A stretch of 64,000 nucleotides of DNA from Bugula neritina (lineage: Eukaryota > Animalia > Bryozoa): assembly GCA_964035545.1 (NCBI GenBank), contig OZ037770.1:3876662-3940661 (forward strand), read 5' to 3'. Positions 1 through 64,000 of the stretch are shown here, one piece after another. The position numbers and the translations under genes were made by a program. Within the stretch, counting starts at the first letter, position 1; each line of letters starts with the position of its first letter. Below the pieces are notes generated by a model. That model did not search any database, was not told where the DNA came from, and saw only the letters and a list, made by a program, of their open reading frames with translations.

Positions 1-240
<240 letters not shown>

Positions 241-260
241 GAGGGTCATTTTACTTAATT

Positions 261-1755
261 TAGTAGGGGAGGGTGGGGGAATATGAACCAGTGGGTAATA
301 TGGACCACTTCCTGATCGGTCAAAAATGTTTAGTGATTCTAGTTATTTTCTCTATTATGTCATGTAACTTCCTTTTCTAGAGTATCTTATGCTGCTTCTC
401 CATTTGTAGTTCTGTTTCTGCATACAAGGTGAGTAAATTACAATTATATGCAACCAAATGTAAATATCCTGAATCCTAGTTAATCAGAAATATCTTTGAT
501 GTATATCATTTCACCACAGTTTGATATTTTCCACAACAGCAACTCAAAATGTGTGAAAGTAACATGCAAAAGCTTGAGCAGACAACACTTGAGATTTTTG
601 AAAAACTTTAAAATTTCTCCTCTGATAGCTAGAGAGGTAAAATGGACCACTTCAAATGGGGTAATATGGACCAGTGGTCAATATTACTTCAACTCTAAGT
701 ATTCTATCTGACAGGTTTTTATACATTTCTAAGGCATTTAATGTAGAAATCAACATGATTCAAAACATTTGAAAAAAAAATATGTCATTTTGAAACCTGC
801 ATGTATTTATTCTGTTTTGAAGGTTTTAAAACAAAATGCTAAGAAATTATCAACGAAAAAGTAAGAGATCTAAATTTACTGAAATACAGCTTCAGTCAGC
901 TTTAGATGAAATTAAAACAGGACTCAGTCAACGTGAATCTGCTGCCAAAAATGGGATTCCCTGCCCTACACTTCTTGAGTATGCAGCGCAAAGTGGACAG
1001 ATAAGAAAATCAGCACTAGGTCGGAAGGCAGTGTTTATGACAGAAGAGGAATCAAAGCTGGCACAAAATATCATAGACTGTTCTAAAATATTTCATGGGC
1101 TAGGCTTACAAAAAACCAGAGAGCTAACTTATAGTTACGCTATAAATTTACAAAAAGAAACAATCCCTGATTCCTGGCATGCAGAGAAAATGGCAGGCAA
1201 AGATTGGCTGGAAGGCTTTAGAAAGCGTAATGGTGAAATGAGTCTTCAAACCCCAGAAGCGACCAGTGTAGGCAGAGCATCGGCTTTTAACAGAACAACA
1301 GTTTCAGAATTTTTCAATAACTTGGAACATGTCCTTAAGCGCTACAAATTCACTCCTGACAGCATATACAATTTAGATAAAACGCAAATTCAACTGTTCA
1401 CAGCGAACACAAAAGGTTTAAGCCCAAAAAGGCATTAAACAGCTTGGACAAGTGACAAATGCTGACCGTTGAATGACCATAACCATGGTTTCCTGCGTGA
1501 GTGCATCAGGTCAAAGTCTTCCACCCGCATATATTTTCCCTAGAGTAAACTTTAAGGATAACATGATGATTGGAGCTTCAACTGGATCGAAAGGATTTGC
1601 AAACCCTAGTGGTTGGATGAACAATGAGCTGTTCCCTCAAGTATTGAAACATTTTATTAGTCATTTCAGTGGTGAGGCAAAAAAACCTGAAGCTACTGCT
1701 CCTCGACAACCAGCCATGCTTCTTTGGAAACTATAGAGCTAGCAAAAAACAATAA
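261..1755 (+). mobile_element. Decayed pogo/Tigger-like (HTH-psq + CENP-B HTH + DDE_1) DNA transposon, 3' truncated
   Basis: Putative left end TAGTAGGGG with subterminal GGGTAATATGGACCA repeats (~293, ~658). Transposase 836-1736: N-terminal HTH (LSQRESAAKNGIPCPTL), AGKDWLEGFRKRN, PEATSVGRASAFN, IYNLD(K)T, GQSLPPAYIFP, SGWMN. It has a frameshift near 1390 and a stop near 1470, and ends at the AT tract/Penelope. Confidence 0.85.
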
Positions 1756-1806
1756 CATATATGTATATATGTATATGTATACGTATACGCATACGCATAC
1801 GTATAC

Positions 1807-1881
<75 letters not shown>
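1756..1881. repeat. (AT)n microsatellite flanking the Penelope-like insertion
   Basis: Direct reading. Confidence 0.9.
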
Positions 1882-1887
<6 letters not shown>

Positions 1888-1924
1888 AGGAAAAGAGCAA
1901 TTTAATTATATATAGATGTTGTTT

Positions 1925-1975
1925 TATTGTACTACTAATAGTTTCATGCCTCTTCGGCACTCCTCAGGCACAATA
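1925..1975 (-). ncRNA. Minimal type I hammerhead ribozyme (inverted PLE copy)
   Basis: Reverse complement of the motif at 3874-3924. Confidence 0.85.
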
Positions 1976-3873
1976 TTGACGAATTTAAATTTTTACATTA
2001 AGAAAATCAAAATGCTAAACACAAGGTAAAACGTAACGAAGACATAGCAGTGGCTTTATTGTTATATAGGTTTGTAGGTGTAAATTAATATATAAAAGAA
2101 ACCCTAATGCGATGTAAAAACATAATTTATAGCAGATGCATAAAGTTTTTGTTGGGTGACTATTCTCTATAGGTATTTGTATATTATTTACTATAGTGCT
2201 TGAAATATAAAAAGGCTACAGAGTTTCTAGGTTTTGTGGTTGCACAGTAAGAATTTTTTTGAGTGTCGGCAGGTTGATAAGAGTTCATTTCGCTTGTTTA
2301 AATTACACATGTTAGGTTTGTATAAAATAAAGAAACATTCCCATAGGCATAAATTACACCTTTTGGTAGTTGTGTTGTATGGTTTCGCTTTTTTTAATAT
2401 TTTCCAGCTTATGTTGTGCTTAATGTTTTTGTTAGTTAGTTGCCAAATGTGTTTGCTAAGTTCTGTTTGATTTGCTTTCTCCTTGTTTCTAAATGATGAT
2501 CTGTGGTTTGCGTATCTTAGTTTGAACGGTCCTTCACTTAGGCCAATGTATGTTGCAGGCTCATTTTCGGTAGTTTCCACAGTTGCTTGGTATATAACTC
2601 TGCTCTCCTGGCAGTTTCCTTTCAGCGGACAACTTTCTTTTTCTCTACAGTTGCAGTTTTTTCTGGGGGTTTTGTTTTGTTGCTTCTGTTTCTCTAATAG
2701 TCTGTTATTGTGGGCATTTATGGTCTGTTTTATGTTTGGCATGCAGCTGTAGCTAACCTTTATAGTGTTTTTGTTGATTATTTTAAAGAGTGGGTGGTGT
2801 TTTGGAAATTCTTCATTCATGATTTTAAAGAAGATTTTTGCAATTCTTGTGGTTACATGTTGGCCGTATGGTGGATTGTACCAAACAACTTTTCTTTTTC
2901 GGTTTCGAGATTTCTGTTGTGTGTTGTTTGTTTGGGTTCTTGGTAGAAATTGTAGTTGGTGTTTGTAGCCACTTTGGTTTAGGAGGTTTTGGTGGTTGTA
3001 GGTGGATTGTGTGAAAATTTTCTCGTTAGATGATATTGACGACAGTCGTTTATTAACGGACGAAGGTAGGTTGGAGATTATGCTTGCTGGGTGGTTAGAT
3101 TTGTTATGAATATATTTAGTAGAACTGTTTGGCTTAGTGTATGGTGTGTAGGTTTTATTGTCTAGGTTGAGTGTGGTGTCTAAGAAGTTAATATTTTTTT
3201 TATTTGCTTCGATTGTTATTTTTAATCCATTTTCAGAAAATATTTTGCAGATGTCCTTTTTTATGTTCTCTATTTCTCTGGGTGTTTTGTCAGAGACTCC
3301 TAAGCCGTCATCTCTGTACAGGTCAAAGTTTTTGCCATGTTTTAGTGTTATTGAGTTTAAAATGTAAGCAAATCAAACAGAACTTAGCAAACACATTTGG
3401 CAACTAACTAACAAAAACATTAAGAACAACATAAGCTGGAAAATATTAAGAAAAGCGAAACCATACAACACAACTACCAAAAGGTGTAATTTATGCCTAT
3501 GGGAATGTTTCTTTGTTTTATACAAACCTAACATGTGTACTTTAAACAAGCGAAATGAACTCTTATCAACCTGCCGACACTCAAAAAAATTCTTACTGTG
3601 CAACCACAAAACCTAGAAACTCTGTAGCCTTTTTATATTTCAAGTACTATAGTAAATAATATACAAATACCTATAGAGAATAGTCACCCAACAAAAACTT
3701 CATGCATCTGCTATAAATTATGTTTTTACATTACATTATGGTTTTTTTATATACCAGGTATTAATTTACACCTACAAACCTATATAACAATACAGCCACT
3801 GCTATGTCTTTGTTACGTTTTACCTTGTGTTTAGCATTTTGATTTTCTTAATGTAAAAATTTAAATTCGTCAA

Positions 3874-3924
3874 TATTGTGCCTGAGGAGTGCCGAAGAGG
3901 CATGAAACTATTAGTAGTACAATA
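3874..3924 (+). ncRNA. Minimal type I hammerhead ribozyme in PLE pLTR
   Basis: Stem I TATTGTGC/GTACAATA; core CTGAGGA; stem II GTGCC-gaaga-GGCAT; GAAA; short stem III (ACT-att-AGT); GUA cleavage triplet, predicted cut after 3916. Confidence 0.88.
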
Positions 3925-4104
3925 AAACAACATCTATATAATTAAATTGCTCTTTTCCTCAATAATATAATTGCTCATTATTATACACATAATAATTTGA
4001 GCACTTTTTTATCCGCTGTTTTTTAAAAATCTCACGATACAATTATTATAAAAGCTCCTTATATAAGAAAAATAAGTTGAGCACTCTCTCAAACAGCTGA
4101 CAAA

Positions 4105-6227
4105 ATGGAAGCAATCAATTTCGAATACTCAACAAAGAACATCCCTATACCATCAAACGAGGATTACATTAAGAGACTGATAGAAAAAACTCAACTCTTC
4201 TGCCGGCGATTAAGATGGAAAGTGTTTTTCTTCTTAAACCCACAGATAACTAGTGAACAGAAAGAAACATATGGATTTAACTCAACTAAACCAACACCTC
4301 AAATAAAAGAACTTGCTAATTTTGAGAAAAAATTAATCAACCTGATACGCAATGTGAAATTTAAACAGGATACAACTACTTTCCAAAGAAAACTTCGACA
4401 AGACATCAGAAACAAAATTAAAAACTCAACTACTCTTTTAGTACCATCCGATAAAACTAACAACTTCTACAAAATGGATACACACCTGTACAACAAAATG
4501 CTCCAAGACAGCATCACCAAGACGTACAAGAAGGTAAGCAAACACACAATAGACAAAATCAAAACTAAAACAAACCAAATTGTTAACAAACTAGACCTTA
4601 TAGACAGAGTCACTACAACTAGTGAGCAAGAAGCTTTCATCACACTGAAAGATCACAAGGACAATTTTACAAATAAACCAAGTTGCCGCCTCATAAACCC
4701 CTGCAAACCAGAGATAGGAAAGATTAGTAAGAAAATATTAGACCGAACAAATAACAAAATTCTCACAAACACACACCTAAACCAATGGAAAAATACCACT
4801 GATGTAATAAAATGGTTTGATGGAATTAACAACAAACATCTACAGACATTTATTTCATTTGACGTCATAGACTTTTACCCTTCAATTTCAAAAAACCTAC
4901 TTGAAAACGCTCTTACTTTTGCATCGGAATTTGATACAATCAGCGAAGATGAAAGAGAAATAATTATACATGCCAAAAATTCACTACTCTTCAACACTGG
5001 AAAGGCATGGGGAAAACATAACCACAACCTCTTCGACGTTACAATGGGAGGATACGACGGCGCAGAAACATGCGAACTAGTTGGGGCGTACATTTTAAAC
5101 TCAATAACACTAAAACATGGCAAAAACTTCGGCCTGTACAGAGATGACGGCTTAGGAGTCTCTGACAAAACACCCAGAGAAATAGAGAACATAAAAAAGG
5201 ACATCTGCAAAATATTTTCTGAAAATGGATTAAAAATAACAATCGAAGCAAGTAAAAAAATTATTAACTTCTTAGACACCACACTCAACCTAAACAATAA
5301 AACCTACACACCATACACTAAGCCAAACAGTTCTACTAAATATATTCATAACAAATCCAACCACCCAGCAAGCATAATCTCCAACCTACCTTCGTCCGTT
5401 AATAAACGACTGTCGTCAATATCATCTAACGAGAAAATTTTCACACAATCCACCTACAACCACCAAAACCTCCTAAACCAAAGTGGCTACAAACACCAAC
5501 TACAATTCCTACCAAGAACCCAAACAAACAACACACAACAGAAATCTCGAAACCGAAAAAGAAAAGTTGTTTGGTACAATCCACCATACAGCCAACATTT
5601 GACCACAAGAATTGCAAAAATCTTCTTTAAAATCATGAATGAAGAATTTCCAAAACAACACCCGCTCTATAAAATAATCAAAAAAACACTATAAAGGTTA
5701 GCTACAGCTGCATGCCAAACATAAAACAGACCATAAATGCCCACAATAACAGACTATTAGAGAAACAGAAGCAACAAAACAAAACCCCCAGAAAAAACTG
5801 CAACTGTAGAGAAAAAGAAAGTTGTCCGCTGAAAGGAAACTGCCAGGAGAGCAGAGTTATATACCAAGCAACTGTGGAAACTACCGAAAATGAGCCTGCA
5901 ACATACATTGGCCTAAGTGAAGGACCGTTCAAACTAAGATACGCAAACCACAGATCGTCATTTAAAAACAAGGAGAAAGCAAATCAAACAGAACTTAGCA
6001 AACACATTTGGCAACTAACTAACAAAAACATTAAGCACAACATAAGCTGGAAAATATTAAGAAAAGCGAAACCATACAACACAACTACCAAAAGGTGTAA
6101 TTTATGCCTATGGGAATGTTTCTTTATTTTATACAAACCTAACATGTGTACTTTGAACAAGCGAAATGAACTCTTATCAACCTGCCGACACTCAAAAAAA
6201 TTCTTACTGTGCAACCACAAAACCTAG
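4105..6227 (+). pseudogene. PLE reverse transcriptase + GIY-YIG endonuclease ORF with one 1-bp frameshift (~5680)
   Basis: RT motifs KDHK, CRLINP, SFDVIDFYPSI, MGGYDGAE, LYRDDG, FLD. C-terminal CNC..CPLKGNC, VIYQA..TYIG (GIY-YIG), CNLC..CRH. The inverted copy keeps the missing C (AATCAACAAAAAC) and reads through. Confidence 0.9.
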
Positions 6228-6478
6228 AAACTCTGTAGCCTTTTTATATTTCAAGCACTATAGTAAATAATATACAAATACCTATAGAGAATAGTCACCC
6301 AACAAAAACTTCATGCATCTGCTATAAATTATGTTTTTACATTACATTATGGTTTTTTTTATATATTAATTTACACCTACAAACCTATATAACAATACAG
6401 CCACTGCTATGTCTTCGTTACGTTTTACCTTGTGTTTAGCATTTTGATTTTCTTAATGTAAAAATTTAAATTCGTCAA

Positions 6479-6529
6479 TATTGTGCCTGAGGAGTGCCGA
6501 AGAGGCATGAAACTATTAGTAGTACAATA
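6479..6529 (+). ncRNA. Minimal type I hammerhead ribozyme in PLE 3' repeat
   Basis: Identical motif; predicted cut after 6521. Confidence 0.88.
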
Positions 6530-7029
6530 AAACAACATCTATATAATTAAATTGCTCTTTTCCTCAATAATATAATTGCTCATTATTATACACATAATAA
6601 TTTGAGCACTTTTTTATCCGCTGTTTTTTAAAAATCTCACGATACAATTATTGTGTGTGTGTGTGTGTGTGTGCGTGTGCGTGCGCGTGTGTGTGTGTGT
6701 GTGTATATATATATGTATATAAATATATATATCCAGCCGCGAATTCAATGCTCAGTAACTATACTAATAAACTAGAAATGACTGCTTACTATAATCAAAT
6801 TTTTGTAAAATAGGAATATAATATTATAATATATTGGCATACTTTAAAACTATGAGATTTCTATGATATCAAAAACCATTAAATGCATATAACTTTCAAA
6901 AAATTATTTTATTTTTTACATAATATAATGACTTACAATAATCCTACTTTGTATAATACTACTTTGTAAGCATATAAAGTTGTGAAATATTGGTCGTTCC
7001 AAACAACACAAAAGTTGTGAGATACAAAC

Positions 7030-7167
7030 CTCTCAGGCAGAGTAGATAATGTACAGCCCGCCATATTCAACTCTTTAAGTGATGTGAGTGATGACACAAC
7101 TTCTGGTACTGTGTTGAGAGGATTGTGTCCTATGTCTAGTTTCTCTAACTGAGTCAGCTGGCATAGA
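7030..7167 (-). CDS. LRR gene cassette exon 3 (two 23-aa LRRs)
   Basis: ag|..|gt, 138 nt, phase 2/2: LCQLTQLEKLDIGHNPLNTVPEVVSSLTSLKELNMAGCTLSTLPE. Confidence 0.9.
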
Positions 7168-7651
7168 CTATAAACATACAGTGTTTGATATATTCAGTTT
7201 CACTTATATGGAGTGCAATTAATAGAGTTACTATAACTACCACATGATTATGAGGGATAAAAAACTATACTATCAATTTATTCCTTCATAACAGATCTAT
7301 TTAATGTAACACATACTATCATAACTCTTGACTACTAGGTAAAAGTATTACAATTTATTATAATAGTACACAAGTATTTATTTTTAAACTCAGTGAACAC
7401 TAATAAACTAGAAATTACTGCTTTTTATTAACTACATTTTTATAGCACAACAATATATAATGGCATATAACTTTAAAACTGTGTTATTCCCACAATATTA
7501 TAAACCATTGCATATATATGTGTGTGACTTCAAAACATTGCATTTCCTATCTTTCAATTATACAATGGCACACCATAATAACACTTGGTAATCATATAAA
7601 GATGTCAAATATTGAATGTTTAAAACAATACAAAACCTGTGACACACAAAC

Positions 7652-7789
7652 CTCTCAGGTAGAGTAGATAATTTACAGCTCTCCATATTCAACTGTTTAA
7701 GTGATGTGAGTGATGACACAACTTCTGGTACTTTGTAGAGAGGATTCACTCTTATGTCTAGTTTTTCTAACTGATTCAGCTGACACAGA
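7652..7789 (-). CDS. LRR gene cassette exon 2
   Basis: 138 nt, phase 2/2: LCQLNQLEKLDIRVNPLYKVPEVVSSLTSLKQLNMESCKLSTLPE. Confidence 0.9.
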
Positions 7790-8601
7790 CTGTAATGTAA
7801 AGTGTATGATATATATGTAATCTGCATTGTAAGATGATCCGATGTTGACAAGGAACAAGCTAGCAGGTGCTAAGGCTACTGACAAGTGATAGCCAAAGGA
7901 AAGCCAAGACAAAACACTCTGTAGCTGGAGCTTAGCCTGGTAGGTTGATATTACCCGCATTACTATAATATTTTATACTGTATTCACATTTTGTTTTCAA
8001 CCAGGTAAAAATATATACAACTTAACTACCAAGCAACTTATTGCAGCATAGTACATGCAAAGCATAAAAAAAACAGTTCATTATAATAATGTAAAAGTAT
8101 TAAAATATTATACTCAGTGAATGCTAATAAATTAAAAATTATTGCTTACTATTAACTAAATTTTTATAGCGCAAGAATATATAATGGCCTACCTTAAAAT
8201 TATGTTATTTCCACCATATATACAAACCACTACACATATATAAATTCCTTTAAAAACGTACACTTGATGTTGCAGAGCATGAGAAGTTAACAGTTTATTA
8301 TACTAGCATACAAATATTCAATTATTATATATACTCAGTGCATGAATACTTATAAACTATACAACTGCTTACTATTATTTACATTTTTATATCACAAGAT
8401 AATATATAATGGCATACTTTAAAATTTTGTTATTATCACAATATTACAGACCATATTTCATATAGAATTCAAAAAAAATTGCATTTCACATATTTTTCAA
8501 TTATATAACGACATGCCCTAATTATACTTGGTAAGAAACTATTTTAGGGTTTTAAGTATTAAAATATGTTTCAAACAATACAAAACCTGTGACAAACAAA
8601 C

Positions 8602-8739
8602 CTCTCAGGTAGAGTAGATAATTTACAGTCCCTCATGTTCAACTCCTTAAGTGATGTGAGTGATGACACAACTTCTGGTACTATCTTGAGAGGATTCCAG
8701 CCTATGTCTAGTTTCTCTAACTGAGTCAGCTGACACAGA
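8602..8739 (-). CDS. LRR gene cassette exon 1
   Basis: 138 nt, phase 2/2: LCQLTQLEKLDIGWNPLKIVPEVVSSLTSLKELNMRDCKLSTLPE. Confidence 0.9.
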
Positions 8740-9448
8740 CTGTAATATAAAGTGTGTAATATATGTATTCTACTGTATCATATAATGACATATTCTGCAC
8801 TCAGTTATAATGTAAATTATGTAGCAAGCAACTTTGTTGAAACAGGGTACAGCAAAAAAAAAGCTATTATGTCATGCTGTAGGTGTTATGGGTGCCCTGT
8901 GTAGAATTGAGTGATTAGATGTATATGTATAAAGACATCCTGTAAGTTTAACAGATAAGGGCTATTCTACAATGTAATGCTAATATATATAGTATGATTT
9001 AAAATAATAATAGGTTTACTTTGTTATAGCTAATCTGACACAAATTAGCATGTATTTAATATTCCGAAAATCTTTGATTTTCAAGTATATGGCTACATAT
9101 AATATGCTTATATAGATTATGTGTTGCAAATATAAACCTTCTGTATGATCCTACATGTATACATGTACTACAGATAGTACATTGCTTCTGTATTTAACTA
9201 CATAAAACATGTTTTAATTTATGATAGCATGTGTAACACTACAAACAGTTTCCCACTGTCTAATTTCTACAACTCGTTCAGCTGGTAAAGATACAATGTT
9301 ATACATATTACTATAGCTTTATATAGTGCATGATTACATCTTGAGTAAGAATATACTTCAGCATTGACTCAGACACATACATCGTGGGTGATAATTACCA
9401 CAACTAAACTCATTTAACATTTACACAGCTATCATAATAGACACTCAC

Positions 9449-9680
9449 TTGTCTAGACTTGCTCTGTCAGCCAGGTTAGAAACACGTAGACGCAGGGCTT
9501 CACCAGCAATCTCTCCAATGTTGTTGGGAATATTCCCTTTCAGCTTAAGATCTGTGATATGATAACTCCCAATTTCATGTTTCACCTCGGCAGTAGTATA
9601 TGACTTGGTATTAGCAGACTGTACATTTGACCAGTCTACAGGAGGCTGTCCAGAATGTCTGAACCAGATTGTCATATTCT
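9449..9680 (-). CDS. N-terminal coding exon of the LRR gene
   Basis: Acceptor ttacag|, ATG at 9675, donor AA|gtgagt in phase 2, compatible with the LRR exons. Ends in an LRR-cap-like ITDLKLKGNIPNNIG..LRLRV. Confidence 0.7.
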
Positions 9681-10440
9681 CTGTAACATCATACAGTGAC
9701 AGTGTAATTATTACACAGTGCTAGCAGGTGATGTCTGTCATTCTGAAACCTGTCACATATAACTATTATTTGCTGTGTGTCAGACACTATAGCTATATGT
9801 AGACATGTCTGGTTACTTTAGGTTTACGGAAGTAAAATCTGCAAATTTAAAATGATCTTTAATTCCCTGAAAACAACTACTTTGTGTAGAATCTTCGAAA
9901 TTATGCTGCTTCAGTTTCAATAAAGATATTTTTAAATAATGTTAGCATATATTCAACCTTATATAAATGTATTAAATCATTTTAAAATCATATGAATTTA
10001 AAGCAGCCAAAAAACCGCTGAATTATTATTTCATATCCATGCATGCACTAAAAAGTACAAATAGCAATATCAAGTTAAAACTTTCTATATCTGACACTGA
10101 CTACTTCTTACCCTATGAGTCACACAGCCATGAATGCTAAGTATTGTCTAAATACAAATAGTAACAACCAGTAGATAACTTTTGTTGAAAGCAAAAATTG
10201 TAACTTGGCTTTTCATTACAAAGTTATCAACACAACTCACCATCTGTTACTATGGTTACTAAAGATTTTACTGCTGATTTATTTCAATTCTGTAAGTCTA
10301 CAAGTTAGTAGCCCCACTTGTACAACTTAAAATAAAAAGTAATATGATATAAATCATTGCTGACATAAAAATATATACCAATGTACATGCCAATTTCTTT
10401 AAGGAGTAGATGTATAATCAGTCATGATAAATAAACTTAG

Positions 10441-10780
10441 GTAAACTATAGGTATTTAGATATGTAGGTATTTAGATATGTAGGTATTTTCGTATGTATA
10501 TATAGGTATTTAGGTATGCAAGAAGTTAGGTATGTATAGGTATGTAATAAGTTTATAGGTATGTATGTATTTATGTATGAATGTATTTATATATGTATGT
10601 ATTTATGCATGTAGGTGTTTAGGTGTGTAGGTATTTAAGTATGCAGGTATGTGGGTATTTAGGTATGTATGTATTTAGGTATGTAGGTATTTAGGTAAGT
10701 AGGTATGTATGTATGTATTTAGGTATTTAGGTAGGTAAGTATGTAGGTATGTAGGTATGTGGGTAGGTATGTAAGTCTGT
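10441..10780. repeat. Low-complexity (TAGGTATG/TATT) tandem repeat
   Basis: Direct reading. Confidence 0.85.
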
Positions 10781-11154
10781 AAACTCCTACTGACACAGTA
10801 TACAGCTGTCTACTCGGTCACCTGTATTGTAGGAGGGAACTAGGTAACTCATCTGGCTGGACTGTGTGACAGCAGATATGACTTTGAATCAATACTTTGT
10901 ATATCTCTGTCTCACTGCAATATGAATAATTTACAAACTGTACTGAAATCTTAAAATGAGTGTAATAGAGATTCATATAATCTAGTCCTCTATAATTACT
11001 TTATATAATATTATATGCTGAACTAACTTGAAAAAATTTGCAGACTTAAAAAATAGTATATTGGCTGTGATATTATTTGTAGCTGCCATTATTATGCACT
11101 TTAAATAATAAACTATTTAATACTCAACAGTTAGTTATATACCTATTCTAATAA

Positions 11155-11580
11155 CACAGTTAGTTTAAGGTCATTACTTTCTAGGTTCAGGCACTGCTTT
11201 ATGTTGTTTATAAACGGTTTCCAGGGGATAGCTCGAACAGTTTTTGTCTCACATTAACAAATTTTACATGAAAAGATAGCTCTTGCATTCCTCTTTCATA
11301 TACTTTTTTAATTTTTCAATAAAAATTTTCTGAGAAAGTTATTGCATAATAAGTAAAATTTTACACCCTCCACGTTCCACTGCTGTAGCACAGGGGATTC
11401 ATTTTATAAAGTCTAAAAGTTAAACTTGACATTCCTTGATATATTTTCTCTATAATATACTTTCTTTGTTTTTTGAAATTCTGTTTATGCTCTTCACAAT
11501 TTGGTAAAAACATACACCATTTTGCAAGTTTCACTGCAATTTTCTAAATTCTTCATATGGTGGTTCTAGCTACGCTTCTG
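11155..11580 (+). mobile_element. Dispersed repeat, probable terminus of a TTAA-type DNA transposon (Kolobok/Crypton-like)
   Basis: Starts TTAAGGTCATTAC; a clearly homologous inverted copy lies at ~41960-42380. Superfamily is a guess. Confidence 0.55.
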
Positions 11581-12815
11581 TGACTAATTATAACATTCCT
11601 AGTACGTTTGCTGCTCTGCGCGCTATCACAATAACATATAGTACCCTCTCGCACAAATTGGCAATCTATTGGATTTCTGCCAATATAATGTTCCCTGTTT
11701 TACATTAGCACTTAGCTGAATCATCTCACTATGTTACAATCTATTGAAAATGCCTCAGCACAACATAATTCTTTGTTTGTTTGGCAGAGTTAATTTCAGC
11801 TAAATCACTTCACTTTGCAGTCTCGTCAGTAAAGGTCTGTCTATAGTGCAGCAGGTGTACTTTCAGTTTCTCTAATTCACATATGATTATTTTAAGTACA
11901 TTGTATTCTATGAGATCAATTTAAGGTTTAGCCCAGTGTTCAGTATCTAATTATTATGCATGTATGTTGTCTTACTGTTGAACAAAAGTTAAAAAAACTT
12001 TACAATTAAAGCCATATTTATTATACATGCGTAGGATTTGCATAAGTTGACAAAAAAATTGCAACTAACTAGGGTTGAACCATGACCAACCAATTCCTCG
12101 CCGCGCAAATGGGTTATAATTATTAGGCTGTCAATTCATGTTGATTAGCAGTGAACTGTTGCAATAGCCTCGGGTTACTAGCAAAGCTAATGGTTTTGAA
12201 CAAATAACCCAAAAGTTTAAAAATAAGTAGCTTGCGTATTGCTAGCTACAAAAACAGGTCTGAAATAGACTGGTAAAGCGAGCTCTTATTATAGAATTTG
12301 CAGATGTGTTCTAAAATAAAACTTAAAGGATTGCTCTATCTTGTCTAATAAATGGCCATTTAGGTCAAACACATATAATATTGTGTTTTTCTAAGCATGC
12401 ATTGACAAAAAGCATTTGACCAAAGGTAGAAAAGTTAGTTGAAGTTGAGGGTGTAGATTGGTAACAGCCAAAACGCCGATTTTGAAATGAGCTGGGAAAT
12501 GTGACGTAACAGCGCCAGCATTCCTGCTGGTCACGTGACTATACAAATGAATAACTATAGAAATATGACTGTGAGATGTGATCTTTCAGCTCGTAATTTG
12601 TATATTTATAGAAGTGCAAATGTGAATTATCTCAATCTAGAGTTTTTTGACATTTTAAATAACATGTATGTGATACCATTAGGCCATATTTTGCTTGTAA
12701 ACATTAGAAAAAAGCATTGCAAAAACATGCATTCTTTAGGATGAATGCCTGCGATCGATCTAAACTAGGTCAGATTGTGCAATATTACGGGCACACCAAA
12801 TCTGACCTATATAGC

Positions 12816-14592
12816 CAGGGATGTAGTGGCAAAAATATTCTAGGCCATACTCTCAGGGCGGGGGTCCAGGGGGCCGCCCAGGCCGCCGAAGCTTTCAGAG
12901 TGCTTCTGATGCAAATTTATGCAATTTAAAGCTATTGTGAATTATAATTCTTCTGAAGAAAATCTGTGTTGAAATGTGCACCTCGCTATTATTTTCATAC
13001 CATACCAGCTACATGACGACTGGGCATTGCTGCAAACTATATAAATATTCAGTCTTGTCCTATACCTGTTGACTGCAATGTAATGTAATGTAGTCTTACT
13101 CAACTGCAGTTAGGTTTCTTCTGACACTAAGTCCAACCTGTGCAGAAAAATTGCTGAATATCTCAAAAAGATGGAAGGATAGAGGCAGGTAACAAGTGCT
13201 CTCCAAATGCAACCTGATTACTTTAAATAAATAATACACTGCTGTGCACAGAAAAAGAATAATAGATCAGAACAGAGGAAGATTGCTAATCAGAAAATGT
13301 GTGTTGGTTATTTATAAAGAGCAATTTGAATTGATAACTCATTGGCAAGCAGAAATTGGTTGAAAACCTATTTGGAGTTTGTTAGAGTGCTAGTCTAATC
13401 CATAAGGTGATACCGCCACACCTCCTTACACACAATAAAGCACACCCAAGAAGAGTATGTTAACTTGGTTTTAAAATAAAACCCCTGAGCTTCCACTAGA
13501 TACATCAAGGAAATATACCCCAAAAGAAGAAATTTGACAGTTTTAATATGTGTTAACCTAGAAGAGGATTAAATGTAAAGCCAGACGTTAGTACAATCAA
13601 ACATAAAAGGTTACTTATGGAGGTGTACAGTTTGCAAAATCTTATTGCATTGATAATTAACATGCAATAATGCTAGGTTTTTTTGACCAAAATGTGGATA
13701 TAGTACCTGTAGACCTCAGTGATAAATTTTCATTAGCCTCTCCTACACACCTGGTACTGTTTTTTAAAGACATTTTGATTTTATTTCTGGATTTCATGTT
13801 GGTTTTTTCCAAATTCCATTGCTTATTGACAAAATGCAAGTCCACACAAGATAGACAAGGGCAACCTTCTAGCTGTCACTGCCTTGCTGAGGCCACATTA
13901 TTGGTATATTATAAGAATTCAGTCCTGCCAAATAAAACCTCACTTAATTGTGCTAGAATTAAAATTTAAAAACCATGTTATAGATCTTCCTGTTCCTCAG
14001 TGCACCTGCTTTTTTGAGTTTTCAGTATTTTTTTGCAAAGTTATAGACAAAAATCTACCCATTTTTGGCCAATTTTATCTGAAAAATTTATTTTTCAATC
14101 CCTGCCAAATATCTCCGCAGGAAAGCATGGTATTCGAATAGAGCAAACACTGTCGAAAACCTGAGAAATTTATGCATAGCAAATTTTTGATCTTTTCAAT
14201 AGCCTTCATAGATTTTCTACAAGTTAGTGATTTGTACACCAAAAATGAAAGATTTTTTCCTTAGTAATCACCAATGCACAGCACTTCGCGCTTCAGTGAA
14301 CATGTAGAGATAAGAAGATGGAATATTGATAGCTGCATATTATTCATTGTGTAATCTCAGGCTAAACAATCACAAGTAGGCAACACGCATGCCACCCACA
14401 TAGCATTAACATAGCAAGAATTTAAATTAGATTGTGAGCAAAATTTATGATATTCTCAGTGAGGATGCCCAAACTATCTTGTGCACTAATCATCTTTCAA
14501 AAATATGCCCATACGGGCGTATGGCCTAGAACAGTCTATTTTCTTCTAGGCCATACGGCGTATGGGACTGTATGGGTACCACTACATCCCTG
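12816..14592 (+). mobile_element. Non-autonomous hAT element (1777 bp)
   Basis: TIRs CAGGGATGTAGTGG / CCACTACATCCCTG; perfect 8-bp TSD TATATAGC. Confidence 0.92.
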
Positions 14593-16263
14593 TATATAGC
14601 TCGCTGTAACTGCTTGAGCGTTATTGGTTGATGTTGTGCTCAGCAACTTTGAATACTAGCGTTATAGTTAGCACGTGCAGCGTAGTTACTGGCGTTCACA
14701 CGTCACGTATTAGGCTATTCTTTTTCATGGCTGAAAATTTTACCTCCCTCAAAATTGGAATTTTAAAAAGCTGTTTTCTAGGCACATATCCCTTTGCAAA
14801 GTCACAATTGCTTGCATACACATTAGATTATAGTTCATAATTATAATGTGATTGTAATAAACTAAGATTGAGCAATCCTTTAAGCTGTATGCCATTACAT
14901 AAGTATTTGTATGCAGAGAGATAAATGGACAATACTAAGTTTCTGGAAAACAACATACTTGAAATTAACTTTGACAATGGTGTGTTATTTTCATCATACG
15001 CTAGCACAGGTAGGGCCTATAGCATAAATCTCTAAGCATATGAATCTTTATGAAGCCCACAGGTCATGTAAGGGTGGCAATGTAATTTAAAACTAAAAAT
15101 TATGTTGCTGCATTGTGTTTAAGGTATATTATGGAGCAAAATTTGGTTTTACTAGCCTACCCCAACGGCATTCTACAATGCAGCTTATATGCTGGCAGTT
15201 GTAATAAGTACTGTCAATAGCAAGGTTACTATCACTGCTAGCTCTGTGCAGTATGTAACCTCTTGAATAATTGCGCCAATTTTAAACACTTGGAAGTTGG
15301 CCAAGTTATCATATCGCAGCCAGCCACCAGAGACAAAGCATCAGAGCTATTCATATAATATTATACTGATGCACTTGGTAGCAGAGTGGCTAATCTGTTA
15401 TAGTTCATAGTTCAACACCCTTTACTTTGGGAATACAGCCTCTTTTTTTAGGTATACCTAACAAAGCATGAAAACATCTAAGCTGGTATTCTGATAATTT
15501 AGACTTTAGAGGTACATTTTGAAAACTAGGTCAATTGCACTTGTTTGCACAACAACAATAATAAAACATATATTATGCAATATAATAAAAACACACATAA
15601 TACTATATATTATAATGATAATAATATAATATTATAAGTACCATTACTGCATTTTATAATGCGGATGGTTGCCAAAAAAATGTATCACAAATTATGTAAT
15701 TATACTTCAAAAATTTTTATAAGAAAATAGAACTAGCTAGGCAGTAGGTTAGAATAGAGAAGATTTTTAAAACATGAAATCATGATTTGACTATTGTTTT
15801 ATTTAGGCCAACCAACCTAGGAATACTAGATCGGGTTTTAGCTGACAGTTTATAACATTCAGCTTTTGAGCCAGCAGCACCGTCACTTGTTAAGTATAGG
15901 CAAAGTTAGTGAAGCAAGACTAACAAGCACTCAAATACAAGGCGTATTGAGTTACAATAACAAGTCAGGAGCGTATAAATTAAAAAGAATGTGGAAGGGG
16001 GACTATGTTTTTCAACAAGCTATAACTTGAACATGAATTGGCTTTTGAAAAAGTTAAAAAAGTATATTGGAGAACATAAGTTTCTTCATCTTTTCATATA
16101 TTTTTTGTTCCTGTGACATTCAATCTGTTCGAGCTATCAGTGAAACATTGTTCATATAGAACGTAAAGCACCTGGCAAAGAGCCAGAAACTGAAAAAGCA
16201 TGATCTTAAACCAACTGTGTAATTTGGTGGATTTTGGACAATTAAGTAGAAAATATACCCCTT

Positions 16264-19200
16264 TGTATAATAGAGAAGAGAGTGTCTTGAAATTTGTAGA
16301 AACAACTTTATTGTAGATAGCTATCTGTAAGAGTTGTATATATCCAGCGAGCTCCAGCTGTAGAATGACTCTACACTGCGAGCTTGCACACTTATATACT
16401 CAGGAAACAATCCTTCCAGAAGATTCTACCAATCTTCGACCAAAAATAGGTCATGTCAAGTGTGCCGAAGTCTCCGATAGGATGCTGACACTCTGACATG
16501 ACCAACATCGGTCACGTCGGACAAGTCGGAGCTTCGACATGCCTGATCTCAGAAGAAGACCAGTTTACAGCATACAAAATTAAGAGTAAAAAGAATAAAA
16601 AATATTGTTGCAGCTAGGTTAAATAATGGTAAATTTAAAGACAACTCCAAAAATTAGCCCACCCACCTTCCATCAAAAATTATCTCTTTTCGATAACTAA
16701 CATAAATAACACGCAGTGAAATAAAATGTAAACAATAAAATAACTAAAGTATATACTGTAGTAACTTTTGGGTTATTGAATAAAATCAGGCAGAGAACAT
16801 AACTCCTTGTCATAGAAGAGACAAGAGGGGGTGTTGAAATTATGTGTACAGTATCCTTTATTGTTGTCTTGATCCTTTCAGTCCGTGCTCCAGTCCTCAA
16901 GTGACCAAAGCTTGAGATTGGGCTTCCTTTTATACTAGCTAGACAAAGGGCTTCTATAACTTCCGACCGACAGTGGGCCAAAGTTCGGTAGGGTATGGCA
17001 ACAATCGTAATGTCGATAACCGACACTGATGATGTTGGTAACCGACAGACTAAATTTTGGCATCAACTTGCCAAACTCGGACCAACTGTCAATTTACATG
17101 AATAAGCAAAAATGAACCCAACCAAGTGTATGCCTATTGTAACTTGTAATTACGGAAAAGGCATTAACTATTTACTATGCTAAAAGCTTAACAATAGCCA
17201 TAGTATTTAAAGTATTGGCAAGTTACCCCGCAGACTTTGCTATAACTAAAGTATTTAGAAAAATAGCCATAAGTGATGTGTCAAGGATGAAAACTCTGAT
17301 ATTTACCACCATACACGCCAAATATGTAAGGAAATGAAGTCACACATAAATAATAAGATAAAACCAAATTCAAAAGATACCACAGGGTTAAATAATGGAT
17401 TAGATAAGAATATTCTCCATACATATATACAAGAGTACTTAGGAACGTCGCCCTCTCCTCGGTGCTCGAAGCGATAGACATGTCGCTTGAGGGAGAATAA
17501 CGCCTCCTCATAGCGGCACATCTGCTGCCTCAGCTGACACGTTTTATCTTTGTGGGGGCTACATCTGCTGCTAGGGTAGCCTGCTGTTTGTTGACTTTTT
17601 CCTCTGTGTTGTTGTTGTCCGCTCAGATACAAGACTGCCATTTACCTTAGACAACACGACCCGTAGATGTTGAGTGGCCGCTGACTGGGTAATGGTTGGC
17701 TGGGGTGTTTTCCTTGTTGGTCTTCTTAAGTGTTGGCTGATGGGCCAGAAATCCAAAAGCAAGAGCTGCCTGTTTGTGGGGTTCTCTACATGTGACAAGA
17801 TTAGCTCCTGAACTCGGAGAAGATGGCCTCAACGACCACAAACGTTTTGCCCGTGTGGCAACGGGCTATGTGCTGGTAGGGCAGTATACAATTCTGTTGG
17901 TAGGAATACGGAATACTTATCACATGGACAAAATACATTCATGAAATGCTGACGGACGTGCACTCTCATTCCCCAGTAGATTGAAAACCTCCAATCACAC
18001 CGACGACATTTGACATTACCGCACTCACCATACGTTCGGTAAATCCACAGTCGTGCCTTGCTAGGTGTCCAGTGCTGCTGTGAGGTAAAGAACCTGGGTA
18101 GCCTCAAAACCTGACTGCACTCCTCTTTGTCATCAGATTAATCAGTGGGAGCGGACCCACTGCCCAGGATAATCTTTTTCTCTTCCCCAAGCTGTTGTAG
18201 ATCTGCAGGGTTAGGTACAGACTCACTTGATATGGCTGGGGAAACCACTTTGGGCTATTATTAGCCGTGCCAGAGTTTTGAGGGAGGTGAGAGTCAACGG
18301 CGCCTTTATACACACAAGTAGCTTGGAAATAACTAAGACAGTCATCAACTCTACCTCGTAATCTAGAAGGTAATCATGAAAAGACTTTTCTTTTAGTTTT
18401 ACCCGAGCATCCTCAAACTCCACCAACTCAGTTTCAATCCAACCGATTGTTTACTGAGTAATTTAGGTCTTGCTAGACTCCTAAAGCAGAGGATCTAGCC
18501 CAAAAGAAATACCTGGCTGACTGGTAGTAGTGTTTTCTGGCAAAGTAAATCACATGTCATAGCAACAGTCATTCGAACAAAACACGTCTGCTTGTTGGGG
18601 AGTCTTTAGTTAAAGTGACCAAACCACATGTTAACAGGATTTCATCTGACAACTCCGTGGTAACGTAACCTGTCACCCAATTCATTAAATATCACAGGTA
18701 CAACTCTGAAGAGTAGAGTTCCCTTGAATTTTGACACTGTTCTTCAGCCACATTTTGGGAATTTTTTCTTATCCCAGAACTATTTCCAGAAGGAGACTTA
18801 AAGCGTTTACCGGTACTGGGTGTACAACTCCCCCCCTGGTAGCATTTTCAGGTGTCCAACATAGCTGGCGTCTACCAGTGTAGCCAACTGAGGACCTGGT
18901 TCATGTGTATTTGAAAACTTGCCATGGTAGACATTAATACAAATAGCAGAACTCTCCACTTCTCCAGCCTTTGTGGGTAATAAATGCTGATTTGTCCTGA
19001 GCGTTAGGACCGAGGGGCACTTGCCAGTACCTACTCAGCAGATCCAAAGTACTGAAGTACTTGGTTCCCGCGAGGGCATCTAAAGACTCGTCCACTTGAG
19101 GGAGGGAGTTAGCATCCTGAATGGTAACACTGTTGAGCTTACGGTAGTTAACAAAGAATCTCCAACTGCCACTCTTTTTCTTGACCAACACTACTGGTGA

Positions 19201-20205
19201 GCTTCACACAGCGTGGGCTGGCTAAATCAAATCATGGTCAAGAAGGTTTTGCACCTGTCGGCCCGCTCTTTCTCCGGACCCTACAGTTGAGTTGGCTGCC
19301 TTAGTGGCACAGTGCGTGCTGCCATGGGAATCTCATGGTGGATAATTTTAGTCAACCCCATATCATCACCTCCACAGTTGAATATGCCACTGTACCCCAG
19401 GAGTAGTTCAGCCAGTGTTTGGCACTCCGAACAACTTGTACAGCTTCCACAGGCTCTTTGATACAGATAAGCCACATGCTGCAAAACCATTCTCTGTCTG
19501 GTCCAAGAGTGGGTTCCCTGGGCGCTAGTCACTTTTTCCGGTACCAGTCTCACATCTTCTTCTTGGATAAAGTAGTAGTTTGCTACCAATGCACCAGTCA
19601 GCAGTTTGATGGGTTGATGCATTGCTCGAGAAGCTCCCCAACAGTCTAGCCAACTCAGGCTGTTTGTCAGTTGAGTCTTTCTATACATCCCTTCCACCAC
19701 TTCAAACTACCTAATCATCCTGCAGTTGATTCTGCAGCATAGAATCACCTGAGATTGACCTGGTACCGTACAGTTCTATACTACCTGGGTTCTTTCCACC
19801 AAAGACCTGCCAAATTTGTCAACACAGATAAGTTTTTCTCCCAGCCATCACAACAGCTGACTTTTAGAAATCCATGTGACACTGGTGTTTCTCCAGAAAT
19901 AAAATGCCAAAGATGGCATTCTCCTTTAACTAGTTGAAGCTGAAGTTCTTGTAAATCACCTGATCATGAACTGGCCTAAGTAGTGTAATGATGCGGTAGA
20001 AAGGAGAGCCTGACCAGTCTGCTAGCGTACCACGTGCACCTGAGCTCAAAAGGTTTTGAAGAGATCCCGACTCACCATGTTCATTGTGGACCAGTAGGAA
20101 GGCCCCAGTTTTACCTGTATTCTTATCGAGTAGAAAGTAGCTGCCACTGTACGGCTGCATTTTTATCACCGCTGTCTGCAGGTCCTTCAACGTATCCAGC
20201 AACAT
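16264..20205 (-). mobile_element. Old degenerate Gypsy LTR retrotransposon (3' LTR ~16264-16650, broken protease/RT), 5' truncated at the Polinton
   Basis: RT remnant WRFFVNYRKLN..YFSTLDLLSRYWQV (18934-19191); protease-region remnant QPYSGSYFL; PPT-like purine run ~16658-16670; homology to the 22395-30074 element. LTR limits are approximate. Confidence 0.8.
16757..17310 (-). mobile_element. Solo LTR of the same Gypsy lineage nested in the old element
   Basis: Alignable over its length to LTR 22395-22951; starts TGTAGTA; flanked by 4-bp ATAC on both sides; no adjacent PPT or PBS. Confidence 0.8.
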
Positions 20206-20219
20206 GGAAAATATTATAA

Positions 20220-21303
20220 GGGCCGGTTCTAGTTCGCTTAACTAAAGCCGACGGAACTGCTTATGCTGACGCCGACTTAGTAACGCTGACGAATAACGGT
20301 ATGGCTTATTTGTTCAAAAGTATTAAGTATCAACTCGATGGAGAAGACTTGGAATATATAAACAATCCGAGACACGCTTCGACTATAATGGACTTGCCAA
20401 CTTATTCAGACGACTACGGTAAATCGAGAGGTCTCAATCAGTTATGGTCAAAAGACACTAGTAACGAAGCTGCCGCCAATAATTTAGGTTTCGCGGCTCA
20501 TCAAGTTTATTTAATACAAAAGCCCAATCCTAAAGGTACTTTTAGCGCTAAGGTAAATCTTAGACATTTGCTGGGTTTTGCCAACGATTACAAAAAAGTT
20601 TTGTACGATATAAAACATCAACTTACGCTAGTACGCGACACCGACGATAACGCCATTTATAGAGATAACGGCGTAGACGCTGGAAAAATAACGTTGGATA
20701 CCGCATATAACTCCTAGTTTTGAAATGAAAAATAAGCTTTATAAAATTATAGAGTCTAAAACTCAACTACCGATGGTATACAGGTCTAGATGGTGCGACA
20801 GGATTTCGGTGCCGCAAACTACAAACTTTACGTGGCGTTTGGGTTCTAGAGCCGATACGGAAAAAGCCCAGCATTATATCGTAGGCTTTCAAACGAATGA
20901 AAACGAAAGTCAAGCGACTAATCCTGCGCTATTCGATCGCGTTAACGTTAAAAGCATATACGCCATGTTAAACAGCGAGCGATATCCCGAAGTCGATTAC
21001 GATATAGATTTCGTTAAAATGAAGTTTAGTAGAGTGTACGGAGAAGCTTCGAGGTTTTGCGGTAAATATTACTGTATAAACGAGCTAATCGCTTATTCAA
21101 ACGTTTTACCTTCGAAATATAGAGATCTTTATGCTTTATTCGTACTAGACGTTAGTAAGCAAAGCGAAACTCTTAAAAATAGCGTGGCGGACATTCAACT
21201 AAAAATTCAGTTTAGTCAAAACGTACCCGCTAATACTCAAGCATACGCGCTAATTTTGTCCAATAAAACCGTGTCTCTTAGATCCGACGGACGTTTAGAA
21301 TAA
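20220..21303 (+). pseudogene. Polinton major capsid protein (double jelly-roll), N-truncated, frameshift ~20700
   Basis: TKADGTAYADADLVTLTNNGMAYLF, LRHLLGFANDYKKVLY, FTWRL, IVGFQT, LNSERYP, LFVLDVSKQSE motifs typical of Polinton MCP. Confidence 0.8.
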
Positions 21304-21317
21304 TTTTTTCTATATAA

Positions 21318-21485
21318 ATGGATAGAGATTTATTAAAACAAATTGTTACTAATACGGCTCTGAAATTTAAAAAGGCTATCACGATTAATGATACTAATAC
21401 TAGAATAGTTACGCATTTTAATCAAACTATTGAACTCCATTTGTTAATTGATTACTTAACGCAATTTATTAACATTGAGTATTAA
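21318..21485 (+). pseudogene. N-terminal remnant of Polinton minor capsid (penton) protein
   Basis: MDRDLLKQIVTNT..ITINDTNTRIVTHFNQTIEL directly after the MCP, resembling Polinton penton N-termini; the rest is deleted. Confidence 0.55.
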
Positions 21486-21723
21486 TTATTTCAGACTTTT
21501 TATTTGCTATTACGGCGATTATTGCACCAACACCGGTTCCTAATATCGCCGCGCTAACGGTGCTACGTATAACCGTAGTTATACCGCTTACGCTTATGCA
21601 AGCTCTTAAAGCCGTTGATAAAGCGCTATATTTTTTGAATTTTTTATGACAATGATTTTCCAAGTTTTGCATTTTATTGCTTAACGCTTGAATTTCATTA
21701 CGTCTAAAATCATTTGCTATCAT
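21469..21723 (-). CDS. Small Polinton ORF with hydrophobic C-terminal segment
   Basis: TAAATG start; coiled-coil followed by SAAILGTGVGAIIAV. Confidence 0.5.
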   Translation of the reverse strand: MIANDFRRNEIQALSNKMQNLENHCHKKFKKYSALSTALRACISVSGITTVIRSTVSAAILGTGVGAIIAVIANKKSEIINTQC

Positions 21724-21770
21724 TTATTATAAATAAAAAATTGATTTTTACAACGCGATATTTTTATATT

Positions 21771-22013
21771 ATGGAGTGGAATACAATGATTGACGAATTT
21801 ATAGCTCGAGCCGAGCAAAAACGATACGTTAATCTTACAAAAGAAAAATTTATACAAATAATAGATTATAGAAATTTTGACGATAATACTATGAAAAATA
21901 AACATTATGAAAACGAAATTAAATTTTACGGTGTAACTGGACATTCCAAGCGTAAACGATTCGCAATTATATCTTCATTAATTAAAAAATTTAATGTGAT
22001 AAACGAAAATTAG
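21771..22013 (+). CDS. Small Polinton ORF, unknown function
   Basis: ATG ~27 nt after AAAATTGA; open to 22013. Confidence 0.45.
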   Translation: MEWNTMIDEFIARAEQKRYVNLTKEKFIQIIDYRNFDDNTMKNKHYENEIKFYGVTGHSKRKRFAIISSLIKKFNVINEN

Positions 22014-22394
22014 TTTTTTAACTTCTTAATCAATGTGTAATTTATTAAATAAAAATTATTTTAAAATAGAGCCTCGCTTCAAAAGTATAATAAAATTCGA
22101 AAAGGGGTGTGCTATTAAAGAAACAGAATTAAATTGGAATTCTTATACGTCAAGGTATAAAAATTGATTTTACCATTTAAAGTTTTTTTTCTTATTAAAT
22201 GGATGACTTATTAAATAAAGATTGTTTTAAAATACCATTAATAGGGCCTTGCTTAAGAAAATTTTTAGAATTGGATAAGAAGCCCGCTATTTAAGAAATA
22301 GAATTAAATTGTTTAAAAGAACACGAAGAAGAATTAGATTCAGAAAAGGAGTGCGCTATTAAAAAAATAGAATTAAATTATTTAAAAGAACACG

Positions 22395-22951
22395 TGTAGT
22401 AGTTTTGTGGGTTATAGAATGAAATCAGACAGAGAACATAACTCCTTGTTATAGAAGAGACAAGAGAGAGAGGTTGCCGTGTGCTTGCAGTACTTTATTG
22501 TAGTAGAGAGAAGTATCCAGTGTGAGCTCCAGTCCGCAAGTGACTGAAGCTCTAAAATGTGTGTCCTTTTATACCAGTGGAACAAAGGACTTCTAGAACC
22601 TTCTACCGACAGCAGGGCTGATGTTCGGCAGAGGATACCGACATTCGTCATGTCGGTAACCGACACTGGAAATATCGGCAACCGACATTCGGTCTGCCTG
22701 CATCCACCTGCCGAAATCGGTCCAACTGTCGGTTTACATGAATCAGCAAAAATGAACGCAACCAAGTGTATGCGTATTGTAACTTATAATTGGGGAAAGG
22801 GGATTAAATGTTTACTATGCCAAAGGCTTAATAATAGCCATAGTATTTAAGGTATTAGAAAGTTACACCACAGACTTAGCTGTAACTACAGTATTTAGAA
22901 AAATAGCCATAAGTAATGTGTCAAGGGGGATAATTCCTAATATTTACCACA
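22395..22951 (-). repeat. 3' LTR
   Basis: Direct repeat of 29518-30074; PPT-like AGGGGG at ~22956-22961 on the minus strand. Confidence 0.95.
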
Positions 22952-23395
22952 CACACCCCCTATCAGAAAGTACACTTTTCTGATACAAAAACAGAGGGTA
23001 AATATAACAAAAGTAAAATAACGGGTCAAAGGGTAAATATAACAAAGGTAAATAACGGGTCAAAGGGTAAACATAACAAAAAGTAAAATAACGGGCCAAA
23101 GGGTAAACATAACAAAGGTAGAATAACGGCCGAGGGGCATAGGGACTAGCATAGGAATACAGGGGTAGGGCTACTGGGAGTGCAGAAAAATAAAAAAAAC
23201 TTGGTTGAGGTTCAGGTTCTAGAGAAAAAAATGGTATAATACTGATAAAAAAATGGGGTAAGGAGAATAAAATAACTTGGACTGGAAGGAATTTATGAGT
23301 ACACACAAAAATATAATAACATGAAAAAAAACTTAGATACTGCAACACACACTATTATTTACACACATATTTGTGATAACACAATTAAACACACT

Positions 23396-23436
<41 letters not shown>

Positions 23437-23669
23437 AAAGAAGTAGTATGAGAGTCTTATATGTAATTAAGTTGCCTGCGTAGGGCCTGAATGTCCTCCT
23501 AGGTCTCCGGATCTCTCCTTTGCGGGGACTGGTATGTGCAGGCTGGCGACAAGGGGGGGGGGCAGGATGATGAGTAGAGACGTCGTGGTGGAGAGTCGGG
23601 AAAGTGAACATCTAGAGGGAGGCTAGGTGGTACGTGGACTGGTGAGTTGTGGGCTGCGGCTGGTTCTTT

Positions 23670-26600
23670 CTACTGTTGTCTATCCTGGCCAGCACGACCC
23701 GTCAGTACGTTCGGTAGCGCCAGTGTTCTCCGTCTTGGCCCGTCGGTGTCCATCCAGACAGCCCCACTGCCCAGGGTCATTTGCGTCTCTTCTGCAGGGA
23801 GTTGAGCTTCTACAGGTAAGGGAAGGTCTTCCAGAGCAATGGGGGCAGACTGGGCCGGGGAGGGGGACCCCGTCGGGCTGACTGGAGCCGAGCCGGGGTT
23901 CCAGATAGAGTGAAAGTCGGGTGGAGTCGCATCGTCTACTCCAGTACCTATGTGGTCAGCTGATGACTCCGGCAGCGGGAGAACCATATCATAAGGATCC
24001 GAGTTAAGATTTGTACGTGTCGGCGATACTGAGACTGGAGTTGAAATGACCGAACCTCGTGTCACATGTTCGGTCATATTCCACGGCGCATTTCGGTGGG
24101 GCAACTCCACGCTCTCAGTATCTGCCGATCTTCGGTACGTGATCTCAATAGTAGTATCTCTGGCAAGGTATCTAGGCCCGTAGGAATGTGGGTTACTGCC
24201 TGTACTAGGCGAATTCTGCCCTTGTGGGGGTAAATCCACGGGTCCTACGTGATAATCGGCTAGATACCCAAGAGGTCTTCTGCTTCTGGCCTGTCTGTCC
24301 AGCTCTACAGGTGCCTCAGGCTGTGGTGGAGGTGCGGTAGGGGCAGGGATCCCTGGGTCACCTCCCTCAGCCTGAGGTGCTCTTTCTGGCACCGGGGCCG
24401 GCTCTGGGGCCGGTGCAACTGGTGGACCAGGTAGAGGAGGGGGTTCTGGTGTCTGGTCCGGTTCCACTGGGTCCTGGACTGCGATCTCCCACTCTCTGGG
24501 CCGAGCCACCCGTCCTCGGGAGATGGGCTGGCGAGCCGGCTCGAGTAGGGGGAGAGCCTGCCCCGCAGCGTCGGGGCTGCCCTCATAGGGTTTTAACCGA
24601 TGCTCGTTTTGGACTGAGACCTGCCCTGAGCGTTCCACACGGTATGTGTGGTTCGGTAAAACCTCTATGACGCAGTATGGCCCCACGAACTTGGGCTGAA
24701 GTTTAGCCGACTATCCGCGCCTCCTGCGGTAGCTCACCATCCATACACAGTCTCCTACTTGGTATAGTGGTGGCTCCTCGGAGTCTTCTGTCCTCGTCTG
24801 CCACTGCTGCTCGCGCAGTGCTTCATGAGCCTGCTCCATCGTCTCGATGAGCTTCCCCACGTACTCATGTACGGGGGCCTCGGGTGCAGGAACATGGTAG
24901 GTTAGGTGCTCCGGGACACGAGTCTCTCGGCCGAGCATCAGGAAGTTTGGGGTTTCCAGGGTGCTGGAGTGTGGTGTACTGCGGTAGGCCCGCATGATTT
25001 GGGGTAGTACCACGTCCCATTCTTCCTGGCCTCGGCTCAAGAGCAGGCTTCGGAGGGCATCTCCTAACATCCGGTTGTTCCTCTCTACGACTCCATTCCC
25101 TTGCGGGTGATATGGGGTCGTCCGGCTTTGATTCACCCCCCATATCTGGCAGAGGTCTCCCATCAGCTGGGACTGGAACTGGGCCCCCTGGTCAGTGTGA
25201 ATCTGCTTGGGAAGCCCGAAATAACAGAATACTTGCTGATCCAGGGTTCGGGCCACGGTGGGAGCTGACGCATCTGGTATAGCCAGCGCATCAGCCCACC
25301 GAGTGAAGTGGTCCGACAGCACCAGTATCCAGGTGTTCCCTCTGGCGGATAGCGGCATAGGTCCGACTAGATCCACGGCCACCACCTGCCACGGCCGACC
25401 AGCGTATAGCCGGCGTCGGCCCGTGGTCTCGGTAGGGCGGCCATGTTTGCTAGCCTGGCAGACCTCGCATTGTCGTATCCGCAGCCGTACGTCCCGAGTC
25501 AGTCCGGGCCAGTACCAGCGCAGTCTCAGACATCTGATGACTGGCCCCTGAGTGGGCCTGCTTGTGGGTGTCCCAGATTATTTCTCGCCGGAGGGCACGT
25601 GGACATACGACGCGGTCCCTCTCACGGCGGTTGTCTGCTGCGAGTGTATTGGTGAGGAGGCCGTCCTGGTTGACCTTGAGGGAATCCCAGCAGCTACAGA
25701 GGTGTCGGTACTCGACGTCCCCTTGTTGCTGCTGTTCCTCGGTAGGTCGGCGGCCCTCCTTCTTGGCCCGGAAGATGTCAGCTACTGCCCCTGGCAGTGT
25801 CTGCTGAAGCCGGCTCAACTCCTTAACGTTTTGATACAGCGTGGGGTTGGCCCGTAAGGCATTGACGGTGTCTGGTGGGTGTTCGGACCAAAGCTGGCCG
25901 CGTTCCCAACTATAGACGTTGTCGTCCCCCAGCTGTCTCTCCACGTCAAGGCGGGCAGGTCCTCCATCTCGCTCCTCAATGTGCAGACACTGCTTGCAGG
26001 CCTCCTCTGGCCGTCTGCTCATCCCATCGGCATTCCCGTGCTTCTTCCCAGCACGGTGCTCGATCCTGTAGGAGAATTCCGCAAGAATCTCCAGCCATCG
26101 GGCCACCTGGCTCGAGGGCTCTGCACGCTTACACAGCCATATTAGAGACGCATGGTCGGTTCACAACCTGAACGCTCTTCCATACAAATATAGCCAGAAG
26201 TGCTTCACCGCCTTAACTACTGCCAGGAGCTCCTTCCTGGTGGTGCAGTAGTTCTTCTCGGCGGGGGAGAGGGTCTTGCTGTAGTAGGCGACGACCACCT
26301 CAGTCCCACCCTGGACCTGTGACAGAACAGCTCCCACGTTGTGGTCGCTGGCGTCGGTGTCCAGGATGTATTCTGTGGCTGGGTCAGGGTACGCCAAGAT
26401 AGGCGCCTCTGTTAGCCGACTTTTGAGGTGGTCAAATGCCTGTTGCTCCTCCTGCGTCCACTGCCACCGGACCCCTTTCGCCGTTAGCCGATTCAGTGGC
26501 TGTGCAACTCCTGCAAACCCGGGGATGTACTGCCGATAGTACCCCACCAGGCCCAGGAATGCGCGTAGCTCTGTGAGGTCTCGAGGGACAGTCCACTCTT

Positions 26601-28597
26601 CCACAGCCCGTACCTTCTCCGGGTCGGTAGCGACGCCATTACGGCCAACCACATGGCCCAGGTACTTCACCTCCGGCTGCAAGAGCGTGCACTTGGAGGG
26701 CTTTAGCTTCAATCCGGCGGCCCGAAGACGGTCAAAGACCTCTCGCAGACGACTGACATGAGTCGCAAAGTCTGGGGAGATTACTATGACGTCGTCCAGG
26801 TAGATGAGCAAGGTCTTCCAGTGCAGTCCACTGAGGACCTGCTCCATGAGTCGCTGGAAGGTTGCCGGGGCGGACGTTAGTCCAAATGGCAGAACCTTCC
26901 ATTTCCAGAGTCCGTCGCGGGTGATGAACGCTGCTTTGTCCTGTGCATCAGGACTGAGGGGTACCTGCCAGTACCCGCTCAGCAGGTCCAAAGTACTAAA
27001 GTACTTGCTCCCCACGAGGGCATCCAGAGACTCGTCTATCCTGGGGAGAGGGTAAGCATCCTGGATGGTGACACTGTTGAGTCTGCGGTAGTCCACGCAA
27101 AACCTTCAGGTACCATCCTTCTTCTTGACCAAGACCACGGGAGAGCTCCACGCACCGTGGGCAGGCTCAATCAGGTCCCGGTCAAGAAGGTCTTGCACTT
27201 GTCTGCTTACTTCCTTCTCCTTCTCCGGACCTAGCCGTCGTGTAGGCTGCCTGATGGGGGTGGTCCCGGCTGCCAAGGGTATCTCATGACACACCACCTT
27301 GGTCAGCCCCATGTCTTCATCTCCGCGGCTGAAGACATCACTGTAGTCTATCAGTAGTCGAGCCAGTGCTTGGCGATCGGCACTACTACTACAGTTCCCA
27401 CGGGCCCCATCGTACAAGCCAGCCACGTGCTCTGGTATCGCTGTCCGTCCGGCCCGAGGGGAAGCACCTGGGGCGTCGGCCACTGTTTCCAGTGCCGGCC
27501 CCACATCCGATTTCTGGATGGAGTGATACTTCCCCACCAGGGCGCCTGTCGATAGTTGGATCGGCTCTGTGAAAGGGTTAATGCACTGTACCAGGAGTTC
27601 TCCCTGGCAGTCTAGCCGATTTAGGCTGTTTGCCAATTGGATCCCTCCCGGCAACCCTTCCACCAGTCCCAGCCCAGCTATCCTCTTGCAGTTGACTCTG
27701 CAGCGAAGGGTAGCCTGGGACCGTCCAGGTACCGTGCAGCTGTGTACTACCTGGACGCCGCCCACTAGGGGACGGCCGAACTTGTCGACGCAGACAAGTT
27801 CTTTGCCAGCCATCATTAACGCAGAATTCTGGAAGTCTATGCGACACTGGTGTTTCTCCAGAAACGGCATGCCCAGAATTGCGTCCTCCTTCAGATGGCT
27901 GACAATGAAGGTCTCGTGGATCGCCTGATCACGGACCCGCCCAGGTAGTGTGAGGATGCCGTAAAAAGGAATGCACGATCCGTCCGCCAACGTACCATGC
28001 GCTCCCTCATACGGCTCGAGACTGGCTCTCGCGTGGGCCCCGAGGGTGTCAAAGAGGCGCCGACTCAGCAGGTTGGTAGTACAACCGGTGTCCAGCAGGA
28101 AGGTGGCTGCCTTTCCCGCAATCTTCCCGGGTAGGAAGTAGCTGCTGCCGTAGGGCTGGACACTTTTAGGCTGATCGGCCTCAGTGGGTGACACCTCCTG
28201 GGTGACCACGTGGGGTCGTCTCCTGGTCTGTGCGACCATGGGGGTTTTCAGAGGTCTAGAAGGTAGCTAGGGAAACTCTCGCGAGTAAGCTGAATCTTCT
28301 TCTATGACCTCGTGGGCTAACCCCGCGAACCGGTTGTGGAGTGGCCAGGCGGGAGGTTCGGGAAAACCTTGCGGTCTCCGAGTTCTCCGGGGTGCCTGCC
28401 ACCCTGTCAGTTGACTCCCGCGGGGGACACCCCGGCACGACTGGAGGTTTAGGTGGGCCTCTGGGCCCCCTCCTCCGAGGACCTGGCCGTTCCGTGTTGG
28501 CCGTCATTCCTCTATGTGCGTTTGGCGTACCCTTGGTTGGGAGGCTGGACCTGGGCTCACGGTTGGCGGAGTCTACCGTGAGCCTTGGTTGTTTAAA
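23670..28597 (-). pseudogene. pol: Gypsy pol (protease, RT, RNase H, integrase, long Pro-rich tail) with stops and frameshifts
   Basis: FLLDTGC; YLDD; DTDAS..ELLA; VDLVGP..TDQG..GVVER; GPY. In-frame stops at 27106, 26161 and 24711; frame breaks ~28250 and ~25540. Confidence 0.93.
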
Positions 28598-29454
28598 GGC
28601 TGTTTCCCCTTGCGGGGGCATTGCCGCTAGACGTGACCAATGGCGCCACACCCCCAGCAGGTGAGTTGGTTCGGCCGATTTGGTCTAGTCCGAATATCGG
28701 TCCTCTGGCTGCCGGCTTGCTGCTGTTGCAGTCTCACTACTTCCGATTGCAGGCCTTTCACCATGTTTATCAACATGGTGATCTGCGAGGAAGGTGGTGC
28801 AGGGTCAGCAACGGCAGCTACTGTAGTTTCTTCCTTGGCCGCCTCTACCACTTGACTTGCTGTGAAGTCGGCTCTGTGGGGGTTGTCTACCTGATAGTAG
28901 GACCGGCCCATCTCTAGAGCTTCTTCGATCGTGGTGATCTTGGCGGCCAAGTAGTGCTTCTGAAGGGCACTGTCGTTGACAGTGCTGAAGAAGGCCTCGT
29001 AGACGAGCTCTCGCCGCTCCTCTAGAGCGGTTCGGCTGAATGCTATCAATGCCAGTCTTTCAATGGCGTTAGCATGGTCCTGAAGCGAGGTCCTTCGGTC
29101 TCTCCTCATGTTTTGAAGTTTGGTGCGGGCATCTCTAGCAGTCAGACCGAATCGGGCCCGGAGTGCCTGGTAGGTCTGCCCGACATCCTCTCCAATGGCG
29201 TAGCTTTTAGCTGGTCCAGTCAAACTTGACCGCAGCTGCAGAAGACGTACCGGTGCCGGCCATTGGGCGATGGTAGCAACATCTTCGAATTCCCTGATAA
29301 ACTGCTCTACGTCGCAGTCACCTCCGAAAATCGGCGGCCGTAGGCGGTACCTGTCACCAGGTGGGGCCTGATTAGCCGTGCTGACTGCTCGGAGGGCAGT
29401 TACGAGGCTCTCCAGGGTGAGAGCCTCCCCCCCATCCTCGGGGGCCCTTGCCAT
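28573..29454 (-). pseudogene. gag: Gypsy gag with CCHC knuckle interrupted by TAG
   Basis: CWGCGAIGHV*RQCP; the natural stop follows KQPLNNQGSR. Confidence 0.85.
28591..28597 (-). promoter_or_regulatory. -1 ribosomal frameshift heptamer T TTA AAC (gag to pol)
   Basis: X XXY YYZ in the gag frame just before the gag stop; the -1 frame is the open FKQPRLTVD.. ORF. Confidence 0.7.
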
Positions 29455-29498
29455 CTGGCTAGCTCCTTGTCTCTTCCAAGGGCTGCCTGACTATTCTG

Positions 29499-29516
29499 AT
29501 CCCACCGCTGCCACCA
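29499..29516 (-). promoter_or_regulatory. Primer-binding site complementary to tRNA-Leu 3' end
   Basis: TGGTGGCAGCGGTGGGAT, 1 nt from the LTR. Confidence 0.85.
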
Positions 29517-29517
29517 A

Positions 29518-30074
29518 TGTAGTAGTTTTGTGGGTTATAGAATGAAATCAGGCAGAGAACATAACTCCTTGTTATAGAAGAGACAAGAGAGAGAGGTTGC
29601 CGTGTGCTTGCAGTATTTTATTGTAGTAGAGAGAAGTATCCAGTGTGAGCTCCAGTCCGCAAGTGACTGAAGCTCTAAAATGTGTGTCCTTTTATACCAG
29701 TGGAACAAAGGACTTCTAGAACCTTCTACCGACAGCAGGGCCGATGTTCGGCAGAGGATACCGACATTCGTCATGTCGGTAACCGACACTGGAAATATCG
29801 GCAACCGACATTCGGTCTGCCTGCATCCACCTGCCGAAATCGGTCCAACTGTCGGTTTACATGAATCAGCAAAAATGAACGCAACCAAGTGTATGCGTAT
29901 TGTAACTTATAATTGGGGAAAGGGGATTAAATGTTTACTATGCCAAAGGCTTAATAATAGCCATAGTATTTAAGGTATTAGAAAGTTACACCACAGACTT
30001 AGCTGTAACTACAGTATTTAGAAAAATAGCCATAAGTAATGTGTCAAGGGGGATAATTCCTAATATTTACCACA
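29518..30074 (-). repeat. 5' LTR
   Basis: Direct repeat of 22395-22951. Confidence 0.95.
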
Positions 30075-30247
30075 CACGAAAAAGAATTAAGTTTAGAAAA
30101 GGAGCGCGCCATTAAAGAAATAGAATTAAGTTGGTTAAATAACCGAAAATTAGATTTAGCAGTGGTAAAAGCTCTTGAAAAAACTAAATTATTTTTATAC
30201 CTCGAGGTATAAAAATTGATTTTACCATTTAAAGAATTATTTTATAA

Positions 30248-32596
30248 ATGGAGCCTAACAAGAATGCTATGACGGTCAAAAGCCTAAGGGTTTTGGCTAA
30301 ACAAAGAGGATTAAAACAATATTCTCGATTAAAAAAATCGAACTTATACGGCTACTAACGCCCGTAAATATTATGGACAAACCCGTTCCGAATATAGGGC
30401 AATCTCTCTTAAAACCCCAACCATGAAAACGTATAATAACTAAAATACGTAATCTAGGAAAATGGATTAAACACAAATTAGAAGATTGGGTTACACCACC
30501 TTAATCGTAAACTCGTTTATAAAAAAAATTAAAGCGTTGTATAATCAACCTAAGCCCGTAATAAAAAATCAAGCGACTAAAGGCTGGTTTCAAACTTATG
30601 AAATTAAGGGTTTATCGAAATACGATATAAACTCATTTAGTAAAGTAGTAAGATCGGGGGTATTAGAATTATTAAAACCTCCCATAAAAGTTAAAATATT
30701 TATATATTGTGAAATGGGAAAAACTAATATAAATACTGGTGAAACTATTTTAGAAACTATGCCATTTACATCAAACGTTGAAACTATATTAGAGTATACA
30801 AATGTCGATGAATTATACGGTGTAATGATTGAGCGTATAAAAGAAAATTTAGCTTCGCTAAACGCGAAAAGAAGTAATTGGATATTTAAATCAATTGTAA
30901 AAATAGAAACTAATATTAATAAATATCAACCTTTCAATTGGGTCATCGTGGATTGATCTTCCAGAAAAAATAAAAAATAAAAAAACTGTAATAAACCCAA
31001 AAAATAAAAATAACGAGTGCTTTAAGTTGGCTATTTTAGCGTCACTTTTTCTCAAAACGTTTGGCGAGAGTTTAATATGAAAACGTTTAGAGACTATCAC
31101 GACTTGTATATGAAAGTTGATGTATTACAGTTGGTCGACGTACTCGAAAACTTTAGAGACGTATGTCTTAAACATTATAAATTAGATCTGGCTTGGTATT
31201 ATACGCTCGCAGCTTATCGTGAGACGCTATGCTTAAAACTACGGAATTAGAATTAGATCCTATTACCGACGTTGATCAATTACTTTTTCTTGAAAGAAGA
31301 AAGAGAGGCGGAGTAAGCATGATTAGTCATAAGCACGCTCAAGCTAATAATGAATATATGGAAAACTATGACTCTAATAAGCCTAATAGTTAAATTACGT
31401 ACTTGGACGCTAACAATTTATACGGATGGGTTATGTCTAAAAATTTACCAATTGGTAATTTTAAGTGGATAACTGAAAAACGGTGTCGAGACTTGGAAAA
31501 AGGTGAGCCTTTACCGCCCAGTTTCTTAGAAGTAGAATTTCGAATATCCTCGCAAATTACACGACTCGCATAAAGATTATCCCTTTCGCCCGAAAAGATT
31601 AACGATCAGTAAAGTAGAAAAATTAACTCCAAATTCAAAAAATAAGAAAAATTACGTTATACATTACGAAGCGCTAGAGCAATGTCTTAAATACGGTTTA
31701 AAGCTTACGAAAATTCATAGAGGTATAACCTTTAATGAATCCGATAAGGATAAAAATTATATAGACTTGAATGCTAGGCTAAGAACTTTAGCTAAAAGCG
31801 ATTTTGAAAAAGATCTTTTTAAGCTCATGAATAATTCGGTATTTGGTAAAACGATGGAAAATAATCGTAACCGAGTCGGTATTAAACTCAATAGCGATGA
31901 AAAAATAGCTAAAGAGTCAACGACTAAACCTAATTTCAAAAGGTTTACTATATTTTCTGAAAATCTCGTAGCCGTTCATATGAACGTAGTAAAACTAAAG
32001 TTTGACAAACCCGTATATTTAGGGGCGGCAATCTTGGATATTTGCAAAACGAAAATGTATGACTTTCATTACGGTTATATTAAACCAAAGTATAACGCGA
32101 GCGCGCAATTATTATTAACAAATACGGATAGCCTAATGTATCACGTGCGAACAAAAGATTTTTACAAGGATATATCACCAGACATTGCTACCACGTTTGA
32201 TACGAGTAATTATCCTAAAAATCACGAATCGGGTATACCGACCGGTAAAAACAAGAAAGTAACAGGTATGTTTAAAGACGAAGCCGGTGGTAAGCAAATT
32301 ACCAAGTTTGTGGGTCTAAGAGCCAAGTTATATTCGTATAAAATGGATGACTCAGCGGAAGAGAAAAAATGTAAAGGAATTAATAAATCTACACGCGACA
32401 ATCGCATAATGTTTGACGATTATAAAGAATGTCTATTAACGCGACGAAATCAGCATAGAACGATGAACGTATTGAGAAGTCATAAGCATACGATGTACGC
32501 CGAAACGATAAACAAAGTAGCCTTGTCGGCCGAAGACGATAAATGAATTATACTAGAAGACAGAATAAGTACTACTCTTTATGGCTATAATAAATG
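30248..32596 (+). pseudogene. Polinton protein-primed family B DNA polymerase, fragmented
   Basis: RGGVS, YLDANNLYGWVMS, KLMNNSVFGKTMEN, TNTDSL (DTDS with D>N), GLRAKLYS, KCKGI. Most of the exonuclease region appears deleted near 31050. Confidence 0.92.
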
Positions 32597-32960
32597 ACGA
32601 ATAAAGAATAAGAATATTGATATCGATAGGGCGATTAAAAGGTTAAAAATTCCTAATTTTAGAAGAGTATTTTCGAGAGATGATTCACTCGATAAGCCAC
32701 GTAAAAAAAAATGCGGTGTATTAAATTTAGATGATTTAATGGAAGGTGGTACTCATTGGGTCGCTTGGTATAACAATAAAAAAAAAAATATTATTTCGAT
32801 AGTTTTGGACTTCATCCTCCTCTAAAAATAATGACATATTTTATAATACGGAACGAGTGCAAGAATTTGGTATGGTTATATGCGTACACTTGTCTTTATA
32901 TTTGCTTAAAGAAATGTCTAAAAATGAGTCGCCTCAATTGATTATAAATAGTTTACTATA
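32594..32960 (+). pseudogene. Adenain-like cysteine protease (Polinton PRO)
   Basis: CGVLNLDD..GGTHWVAWY..YFDSFGL.PP..VQ..ICVHL across frameshifts. Confidence 0.8.
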
Positions 32961-32964
32961 ATAA

Positions 32965-33810
32965 ATGAGTTCTGTATACATATTCGGCGGTTCCGCCGAA
33001 TCTACTATTATTACAAATAACTCGTATATTACGAGTACTATAAAAGATAAAGACTTTGAATATAAAGGAGATAAATTTGTAGCTCGTATGATTTTAAATT
33101 ATATAGTTGATAAACAAATTGAATTAACTTACTGTTAATATATTTTAATGATGAATACGAATATAGTGATAGAGAAATATATTGGACTGATAAACAACTT
33201 AGAGTATTAGTTTGGGATAATACAAAACCGCCTATACACAATAATGCAAACTTTGTTGATTACGATATTAGCGGTAATATACATAACGTTCCTTACATTA
33301 AAATTGCAATTAATAAAACTATTGAAGGTAATAAAAACTTTCAAATAATGTTAATATGTTCTAAAAAATTTCCTACTCATAAACCAGACGACATAATTTT
33401 TACGGATGTTGTACATTCAGATCTTATGCCTCAACAAAACTTTTTACCTTTTCGTAACGCTTCAATGAAATTATATTATAACTACATATAAATGAGTCCG
33501 GGCTAATACAATTTCACGAGCGTCCTAGTAATAATCCTTTATATTGGAAAGATAAAAAATTAACGCTAATAATTGGAGATACGACAAAACCTCTCGAGCA
33601 CGTTATTAAAGAATATTTTATTCGAGGTGACGAGCATAATGTTTCGTATATTAAAATTCCTCTATTAGAAATTATTAACGCGGGTAAAAATATCGGGTTA
33701 ATATTAGAGTGTTCAAATAATTTTACGAGTCGTAAACCCGATGATGTAACGGTTGATAATGACGCGCCTATATCTATACCATTCGAGTTAGTGTCATTAA
33801 AATTATATTA
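32965..33810 (+). pseudogene. Two paralogous decayed Polinton ORFs
   Basis: Both contain YWxDKxL..DxTKP..HNVxYIKI; TAAATG starts at 32965 and 33492. Confidence 0.5.
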
Positions 33811-33813
33811 TAA

Positions 33814-34716
33814 ATGAGTCTTGTGTATATATTTGGAGGAACGTCAAACGACGTAATTAATAAAATAAATGACGATTTCGTTTTAAGAGACGGTAGTAAT
33901 ACGCTTACGGGTACTTTAGATATGGGCGTTAATAAAATATCTAGAGTCGTTGATCCCGTTGACGATCAAGACGCGGCTACAAAAAAATACGTTGATGACG
34001 CGAGTATACCAAAAATACGAAACCCTAATTAAAAATTAGTCGTATCAAATGAAGAAGGTAATGTTGTAAATAGCAGCTTAAGCGTTAACGATGTCGTTAA
34101 GAAATCGTCTAGTTACGCTATGCCTAAAATACCAAACCCTATTAACCAATTAACTATATCAACTGACGCCGGTCACGTTATCGATAGCAATTTAAAAGTT
34201 GATGATGTTATTACGAAAACTAATGTATCTAATTACGCTATGCCTCTTATACAAAATCCAACAAATAAATTAACCGCGTCAACTGATATCGGTAGCGTTG
34301 TTGATAGTAGTATAGGTATTAGCGAAGTCATTACAAAAACGAATATAGATAAACACGCTATACCCCTTATAAACAATCCTAATAATAAATTAACCGTATC
34401 GACTAATACCGGCAGCGTTGAAGATAATTATTTAAGCGTTAGCGACGTTATTACGAATACTAATGTGTTTAATTTCGCTATACCATTAATACAACCGTCA
34501 ATTGGAGGTAAATTACTAATGCTTTCGAGCGATGGTAATGTCGTAGAAACAGGTATAAATATTGTTGATCCTATTACGATAAATAATATATTGGGTTACG
34601 CTATTCCAAAATTACAAGCACCGGTTGGAGGTAAATTAGTAACATCAGCTAGCGATGGTAATATAATAGAATCTACCGAATCTCCTTCGCAACCTGTATT
34701 TTCGAGTTACGTTTAA
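33814..34716 (+). pseudogene. Fibre-like repeat protein
   Basis: LDMGVNKISRVVDPVDDQDAATKKYVD motif, then ~6 repeats of ~38 aa (AxPxIxNPxNKLTxSTxxGxVxD); one internal stop at 34032. Confidence 0.65.
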
Positions 34717-35964
34717 AAACTTTAGTTAAAACAGATGGCAAAAACCTCACGGATTTATTACTTTGGATTTATCTTCTTCAAAAAATAATGGGAGATATAG
34801 GCACGGGCTAGACGAATTTTATATTCCTAATATAATTCTTATAAGAATTTTTTATTTCGAGCCCAGGCGTTCACGAAAAAGTATCTCAGGTCTCTACTAA
34901 TTTATATTTCATAACACAGTTCTACTAAAAATACATCAACTCTACTAAGAATTGCCTCGTGCACCAAAATGGCTAAATTCAAAAATAAAGTGTCCCAGAA
35001 TCAACCACTTTCTACTACTATTATAGGTTAGTTTCCTAATTATTTTTCTCAAACATTAAATAATGAATAATGGCAAGACTGACTTTGTAAAGAAGCAGAA
35101 CCTATAGAAAATCAAGCTGCAAAAGCCTAACCAAAAGACACATTGCTAGGGTGATTAGTCCTATATCCATTATTTTAAGTTTGATTTTAGCTTAATATGC
35201 TTTGATAAAAGTCCTATTTTGGCAATTAGAGTCTTGAAATATAGGTGTCAATTGTAGAGTATAATTATCCTTTTTGAATATAGAAAAAGAGTAGAGTGGA
35301 GTAGAGAATCTTAACATCCTATAAGAGCTGCAGCTGACATTATAGAAAGGATGTCCTGAGTAGACATCATACTAGCATTTCTTTGACAGAACCTGATCAT
35401 CTAGTAGTCCACTTCATCTAAAATACAAATACCAGTTTTTTCAATACATGCAAAAGTAATTTCCAACATTTTCAATTTGAATTAACATGCTCATACACCA
35501 CAGTTAGTACTATAGTATAGTCTATATTTTGTAACATCTACTTATACCGTAATTACATAAAAGCTGCTGGTAACTTTTTAAAAGACACAACTCATAATTA
35601 CAATTATTAGGTTGAACGCTCCCTAAAGATTGCATTTTTCAAACAATTCCCCATTATATATGACTGCCATGATGACTACAATTCTTTTGAAACATATGCA
35701 TTGCTTATATTTTAAGTTGGTCACTCAATGTAAATGTAATTTGGTATGCTGCAAGTATTAGTACGATTAGAATTACTAAGCAGAAACTCTTCAGTGCAAA
35801 AATATTTTTTCTATGTGACTATACTCAACCACAGAACTCTAAATAATTTGAAGAAGTTATGGCCAGTAATGAATTTGGATAATTTTCTTAAAGGTAATTA
35901 CATAATTATAATAATAAAACCAACTGTCAATTCTGATCTAGTTTTACATCACCATGATTATTAG

Positions 35965-37268
35965 TAGGGGTAACGGAGGGGGGGGGGCACAACGGTCAAA
36001 GGGGTACAAAAAGCCGGCCAAATTGTGAGAGAACTTATTGACTTAAAGTTGCGATTTTTTTTTCATAAAAAGATATTGGCATAATTATTCAGCCTTTGTA
36101 GTTTCAACACTTGCGGAATATACGTGTTGAAAAGGCAAGTGAAAAACTGTTTTTACCTACTTTTTGTAAAATTTTTAAGACGTGGTTAAAGCTTTATAGC
36201 TTTTTACACTCAAAGGCAACAAGCATAGATTTTACTGATATTGTTACCATTGCTTGTCTCTACATTGCTTAACTAGTATGACAGCAAACTCTGAAATAAA
36301 TTTTCCTTGAGGCACGTTTATGCCAAATTTGGCCATCCGGGGCACAATGGGCCACCTGATCATTGTACCCTGATCACTGTTATTAGTTTGTTTGCCCAAA
36401 AAGTTGGTTGAAATGTTACTAAAATCTATAGATATAGCCATTTCTGACCTTTTTGTAAAATATCAAAGACATCATGGTAAGACTACCAAACTACAAGGTG
36501 AAGCTCTCCCAATATATATATCTGGTGAGGTTAAAGCTTTGCTATTTTATACATAATATAAAACACTCTGCTGTTGCTACTAGTAGATAGTCTTGATATT
36601 TATTATGCATTATATCATTGATGGAATATACATGTATTTGACTAAAATAAATTGTGATTTGCTCATTCGCTCCCCCCCTCTCCCTTCCGTACTCCAGCCA
36701 CAAACCGAAGCAATGCACCTTATAAGCTACAGTTCATAGAAAAAAGTCTAATCAGAATTATGTAGTACAAATTACTAAAGTTTTTTTCTAATAAAAATTC
36801 CTCTGAAGTGTAAAAGAAAACATTTTTAGTTCTAAACAGTAATGATAATGGCACCGTGGAACCGAGTGATGTATGTTTGATTTTGCCTTCCTCTGCTATC
36901 CGTGGTGGCACAAACTGTACAGCGAAAACATAAATTTTGCTTTCGATCTGAAAGAATATTATTATTTGTTTGCAATATTAAATAAATAAAGATCAGATGC
37001 AACAAAATCTGCAAAGTTTCAATATATTTGTTGAGTCCCACCCAGTGGCCCATTGTACCCCGGTACGGGGGCACAATGGGCCAATTTATTCGTCATGAAA
37101 ATTTCATTATTCTGAAAGTTGTGATAGAGATAGAAACAACAAACTGATACCTGTAATAGACAACAGATGCAGCATTAAGACTAGATATTATTGAACTAGT
37201 AACTTAAAAAACAGACGAATGAGAGCAAAAAATGCAAAATTCGGCCCGTTGTGCCCCCATTACCCCTA
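35965..37268. mobile_element. Non-autonomous TIR element (pogo-like MITE derivative)
   Basis: TAGGGGTAA..GGGCACAACGG / CCGTTGTGCCCCCATTACCCCTA termini; internal GGGCACAATGGGCCA repeats (~36339, ~37069). Confidence 0.75.
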
Positions 37269-39087
37269 TTACTATGCATTTATTAAACATAAAACTCAAA
37301 CTTGAAGTTTAGTGATACTGCACAATGCTAATAATAATACAGTTATAATAGTAATAGTAATACACAGTATAGGCCTACTCATACTGTAATATACTAATAG
37401 TACAACTATACAAATACTATAAAATTAAGTATAATTATTAAATTATTGCTTGCAAGCAATATAAAATACGTGAATTTGCTGAAGGAAGCAGTAGTACTAT
37501 AGTACTCACTTACCTTGACGTTAAACTCCTAAAGTTAATCAAAGTTAGGTTTGAGAGGTAAGAGATGTTCTTCACTCAATTTTATCATGATAGTCCTATC
37601 GCCAGTTGGCACGTTCACTTTGCAGATTGTAATTTAACATCGAATATTTTATTTACCGGGCTATAAGCTTTTACTAGTAACATATCAATCTGGGCGAGAT
37701 TAGTAACGCTTATAGCTACGTATGATATTACACAGAGCGGTTTATTGGAAGGCAGTGCACTGCAGCTGTGGAATGACTAGGGTAGCCTATCCAGGAGTGG
37801 ATGTGAATTATAAACGTTCTACTTGCTTTTTTGAAAGCATTATAATGAGAGCATGTGCTTTAGTCATTGAAATAAAATTAAAGTTATTGTTTTAAAAATA
37901 ATGACTTACTTAAAAAACAGTTATTTATTAATTTTATTATTGGTTTTTTAGAAAAAAAGTAATTGATAAAATTTTGAACATCCCTAATAATACCACAACT
38001 ATATTCCACTCCTTTAGTCGTAACCTAATTAGATTAGAAGTCACATTTTCAATACAAACAAGCTAGGCTTAGCATTTCTGATGCCTATATACTGCTGCAT
38101 TAGCTCTTACAGAATTAGTAGACTGAAAGTGCAAAACCTAGTAAGCTACCAACACTATAAATTGGTATATATATAAGCGAGTAAAGGAAATGAATGTTAT
38201 ATGTGTACAGAAACTTGTACTCAAATACAATAACACCATAGTTATGGTTATTTGAGATGCAGTTGTATTAAAAAAAAATTGTGAAATTGAATACTCATTA
38301 TAGACATTACATCATGCTGAATCGGGTTACATATTTGGCTATTTAAAGCTGTTATTATAAAATAACTCAACCAAGTTACTTATCAGTGACAAGTAATATA
38401 GCATTTAAATTCAAACCATGAGCTCATTTCAGCTAAAAATAGCAGCACCTTGTCACTGCACATGAATGGCTGGCCACTGTTTGAGCCATTAGCAAAATGG
38501 CTTACAGCCGTTGCAAGCCTGCTACATGCAAGAATTATGTATCAATCAGAAACTTCTTATATTCAATTGCAAGCATATACTAGACTTGTATTACCATAAT
38601 ATAAAAAGTTGCCTACATAGGTGCAATAGTAGAAAAGCTTAAACAGCCTAAATTTGTCAAAAGATGCTAATTTGAGAACAGGTTGAAATTCTCTCTAAAC
38701 TTTTTTGCTGCATCTCAATGCCTAGGCCTAATAATATGAAACATAGGGTTTAATTTCTCCATATCCTCATTACTACACATACCTCATACTCGGTATACTC
38801 TTGCATACCTGGTAATAAGATTATTTTTAAAATAAAGTTTTACAATTACTACTCAATTGATTAAAAGTTCCCTCCAACAATTTTTGTAGACTCTGAAATT
38901 TTTTAATATATTGCATTACCAATACAATAAGCTTGGTTACAAGAACCACAAATGTGCTTTGAAATCACACACAAAAGCTATAAAACTTAGTGGCTATATT
39001 ACCTCTCATTGGCATTATAAGGTGCTTGGGCTCTCAAGCTGTATAATTATTAAACTGTTTTGGACTAAAAATATATAGGATATAAAC

Positions 39088-40833
39088 CAGGGGTGTCCAA
39101 CCTTTTCAGACCGAGGGCCAGTCTGCAAGTTTCAGCTTGGGCCGAGGGCCACAAATTTTTTTTTGTTTTTAGAATCAATTTTCAAGATTCATTAAACATC
39201 TGCAGGCTATAATATGTATTATAATTATAAGCGATGGCTAGGCTTTGCATGTTTATTAAAATCATAACATATTTAAATAGATATATATATATATATATTA
39301 CTTATGTGTGTGTATGTGCGTATATATGCATTTAATTAAAATAGGTAAGAAGAACTATTTCATTTTTATTACTTTAATAAACAATAATTATATATGCATT
39401 TATGTTTGTGCATAAAAAATTATACATACATACATACAAAGTATATATTCATGATTGCACATGCAAATTTAAATAAAATGCACCAGTGCTAAGAGTCTGT
39501 ACTAATACCGGTATAGTTGTATTTTACAACCATCAGTGAGACACTTGTGAGTACACAGTGAGTGCTGTTTGCTTTGAACAATTCTGTTAATATCTGGTTT
39601 TGTATCAGAACATGCAACCCTTAGTTAGATGCTGGACTAAGTGCTGATTAGTAAGTGAAGTGTAGTATTTATTTTTGTGTACTTCATTTGGCTGAAAATT
39701 GAAAGTTCAAAGTTCAAACCGTCAAGCCATCTCAGTGTATTGCTGTGCAGTGCAGCATCTAACAAGCAGTCAAAGGTTAAAGGTCAAGGCAATTACCAAT
39801 CCTAAATTTTAGTACATACTCGCGAAAAATTCATTATAAAACAAAATTGTTTAGGCATCTAACCTTAAAACGGTATGTAAATGAAAACAAACATATACAC
39901 AATAATATTTTAGTACTGCATAAGTGAAGTGTGTCAGGGATTCTTCAATTACTTATCTTTCACAATACAATCAATAAAAATGAGATCTTAGTTATACTTT
40001 CAAAAAGTCTTGTCTCTATATATGGCCAGTCCTGATTAAATGTCTTTAAAATATCTGTCTGCACAGGATAGTTACAGGTAACTTTTTTAGCTGCAACTGC
40101 CTTGCTGAGGTTTGCATTGTAACTGTGTAAAAATTTAGTACCAGTAAAAACAATCTCATTTGATTGAAGGCTATTGGAATTAAAATTTAAAAACTATGTT
40201 GTGAACCTTATTTTTCCCAGTGCAACTTTTTTGGAATTTTTTCATTCTTTTGCAAAAATATAGAAAAAAAAAACTGCACATTTTTGGCTAATTTTGCCTC
40301 AAAAGTTGATTTTTTTAGTACCAATCAAATATCTTAGCAGGAAAAGATGATATCTGAATAAAAAAAGCAATGACTTTTAAATTTTATATAAATTGTGGAT
40401 TTATGCACTGGAAATGGTATATTATTTCTTTTTTTAAGTAGTAAGCACCGTGTATCACTTCACGCTTCAGTGAACGCGTAGAGATGAGCATAATATTATA
40501 ATATAGGCGTCTACATTACTATAAGTCACAGGCTTGCTAGCTAACAAACTATAATAACTAGCTTGCTGTTATTGGTTGTAGTTTGATCTCAGGCTAAATA
40601 ATGACAAGTAGGCAACACGCATGCCACCCACAGAACAATATTGTAGAAGAACTTAAACTACATTTTAATAGAAATTCTTAGTGGGATGCTCTCAACTATC
40701 CTATGTGCTGCTGTTTCAGGCTAGTTAGCAAATTTGATAAACAAAAATTTGTAACTTGCTATACCTTGGGGGGCCACACAAATATAGCTGGGGGGCCGGA
40801 TCCGGCCCCCGGGCCGCCTGTTGGACAGCCCTG
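39088..40833. mobile_element. Non-autonomous hAT element
   Basis: TIRs CAGGGGTGTCCAAC / GTTGGACAGCCCTG; perfect 8-bp TSD ATATAAAC. Confidence 0.92.
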
Positions 40834-41619
40834 ATATAAACTATAGAATATACACTCTATAGCTAGCTTCCTAGTTGGACTTCAGAAATTGCTCATTTTA
40901 CTACAACTAATTAATCTAGATTCAAAGTAGACTACACATTCTACAGCATATCGGTTGTAGGCAGTACAACAACATTGCGATCACCAAGATTCCAACTACT
41001 AGCTACTATAATATAATAACCAGTTTCATACCATCTAATTAGTTTACTGCAGAAGTGAACTTTAACCCTTTGGTTTAGTCGCACAACATGAATCATAGGC
41101 CACATGAGCTCCCTGTAATCATTATGATGGCTAAAATGCAGCGCAGCTCTACCGTGTTCAGCCAAGCATGCAGACTAAGTGAGGAGCAAAATTTGTAACA
41201 AAACCAGTATTTAAATTACATGTTTACACTTATTCTATTGAAGCTATGCAGAAAATCTGAAAAGATTCCAATAGACAAGTATCTTATCACCCCATAGGTC
41301 AATTTTCGTGAAGATATATCAATTAGGGATTGAATTATTTTTCGGGCACTGAGACCATGTTTTTTAAGCAAAAATGGGCAAAATTTGGTGGTTTTTTGGA
41401 GCATAAAAATGCAACAGATGACATAAATGAAAGTTTTAAAAAATATTCCAATAGAGCAGCAAGAGATATAGTTCCTTTTGATTGATTTATGAGTTGGGCA
41501 CTGTTTCATATATAATTATAATGGAGCAATGAAATTACTGATTTAGTAGAAGGATGACCTTAATCAAGCTGTGTGGCCCCAGCAATGCAGTGACAGCTAG
41601 AAGGTTGCTCTTATCTATC

Positions 41620-41850
41620 TTGTGTGGACTTGCATTTTGTCAATAAGCAATGGAATTTGGAAGAAAGTAACATGATATCCAGAAATAAAATCAAAATGTC
41701 TTCAAGAAACAGTACCAGGTGTGTAGGAAAGGCTAATTAAAATTTATCACTGAGGTCTACAAGTACTATATGCACATTTTGGTCAAAAACCTAGGTAGCG
41801 TTATTGCATGTTAATTATTAATGCAATAAGGTTTTGCAAACTGTACACTA

Positions 41851-41881
<31 letters not shown>

Positions 41882-41955
41882 CTGGGTGGTCCCTTGGACT
41901 CCCCCCCCCCCGGCATGAGAGTATGGCCTAGAATATTTTTGCCACTACATCTCTG
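41620..41955 (-). mobile_element. Internally deleted, truncated copy of the 12816-14592 hAT family
   Basis: Inverted match to the TIR/first ~45 nt and to 13620-13850. Confidence 0.8.
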
Positions 41956-41959
41956 AGTG

Positions 41960-42380
41960 CAGCTAGAACCACCACATGCAGAATCTAGATAATTGCAATG
42001 AAACTTGTAAAATGGTGTATGTTTTGACCAAATTGTGAAGAGCATAAACAGAATTTCAAAAAAAAAGAAAAAGTATATTAGAGAAAACATATCAAGGAAT
42101 GTCCAGTTTGGATTTTAGATTTAATACAATGAATCTCCTATGCTACAGCATCAGTGGAATATGGAGGGTGTAAAATTTTACTTATTATGTAACAACTTTT
42201 TCAGAAATTTGTCTTTGAAAAATTAAAAAGGTATATGAAAGAGGAATGCAAGAGCTATCTTTTCGTGTATGATTTGTTAATGTGATACAAAAACTATTCG
42301 AGTTATCTCCTGGAAACCGTTTATATATAACATCAAGCAGTGCCTGAATCTCGAAAGTAATGACCTTAAACTAACTGTGT
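41960..42380 (-). mobile_element. Second copy of the 11155-11580 repeat
   Basis: Inverted homology. Confidence 0.7.
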
Positions 42381-43081
42381 AATTGTCATGCTCACCTTCT
42401 GCCAGCTGTGAGTGTAGTCCAACATTGTCCATTGCTATTCCTGATATACACTATAATTTCTTGTATGGTGGGTATTAGTTTATGATAAATTTAGCATATT
42501 ACTGGTATTTCTAAAGGACTACACAATTTGACAATAAGACAATATAATTATTTATAGAAAGATACAACAGTAAAACTTTACATTTATTCAGACAATCGCA
42601 CAACTACTGTTCATTGTTTGCCTGCCTAAGAACAGCTGTCGCAGGAAACCACTGTCCCCAAATGACACGGTCAAAGTCTCTTCTTATTGGAGGATTCATG
42701 CTGATCACGCCATTAGCTCGTGTAGGCAATAGCCTAACACTCTGCTAAGAAAGGGAAAAATAACTTCCCCCTTTTTTTATTATGAATAATCCTGTAAACC
42801 ATCACAATATTGTGCATATTACTATAGTTTTTTTAAAGGATGTATATTGGCATGTGGTATAGAAATGAATATTGAAGTAATGCCAATGAGCATCTGCCCT
42901 ATATTTTGTTCAACTTTGCCAGTTCAATGAAAACCTGTTTGAACTAGTAATGCAAAGTTATATATTAACACATTAGTATAGAATTTATGTTTACACAAAA
43001 AAGACTATAATAAGCTGCTTTACTTTTTTGTGCAGTTTAAATTGCTTGCAAAAAATGTGATTTAGAGCAATCGCTGCTTAG

Positions 43082-43305
<224 letters not shown>

Positions 43306-44019
43306 GTACCAGAAGTGGTTATTGCAAATAAAACTTTGCCTGCAATGTTAAGCCACGCCCACTGGTATCTACTATTACTATATGAAGTGTAATTATATTT
43401 GGGTTTATGTAGCAAAGATGAATTATATTTCTTGCACTACTGATACTAAAACATAAGAATGGATGTTGCACAATAATATTATTATAAAGTTAAAAGATAT
43501 CAGTTTCGGCTACATAAAAAATGTAGATGATATTCGTCATATTTGTGTAACAATAAACCAACAACTATTTTGATATAACAAATGCTCTGTTGTAATTCAC
43601 ATGAGAATGGCCTTCAGCAACATTTAAAGTGTTTCAAAAATAAATTATTAAAAAATAGAGTTTAGGTGAGTCCGATTATGGAAGAAAATCAGTGCGTAAC
43701 AAAAATGATCATGGAAAATATAATTAATTCATCAGCCCTAAAGCCATTATTGGAGAGTTGTCGTCGTCAACTTTGGGGCGCAGAGCGAAACTTATGTGAC
43801 CAAAGTCTAAATTGCGAGTAGCAACTGAGCTACACGATGTTGAAAATGCCACCTCAATAAGAGCTTCACTGATTCCATTTCGTGCACTTCTACATATATG
43901 CCAGTTATCAAAATATTAATAATAAAAATGAATAGTTAATAATTAAAGTACTCCAGTATCCCATATTATTCTTGTTTATTTTATGATCACAATTTTTTTC
44001 AAAACAAGTTCGGTAACAT

Positions 44020-44650
44020 TAATAGTAGTAACATTAATAGTAATACTAATTTTAATAGTATTTACTTTTAATATTACTAATATTAATTACTGTTAGTAAT
44101 TACTAATTACTAAAAGTAAAAGTAAGTTAGTGTTACTGTTACTATTACATTTACTGTATTAGTATTAGTAATACTAATACAGTAATACTATTACTATTAG
44201 TATTAGTAATACTATTAGCATTAGTACTATAACTATTAGTATTAGTATTACTATTAGTATAAATAGTAGTAAAACTGAATTAGGTTAAAAATTATTATTA
44301 AATCCAATTTGTAATGTAATATTATAATATCAATTATAATTTTTATTAATAAAATTATTAATATTCATTAAACATGAAAAATGCAATTGATATCCTAATC
44401 CGGTAATCGTTGAAGTTGACAAATTTCAGTTTCAGTGTTACTGTTATACTAATACTATCACTATGAGTATGATATTCATAGCGACTTATGCTATTAGTAT
44501 TAGTATCACTATTAGTTTTACTGTTAGTATTACTCACTATTACTATTACTATTAGTATTACCATTACTAATAGTAATAGTAATACTAATACTAATAACTA
44601 CTATTAGTAAGTATTAGTAATACTTATACTTATAGTGTTAGTGATTTAGT
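44020..44650. repeat. (TAGTAT/TACTAT) low-complexity region
   Basis: Direct reading. Confidence 0.8.
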
Positions 44651-45433
44651 ATGGCCCATCTTGATGATAATATTAAAAGTGACTCCATGTTATACCCAAT
44701 CACAATGATTATGGTTGACAAATTTACAATAACAATGCTAATACTAATAGTAATTTGATATCGCAGTGTGAATCTTTGGCTTATACTGTTATATATGATG
44801 CTCATACACTTTGACTTGCACTGATCCCCATTAATTATTAGTAAGATGATCTTCTGTGATAATGTTTTTGTTACTGATTAGTGGGTCGCCAAGACTGATG
44901 AGTGAATGTTTATTATGAATCCGTAATATTTCATAGTTTATTGTTATATTCATGCCGTTGTTGATACTCGCAGCTACACTGCTTTATTGCTGATCATGCT
45001 CGTAGTGGTACTAATAACCTAATAGTAATAGTGGTGGTGCTAATCATATTCATCATGATGTAAGAGTGTGAAGTGGTCACTCCGATTAGTTGAACTTAAT
45101 AAATTTACATTCAATATATTTACTGAAAAGCTGTTTGATGAAGATGTGTTCCTATTTTGTATGAACACTCGAAATGACACTTTCTACTGTATGTGTCAGT
45201 TATATATCAAGTTTTCATTATGATCATAATTTAAAAATGACTCAAAATTGTTTTACTTCTGTCACTATTACTATTATTTTATTTTTGTACCTAGTTTTTG
45301 CTTTATTGAATGTACTAAAGGTATCATTGTATTCATAATTAATTTCATAAAATTAGAATTTAACCAACTTCATCATTGATTTAAAAATACCATTTACTTT
45401 TAAGGGATATGTGATGTAGTCTGCCATTGACTG

Positions 45434-48400
45434 ATGATGCTATCTGACAAGCTATGTCTCGGTCTGTTAGTGGCTGTGTGTCTTGTAGTGTACCAAGGAG
45501 CTCTCCACTGTGACTTTGTGTTTGATGATGTGTTCGCGGTTAAGGAGAATAAAGACCTCAGGCCAGAAACCTCCTATCTTAACTTGTTCTATAATGACTT
45601 CTGGGGCACTCCCATGAGTAAAGTATGTTGTTTATTCTAGCCCTTATGTAGCTTATCAAAACGTTCAGTAACTGAGTTTATTTAATAATATAGTTCCCTG
45701 ATTGATCAGCTGTATATCTAACTAAGTTTTCATACATATTCTGTTTGTTGCAATAATTTGGTTTTTCTTCAAGTTCATGAACTCAGCTCCTTGATAAAAG
45801 TGAGTTTTATTTGAGTTTATATAATGATATGTTTTAATTTTATCTCTTTGTATGCTTTTGTGGTAATAATTTAGTGTTTTATTTTGGTATTTGTTTATTT
45901 TGTGTCACCACTTTATTTTCTCAAGTTACTCAAGCTGTTATGTTTATTTTTTACACTGCACTAACTATACATTTATGTTTTTAGTTATTGATTAATCAAT
46001 GTTACTCTCAGAAACCTTTAAGCCTTTTGAGTAAAAACTTTTATGGTTTTATGATAATATCAACAGTTTCCCGCATTATAATTCTGAGATATTTCTTGTA
46101 GGAGAAAAGTCACAAATCCTATCGACCTCTAACTGTACTCACTTTCCGATTGAATTACTGGTTTGGAGAACTGGAGCCGTATGGATATCACTTACTCAAC
46201 ATCATTCTACACTCATTAGTCACTGTCCAGTTTTATTGGTGAGCTCAGGCTATGTGAAGATATATTCAATTTTTGTATATTCTCAGGCTATGTAAAGATA
46301 TACTTAAGTATTGTATACTCTCAGGCTATGTAAAGATATACTCAAGTAATGTGTACTCTTAGGCTATGTAAAGATATACTCAAGTATTGTATACTCTCAG
46401 GCTATGTAGAGATATACCCAAGTATTGTATACTCTGAGGCTATGTAAAGATATACTCAAGTATTGTATACTTTCAGGCTATGTAAAGATATAATCAAGTA
46501 TTGTGTACTCTTAGGCTATGTAAAGATATACTCAAGTATTGTATACTCTCAGGCTATGTAAAGATATACTCAAGTATTGTATACTCTCAGGCTATGTAAA
46601 GATATACTCAAGTATTGTATACTCTCAGGTTATGTAAAGATGTACTCAAGTATTTTATACTCTCAGGCTATGTAAAGATATACTCAAGTATTGTATACTC
46701 TCAGGTTATGTAAAGATATACTCAAGTATTGTATACTCTCAGGCTATGTAAAGATATACTCAAGTATTGTATACTCTCAGGCTATGTAAAGATATACTTA
46801 AGTATTGTATACTCTCAGGCTATGTAAAGATATACTCAAGTATTGTATACTCTCAGGCTATGTAAAGATATACTCAAGTATTGTATACTCTCAGGCTATG
46901 TAAAGATATACTCAAGTATTGTATACTCTCAGGCTATGTAAAGATATACTCAAGTATTGTATACTCCCAGGCTATGTATAGATATACTCAAGTATTGTAT
47001 ACTCTCAGGCTATGTAAAGATATACTTAAGTATTGTATACTCTCAGGCTATGTAAAGATATACTAAAGTATTGTATACTCTCAGGCTATGTAAAGATATA
47101 CTCAAGTATTGTATACTCTCAGGCTATGTAAAGATATACTCAAGTATTGTATACTCTCAGGCTATGTAAAGATATACTCAAGTATTGTATACTCTCAGGC
47201 TATGTAAAGATATACTCAAGTATTGTATACTCCCAGGCTATGTATAGATATACTCAAGTATTGTATACTCTCAGGCTATGTAAAGATATACTCAAGTATT
47301 GTATACTCTCAGGCTATGTAAAGATATACTCAAGTATTGTATACTCTCAGGCTATGTAAAGATATACTCAAGTATTGTATACTCTCAGGCTATGTAAAGA
47401 TATACTCAAGTATTGTATACTCCCAGGCTATGTATAGATATACTCAAGTATTGTATACTCTCAGGCTATGTAAAGATATACTGTAGTATTGTATACTCTC
47501 AGGTTATGTAAAGATATACTCAAGTATTGTATACTCTCAGGCTATGTAAAGATATACTCAAGTATTGTATACTCTCAGGCTATGTAAAGATATACTTAAG
47601 TATTGTATACTCTCAGGCTATGTAAAGATATACTCAAGTATTGTATACTCTCAGGCTATGTAAAGATATACTCAAGTATTGTATACTCTCAGGCTATGTA
47701 AAGATATACTCAAGTATTGTATACTCTCAGGCTATGTAAAGATATACTCAAGTATTGTATACTCCCAGGCTATGTATAGATATACTCAAGTATTGTATAC
47801 TCTCAGGCTATGTAAAGATATACTTAAGTATTGTATACTCTCAGGCTATGTAAAGATATACTAAAGTATTGTATACTCTCAGGCTATGTAAAGATATACT
47901 CAAGTATTGTATACTCTCAGGCTATGTAAAGATATACTCAAGTATTGTATACTCTCAGGCTATGTAAAGATATACTCAAGTATTGTATACTCTCAGGCTA
48001 TGTAAAGATATACTCAAGTGCTGTGCGATGGCTAGCCTCAGTTCCTCACTCTTATTTGCCGTTCACCCGGTGCATGTTGAAGCTGTGACTGGCATTGTGG
48101 GTCGGGCCGAATTACTTTCTGCCTCACTGGCTTTATTAGTCATGCTGGTATACGACAAGTCAATCCACAGCAAAGGTAGGGAGCACTGCATTGTCATACT
48201 GACACATGTCAATGAGGTCATCACTAATGTTTTAGAGACTGAGATCAGTCTAATTGATTTAATCATCTATTAAATTATTCATTCAATGTAGTCTTTAGCT
48301 ACATGAGTCAGCTTTGTGTTCAGTTGAAATGGAGTTTTGTATTCTAAAACAAGAAAAATATTTCTGAAGTACAAAATTTGTTACCCGATGAAATATTTAC

Positions 48401-51400
48401 TGGAGTTGTTTTCCTTTTTTACCAAATAATCAGTCGGCCTATCTACCAATATAATATTTTGCGTTTATTTCTACTTTGTGAATGGCAGATAAACAGTCTA
48501 CTAGTAATCACTCTCCTGTATCTTCACTACTCTGCTACCTGTTAACTCTAAACCTTTCAGGTATATTTGGTTACCTGTGTACTGTACTGTTGCTGTTGGC
48601 TGCCACTCTGTGTAAGGAACAAGGCATCACCATCTCTGCCGTCTGCCTGCTCTACGATCTATTTATAGTACAACAGGTAAGGAGTACCTGCACCTTGGTG
48701 TCACTCAATGCTTGAGTTACAGCAGGGCTGTCCAACAAGCGGCCCCAGGGTCGGATGTGGCCCCCCCAGCCTACATAGCTATGTGTGGCCCTCAAAAGCA
48801 TCACAAATAAAGTTATATTTGAATGTGAGTTTGTGGAAAACTGCACTTTAAATGTCCTATTTTTATATAAATTAAAAACATGCAGCCTGCAGTAGTGATA
48901 AACACTTTATTGTGTGATGATTCATAGAGATTTGGAATAAATTTATTTGAAAATTACTGATACTTTGGCTCCCCCAGCTCAGACTATATTTACAATGTGA
49001 CCCTCACCACCAGAATATTTCCTTTCAGGGACTCTGAAAAGGTTGGACAACCCTTAATTACAGTTTAGTGATAAGTGATGACCTGTTTAGTAGTAGCAAG
49101 TAGTTAATCAAAGTAGTCCAGGCTGCATCACCTAAACTTGTATCTATGGAAATGGTAGTAGATTCTAACCTACACTGTGGTTGCTATGGAAACACATTAT
49201 ATACTATAATTAGACCAACCAAGTGTTCAAAAATATGCTGCAGTCAATTTTACATAATGCACATTTATACAGTTGATTTTGCCTTCCCATAACATAAAAT
49301 GTACTTTTCTGGTTCACATAGTTTCTTTACTCAGTAAATCTTTGCATTCTATCACTAAGTGCCGTCTTACAAATGAGCTTCAAATTAAAATGTCCTTTAA
49401 ATAGAATATTTTAATAAAACACACAAACTTAGACCAGAGTATTAGTATTGTTGATGTCAATGAACACGGATATGGTATTGTGATGTCATTTTAACTTGTA
49501 TTGCAGATGGTATTGAAAGATGTGTTGGATTTAGCAAAGAAAGTGTTAACTATGAAGTTGTCTTCCCTTTCCTTGTCACACAAGCAGCTGATATACAGAA
49601 CTGTGTTCATGGTTACTTCAGTCATTCTGATTTTGATACTTCGAGTTGGTGTCATGGGGGCACAACTACCTGTATTTACCACGTGAGCTATGAAAACGTC
49701 TATAAGCAGCTTCGAGTTGGGGGTGACTGAGTGCAGTAGTTTGGGATTCTCAATTTCTCCACACTTGAGAATCTCAAACTACTGCTCTCAGTGACCCCCA
49801 GTTCGGAGATAGTTATATTTTGGAGTTGAGGGTTCCAACCTAACCCCCTTAACTCCAAACTACTGCACTCAGTTACCCAGTAAGCAGAGCTGTTTATAAA
49901 ACCATCCGTGAGATATAATGTCGGGTTAATAAGTATTGCTTCATGCAGGTAAAGTTTCATTCTAAATTCTTTTAAAGTTAGAAATGAATGAATTCTTTTT
50001 TTTAACAAAGTGTAATATTTGATATATTTTGTCCCCTCAGCTACGTTGGAAAGTTTTGCAAAGTGACTTTATATTGTTTAGCCTGAGTATCTGTTGCTCC
50101 AGTCTTCTTACTTTTCGGGTGCCGGTTTAGCAAACCTCATTTACTAAACGTTTTGAGGATAATAATTTTTCAACCAATTTGCGCTAGTTTCTAAATCAAT
50201 ACTTGATGCAAAAAGTTTTCCTGTATTTCTGAAATTCAGTCATTTTATGTTATAGCCTCTGTTCTAAGCTAAGTATACAGTGTTTGGTTGATCTCAGACT
50301 TGCTTTATTATTAGTAATACAAAGCTTTAAATGCTATACTTTCCTCATAATATTCTCCCTTCTGTTTATTTTGTAGATTTGATAACCCAGCTAGTAATGA
50401 GACAACTCCCTACAGACAACTGACTTACAACTATCTAGTAGCTGTTAACATGTGCTTGTTGGTATGCCCCGCCTACCTCTGCTGTGATTGGTCAATGGGT
50501 ACTGTGCCTGTCATACAGTCTTTTCTAGACTATAGGAATGTGTGTACAGTTGCAGCATATATAGCAGTCTTCAGACTGGTCAAATACTCTATTCAGTTCA
50601 GATCTACCTTCTCAGACAGAATATTTATGGTGAATAGCTCCTTATAGCTGAAAATATTTAACTTTTTGAAACTATCATTACATCTTAGTGAAGTTTTCTT
50701 TCCTTAGCTTACACTGTTTCCTCAGTATAGCTAATGATTAAACCATTGTCTATTGCCTTGTATGTTGTAGTCATTAGTGCTGATAGTATTTCCATTTCTA
50801 CCTGCCAGCAACCTGTTCTTCCCTATCGGCTTTGTTATAGCTGCGAGAGTGCTTTATATACCTAGCTTAGGATACTGTCTTCTGATTGGCTCAGTATTCA
50901 CCTACCTGTATAACCAACACAGGTAAATCCGTTAGAGTGTGTGTGCGTTCGTGTGTGTGTACGTGTGCGTTCGTGTGTGTGTACGTGTGCTTTCGTGTGT
51001 GTGTGCTGTGATGTGCTGGTGTGTGTGTGCTGTGGTGTGCTGGTGTGGGGTGTGGGCGGGCGTGCGAGCGAGTGAGTGCGTTCTAATGCTATTTCACAGG
51101 CTGATCCTAGTTTCAAGGGAGCGCTATTTAACTTAGCCTTACTTCTAACAAACAATTTGCAGCGGCTGTCGGACGCCATCCCCTACCTGAATAGAAATAT
51201 CCAACTATATCCTGACCACGTTAAGAGTTACCTTCTCCTGGGAGATATCGCCATAAATCATAAGAAAGACCTCCAACTGGCTGAACAGGTGAATTTCTGG
51301 TGTATATTTAGTATTTCAAGTCTCACTTCTCACTTTTAGAGTTCAAATCAAAATGAAAAATAAACTGGTGTGTAAAAAACATGGCTTAGTGTGATTTATT

Positions 51401-53596
51401 TCTATTTACTAATAATTTGTATTGAACGTTAAAACAAAACAGACTTGTTAATGTTTATAATTTGATAGTGAGTGGAAAGTTGAACTGAATGGTTCTATAA
51501 GCAGCTCCGAGTTGGGGGTCACTGAGTGCAGTAGTTTCTGTGTTTGGAGTTAAAGGTTTCAATAAAGCAATAAACCCCAACTCTGAAGATAACTGCTGCA
51601 CTCAGTGACCCCCAACTCAGAGCTGCTTATAGAACCATTCAGTTGCACTAGTTAACTTTGTATACATGATATTATAAACTGCTTCCCTTAGTGTGTTTTT
51701 CCCTTAACTGCATTTCATTTACAACTAAGTATTTAGAAATATTAACTAATGAATATACCACATCTAATCTATGTAGGCTTCAGCTATTCAATATAAATCA
51801 ATTAATTTATATAACTGTACAGTTGTATATGCATATTGCTATGTAATCAATAGTAGTAGTGTGAAGTGCTGTATATAACAGTGTTGTATTGTGGGTAGTT
51901 AACCTATAGTATAATATAATAAGTACTTCACATAGTAATATGAACTCTATTTAGTCTAGTGTCTAGCTATGTTCACCTTTCTTCTAATCAATAGTTCACC
52001 CACCTTTCCCTCAATAACTATAATTTGTAACTATAGATTTATCCAACATTGAGGATTTCGAAATTTAAGAGTTGTGTTCCTTTAAAGACAGTTATAGTTA
52101 ATTCTTACGACACAGAAATTGACTGCCTTCACTAATAAAAAGGATATTGGTTTTGTCATTTCTTTCATTTTTAAATATTTTATTTTTACTAGTTATAACT
52201 TTGTAATTATGTTTCAACTTTTATTGACCCTCCGTGTTTCAATATAATATAATGAAATATAATACCATGTTATTATGACCATTATGTTATTATAATTATA
52301 TATTAAAAAGTTAGTTATATATAGTAACATAATCATAGCACACTATCCTATATATCACAGACCAAGGTTACATATTTGCATGTTCTTCACAACTTGGTAG
52401 TAAAATACTGCTAATTACAGGCAATTATTCAGACATTACTTTCACAATCCTCTCCCCTGGCAACTGTAATTGGCTATTTATTGTTAGTCTTCATCTTAGT
52501 GTAAGTAGTGTTTAGCTACTGTAGGTTATGAGTCTCTGCAGAATTGATAACTTCATGTTATTGATTGCTCATATAACAGTTCATTAGTTACATCTCTATT
52601 CACACTTCATTAGTTACATCCTTCTCACACGCTGCCTGCTGCCTTAGCTACTTCTGTCTTCATTTTCTAGTAACTGCCTAACTTTGTAACTCCATTTCAC
52701 TTTTGCAAAGTCCTTGAAATCTCTCGTCATACTAAACTTTAAAACAAATATAATGTAATTCAAAAACTTGATTTCAATTTAAATTAGAAACTTTGTGTCA
52801 ATTTAAAATGAAAATTTGGTTCCAATTTGAATTACAAACTTGATTTCAATTTATAATTATAATCTTGATGTCAAATTTAAATTAAAACTTTTACATATAA
52901 GCATTGAGCAATAAGCTACACCAGATGTAGAAAATAGTATGCCTCAGTTTAAAGAGAATGTTATAAATAGAAACTGGGTCCCTTGTTATACTCAAATTGC
53001 CTCTAAACTTGTCAGCTTTGAGCAGTGGAACAACTATTCAATGTAGACCTTTGCTAATATTCAAAGTGATGGAAGTTTTGTAAAATATTCTTTAGTGTAG
53101 TATAATTATTGGTGTTATGCATGGGCCTTCCTCAAGTAAACACTGATGTCATCAGTTTATGCTGTGATGTCACTAGTTTAGGCTGTGTTGTCTCCGATTT
53201 CTGTAGCATTTATATAATTAACTTATGCATTGCTTTCACTATAGAATAGAATAATCAAATAATGTAGTCATGTCAACAGTTTGCACAGTTGACATTAGTT
53301 TATATTATGGTGTCACTAGTTTGTGTGGTGATGTCACTAGTTTATGTGGTGATGTCACTGGTGTATATATAATGAATTCACTTGTGTTGCAGTGTTTCTC
53401 CAAAGTAAAGAGTCTAGAACCCAGTAACATCCAGGGCCAACACAACCTCTGTGTAGTCTATGTGGAGAAGGGGGAGCTGGACCTAGCCGAATCCTGTCTT
53501 GCTGCCATCATGGCTGCTGCCCCCACTGAGCATTACGTCCAGCAGCACCTTGCCATTGTCAGACAGCGTCTAGCAGATATAGGAAGACCTACCTAG
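45434..53596 (+). CDS. TMTC3: Protein O-mannosyltransferase TMTC3-like gene; exons 45434-45622, 46102-46238, 47997-48175, 48561-48676, 49507-49682, 50377-50629, 50771-50922, 51100-51288, 53393-53596; central TPR exons missing (possible pseudogene)
   Basis: [80 protein letters not shown]. Exons 1-7 have GT-AG boundaries and consistent phases; exon 7 to 8 is phase-incompatible. Confidence 0.85.
46244..48018 (+). repeat. 38-bp minisatellite, 46 units plus the exonic partial unit
   Basis: Unit GCTATGTAAAGATATACTCAAGTATTGTATACTCTCAG; 46249 to 47997 is exactly 46 x 38. Confidence 0.97.
48723..49055. mobile_element. hAT MITE related to 39088-40833, in TMTC3 intron 4
   Basis: CAGGGCTGTCCAAC / GTTGGACAACCCTT; TSD AGTTACAG/AATTACAG (7/8). 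Confidence 0.75.
49699..49900. mobile_element. Palindromic MITE (degenerate, extra internal arm)
   Basis: Same arms as 51483-51644. Confidence 0.65.
51483..51644. mobile_element. Palindromic MITE with ~50-bp inverted arms
   Basis: AACTGAATGGTTCTATAAGCAGCTC..GAGCTGCTTATAGAACCATTCAGTT. Confidence 0.8.
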
Positions 53597-56331
53597 TCAT
53601 TTATTAGCCTATAAAGTAGTTATCTGGAATGTTATTATACTACTCTAAAAATCTACACTCAGCCACTTATCAGGAGCATTAATCATGAATCTCATTAATT
53701 CTAGAATTTATTTTTGCAAAAACCTATTCTATACTGTTTGCTAGTGCTGAGCTGGTATCGTGGATGTCTTAGCATTTTCTGTACTCATGTTTCTTTAATT
53801 CTGAGCTTTTGAGGTCAAGTGGTGTAGTGCTGAAAACAGCAATTACCTAAAATGTCAAGGACTTGTAATAGGCCCAAAAGAAAAGTTGTTATCAAATACT
53901 GTTACTGGTGCAGCCCTACTATCTGTTTCACTGATAGCACAGCTCTAAAGACATTAAGTTACGGATTAGCTTAGCTTACTTCTATATTATGTATACTTAA
54001 TAACTGTTGAGAATTGAACTAATGGTATTAGAAGAACATATATTATAAAACTAGTTTTTGTGCATTTTAGTTTATTGTTGAATTTCTACTTTACTATTAT
54101 TTTGCTAAGCAGGGTATCATTCTAACTACTTGAATTATAATCTGTACATTCCTACTCTGTGATGAAATAAAATATATTTTGTAAATTGACATGTTATCAG
54201 TTTTCACATCCTGTGTATGAGCTGAATCCACCTTTGATTCATAATCACTGAAGAGGTCAATTTTTGTGAATAAATACCTCTAATAATTCCAAACCAGGTG
54301 TTTATGGCTTGTGACTTGAAACTTACTCAAGTTTGACTCTGACATGACTTGTAACTACTTGATGGTCACCCATCCTAATAAATTTCACAGCATAATAAAT
54401 TACAGTATAATTTAACACACCTGTAATATAGCACAGGCTTTTTTCAGTGCATTGAACTATGAATGCCATTTAGACTTAATTCTATATACAAACCATCTAG
54501 ATTTTAGACTCAGTGTTATATTATGTTCTAGTTGCTGGGACTTTACATAAGCTGGGAGAGCTTTTCCCTAATGCATGATAGATTTTCACATGTCAGCGAT
54601 GCCAGCTATATTATGCTTTTTCCACATTAATTACAGCTACGGCTAAAAGCTAACCTTCTTTTTCACTATAGTTTGAAAACCCAGAACTTCCACCTATCCA
54701 CACTTACATCTCACACTTAAAACTTGCAACTTATAACGTATGATAAAACTTTTTCACATTGCTAGTTTTTTTCAGTCCGCAACAATAAATATTTCTATAC
54801 ACTTAAAACACAACACTAGTAAAGACTTCTTGCTATAATATACACAATTTATACTGAGTATTATATACTAGTTAGACTTATTGCTATTCAGATAATACAT
54901 TTCTCATTGCTACATAAGTTGCATCTGTTAGTTAAGTTTTAGTACAATTTACATATTTTAATAATACTCCAGTTTCACAGGGTATAACATCAATTTTTCA
55001 ACTTCAACCAAATGAAGAATGTTCTTTGCCAACCCTCTCATGTATGACTATTACGTATATCTATATACTAGTATACATACTAGTACCTATACCTAAAACT
55101 TTATATACTGCCATGGAAAGATAATATCAGAAGTTGCTCTACAATGCAGCTTCAACTCTCATCATGTAGCAGATATATAAATTAATCGAAATTATTACAA
55201 GTAAAGGAGACAACTTCCAAACCTAAGCAAGAAACTCTACTTAGAAGTGCTATATGTATACCAATTAAACTATAATATCTTAAACCGATTAGAAAATCTT
55301 GCAAGAAGAGGGACAACTTTGAACATCTTCAGGACTAAAGTTTAGTTGACTGAGTTTTAGATATCCTTACTACTACTAGATTATATGGCATAAGTTTTAT
55401 TTTCAAACAATGAAAATTCAACAATGAGCTGAAAATAAAAGTTATGTCAAAACTTAATGTAGTGCATTCCAAAGTACAAATTAGCTACTCGAAATTAAAA
55501 ATGGCTGTAATTAGATTACTCATGCTAAATATATTATTAATTATGTCTTTAGAACTTTGTGAGAAAAGTTCTGTAGTGTTCAGTGATGAGCACATCTTAC
55601 TAGTTGTGTTCAGCTTTATTCTTTAGTGCAGGTAAAATTTCATACAGCTACTATATGAGTTTCTTTAATATACTTCATATTTTATTATGGTAAATTTGTC
55701 CTAATAATTATGTTGTTTACGCATGTGCAAATGGGTAACTTAACAGATTAATAGATATACATACACAACTGCACTCATTGAAGGGACAGTTACTACTATA
55801 TATGAGCTTCTTTTTCTTTTTCATATTTTAATATGCTGTCATTGCCTATAAGAAATGGAAAATATATTTTGTTTAAATATTGTATCACCTTTTGATAAAG
55901 CCTGACCTGTTGCCTTTTTAGGGTTATCTTCTCAAAACAAAGATGCAGATGTTCCAGAAGAATCTTAAAAATAGATAACTCAAGTCAGACATTAAAAGAT
56001 TTTATCATATCCGGAGCAGAAAATCCACAAAATTCACCTGATAAGAAGAAATATGTGCCACAACAAGCACATAGAAACTTGGTAGAGAAGTTAGATAGTA
56101 TCAGCCCTGAGATGCTAGATGAAGCAGAGGAAAAGCTAAAGGTAGCGGAGAACAAACTTAAAAAGTTGGCAAATGATATAAAAATATTTGACAACACTTA
56201 ATGGGACAGTTTACTAAACAAAGATGAAAAGATGGTGGAAGGCTTCACATATGACTTTGGCTCTTTAAGCTCAGAAACTACAAAGAGTAAGTTAAACTCT
56301 GGAAACTCACAACAACCAACAGATAGAACTG

Positions 56332-57550
56332 GTGTTGTGAAATTATGCTTAACTGCAATCACTTGGTCTATTTAATGAATGCCACTACGCCAGGTTTTAC
56401 TAATTACTAAGAGTTTATTTACTTCAAATTACACGCATAAAAAATAACACAAACAAACACAAAACGATTACATAAATGAGAGCTAATTGTACACAACTTC
56501 ACGCTAACAAGTCCAAGTCCTCTCTGCCGGTTACGCTGCCTAACTGGCTTCCACTACAGTTAGCAGCTACGCCTACTAACTAGCATGTCAGTCCTCATTG
56601 ATTGACTAAGACAATCAGGACACCCAAGTAACATGACACCAGCTGCATCACTCACTGTCGGCAAGAAGTATCCTTTCAATACAAATACAAAATATAAAAA
56701 TCTACTAATAATACAATTATTATTACAATTAACACACTATGAAAAACTCTTACACTCTCCCTTCCTGTCAAAAGGTACTGCTCTAAGAAAAACAATATAA
56801 GAAATATAAAATAATACAAGGGTAACACAATCAGAATATGGGAAATCGACAATTACAGGGGCGATGAAGGTAACACTGTTTGTCGGCTCTGCCAACAACA
56901 TTTCACCACCCACCGCCAGCTGTGGGTACACCTCCCGCAGCACTCCGTTACCACCTTCTGTCCCTGTGGGGAGTTTAGCTACCACAGGGACTATATACTA
57001 AGGCACCAACGTACCATGAATTGTTTCTAAGAGAATCCATATGACGTGGATGAAGCCTCCTACCTCACATTCCTCGATCTCATACGACCGTTCATCTCAG
57101 ACTCCGCTCGGCTAGAGCGTCCTAACCAGGGATTTTCCGCTCCCCGGCCCATCACCCCCGGACCCACTACGAAGCCTCCCAGATATCTGAAGAACTCCCC
57201 TTGATCTATCCCTTGTGTCTTACTACAATGCATCAAAATAAGTCTTACAAACTTCCTCCCTTTTCCCCTCCTACAGACCAAAAGAGACGGTGGCAGCAAC
57301 CCTCCCCTCCACGTTCCTCAGCGTTGGCCCGCAACTTGCGGGAAGTAGAACTTAGAGCCAACAAACTCGAACAAGAGGCACATGAACTTGCTCCTAGGGT
57401 TAAAGAGGCAGCAAGTGAGTTATGATCACTAGAAGAGTCCATAGCCCAGCTCAAACGAGCCGTCAAAGATTAATATAGTATTCCCCAACCCGCCACACAC
57501 TCCCCACTCAGGGTGACCTGCTCCCCTCCATGACAAACTGGTGCTCAATA
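56332..57550 (-). mobile_element. Probable LTR retrotransposon 3' remnant
   Basis: TGTTGT..AACA LTR-like block (~56332-56735), adjacent purine tract on the minus strand, GC-richer decayed ORF fragments. No catalytic motif seen. Confidence 0.4.
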
Positions 57551-57606
57551 GGTGATATCAGAATATAACTGTACATATGGTAGACAATCACTATGGTTCT
57601 TTGTTT

Positions 57607-57609
<3 letters not shown>

Positions 57610-57701
<92 letters not shown>
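57610..57701. repeat. (AT)n microsatellite
   Basis: Direct reading. Confidence 0.95.
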
Positions 57702-57704
<3 letters not shown>

Positions 57705-58558
57705 GGGTGCCTCGATGGATGTCATTTTCTTTTTATATGTAAGTTTTTTTGGATAAACACCTTTTGTAGAGATTGCCTTAGATAACTTTGTTTTTATATA
57801 TATATATAATAGTTTTTTATAGTACGGTTCTCTTCCACTCTATAATTAGCAGAAAGTAGGCTCCCTGCTGGAGGGGGCGGTGTAGTGGTCAACAAAGCAT
57901 ACTAGTTATACACATGCATTAAAGCCAATCATATGAAAGCACGTGATTACCCCCCCCCCCCCCCCCCGGCGAAGCAGAATGCTTCCGCACAGTTTTTATA
58001 TAGCTACAGTTGAGAGTAGTATATGTGAAGATAGATAGTAGACCTGTGAATGTGTTATAGAAATTGAATGTATTTCTATTATTACTTGTATTAATATAAA
58101 AGCAAACATTCTAACATAATATAATTGAATAAAATCTATTGATAAAATATGAAAAGGAAACTTTGATATACTAGCAAGCTAATTGATATAATAAGGTTGA
58201 TAACATGGCAGTTAAAACATGTGCTTGAGACTTAACCTAGTCATAACTTAGTGTCACATCAAAGTAGAAAAAATAATAAACTTGGCTATTTAAAAGGTGT
58301 GATATAAATAAGGGTTGTTGGTGTTTAAAAAGTCATAAAATCAACTGTTACAATATATTGATAATAAATATTATAACCTGACATTCTATATACTGTAGGT
58401 ATAATTAAAATATAGTAGTTAAAAGTCTTTGCTAGATAATATGGCTGTCAAGTAATAATAAACAAGTCACACAAACTCACTCCATGTTTCAAGTCAAAAA
58501 TCTTCAATGATTGAATTAAGCTTTGTGCAGCTTCAAATTTGAGTTGTGTACCGGGTAC

Positions 58559-61500
58559 TTAGGAGTTTTCTTCTCTACTAAGCCCATCGAAGCCAGGAAA
58601 CAGGTAAAGTCTTTTACGGAAAGGAAGAGTCTTCCAGATTACAATCAAATTCCTGCTTCTCTCTGAATCTTCATCTGGACACAGTTTCCTAACTAGTTTA
58701 GTCTGTACCTGTAGAGTAAGTAATGACTAGTAAGATTGTTTATCAATTCACTATTATAGCTGTGATAAAATGTAAATTTCAGCTTTTAGAATATTGTTTC
58801 CTACTTTTAACAAATATGAACAGCAAACACTTTGGGAATTGTCTACCGGAGTCATATCAGATGGCATATAGCAGTACAGTGGCACTAGTTATTAGCAAAC
58901 TACAAGAACATATTGACAAGGAAGAGAAACTATAATCAATATAGTGAGCCAATATATGCTAAAGGAATTGTAAGAGCAAAAACTACCAGTTAAACTGGAG
59001 AAAACTAGGAAGGACCTTCTGTTACTAAAACTAAAGTAGACATCTTCTTTTAAAAGACAAAAGGGTTCAAACATAGAAATGAATAAAATGATATGATGAG
59101 AAATAATATTTTAATTTCTTAAATAAAAGTTAAACTAGCCAAAAAAGTATTGTGATTTTTAAACTTTTAAAGTTGAAATAGTTTGTGATTTATAAACCCA
59201 CCTGCTGAAAGATGGTGTAGAGATCCCGGTGACAGGCATGTTTGTAGATTGAAGATACTAAAGCTCTAATCATAGGAGATCCATACTCAGCATGTCTCTT
59301 TGATGCTAAAATACAATTAAGTGCAACCAAAATTTAGGTTTATAGCCAGACCAAGTTTAACAGGTTTTAGTTATGGCATAGGCCTATCATATTTAAAATC
59401 TCAAAGTTCTGGAACACATTTTACTTTTTTCAGTTTAGAAGTTATTAGAATCAAAGCGCTTACAAAATGCGGGAATAATACAAAATTGGTAAACCACATC
59501 TTATATAAGGTACAACAGCTCAGACAAACTTATAGCCAATCACTGTCTCTTATTGTACTTACAACAGATGTTACTCTTTAGAACAAGAAGATTATCAACA
59601 TCCAGTCTGGTCCATCGCTCTTCTATTCTAGGTGCTGGTGGTAAGACAGGTCTGATGGGTCTTATTACACTGGGTGTTTCAGGATATACAATATCATCAT
59701 CAGGTTCAGAATGTGTAGAAGAGACAGCTTCAGTTTCTTCTTCTTGAGGTGCTGCAAGACCAGATCTGTCTGGATTTACCTCAATGTTTGCTGCAACACA
59801 AATAATTTAGTTATCAGGGAAGTAAGATAGATCAAAACATCCATTTTTGTAACAAAGTTGCCTAACCAATTCTATATGACACATTTCTGAAGATATTCCA
59901 TTTTTTTTGTAAAAAATCATCTTAATGAAACAAAGAAGTTTTGACTACTGTGTAACCACTCAAATAAGTGTGTCCGTTTTTATTACAAAACAATATTCAC
60001 CTTCGCTGGAAGCTTCTAGGATGACAACTGTAGGCTTAGGCTTTAAACTCAAAGGAGCGAGCAAATCATAAAAGTCTGTAAGGTTGACCTTCTCAAGGTC
60101 AGTTCCATAGATGCAGTTATCTTCACTACCATGAGTCATAATAACCAGTATTTGACAACCCAAGCCATTGTTTTTTTCTCCTCTTATCTCAGACTTCACA
60201 GCAGACATCATTTCCTACAAATTTGGAAATAACTATAATAATATTATATAATTGATACAAGGTTATGATAACTGAATAAAGGAATAATTTTCCAACTTGC
60301 AAAAACAAAATTTTGACCAGCAATAAACATGATTTGGGTTTTTTATTTAGGCCTTATTTTGAAACATTGATAAACTAAATAGTCAGGTGATTGTGTCAAT
60401 TTTTAAGGTTTGACGAAACAAGCGTCAGGTTTCATATAGATAAACTGATTGAATACTATTGCTATCAGTCTAACAATATTATACCTCTGCTTTTAGGTCT
60501 GTGTGTGTCTCAACATCAAACTTGAGAGATTTCAACATGAGCGACATATTCTCAACATCAGCATCTGAACCTTCCCTGCACAAGTCTGGTCTTTCAACAA
60601 AGTTCTTGTTGTTTATTATCAGAGCTTTCCCTCTCTCTCTGGTCATACTGAACACCTGGATACAATTTTCAGACAATCGCATACAGTTGTGACAAACAAG
60701 TATGTATATTGACAGTATATTTTGAAGCACTCCAAGAAAAATAATTACAATTATTCTAGAGCTCAAGATGCCATTTGGAGCTTCAAAGTTGGAAGTCTCA
60801 TAGAAAGCAGTATAGTGCACTCTCTTGCAAAATCAATTTTTTATTTTTATGCTAGGTTTTAAGTTCATTACTTTTTAGCTAAGTTGAATAAAAAAAATTT
60901 GTTTAAAAGATCTATTGCCAGCTTTACCAACAAAACATTTAAATAGTCAATTAAGTGTTAATTGGTATTCTGGCACGAGTCATTCAGGATATGATGTAAT
61001 GAGGTTACAAAATACAAGTTATTACACTGCATGACTATACTTTATTGAAAATTTCTTTTATTTAACGTTAAGTTTTTACAAAACAAGCATGTATTTGCAA
61101 GGCTGTAAAACTAAATAAGGACCATTTATGGCAACAATAAAATTTGTTTGCATATAACACTTTACTGGCCTTAAAATAGACCATGGTCTAATTTATGTAA
61201 ACATAATTTTCTAAACCAAACTATCTGCAAAACATTCACTTAGCTTACAGATGCAAATGATTGCAATAGAACATTATGGTAAATTCAACTTTAAGCTTGA
61301 AGGTCGGAAAAGAAATCATACTATAAAATGTTTGCCCAACTAGGATTACTCTATATGATCATAGGAGTTACTACTGGAAAATCCCAACCCTTCATCCCAA
61401 GCAATTCCTCTGATTTCTATTTATTATTCCTTCAGCCTTCAGGTTCTCTTAGCCTCTGACCTTTCTAGGAGTACTTCTACTGCTACTACTACTCTTCACT

Positions 61501-64000
61501 AAAGGTCAAAAAAGCCCAGAAAAAATTGCCCTGCACCTCCACTGGAATTCAAATGGCAGAAGTCTAACTTTCAAGCATGCAAGGCAGGATAAACATTACA
61601 CCACAAGCACTAATAAGTGATCTCCACACAACAGATGCCTCCTAACCATGACAACCAATTAAACCCTAAACTAATAAAAGCAGAAAAGAAACTATTATGG
61701 TTGGACCAAAAAGTATAAGTATAGTAAAATGATGGAATTTGAAAATTTGCATGCATTCAGATCAATTGATTTTTAAATCTAATTGAACTGCACGTGACAA
61801 TCTAGTAAAAGGAGTTTTAGAAACTAAAATACTTTACTGAGTGGAGAAAGGAGAGCTGCTACAACTTGTGTTCATCAACTTATACATTCACCTTGTCAGT
61901 GTTTGAGATGAGTTGTTTTATCTTTGGGTTGGTTGTTGTCTTTAGTTGAATTTTTATTAACTTCATGCCTTCTTCAGGTTGAAAATTTTCATCATCTTCA
62001 GAGAGATCACTCAGATCATCATCATTTAACCCACCTACAGTCACATGATTAGACAGATTATTTTCAAAATTTGAAACCATAAACTACATATCTTGCTTAG
62101 ACAGGAGAAGAAGCAATTAATTTCAAAAATCACAATTAGATATGATTTGTAGGGAAATGTAGGGCAAAATTTGCAAAGCCTATAATTTTAACAATACTGC
62201 TGGTATAAAAAGTAAGTCCTGTCTAAAAAGTTTACCATTTGAATTGTTCTGCTCTCTTCGAATTTTGAGCTCAGAAAGAAACTTTTTCAATTGATTTGTT
62301 TCTGCTTCAGATAAAGTCTCACCTGATCAAAACAGACATAATTAGTAACATTAAGACTAGATGGGAGGCATTAGAAGAATATGAGACACAATCGAAAGCT
62401 CATGTATCAAGTTTACACTTTACAAGTAGGCGTAGAAGTTCATTAACGCAGCTGGGTAGTTTGCTAATGTTCATCTGTTATTGAAATTCATTATTGCTTG
62501 GAAAAATAGTAGATATGCTTTGATAGTGTAACAAAATATTTAAAAACTTTTGGGCAAAGCAATCAAAAGTGAATCATAGTTGTAAACATACATGGATGAA
62601 TTAGAGCACTGGGTATCTCTTCATCGATACACAATATCTTTGAAGATCCATGACACTTCTTGACATTTGGTAGCAGTTGGTTTTTTAGAGAACGGAGACA
62701 CCATTTAGGATGCAAAAGCCTTTTAGGGCAAGAAACCCCCAGTAGCATGCAGTGAGCACAGAGGCAGGCAGTAACTGGTCGACTAGCAGTCCAAGTTTCC
62801 ATCACATGTCGAAGAATGTTGTTTGTGGCTGAGATGAGTTTCTCCCACATCCTTGAAATGTGAGGAGCATCGGATGACACATAGAGTAAGACTCTTCTAG
62901 AATCATAATCATGTGTCAGCTGTGTGTATGTCTCATCTTGATAGACAGTAGCTCCATTTCTCTTCACCCTCATTGTAGCAAACTCTTTAGAAAACAATTC
63001 TAGCAAACCAACTGTCATTTGGTGGTAGACATGCTGCGGTAAAGCTAGGCCCTTAAACTTTATCTCAGTGTGAAAGACCATATCCTTTGGTGAAGTGTAT
63101 GACACACCGTGATGTTCCTTAGCAAACTGAGGGATGATGAAGTACGGTTCACGGACATCATTTTCCAGGGGGCCATATAACAAACGAAATGTTCTAAGCA
63201 AGCAAACAGCAGTTTCAACATCATGGGAGCTTTTGAATAATGTTTCCTTTGCGATCAAATTTGTTAGAAGAGATTTCATCATCAAGCCTGTTGTTTTGAA
63301 GCAATTCACAGACTCTTCAAACTCTTCTGCTTCAATTCTCAACCCTTCTTCGGAAATGCATGATTGGAATTGATCAACTCTTTTCTGCCAGATCTCTGGG
63401 TCATGATGATACAAGACACATAGTAGTTTGGTGACTTCTGTGATCTTGTGAAATATGTATGGTTTAAGTGCATCAATATTTTTATACCAGAGAACTTTAC
63501 CGCAGTCGTGCATGTATGTGAGAATGGTATCTCGCTGATGTGGTTCAACCTCAAAGCCTTCTTTTGTCAATTCTGACAGAATAAATGAAAAAGAGCTGAA
63601 AGCTCCGCTTAAAGACAAAACCTTCTCATTCACTTCTTCCCAGATCAGTGGCAAAAGCTTAACAAAGGGCTGACTACTTAGAAGAAGCGAGCTCTTTATC
63701 ATTTCAAACTCAACATACTTGTCATCCTTTCCAATCCCATAAACATCTTCACTGGCAAAAACCTTTCCATTTGATGAATTGAAATGCTGTATTTTCGCAA
63801 AATCTCCATCTGAACTTTTCTCTTCATCAAGAACGTTTTTGCACAGCTGTTCAGACACGCTAAGAAAGTTTTCTTTAAGCTGTTGGAACTGCTGACTCTG
63901 AAACTTATCCTTGTGTGTGAAGACAAGCTTAGGTGGGCCAAGAGATGGATGGGCGAGATAGAGGTGAGACATGAAGTCAAAGGCCAACTTTCTGACAGCC
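58559..64000 (-). CDS. Roc-COR-caspase-like fusion gene, 3' part; exons >64000-62592, 62322-62236, 62034-61892, 60655-60485, 60214-60001, 59790-59563, 59305-59202, 58708-58559
   Basis: Roc G4-like LVFTHKDK; COR-like ILTYMHDCGKVLWY..YIF..YFIIP..LP..VYHQM. Caspase p20 RGKALIINN..REGSDAD..IMTHG..IYGTD..KPK..LEASSE; p10 SKR..GSPMIRAL..DL..TL..KRLYLFPG. All seven introns are GT-AG, and exon lengths 87/143/171/214/228/104/150 keep the frame. Confidence 0.88.
61320..61612 (-). mobile_element. Probable tRNA-derived SINE in an intron
   Basis: Minus-strand head TGTGGTGTAATG (A-box-like) ... TTTGAATTCC (B-box-like) at tRNA-like spacing; degenerate. Confidence 0.45.

What the first reader, a model, noticed from the sequence alone, without database searches (positions are those of the whole stretch)
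7030..64000. Candidate system: clustered LRR-Roc-COR-(pseudo)caspase receptors
Seen: the window ends in the 3' half of a Roc-COR-caspase gene, and about 49 kb downstream on the same strand lies the 5' half of a hypervariable LRR gene. Known: Roc-COR is usually preceded by LRRs (MFHAS1, LRRK). Inference: these are neighbouring paralogues of one family with a variable LRR sensor, a dimerising Roc-COR switch and a caspase effector or decoy. That would be an NLR-like logic built on a GTPase rather than a STAND ATPase. The link between the two halves is not shown by this window.
Basis: inference. Interest (0 to 1): 0.82.

Follow-up and report, generated by a model that had tools for sequence, protein, structure and literature searches.

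The report
Bryozoan LRR–GTPase–caspase receptor genes
The window carries the tail of one gene and the head of another from a large bryozoan family that joins a variable leucine-rich-repeat sensor and a Roc-COR GTPase switch to a caspase. It looks like a GTPase-based counterpart of NLR immune receptors, but the idea and the architecture are already in the literature and in databases.

Summary
On the minus strand, 64000→58559 holds the 3' part of an intact gene. It contains the end of Roc (G4 THKD), COR-A/COR-B (AlphaFold pLDDT 91; the top 37 PDB fold matches are all Roco COR), an acidic linker and a five-exon caspase. The catalytic His is kept, but the catalytic Cys is Ser (TCC 60010-60008; TGC in the closest relative).

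About 48.9 kb downstream on the same strand lie an ATG exon (9675-9449) and three 138-nt, phase 2-2 LRR exons ending at 7030. Their variation sits on predicted concave-face positions.

Related contigs from Bugula neritina-labelled metagenomes show the whole design in single genes: exon 1, 138-144-nt LRR exons, one LRR-Roc-COR exon, then caspase exons with an intact Cys. Watersipora subatra has full-length models of 1413-1419 aa, named "MFHAS1 homolog". Amphioxus has the same architecture, apparently from a separate fusion.

Exon 1 and the exon design place the LRR gene in this family. Its continuation into Roc-COR-caspase is not shown. It runs into retroelements, as do two of four related loci.

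The NLR-like logic is plausible but inferred, and Kaur et al. 2021 already proposed it for bacterial Roco proteins. Verdict: a new variant of a known kind, of moderate interest.

The parts
62592..64000 (-). Gene A, 3' part of the large exon: end of the Roc GTPase (G4 motif THKD, codons 63918-63907), then COR-A, COR-B and a conserved CxHC...C motif. The exon continues beyond the window end. Donor GTATGT at 62591.
   Evidence: 60-91% identity to LRR-Roc-COR ORFs P0001-P0036. AlphaFold model pLDDT 91, pTM 0.88. Foldseek top 37 PDB hits are all Roco COR. The family profile aligns through Roc into COR-A of LRRK1/2. Invariant Cys/His residues. dN/dS 0.24 against L004.
61892..62034 (-). Gene A, acidic linker exon (143 nt; enters in phase 1, leaves in phase 0).
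   Evidence: 55% identity to the linker exon of L002. Splice sites read.
60485..60655 (-). Gene A, caspase exon 1 (start of the large subunit).
   Evidence: Pfam Peptidase_C14, 38.4 bits (cut-off 21.4). 79% identity to L002. Boundaries.
60001..60214 (-). Gene A, caspase exon 2. Catalytic His is in THG (codon 60133-60131). At the catalytic Cys position there is Ser (TCC 60010-60008), motif ILEASSEG.
   Evidence: L004 has TGC at the same codon. L002, L014 and L011 have Cys.
59563..59790 (-). Gene A, caspase exon 3: Asp-rich stretch (EPDDD) where caspases carry their inter-subunit linker, and start of the small subunit.
   Evidence: Homology to L002, L014 and L004. Boundaries.
59202..59305 (-). 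Gene A, caspase exon 4 (small subunit).
   Evidence: 72-76% identity to L002. Weak Pfam Peptidase_C14 hit. Boundaries.
58559..58708 (-). Gene A, last exon ending in ...LYLFPGF...; stop TAA at 58561-58559.
   Evidence: 53-57% identity to the last exons of L002 and L014. Boundaries.
9449..9675 (-). Gene B, exon 1 (ATG at 9675, 227 nt, donor GTGAGT, leaves in phase 2). N-terminal region with the WFRHSG motif.
   Evidence: Sequence read. 22 relatives at 69-82% identity. Homology to exon 1 of the Roc-COR-caspase genes L014 and L002.
8602..8739 (-). Gene B, LRR exon 1 of 3 (138 nt, phase 2-2, two LRRs).
7652..7789 (-). Gene B, LRR exon 2 of 3 (138 nt, phase 2-2).
   Evidence: Pfam LRR_4, E 3.8e-5.
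7030..7167 (-). Gene B, LRR exon 3 of 3 (138 nt, phase 2-2). It is the last recognisable exon. Microsatellite and Penelope-like sequence follow downstream.
   Evidence: No family match in 1-7029.

Best explanation
The window holds parts of two members of a lineage-specific expansion of Roco proteins in cheilostome bryozoans. The closest relatives are in Bugula neritina-labelled metagenomes.

A complete member is one cytosolic polypeptide with these parts, in order:
- a short N-terminal exon;
- a variable number of exon-encoded LRR pairs whose predicted ligand-facing residues diversify;
- a Roc GTPase with a COR dimerisation domain;
- an acidic linker;
- a caspase of the classical animal type.

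Proposed mechanism (inferred): ligand binding on the LRR solenoid changes the nucleotide state of Roc. This changes COR-mediated dimerisation and brings two caspase domains together. Proximity-induced activation follows, with self-cleavage in the Asp-rich inter-subunit linker, and then cell death or substrate cleavage. In effect it would be a single-chain, GTPase-driven analogue of an NLR inflammasome.

Gene A in the window is an intact, constrained copy in which the catalytic Cys is Ser. It is most likely a catalytically dead regulator or decoy, comparable in idea to cFLIP.

Gene B is the 5' end of another member: exon 1 plus three LRR exons. Its 3' part either lies beyond a transposon-filled intron outside the window or has been lost.

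Shown: domain content, exon structure, family size, constraint, focused LRR variation. Inferred: ligand sensing, GTP control, dimerisation-driven caspase activation, immune or allorecognition role.
For: - Family and Roc-COR content.
- COR fold.
- Caspase exons and catalytic residues. The family's caspase domain (Watersipora P0063) best matches caspase-3, CED-3 and caspase-9 in the PDB, E 1e-21.
- Whole architecture within single genes: L002 has exon 1 at 6008, five 144-nt LRR exons, the large exon 9833-12001 and caspase exons 12748-14117; L014 has the same layout.
- Full-length annotated proteins in Watersipora with LRR, the Roc-COR region and Peptidase_C14.
- GTPase motifs G1, G3 and G4 are nearly invariant across 75 members.
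- Purifying selection between gene A and L004: dN/dS 0.24 and 0.32.
- Expansion: 36 large-exon clusters at 90% identity and 22 exon-1 clusters; 107 clusters at 50% identity with E<=1e-30.
- LRR variation concentrated on concave-face positions.
- Exon 1 of gene B is homologous to exon 1 of true family genes.
- Concept: Roco with LRR sensor and variable effectors as conflict systems (PMC8195603); mollusc LRR-Roc-COR-TIR/Death proteins (PMC9334734).
Against: - No expression, binding, GTPase or protease data exist.
- Gene B is not shown to reach a Roc-COR exon. In five loci of its subfamily (the window, L017, L021, L022, L024) none does, so that subfamily could be LRR-only or largely truncated.
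- The Cys-to-Ser change rests on one base in one assembly. It could be a polymorphism or an error.
- dN/dS above 1 at concave sites is uneven between genes, and in the window alone it is not seen.
- In CtRoco, GTP binding monomerises the dimer (my own knowledge of Deyaert et al. 2017). The direction of control is therefore uncertain.
- The Pfam COR hits for the window ORF are below threshold; COR rests on the fold model.
- A non-immune role is not excluded, for example in the cyclic polypide degeneration of bryozoans.
Confidence: 0.66

Rival explanations
1. Gene B is a truncated 5' fragment (pseudogene or LRR-only gene). A transposon insertion or a partial duplication cut it off from any Roc-COR-caspase part, so the window contains only one real family gene.
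For: - No Roc, COR or caspase match in 1-7029. That stretch holds a (TG)n repeat, a Penelope-like RT/GIY-YIG pair and a pogo-like ORF.
- Family introns are normally 0.1-1 kb.
- L021 and L024 of the same subfamily run into Gypsy-type elements right after their LRR exons.
- Nothing is conserved downstream of the last LRR exon between loci.
Against: - Exon 1 and all three LRR exons are open, with canonical splice sites.
- Framework codons are conserved: dN 0.05.
- 22 exon-1 variants, all open, argue for a living subfamily.
- The metagenome contigs are too short to exclude a distant 3' part.
Confidence: 0.35
2. The family is not an immune or allorecognition sensor. It is a developmental cell-death regulator, for example for the cyclic polypide degeneration of bryozoan zooids, and the LRRs serve as a scaffold rather than a ligand sensor.
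For: - Roco relatives in animals (DAPK1, LRRK1/2, MFHAS1) act in cell death, trafficking and signalling rather than in direct pathogen sensing (my own knowledge).
- The caspase is of the classical apoptotic type.
Against: - There are dozens of divergent paralogues.
- Exon-number variation and variability focused on the concave LRR face are the marks of conflict-driven receptors, not of a housekeeping regulator.
Confidence: 0.15
3. The Ser at the catalytic Cys position of gene A is an assembly or sequencing error or a rare allele, and gene A encodes an ordinary active Roco-caspase.
For: - It is a single-base difference: TCC against TGC in the 87%-identical locus L004.
- The rest of the domain is constrained: dN/dS 0.32.
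- All other copies examined keep Cys.
Against: - Nothing in the surrounding sequence suggests low quality.
- Pseudo-caspases with otherwise conserved folds are common in expanded caspase families (my own knowledge).
Confidence: 0.25

Closest known systems
Watersipora subatra XP_067947674.1 (1419 aa, named 'MFHAS1 homolog') and XP_067948342.1 (1413 aa, 'uncharacterized protein')
   Same: Same family and same architecture: LRRs, a region homologous to the family's Roc-COR exon (the separate Pfam Roc/COR models score weakly or not at all on these two), and a C-terminal Peptidase_C14 with intact His and Cys. The match covers the whole large exon at E 1e-83 to 1e-101.
   Different: Only 30-33% identical to the window-type protein. 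They come from a different cheilostome suborder. The automatic name ignores the caspase domain, and I found no paper that describes them.
Branchiostoma floridae XP_002614028.1 (BRAFLDRAFT_67388, 1609 aa)
   Same: LRR - Roc - COR-A - COR-B - Peptidase_C14 in one polypeptide, with QACRG intact.
   Different: Its Roc-COR is 46% identical to an amphioxus Roco-GT4 protein and only about 20% identical to the bryozoan proteins. The caspase fusion therefore looks independent. This rests on pairwise similarity, not on a tree.
Bacterial LRR-AP-GTPase(Roc)-COR-effector conflict proteins (Kaur, Iyer, Burroughs, Aravind 2021, PMC8195603)
   Same: Rapidly evolving N-terminal LRRs, a Roc-COR switch and a variable C-terminal effector that can be a caspase. 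They occur as multiple paralogues per genome and are explicitly compared with NLRs.
   Different: They are prokaryotic and unspliced. The bryozoan effector is a classical animal caspase, so the fusion was made within animals.
MFHAS1 / LRRK1 / LRRK2 / DAPK1 (animal Roco proteins) and CtRoco
   Same: A Roc-COR tandem preceded by LRRs. The family profile aligns with LRRK1 551-940 and LRRK2 1248-1599. The COR fold matches CtRoco, LRRK1 and LRRK2.
   Different: The output domain is a kinase, a death domain or nothing, never a caspase. They are single-copy conserved genes, not an expansion. Sequence identity is about 10-15% in COR.
NLR / inflammasome sensors (STAND NACHT or NB-ARC + LRR)
   Same: The logic: a variable LRR sensor, a nucleotide switch that controls oligomerisation, and caspase activation by proximity.
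   Different: There is no STAND ATPase. The LRRs are N-terminal to the switch. The caspase is fused rather than recruited through CARD/PYD. The expected assembly is a dimer rather than a wheel.
Mollusc LRR-Roc-COR-TIR/Death proteins (Aplysia immunome, PMC9334734)
   Same: Lophotrochozoan Roco proteins that carry immune-type signalling domains.
   Different: They carry an adaptor domain (TIR or Death) instead of an executioner protease.

Membership tests
Roco proteins (Roc-COR tandem) | Roc (Ras-of-complex) GTPase domain with G1-G5 motifs | tested here: met
   The window holds only the C-terminal part, with G4 THKD nearly invariant in the family. The 87-91% identical paralogues P0001 and P0002 carry the whole domain. 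Pfam Roc scores 32.5 bits against a cut-off of 27. G1 (GxxxxGKT) and G3 (DxGGQ) are nearly invariant.
Roco proteins (Roc-COR tandem) | COR domain (COR-A + COR-B) directly after Roc | tested here: met
   Pfam COR-A and COR-B hits are below threshold (19 and 13 bits). However, the AlphaFold model (pLDDT 91) gives only Roco COR structures as its top 37 PDB matches: 3dpt E 1e-11, TM 0.60-0.63, plus LRRK1 and LRRK2.
Roco proteins (Roc-COR tandem) | Nucleotide binding and COR-mediated dimerisation | not testable with these tools
   This needs protein biochemistry.
Caspases (MEROPS C14A) | Caspase fold / Pfam PF00656 | tested here: met
   Tested exon by exon: 38.4 bits (cut-off 21.4), with 19.2 and 14.4 bits for later exons. 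The full-length Watersipora relatives score 127-138 bits. The best PDB matches are caspase-3, CED-3 and caspase-9.
Caspases (MEROPS C14A) | Catalytic His in the (S/T)HG motif | tested here: met
   VIMTHG, codon 60133-60131.
Caspases (MEROPS C14A) | Catalytic Cys in the QACxG motif | tested here: not met
   The window copy reads ILEASSEG, with TCC at 60010-60008. The feature is met in L004, L002, L014 and L011 and in P0063, P0078, P0075 and P0159. Gene A is therefore filed as a caspase homologue that is probably inactive, while the family as a whole is filed as caspases.
MFHAS1 orthologues | LRR-Roc-COR without a further catalytic domain, and one-to-one orthology with vertebrate MFHAS1 | tested here: not met
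   A caspase domain follows COR, and the family is a large expansion. No orthology tree was built. The name on the Watersipora records is an automatic one.
NLR / STAND receptors | NACHT or NB-ARC STAND ATPase | tested here: not met
   No STAND domain appears in any Pfam scan of family members. The only NTPase is Roc.
The bryozoan LRR-Roc-COR-caspase family, membership of gene B | Family-type exon 1, and LRR-pair exons of 138-144 nt in phase 2-2 ending in C.L..LP. | tested here: met
   Exon 1 matches L014 exon 1 at E 1.6e-5, with the shared WFRHSG motif. The exon design is identical to that of L001, L002, L011 and L014.
The bryozoan LRR-Roc-COR-caspase family, membership of gene B | Continuation into Roc-COR and caspase exons | tested here: inconclusive
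   Absent from 1-7029. Not reached in L017, L021, L022 or L024.

The most novel reading that the evidence does not exclude
Bryozoans use an expanded Roco-caspase family as a main class of intracellular immune or allorecognition receptors. Each would be a one-chain 'inflammasome': GTP-controlled COR dimerisation directly fires a fused caspase. The symmetric-phase LRR exon cassettes, duplicated, lost and perhaps alternatively spliced, would supply receptor diversity. Cys-less copies such as gene A would act as built-in decoys.
Probability: 0.25. Interest if true: 0.8.

Novelty: new variant of a known kind. Interest (0 to 1): 0.55.

Why it matters
If the mechanism holds, this is an animal example of innate-immune or cell-death sensing built on a Roc-COR GTPase instead of a STAND ATPase, with the executioner protease fused to the sensor.

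- It would make the 'Roco as conflict system' idea, so far argued mainly from bacterial genomes, testable in an animal.
- It would give a simple model for how Roc-COR dimerisation controls an output domain, which bears on LRRK2.
- It would offer candidate genes for immunity, symbiont control (Bugula neritina harbours the bryostatin-producing symbiont; own knowledge) or colony allorecognition in a phylum whose immune system is almost undescribed.
- The apparently independent fusion in amphioxus suggests that effector swapping on Roco scaffolds recurs.

Tried and rejected
- The metagenome scan with the three LRR exons returned only unrelated LRR genes at 37-47% identity. It was of no use and it spent the single scan.
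None gave a contig that joins a 138-nt LRR exon array to a Roc-COR exon.
- There is a weak COR-A-like match at window 486-656 (minus strand; E 0.023, 28% identity). I rejected it as chance: it is an isolated 56-aa ORF with no neighbouring family match.
- Rfam found no RNA family in the window.
- The idea that the two halves belong to one gene is rejected. Gene A has its own stop at 58561-58559, and gene B has its own ATG exon homologous to family first exons.
- Bacterial contamination or horizontal transfer as the source of the GC-rich block at 23.6-30 kb is rejected. It is a Ty3/Gypsy retrotransposon with 99% identical LTRs.
- A first regex scan for LRR exons was too noisy and was replaced by a stricter one.
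- dN/dS on sites picked by entropy is circular. I rely instead on the motif-defined sites.
The window's caspase and LRR parts were searched exon by exon by reference, and no fold or search of the joined caspase domain was made.

Full report
**Source and handling**

The window is AT-rich (about 31% GC) animal DNA full of transposons. It is not human.

Its closest relatives are contigs of two JGI metagenomes (3300002729 and 3300003318). Their contig prefix, AY690838, is the GenBank accession of the Bugula neritina mitochondrial genome.

The nearest annotated proteins are from the cheilostome bryozoan Watersipora subatra. I therefore take the window to come from a bugulid-type bryozoan. That is an inference.

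Every search of the spliced parts was done exon by exon and by reference. The joined caspase domain of the window was neither searched nor folded. The transposon and virus-like remnants were only described.

**Gene A (minus strand, 64000 to 58559)**

An open frame runs off the window end. Its 474-aa listed part is 60-91% identical to 36 clusters of ORFs of 507-735 aa. These ORFs contain LRRs, a Roc domain (PF08477) and COR within a single exon. So the window cuts that exon inside Roc. Only the G4 motif THKD and what follows lie inside the window.

The Pfam COR-A and COR-B hits on the window ORF are below threshold but in the right order. To test COR directly, I folded the 469-aa exon part with a 75-sequence family alignment. 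The model has pLDDT 91 and pTM 0.88.

- Foldseek against the PDB returned only Roco COR structures in its top 37 places. These include C. tepidum Roco COR (3dpt, E 1e-11, TM 0.60-0.63), LRRK1, LRRK2 and M. barkeri Roco2.
- A family profile aligns in one stretch with LRRK1 551-940 and LRRK2 1248-1599, that is, last LRRs, Roc and COR-A.

Downstream I read the splice sites directly.

| Exon | Coordinates | Note |
|---|---|---|
| Large exon (end) | ...62592 | GTATGT donor, phase 1 |
| Acidic linker | 62034-61892 | |
| Caspase 1 | 60655-60485 | |
| Caspase 2 | 60214-60001 | catalytic His and Cys position |
| Caspase 3 | 59790-59563 | |
| Caspase 4 | 59305-59202 | |
| Last exon | 58708-58559 | stop TAA 58561-58559 |

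All sites are GT/AG and all phases fit. The first caspase exon passes the Pfam threshold.

The catalytic His is present (VIMTHG). At the catalytic Cys position the window has Ser: ILEASSEG, TCC at 60010-60008. The collinear locus L004, 87% identical, has TGC at that codon. L002, L014 and L011 also have Cys.

Against L004, dN/dS is 0.24 for the COR part and 0.32 for the caspase exons. Gene A is therefore a constrained gene, not a decaying one. The label 'pseudo-caspase' fits this copy only.

**Gene B (minus strand, 9675 to 7030)**

An ATG exon of 227 nt (9675-9449, GTGAGT donor, phase 2) is followed by exactly three 138-nt exons: 8739-8602, 7789-7652 and 7167-7030. Each enters and leaves in phase 2 and encodes two LRRs. 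Exon plus flanking intron is tandemly repeated at 76-86% identity.

Downstream of 7030 there is a (TG)n tract, a Penelope-like RT/GIY-YIG element with an inverted partial copy, and a pogo-like ORF. No Roc, COR or caspase match is present.

**Is the family architecture real?**

Yes.

- In L002 a single gene shows exon 1 (6008-), five 144-nt phase 2-2 LRR exons, the large LRR-Roc-COR exon (9833-12001), the acidic linker and caspase exons with an intact Cys.
- L014 shows the same layout with LRR exons of 141, 144 and 138 nt. L001 and L011/L012 show part of it.
- An exhaustive HMMER search with P0002 found 107 clusters (at 50% identity) with E<=1e-30.
- Among those clusters are full-length Watersipora models of 1419 and 1413 aa. 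They hold LRRs, a region homologous to the Roc-COR exon, and Peptidase_C14 at 127-138 bits with QACSG/QACGG.
- The caspase domain is of the classical animal type. The best PDB matches are caspase-3, CED-3 and caspase-9.

**Does gene B belong to the family?**

Its exon 1 has 22 relatives at 69-82% identity in the same samples. It shares the WFRHSG motif with exon 1 of L014, a confirmed Roc-COR-caspase gene (E 1.6e-5). L014 exon 1 in turn matches L002 exon 1 at 9e-15. The LRR exons have the family's size class, phase and ending (C.L..LP.).

So gene B is a family 5' end. Its continuation is not shown.

- Of four further loci of the 138-nt subfamily, L017 has six LRR exons and then the contig ends.
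- L022 likewise ends too early.
- L021 and L024 run into GC-rich Gypsy-type elements.
- Nothing downstream is conserved between these loci.

My estimates are about 50% that a Roc-COR-caspase part lies beyond position 1, about 35% that gene B is a truncated fragment, and the rest for some other 3' end.

**Hypervariability**

In 20 exons of the subfamily, amino-acid entropy peaks at positions 14, 36, 37 and 39, with lesser peaks at 11, 13, 18 and 34. These are positions 5, 7, 8 and 10 of the LxxLxLxxNxL motif in both repeats.

For sites defined in advance from the motif (positions 2, 3, 5, 7, 8), the within-gene figures are:

| Site class | dN | dN/dS |
|---|---|---|
| Concave, defined a priori | 0.32 | 1.30 |
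| All other sites | 0.07 | 0.58 |

The result is uneven between genes and is not visible in the window's three exons alone. Diversification focused on the predicted binding face is supported. Formal positive selection is only suggested.

**Comparison with what is known**

Roco proteins with rapidly evolving N-terminal LRRs and variable C-terminal effectors, caspases included, were described as NLR-like conflict systems in bacteria (PMC8195603). Mollusc LRR-Roc-COR-TIR/Death proteins have been noted as well (PMC9334734).

Amphioxus XP_002614028 has LRR-Roc-COR-A-COR-B-caspase. Its Roc-COR is 46% identical to an amphioxus Roco-GT4 protein and about 20% identical to the bryozoan proteins. The fusion therefore looks independent.

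I found no paper on the bryozoan family. RefSeq calls its members 'MFHAS1 homolog' or 'uncharacterized'.

The finding is thus a new variant of a known kind: an exon-modular, expanded animal Roco family with a fused classical caspase.

**Mechanism**

What is shown is the domain order and its conservation. The rest is inference from Roco and caspase biology.

1. The LRRs sense a ligand.
2. The Roc nucleotide state and COR dimerisation change.
3. The fused caspase domains are brought together and activated by proximity and by cleavage in the Asp-rich linker.
4. Cys-less copies act as decoys.

The direction of GTP control is uncertain. An immune or allorecognition role is suggested only by the expansion and the LRR diversification.

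**The 'cluster'**

It consists of two family genes 49 kb apart on one strand. Between them lie a Gypsy element, Polinton/virus-like remnants and a TMTC-like gene. 'Clustered' is a weak description on this evidence.

Noticed in passing
window 22395-29817 (minus-strand element): A Ty3/Gypsy LTR retrotransposon of 55-60% GC sits in a 31% GC genome. Its 300-nt LTRs are 99% identical, and its gag, protease, RT-RNaseH and integrase ORFs are mostly open. That points to a recent insertion. Related GC-rich elements lie directly after the LRR exons in L021 and L024.
   Followed up: partly
window 2227-6227: A Penelope-like element (529-aa RT-like ORF 4105-5694 and GIY-YIG-like ORF 5712-6227, plus strand) with an inverted partial copy (2227-3609). 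It fills the space where gene B's next exons would be expected. Pfam gave no hit; the call rests on my own reading of the motifs.
   Followed up: partly
window 20301-21303 and 30486-34716: A double jelly-roll capsid-like gene is split into two ORFs (Pfam DJR-like, E 2.5e-11 and 6e-28). There are also protein-primed family-B polymerase-like ORFs and a repeat-rich fibre-like ORF. These are Polinton/Maverick or virus-like remnants.
   Followed up: partly
window 45452-45622 and 53270-53596 (plus strand): Exons of a TMTC-like (transmembrane + TPR) gene lie between the two Roco genes, on the opposite strand. The identification rests on motifs and on a weak TPR_19 hit only.
   Followed up: no
window 62593-62760 (residues 412-457 of the exon translation): A Cys/His motif at the end of COR-B (C-x-C-x-H-C ... 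C ... C-H ... C). C414, C417 and C457 are invariant and H416 is nearly invariant across 75 family members, Watersipora and amphioxus included. It may be a zinc site.
   Followed up: partly
window 62586-62592 and 59557-59563; same places in L002, L004, L014: The apparently conserved peptide tails 'PCMF' and 'C(K/E)' at the ends of ORFs are read-through of conserved GTATGT / GTAAGT splice donors. They are not protein. This is a trap for ORF-based annotation of these metagenome contigs.
   Followed up: yes
L015 5565-5795 and L016 5394-5624 (minus strand): Each contig has a second called 76-aa gene on the opposite strand, about 1.7-1.9 kb from the exon-1 copy. It did not match exon 1 in tblastn and remains unexplained.
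   Followed up: partly
window 10449-10803: A long degenerate tandem repeat with an 8-nt unit (TAGGTATG), about 42 copies, lies just upstream of gene B.
   Followed up: no

Follow-up and report, generated by a model that had tools for sequence, protein, structure and literature searches.

Among the closest described designs are bacterial LRR-AP-GTPase-COR-effector systems, in which the LRR evolves fast, the effector may be a caspase, several paralogues occur per genome and a role against invaders has been predicted (Kaur et al. 2021, PMC8195603). Candidate ROCO receptors of brown algae form a birth-and-death family with LRR exon shuffling and diversifying selection on the LRRs (Zambounis et al., PMC3341825). 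A caspase with a ROC prodomain was noted in Owenia fusiformis as a single species-specific oddity (Horkan et al. 2024, PMC11463336). The Roco protein of C. tepidum dimerises when bound to GDP and is monomeric when bound to GTP (PMC5714945). A sequence-only reading of the locus considered here knew of no characterised animal ROCO-caspase; we likewise found none, but the Owenia protein had already been reported and the bacterial arrangement predicted. For bryozoans, no paper on ROCO-caspases was found in a literature search that had most subscription journals outside its reach. Here we describe a Roc-COR-caspase gene of Bugula neritina at the end of a 64,000-nucleotide stretch of DNA (the window), together with the family to which it belongs.

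Results

A Roc-COR exon spliced to caspase exons

Within the window the gene occupies eight exons, given below in window positions and in order of transcription.

62592..64000, minus strand: exon 1, the 3' part of a large exon, encoding the end of Roc, COR-A and COR-B; the gene extends past the window end
63907..63918, minus strand: Roc G4 motif THKD, read from the sequence and invariant in 16/16 paralogues scored
62236..62322, minus strand: exon 2, a 29-codon helical linker, conserved among paralogues, with a helix at the equivalent stretch of the Watersipora model
61892..62034, minus strand: exon 3, acidic linker and beginning of the caspase domain
60485..60655, minus strand: exon 4, first part of p20, including the S1-pocket Arg motif REGSDAD; Peptidase_C14 E 2.7e-10
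60001..60214, minus strand: exon 5, p20 catalytic exon, His at 60133-60131 and Ser (TCC) at 60010-60008; Peptidase_C14 E 7.6e-4
59563..59790, minus strand: exon 6, acidic, proline-rich intersubunit linker and first p10 strand; the Watersipora model shows disorder in the corresponding linker
59202..59305, minus strand: exon 7, p10; alignment places the second S1-pocket Arg here; Peptidase_C14 positions 173-205, E 0.12
58559..58708, minus strand: exon 8, last part of p10, then the stop codon

The in-frame join of these exons, proposed from the letters alone, is borne out by AG/GT at all seven introns and a spliced product of 834 codons plus stop, with 86 and 55 stops in the alternative frames. 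In alignment, six of the seven intron positions match Watersipora RefSeq model P0105 and all seven match Bugula model P0148. The acidic linker between COR and caspase is likewise present as first described. Domain searches of the focal gene took each exon separately.

Assignment of the large exon to Roc-COR depends in part on sequence beyond the window. Its window part alone gave weak Pfam matches to COR-A and COR-B, below cut-off. With the P-loop from just outside the window included, Roc (PF08477) scored 34.4 bits against a cut-off of 27; COR remained below cut-off by Pfam (E 0.001-0.07), with COR-A matched in 50 of 69 family members. The AlphaFold model of the large exon (pLDDT 90.6) matched LRRK1, C. 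tepidum Roco and LRRK2 best, and the isolated COR domain 3DPT at E 9e-11. The Roc score and the match to Roco structures together uphold the earlier assignment. The Roc motifs G1-G4 are present and conserved in paralogues (G1-G3 outside the window), with G2, G3 and G4 invariant across 16 of them, and COR follows Roc directly, as ROCO membership demands.

A caspase fold without its catalytic cysteine

The sequence-only reading had described a full caspase with p20 and p10 subdomains. The subdomains are there, exons 4, 5 and 7 matching Peptidase_C14 in profile order; the catalytic Cys is not. The fold of the focal caspase is assigned from these exon matches and from alignment to P0105 and P0148, the folded model being that of a Watersipora relative, which folds as a caspase. 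The MTHG His is kept, and QACxG reads EASSE, with the Ser codon TCC in place of Cys. Both S1 Arg motifs are present and the pocket Gln is changed to Glu in the alignment to the same two models. Of the features that define C14A, the gene has the p20/p10 fold and the catalytic His and lacks the catalytic Cys; judged by these residues, the focal copy is a pseudocaspase. An active protease in this copy is rejected, since Cys is replaced by Ser and a frameshift lies upstream.

Watersipora models keep His and QACSG; more widely, His and Cys are retained in most Watersipora and Bugula models, and the pair that was aligned (P0105, P0148) also has both S1 Arg motifs. A genome-wide survey by short-motif pattern searches gave 56 active sites, a few of which may belong to stand-alone caspases: 47 carry Cys, 8 Ser (2 TCC, 6 AGC) and 1 Ala, in a pattern that allowed few residues at the Cys codon and would miss other replacements. 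Ser at the catalytic position arose through two different codon changes. Of the 47 Cys-bearing sites, 31 read EAC or HAC in place of QAC, and even these copies may be other than normal Asp-specific proteases. The caspase domain of the focal subfamily evolves fast (branch 1.5 in a quick unrooted tree), and the caspase-exon dN/dS of 0.33-0.40 reflects mostly history prior to Cys loss. A metagenome scan with exon 5 gave no matches.

LRR exons and a frameshift beyond the window

The gene continues past the window end on contig C6 of the same genome. There it has the Roc P-loop, a tandem series of six LRR exons and an N-terminal exon.

C6:3948045-3947819, minus strand: inferred first coding exon
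C6:3947114-3942559, minus strand: six 138-nt LRR exons, two LRRs per exon
C6:3941263-3940662, minus strand: 5' part of the large exon, with three LRRs, cap and Roc G1-G3; holds a 5-nt insertion

The N-terminal domain of 75 aa has no Pfam match, and its look-alikes in the Atlas are all unnamed. In the assembly sequence the 5-nt insertion leads to a stop at 3941136, ~480 nt past the window end and ahead of Roc, such that reading from the start codon yields 394 aa and then a stop, and no single frame runs through to the caspase. None of the 28 other paralogues aligning there carries the insertion. Both lesions, the lost Cys and the insertion, stand in the assembly, and the focal copy was most likely disabled recently, as a member of a birth-and-death array.

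A clustered family with a diversifying LRR face

The Bugula neritina genome holds at least 91 Roc-COR exons, 30 of them in one array on C6 and 32 in one array on C1. Caspase exons lie no more than 8 kb downstream of 88, and all 91 COR exons have caspase exons downstream on the same strand with no other COR between. This linkage, together with intron conservation with independent models, supports the earlier view of a single Roc-COR-caspase gene. RefSeq names the Watersipora relatives 'MFHAS1 homolog'. Roughly ten Watersipora RefSeq models carry both domains, and in the Watersipora model the linker from COR to caspase is long and of low confidence. A search of Logan with Bugula P0148 found no transcripts spliced across COR to caspase. 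Bacterial contamination is ruled out by the spliced gene, the 16-Mb contig and the bryozoan relatives.

Pairwise dN/dS is 3.7 (cassette exons) and 1.2 (large exon) on the LRR concave face, 0.55 and 0.22 at other LRR sites and 0.18-0.32 in Roc and COR, as Nei-Gojobori counts over non-independent pairs, with a site class that was set when the hypervariable sites were already in view. An expanded, clustered family with a diversifying LRR binding face, as seen by this simple pairwise method, is NLR-like by analogy. Membership in the NLR family itself is rejected because the switch is a Roc GTPase and not a NACHT/NB-ARC STAND ATPase; the family may work like an NLR without being one. NACHT genes seem nearly absent from the genome, an exon-by-exon search of 49 candidates, short of proof of absence, having given a single partial match. 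Many Roc-COR-caspase copies in the array are broken. The neighbouring gene (C6:3986827-3976738) is intact, with 13 exons, 1,296 aa and the active site EASSG.

Discussion

We hypothesize that these genes encode an NLR-like family of bryozoan receptors, some active and some decoys, of which the focal copy is a recently disabled one, and we regard this reading as a whole as moderately probable. The proteins of this lineage-expanded family are single chains composed of an N-terminal domain, LRR, Roc, COR, a flexible linker and a caspase, and would act as receptors. The variable LRR face would sense a foreign or non-self ligand, ligand would shift the nucleotide and oligomer cycle of Roc-COR and bring the tethered caspases together, and caspase proximity would trigger immune signalling or cell death with no need for adaptors. 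A minority that includes the focal copy and its intact neighbour has lost Cys and kept the fold, and would serve the Cys-bearing paralogues as decoys, as cFLIP-like partners or as units that only sense. That the GTPase switch controls caspase dimerisation had been proposed from the window; such control is conceivable, and in either direction, because the C. tepidum protein dimerises with GDP and is monomeric with GTP. In the focal copy, protease activity via GTPase-driven dimerisation is impossible because it has no Cys and is frameshifted. The LRR sensor part and the family expansion, neither of them visible to the earlier reading, are more informative features. A bolder and more tentative version would be that bryozoans largely replaced NLRs with ~100 adaptor-free LRR-Roc-COR-caspase receptors, in which the ROCO cycle switches the tethered caspase and repeatedly evolved Cys-less members pair through COR with active ones as sensor-only or cFLIP-like partners.

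How, then, should the Cys-less copies be read? They may be decaying duplicates within a genuine receptor family, Cys loss being an early step of pseudogenisation with no decoy function. The focal copy is frameshifted too, a second Ser copy (C6:3755216) has a stop in its COR exon and the array is rich in broken copies, all of which agree with decay. However, the Roc-COR exon is open in 6/8 Ser copies and the Cys-less neighbour is open across all 13 exons. Two distinct single-base changes were seen and each yields Ser, as only 2 of the 9 possible from TGC do, which also speaks against decay; the point is weakened by the restrictive residue pattern. We consider decay the less likely account, and the strongest of the alternatives.

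A less likely alternative is that the focal copy is unbroken in the animal, with the insertion introduced in assembly or present in one allele, or with translation restarting at the Met just after it to give a Roc-COR-pseudocaspase almost without LRRs, a possible dominant inhibitor. Apart from the insertion, the eight window exons and all those upstream are intact and have canonical splice sites, and an in-frame ATG directly follows the insertion. However, the insertion lies outside any homopolymer run and, by eye, no phase-compatible alternative acceptor is close by. A stop followed by seven introns, as here, is a usual target of nonsense-mediated decay.

Similarly improbable is the view that the caspase is a non-proteolytic scaffold or of altered specificity family-wide, with Roc-COR not gating dimerisation and a role possibly in colony allorecognition or polypide regression instead of pathogen defence. 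In its favour are the frequency of EAC/HAC, the monomerisation of bacterial Roco by GTP (PMC5714945) and the long linker of the model, which argues against rigid coupling. Against it stands the retention of His and Cys in most models and of both S1 Arg motifs in the aligned pair. Moreover, induced proximity of initiator caspases works without a rigid linker. Either allorecognition or pathogen sensing would fit the present data. Finally, a wrong joining of two neighbouring genes, one for a ROCO protein and one for a caspase, is suggested by some Watersipora models that stop after COR or begin at the caspase, but is rejected as very improbable on the coincident introns of P0105 and P0148, the linkage of every COR exon to caspase exons and the Watersipora models that carry both domains.

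If the receptor family works as proposed, it would be an animal intracellular receptor whose switch is a GTPase and not a STAND ATPase, and in which a single chain holds sensor, switch and protease. Caspase activity would then serve as a read-out of dimerisation for a question of the LRRK2 field, namely whether the active state is a Roc-COR dimer or a GTP-bound monomer, and the natural Cys-less members would offer a built-in test of paralogue pairing. The chief value of the focal copy is as a sign that genes of the family turn over and that the catalytic Cys was lost repeatedly; for study, paralogues that are intact and keep Cys are to be preferred.

Comparison with known systems

MFHAS1/MASL1-type proteins share the LRR-Roc-COR order, and in fold the Bugula model resembles LRRK1, LRRK2 and C. 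tepidum Roco. In contrast to MFHAS1/MASL1, LRRK1/2 and DAPK1, which end in a kinase, a death domain or nothing, the Bugula protein ends in a caspase; its family of at least 91 copies also differs from these proteins in its exon-duplicated, diversifying LRRs and in a COR that falls below the Pfam cut-off by sequence. cFLIP has a caspase fold without the catalytic Cys and occurs alongside active relatives; the Bugula pseudocaspase resembles it in both respects but has no DED domains. The sensor-switch-effector logic is that of NLRs, whereas the Bugula switch is a ROCO GTPase and the effector is C-terminal.

Among animal proteins, models from Owenia, Lingula (XP_013407220) and amphioxus (XP_002614028) join Roc-COR to a caspase as the Bugula family does, the amphioxus model also with LRRs; the Owenia model (CAH1786849, probably that of PMC11463336) has a Bcl-2 domain and no LRR. 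In a quick unrooted tree the caspase domains of all three fall outside the bryozoan clade, which suggests that these animal fusions are separate in origin. The abstract of the brown algal report describes birth-and-death evolution, repeated LRR exons and diversifying LRRs, as in Bugula, with one LRR per exon where Bugula has two and no caspase effector described (PMC3341825). The bacterial systems share with the Bugula family an LRR that evolves fast, together with Roc, COR and an effector at the C terminus (PMC8195603); there the effector is variable and the system a computational prediction, whereas in Bugula a metazoan p20/p10 caspase is encoded by spliced genes.

Architecture of the focal gene

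Within the window, which covers C6:3876662-3940661, eight minus-strand exons bounded by AG/GT sites join to give 834 codons and a stop, which upholds the frame-continuous join proposed by the sequence-only reading. Domain searches were run exon by exon, with the joined protein handled in local scripts only, and the expected caspase part was recovered as Peptidase_C14 matches in profile order on exons 4, 5 and 7. The Roc-COR identity proposed for the large exon is likewise borne out: its Roc domain lies above the Pfam cut-off, COR-A and COR-B give weak matches, and an AlphaFold model of the exon (pLDDT 90.6) has LRRK1, the C. tepidum Roco protein, LRRK2 and an isolated COR domain as its top structural matches. 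By its Roc and COR domains, this is a ROCO gene. Flanking DNA on the same contig (C6) supplies the remainder of the gene:

C6:3948045-3947819, inferred first coding exon, 75 codons, no known domain
C6:3947114-3942559, six LRR exons of 138 nt each, two LRRs per exon, upstream of the large exon
C6:3941263, minus strand, start of the large exon, with three LRRs, a cap and the full Roc domain

Several of the six 138-nt exons sit in duplicated intron-plus-exon units. For the family's 75-aa N-terminal domain (locus L032:4822-5046, minus strand), no Pfam match was obtained and the Atlas returned only unnamed look-alikes. The full design spans 15 exons and comprises an N-domain, ~15 LRRs, Roc, COR, a linker and a caspase.

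The splice model is independently supported by the closest named relatives, which are from Watersipora and Bugula. All seven window introns have a counterpart within a residue or two in the Bugula neritina model KAF6029336, which carries one additional intron in the linker, and six of the seven have one in the Watersipora RefSeq model P0105; the seventh bounds an exon of 27 codons versus 29 in the focal gene, where the linker is poorly aligned. At the level of the genome, one B. neritina locus aligns at 94% over 1.9 kb.

Two lesions in the focal copy

Inspection of the caspase domain reveals that the catalytic His is kept and that Ser (TCC, 60010-60008) replaces the catalytic Cys, the motif reading EASSE versus QACSG in relatives; the domain is therefore a pseudocaspase. 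Moreover, the large exon carries 5 nt extra relative to the 28 other paralogues alignable at that point, and the resulting stop before Roc leaves a reading frame of 394 aa with the N-domain and LRRs only. Because the insertion lies outside any homopolymer, it is probably real, and the focal copy itself appears disabled; the alternative is that the animal carries an intact version of this copy, or that translation restarts at a Met after the insertion. The product is neither an active caspase nor an NLR, and a NACHT search of the genome gave one partial match. The earlier interpretation is partly supported: the matched introns and the family-wide pairing described below favour a single Roc-COR-caspase gene, and the proposed control of dimerisation could not give protease activity in this copy.

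An expanded family with repeated loss of the catalytic Cys

At least 91 Roc-COR exons were counted in the 216-Mb genome, a lower bound that leaves out one further locus on contig C3; 30 are in the focal gene's own array on C6 and 32 in an array on C1. All 91 are followed on the same strand by caspase exons with no intervening COR, within 8 kb in 88 cases. Broken paralogues include:

C6:3523992 (L006), unrelated sequence interrupts Roc
C6:3755216 (L008), stop within the COR exon
C6:4987651 (L025), stop within the COR exon

Paralogues differ mostly at exposed residues on the LRR beta strand, where pairwise dN/dS reaches 3.7 among ten cassette exons and, for the large exon compared across 16 paralogues, 1.2. 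The corresponding values for Roc and COR are 0.18-0.32, all of these being simple counts on related sequences rather than a formal test. The G motifs are nearly invariant.

By pattern search, 56 active-site motifs were read (18 EAC, 16 QAC, 13 HAC, six EAS with AGC, two EAS with TCC and one EAA), the pattern allowing for few alternatives to Cys at its codon, such that other replacements would go unseen. The eight Ser copies all belong to the C6 array, and six retain an open Roc-COR exon. Since TCC and AGC are different single-base changes from TGC, Cys was lost at least twice. The gene adjoining the focal one (C6:3986827-3976738; L035, L036) is a complete LRR-Roc-COR-pseudocaspase of 13 exons and 1,296 aa with the motif EASSG, and one of its four LRR cassette exons is protein-identical to a focal-gene cassette, suggesting that exons were exchanged or recently duplicated. 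A rival explanation is that Cys-less copies are merely decaying; caspase-exon dN/dS is 0.33-0.40 in three measurable pairs, a range that says little about the period after Cys loss. The interest of the finding lies in the family and its repeated pseudocaspase members rather than in the focal copy.

The HAC motifs occur on contig C1 at 34.2-35.1 Mb and at a few other sites, and the replacement of QAC by HAC may alter substrate preference.

Other elements in and near the window

C6:3973595-3972603, minus strand, intronless 331-aa open frame between the focal and adjoining genes, seven-helix-receptor-like by eye
window 22400-29900, minus strand, G+C-rich Ty3/Gypsy-like retrotransposon with pol split over several frames and near-identical terminal repeats (about 22412-22765 and 29535-29888)
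window 20301-21303 and 30486-34716, double jelly roll capsid gene fragments (Pfam match) and B-family DNA polymerase (by eye), probably left over from a fragmented Polinton-like element
window 2227-6227, a GIY-YIG-endonuclease-like frame present as two inverted copies and adjoining a reverse-transcriptase-like frame, Penelope-like by eye, the frames having no Pfam match

A proposed model for ROCO-caspase function

The analysis establishes the architecture, the fold, the family expansion, how variation is distributed and, as assembled, both lesions. How might such proteins work? We hypothesize, with somewhat better than even confidence, that intact members are single-chain intracellular receptors: a ligand on the LRR face would shift the Roc-COR cycle, this shift would bring the caspase domains together, and Cys-less members would serve as partners or decoys. 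The direct GTPase control of caspase dimerisation that the first reading proposed is plausible; it could act in either direction, since the C. tepidum Roco protein forms a dimer when bound to GDP and a monomer when bound to GTP (PMC5714945). The COR-caspase linker is long and of low confidence in the Watersipora model. An alternative hypothesis gives the caspase domain a mainly scaffolding function and the protein a role in allorecognition or zooid turnover.

In Watersipora, some ten RefSeq models combine Roc and caspase; most of them retain His and QACSG, and one has a predicted caspase fold. Roc-COR-caspase models also occur in Lingula, in amphioxus, where LRRs are present, and in Owenia, where a Bcl-2 domain is present. 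Fusions in other animal gene models are:

P0233, Owenia CAH1786849, Bcl-2-Roc-COR-caspase gene model
P0241, Branchiostoma belcheri (amphioxus) KAI8482183, COR-B-caspase-GT4 gene model

A quick unrooted tree places the caspase domains of bryozoans in one group (support 100), with the focal domain inside it on a long branch, apart from the amphioxus and Lingula-Owenia sequences, and this grouping suggests separate fusions. Our literature search found no paper on the bryozoan expansion or on any functional test; a ROC-prodomain caspase has been reported in Owenia (Horkan et al. 2024, PMC11463336). Further afield, bacterial LRR-AP-GTPase-COR proteins, with caspase among their effectors, are predicted counter-invader systems (PMC8195603), and a brown algal study describes exon-shuffled ROCO LRR families as candidate receptors (PMC3341825).
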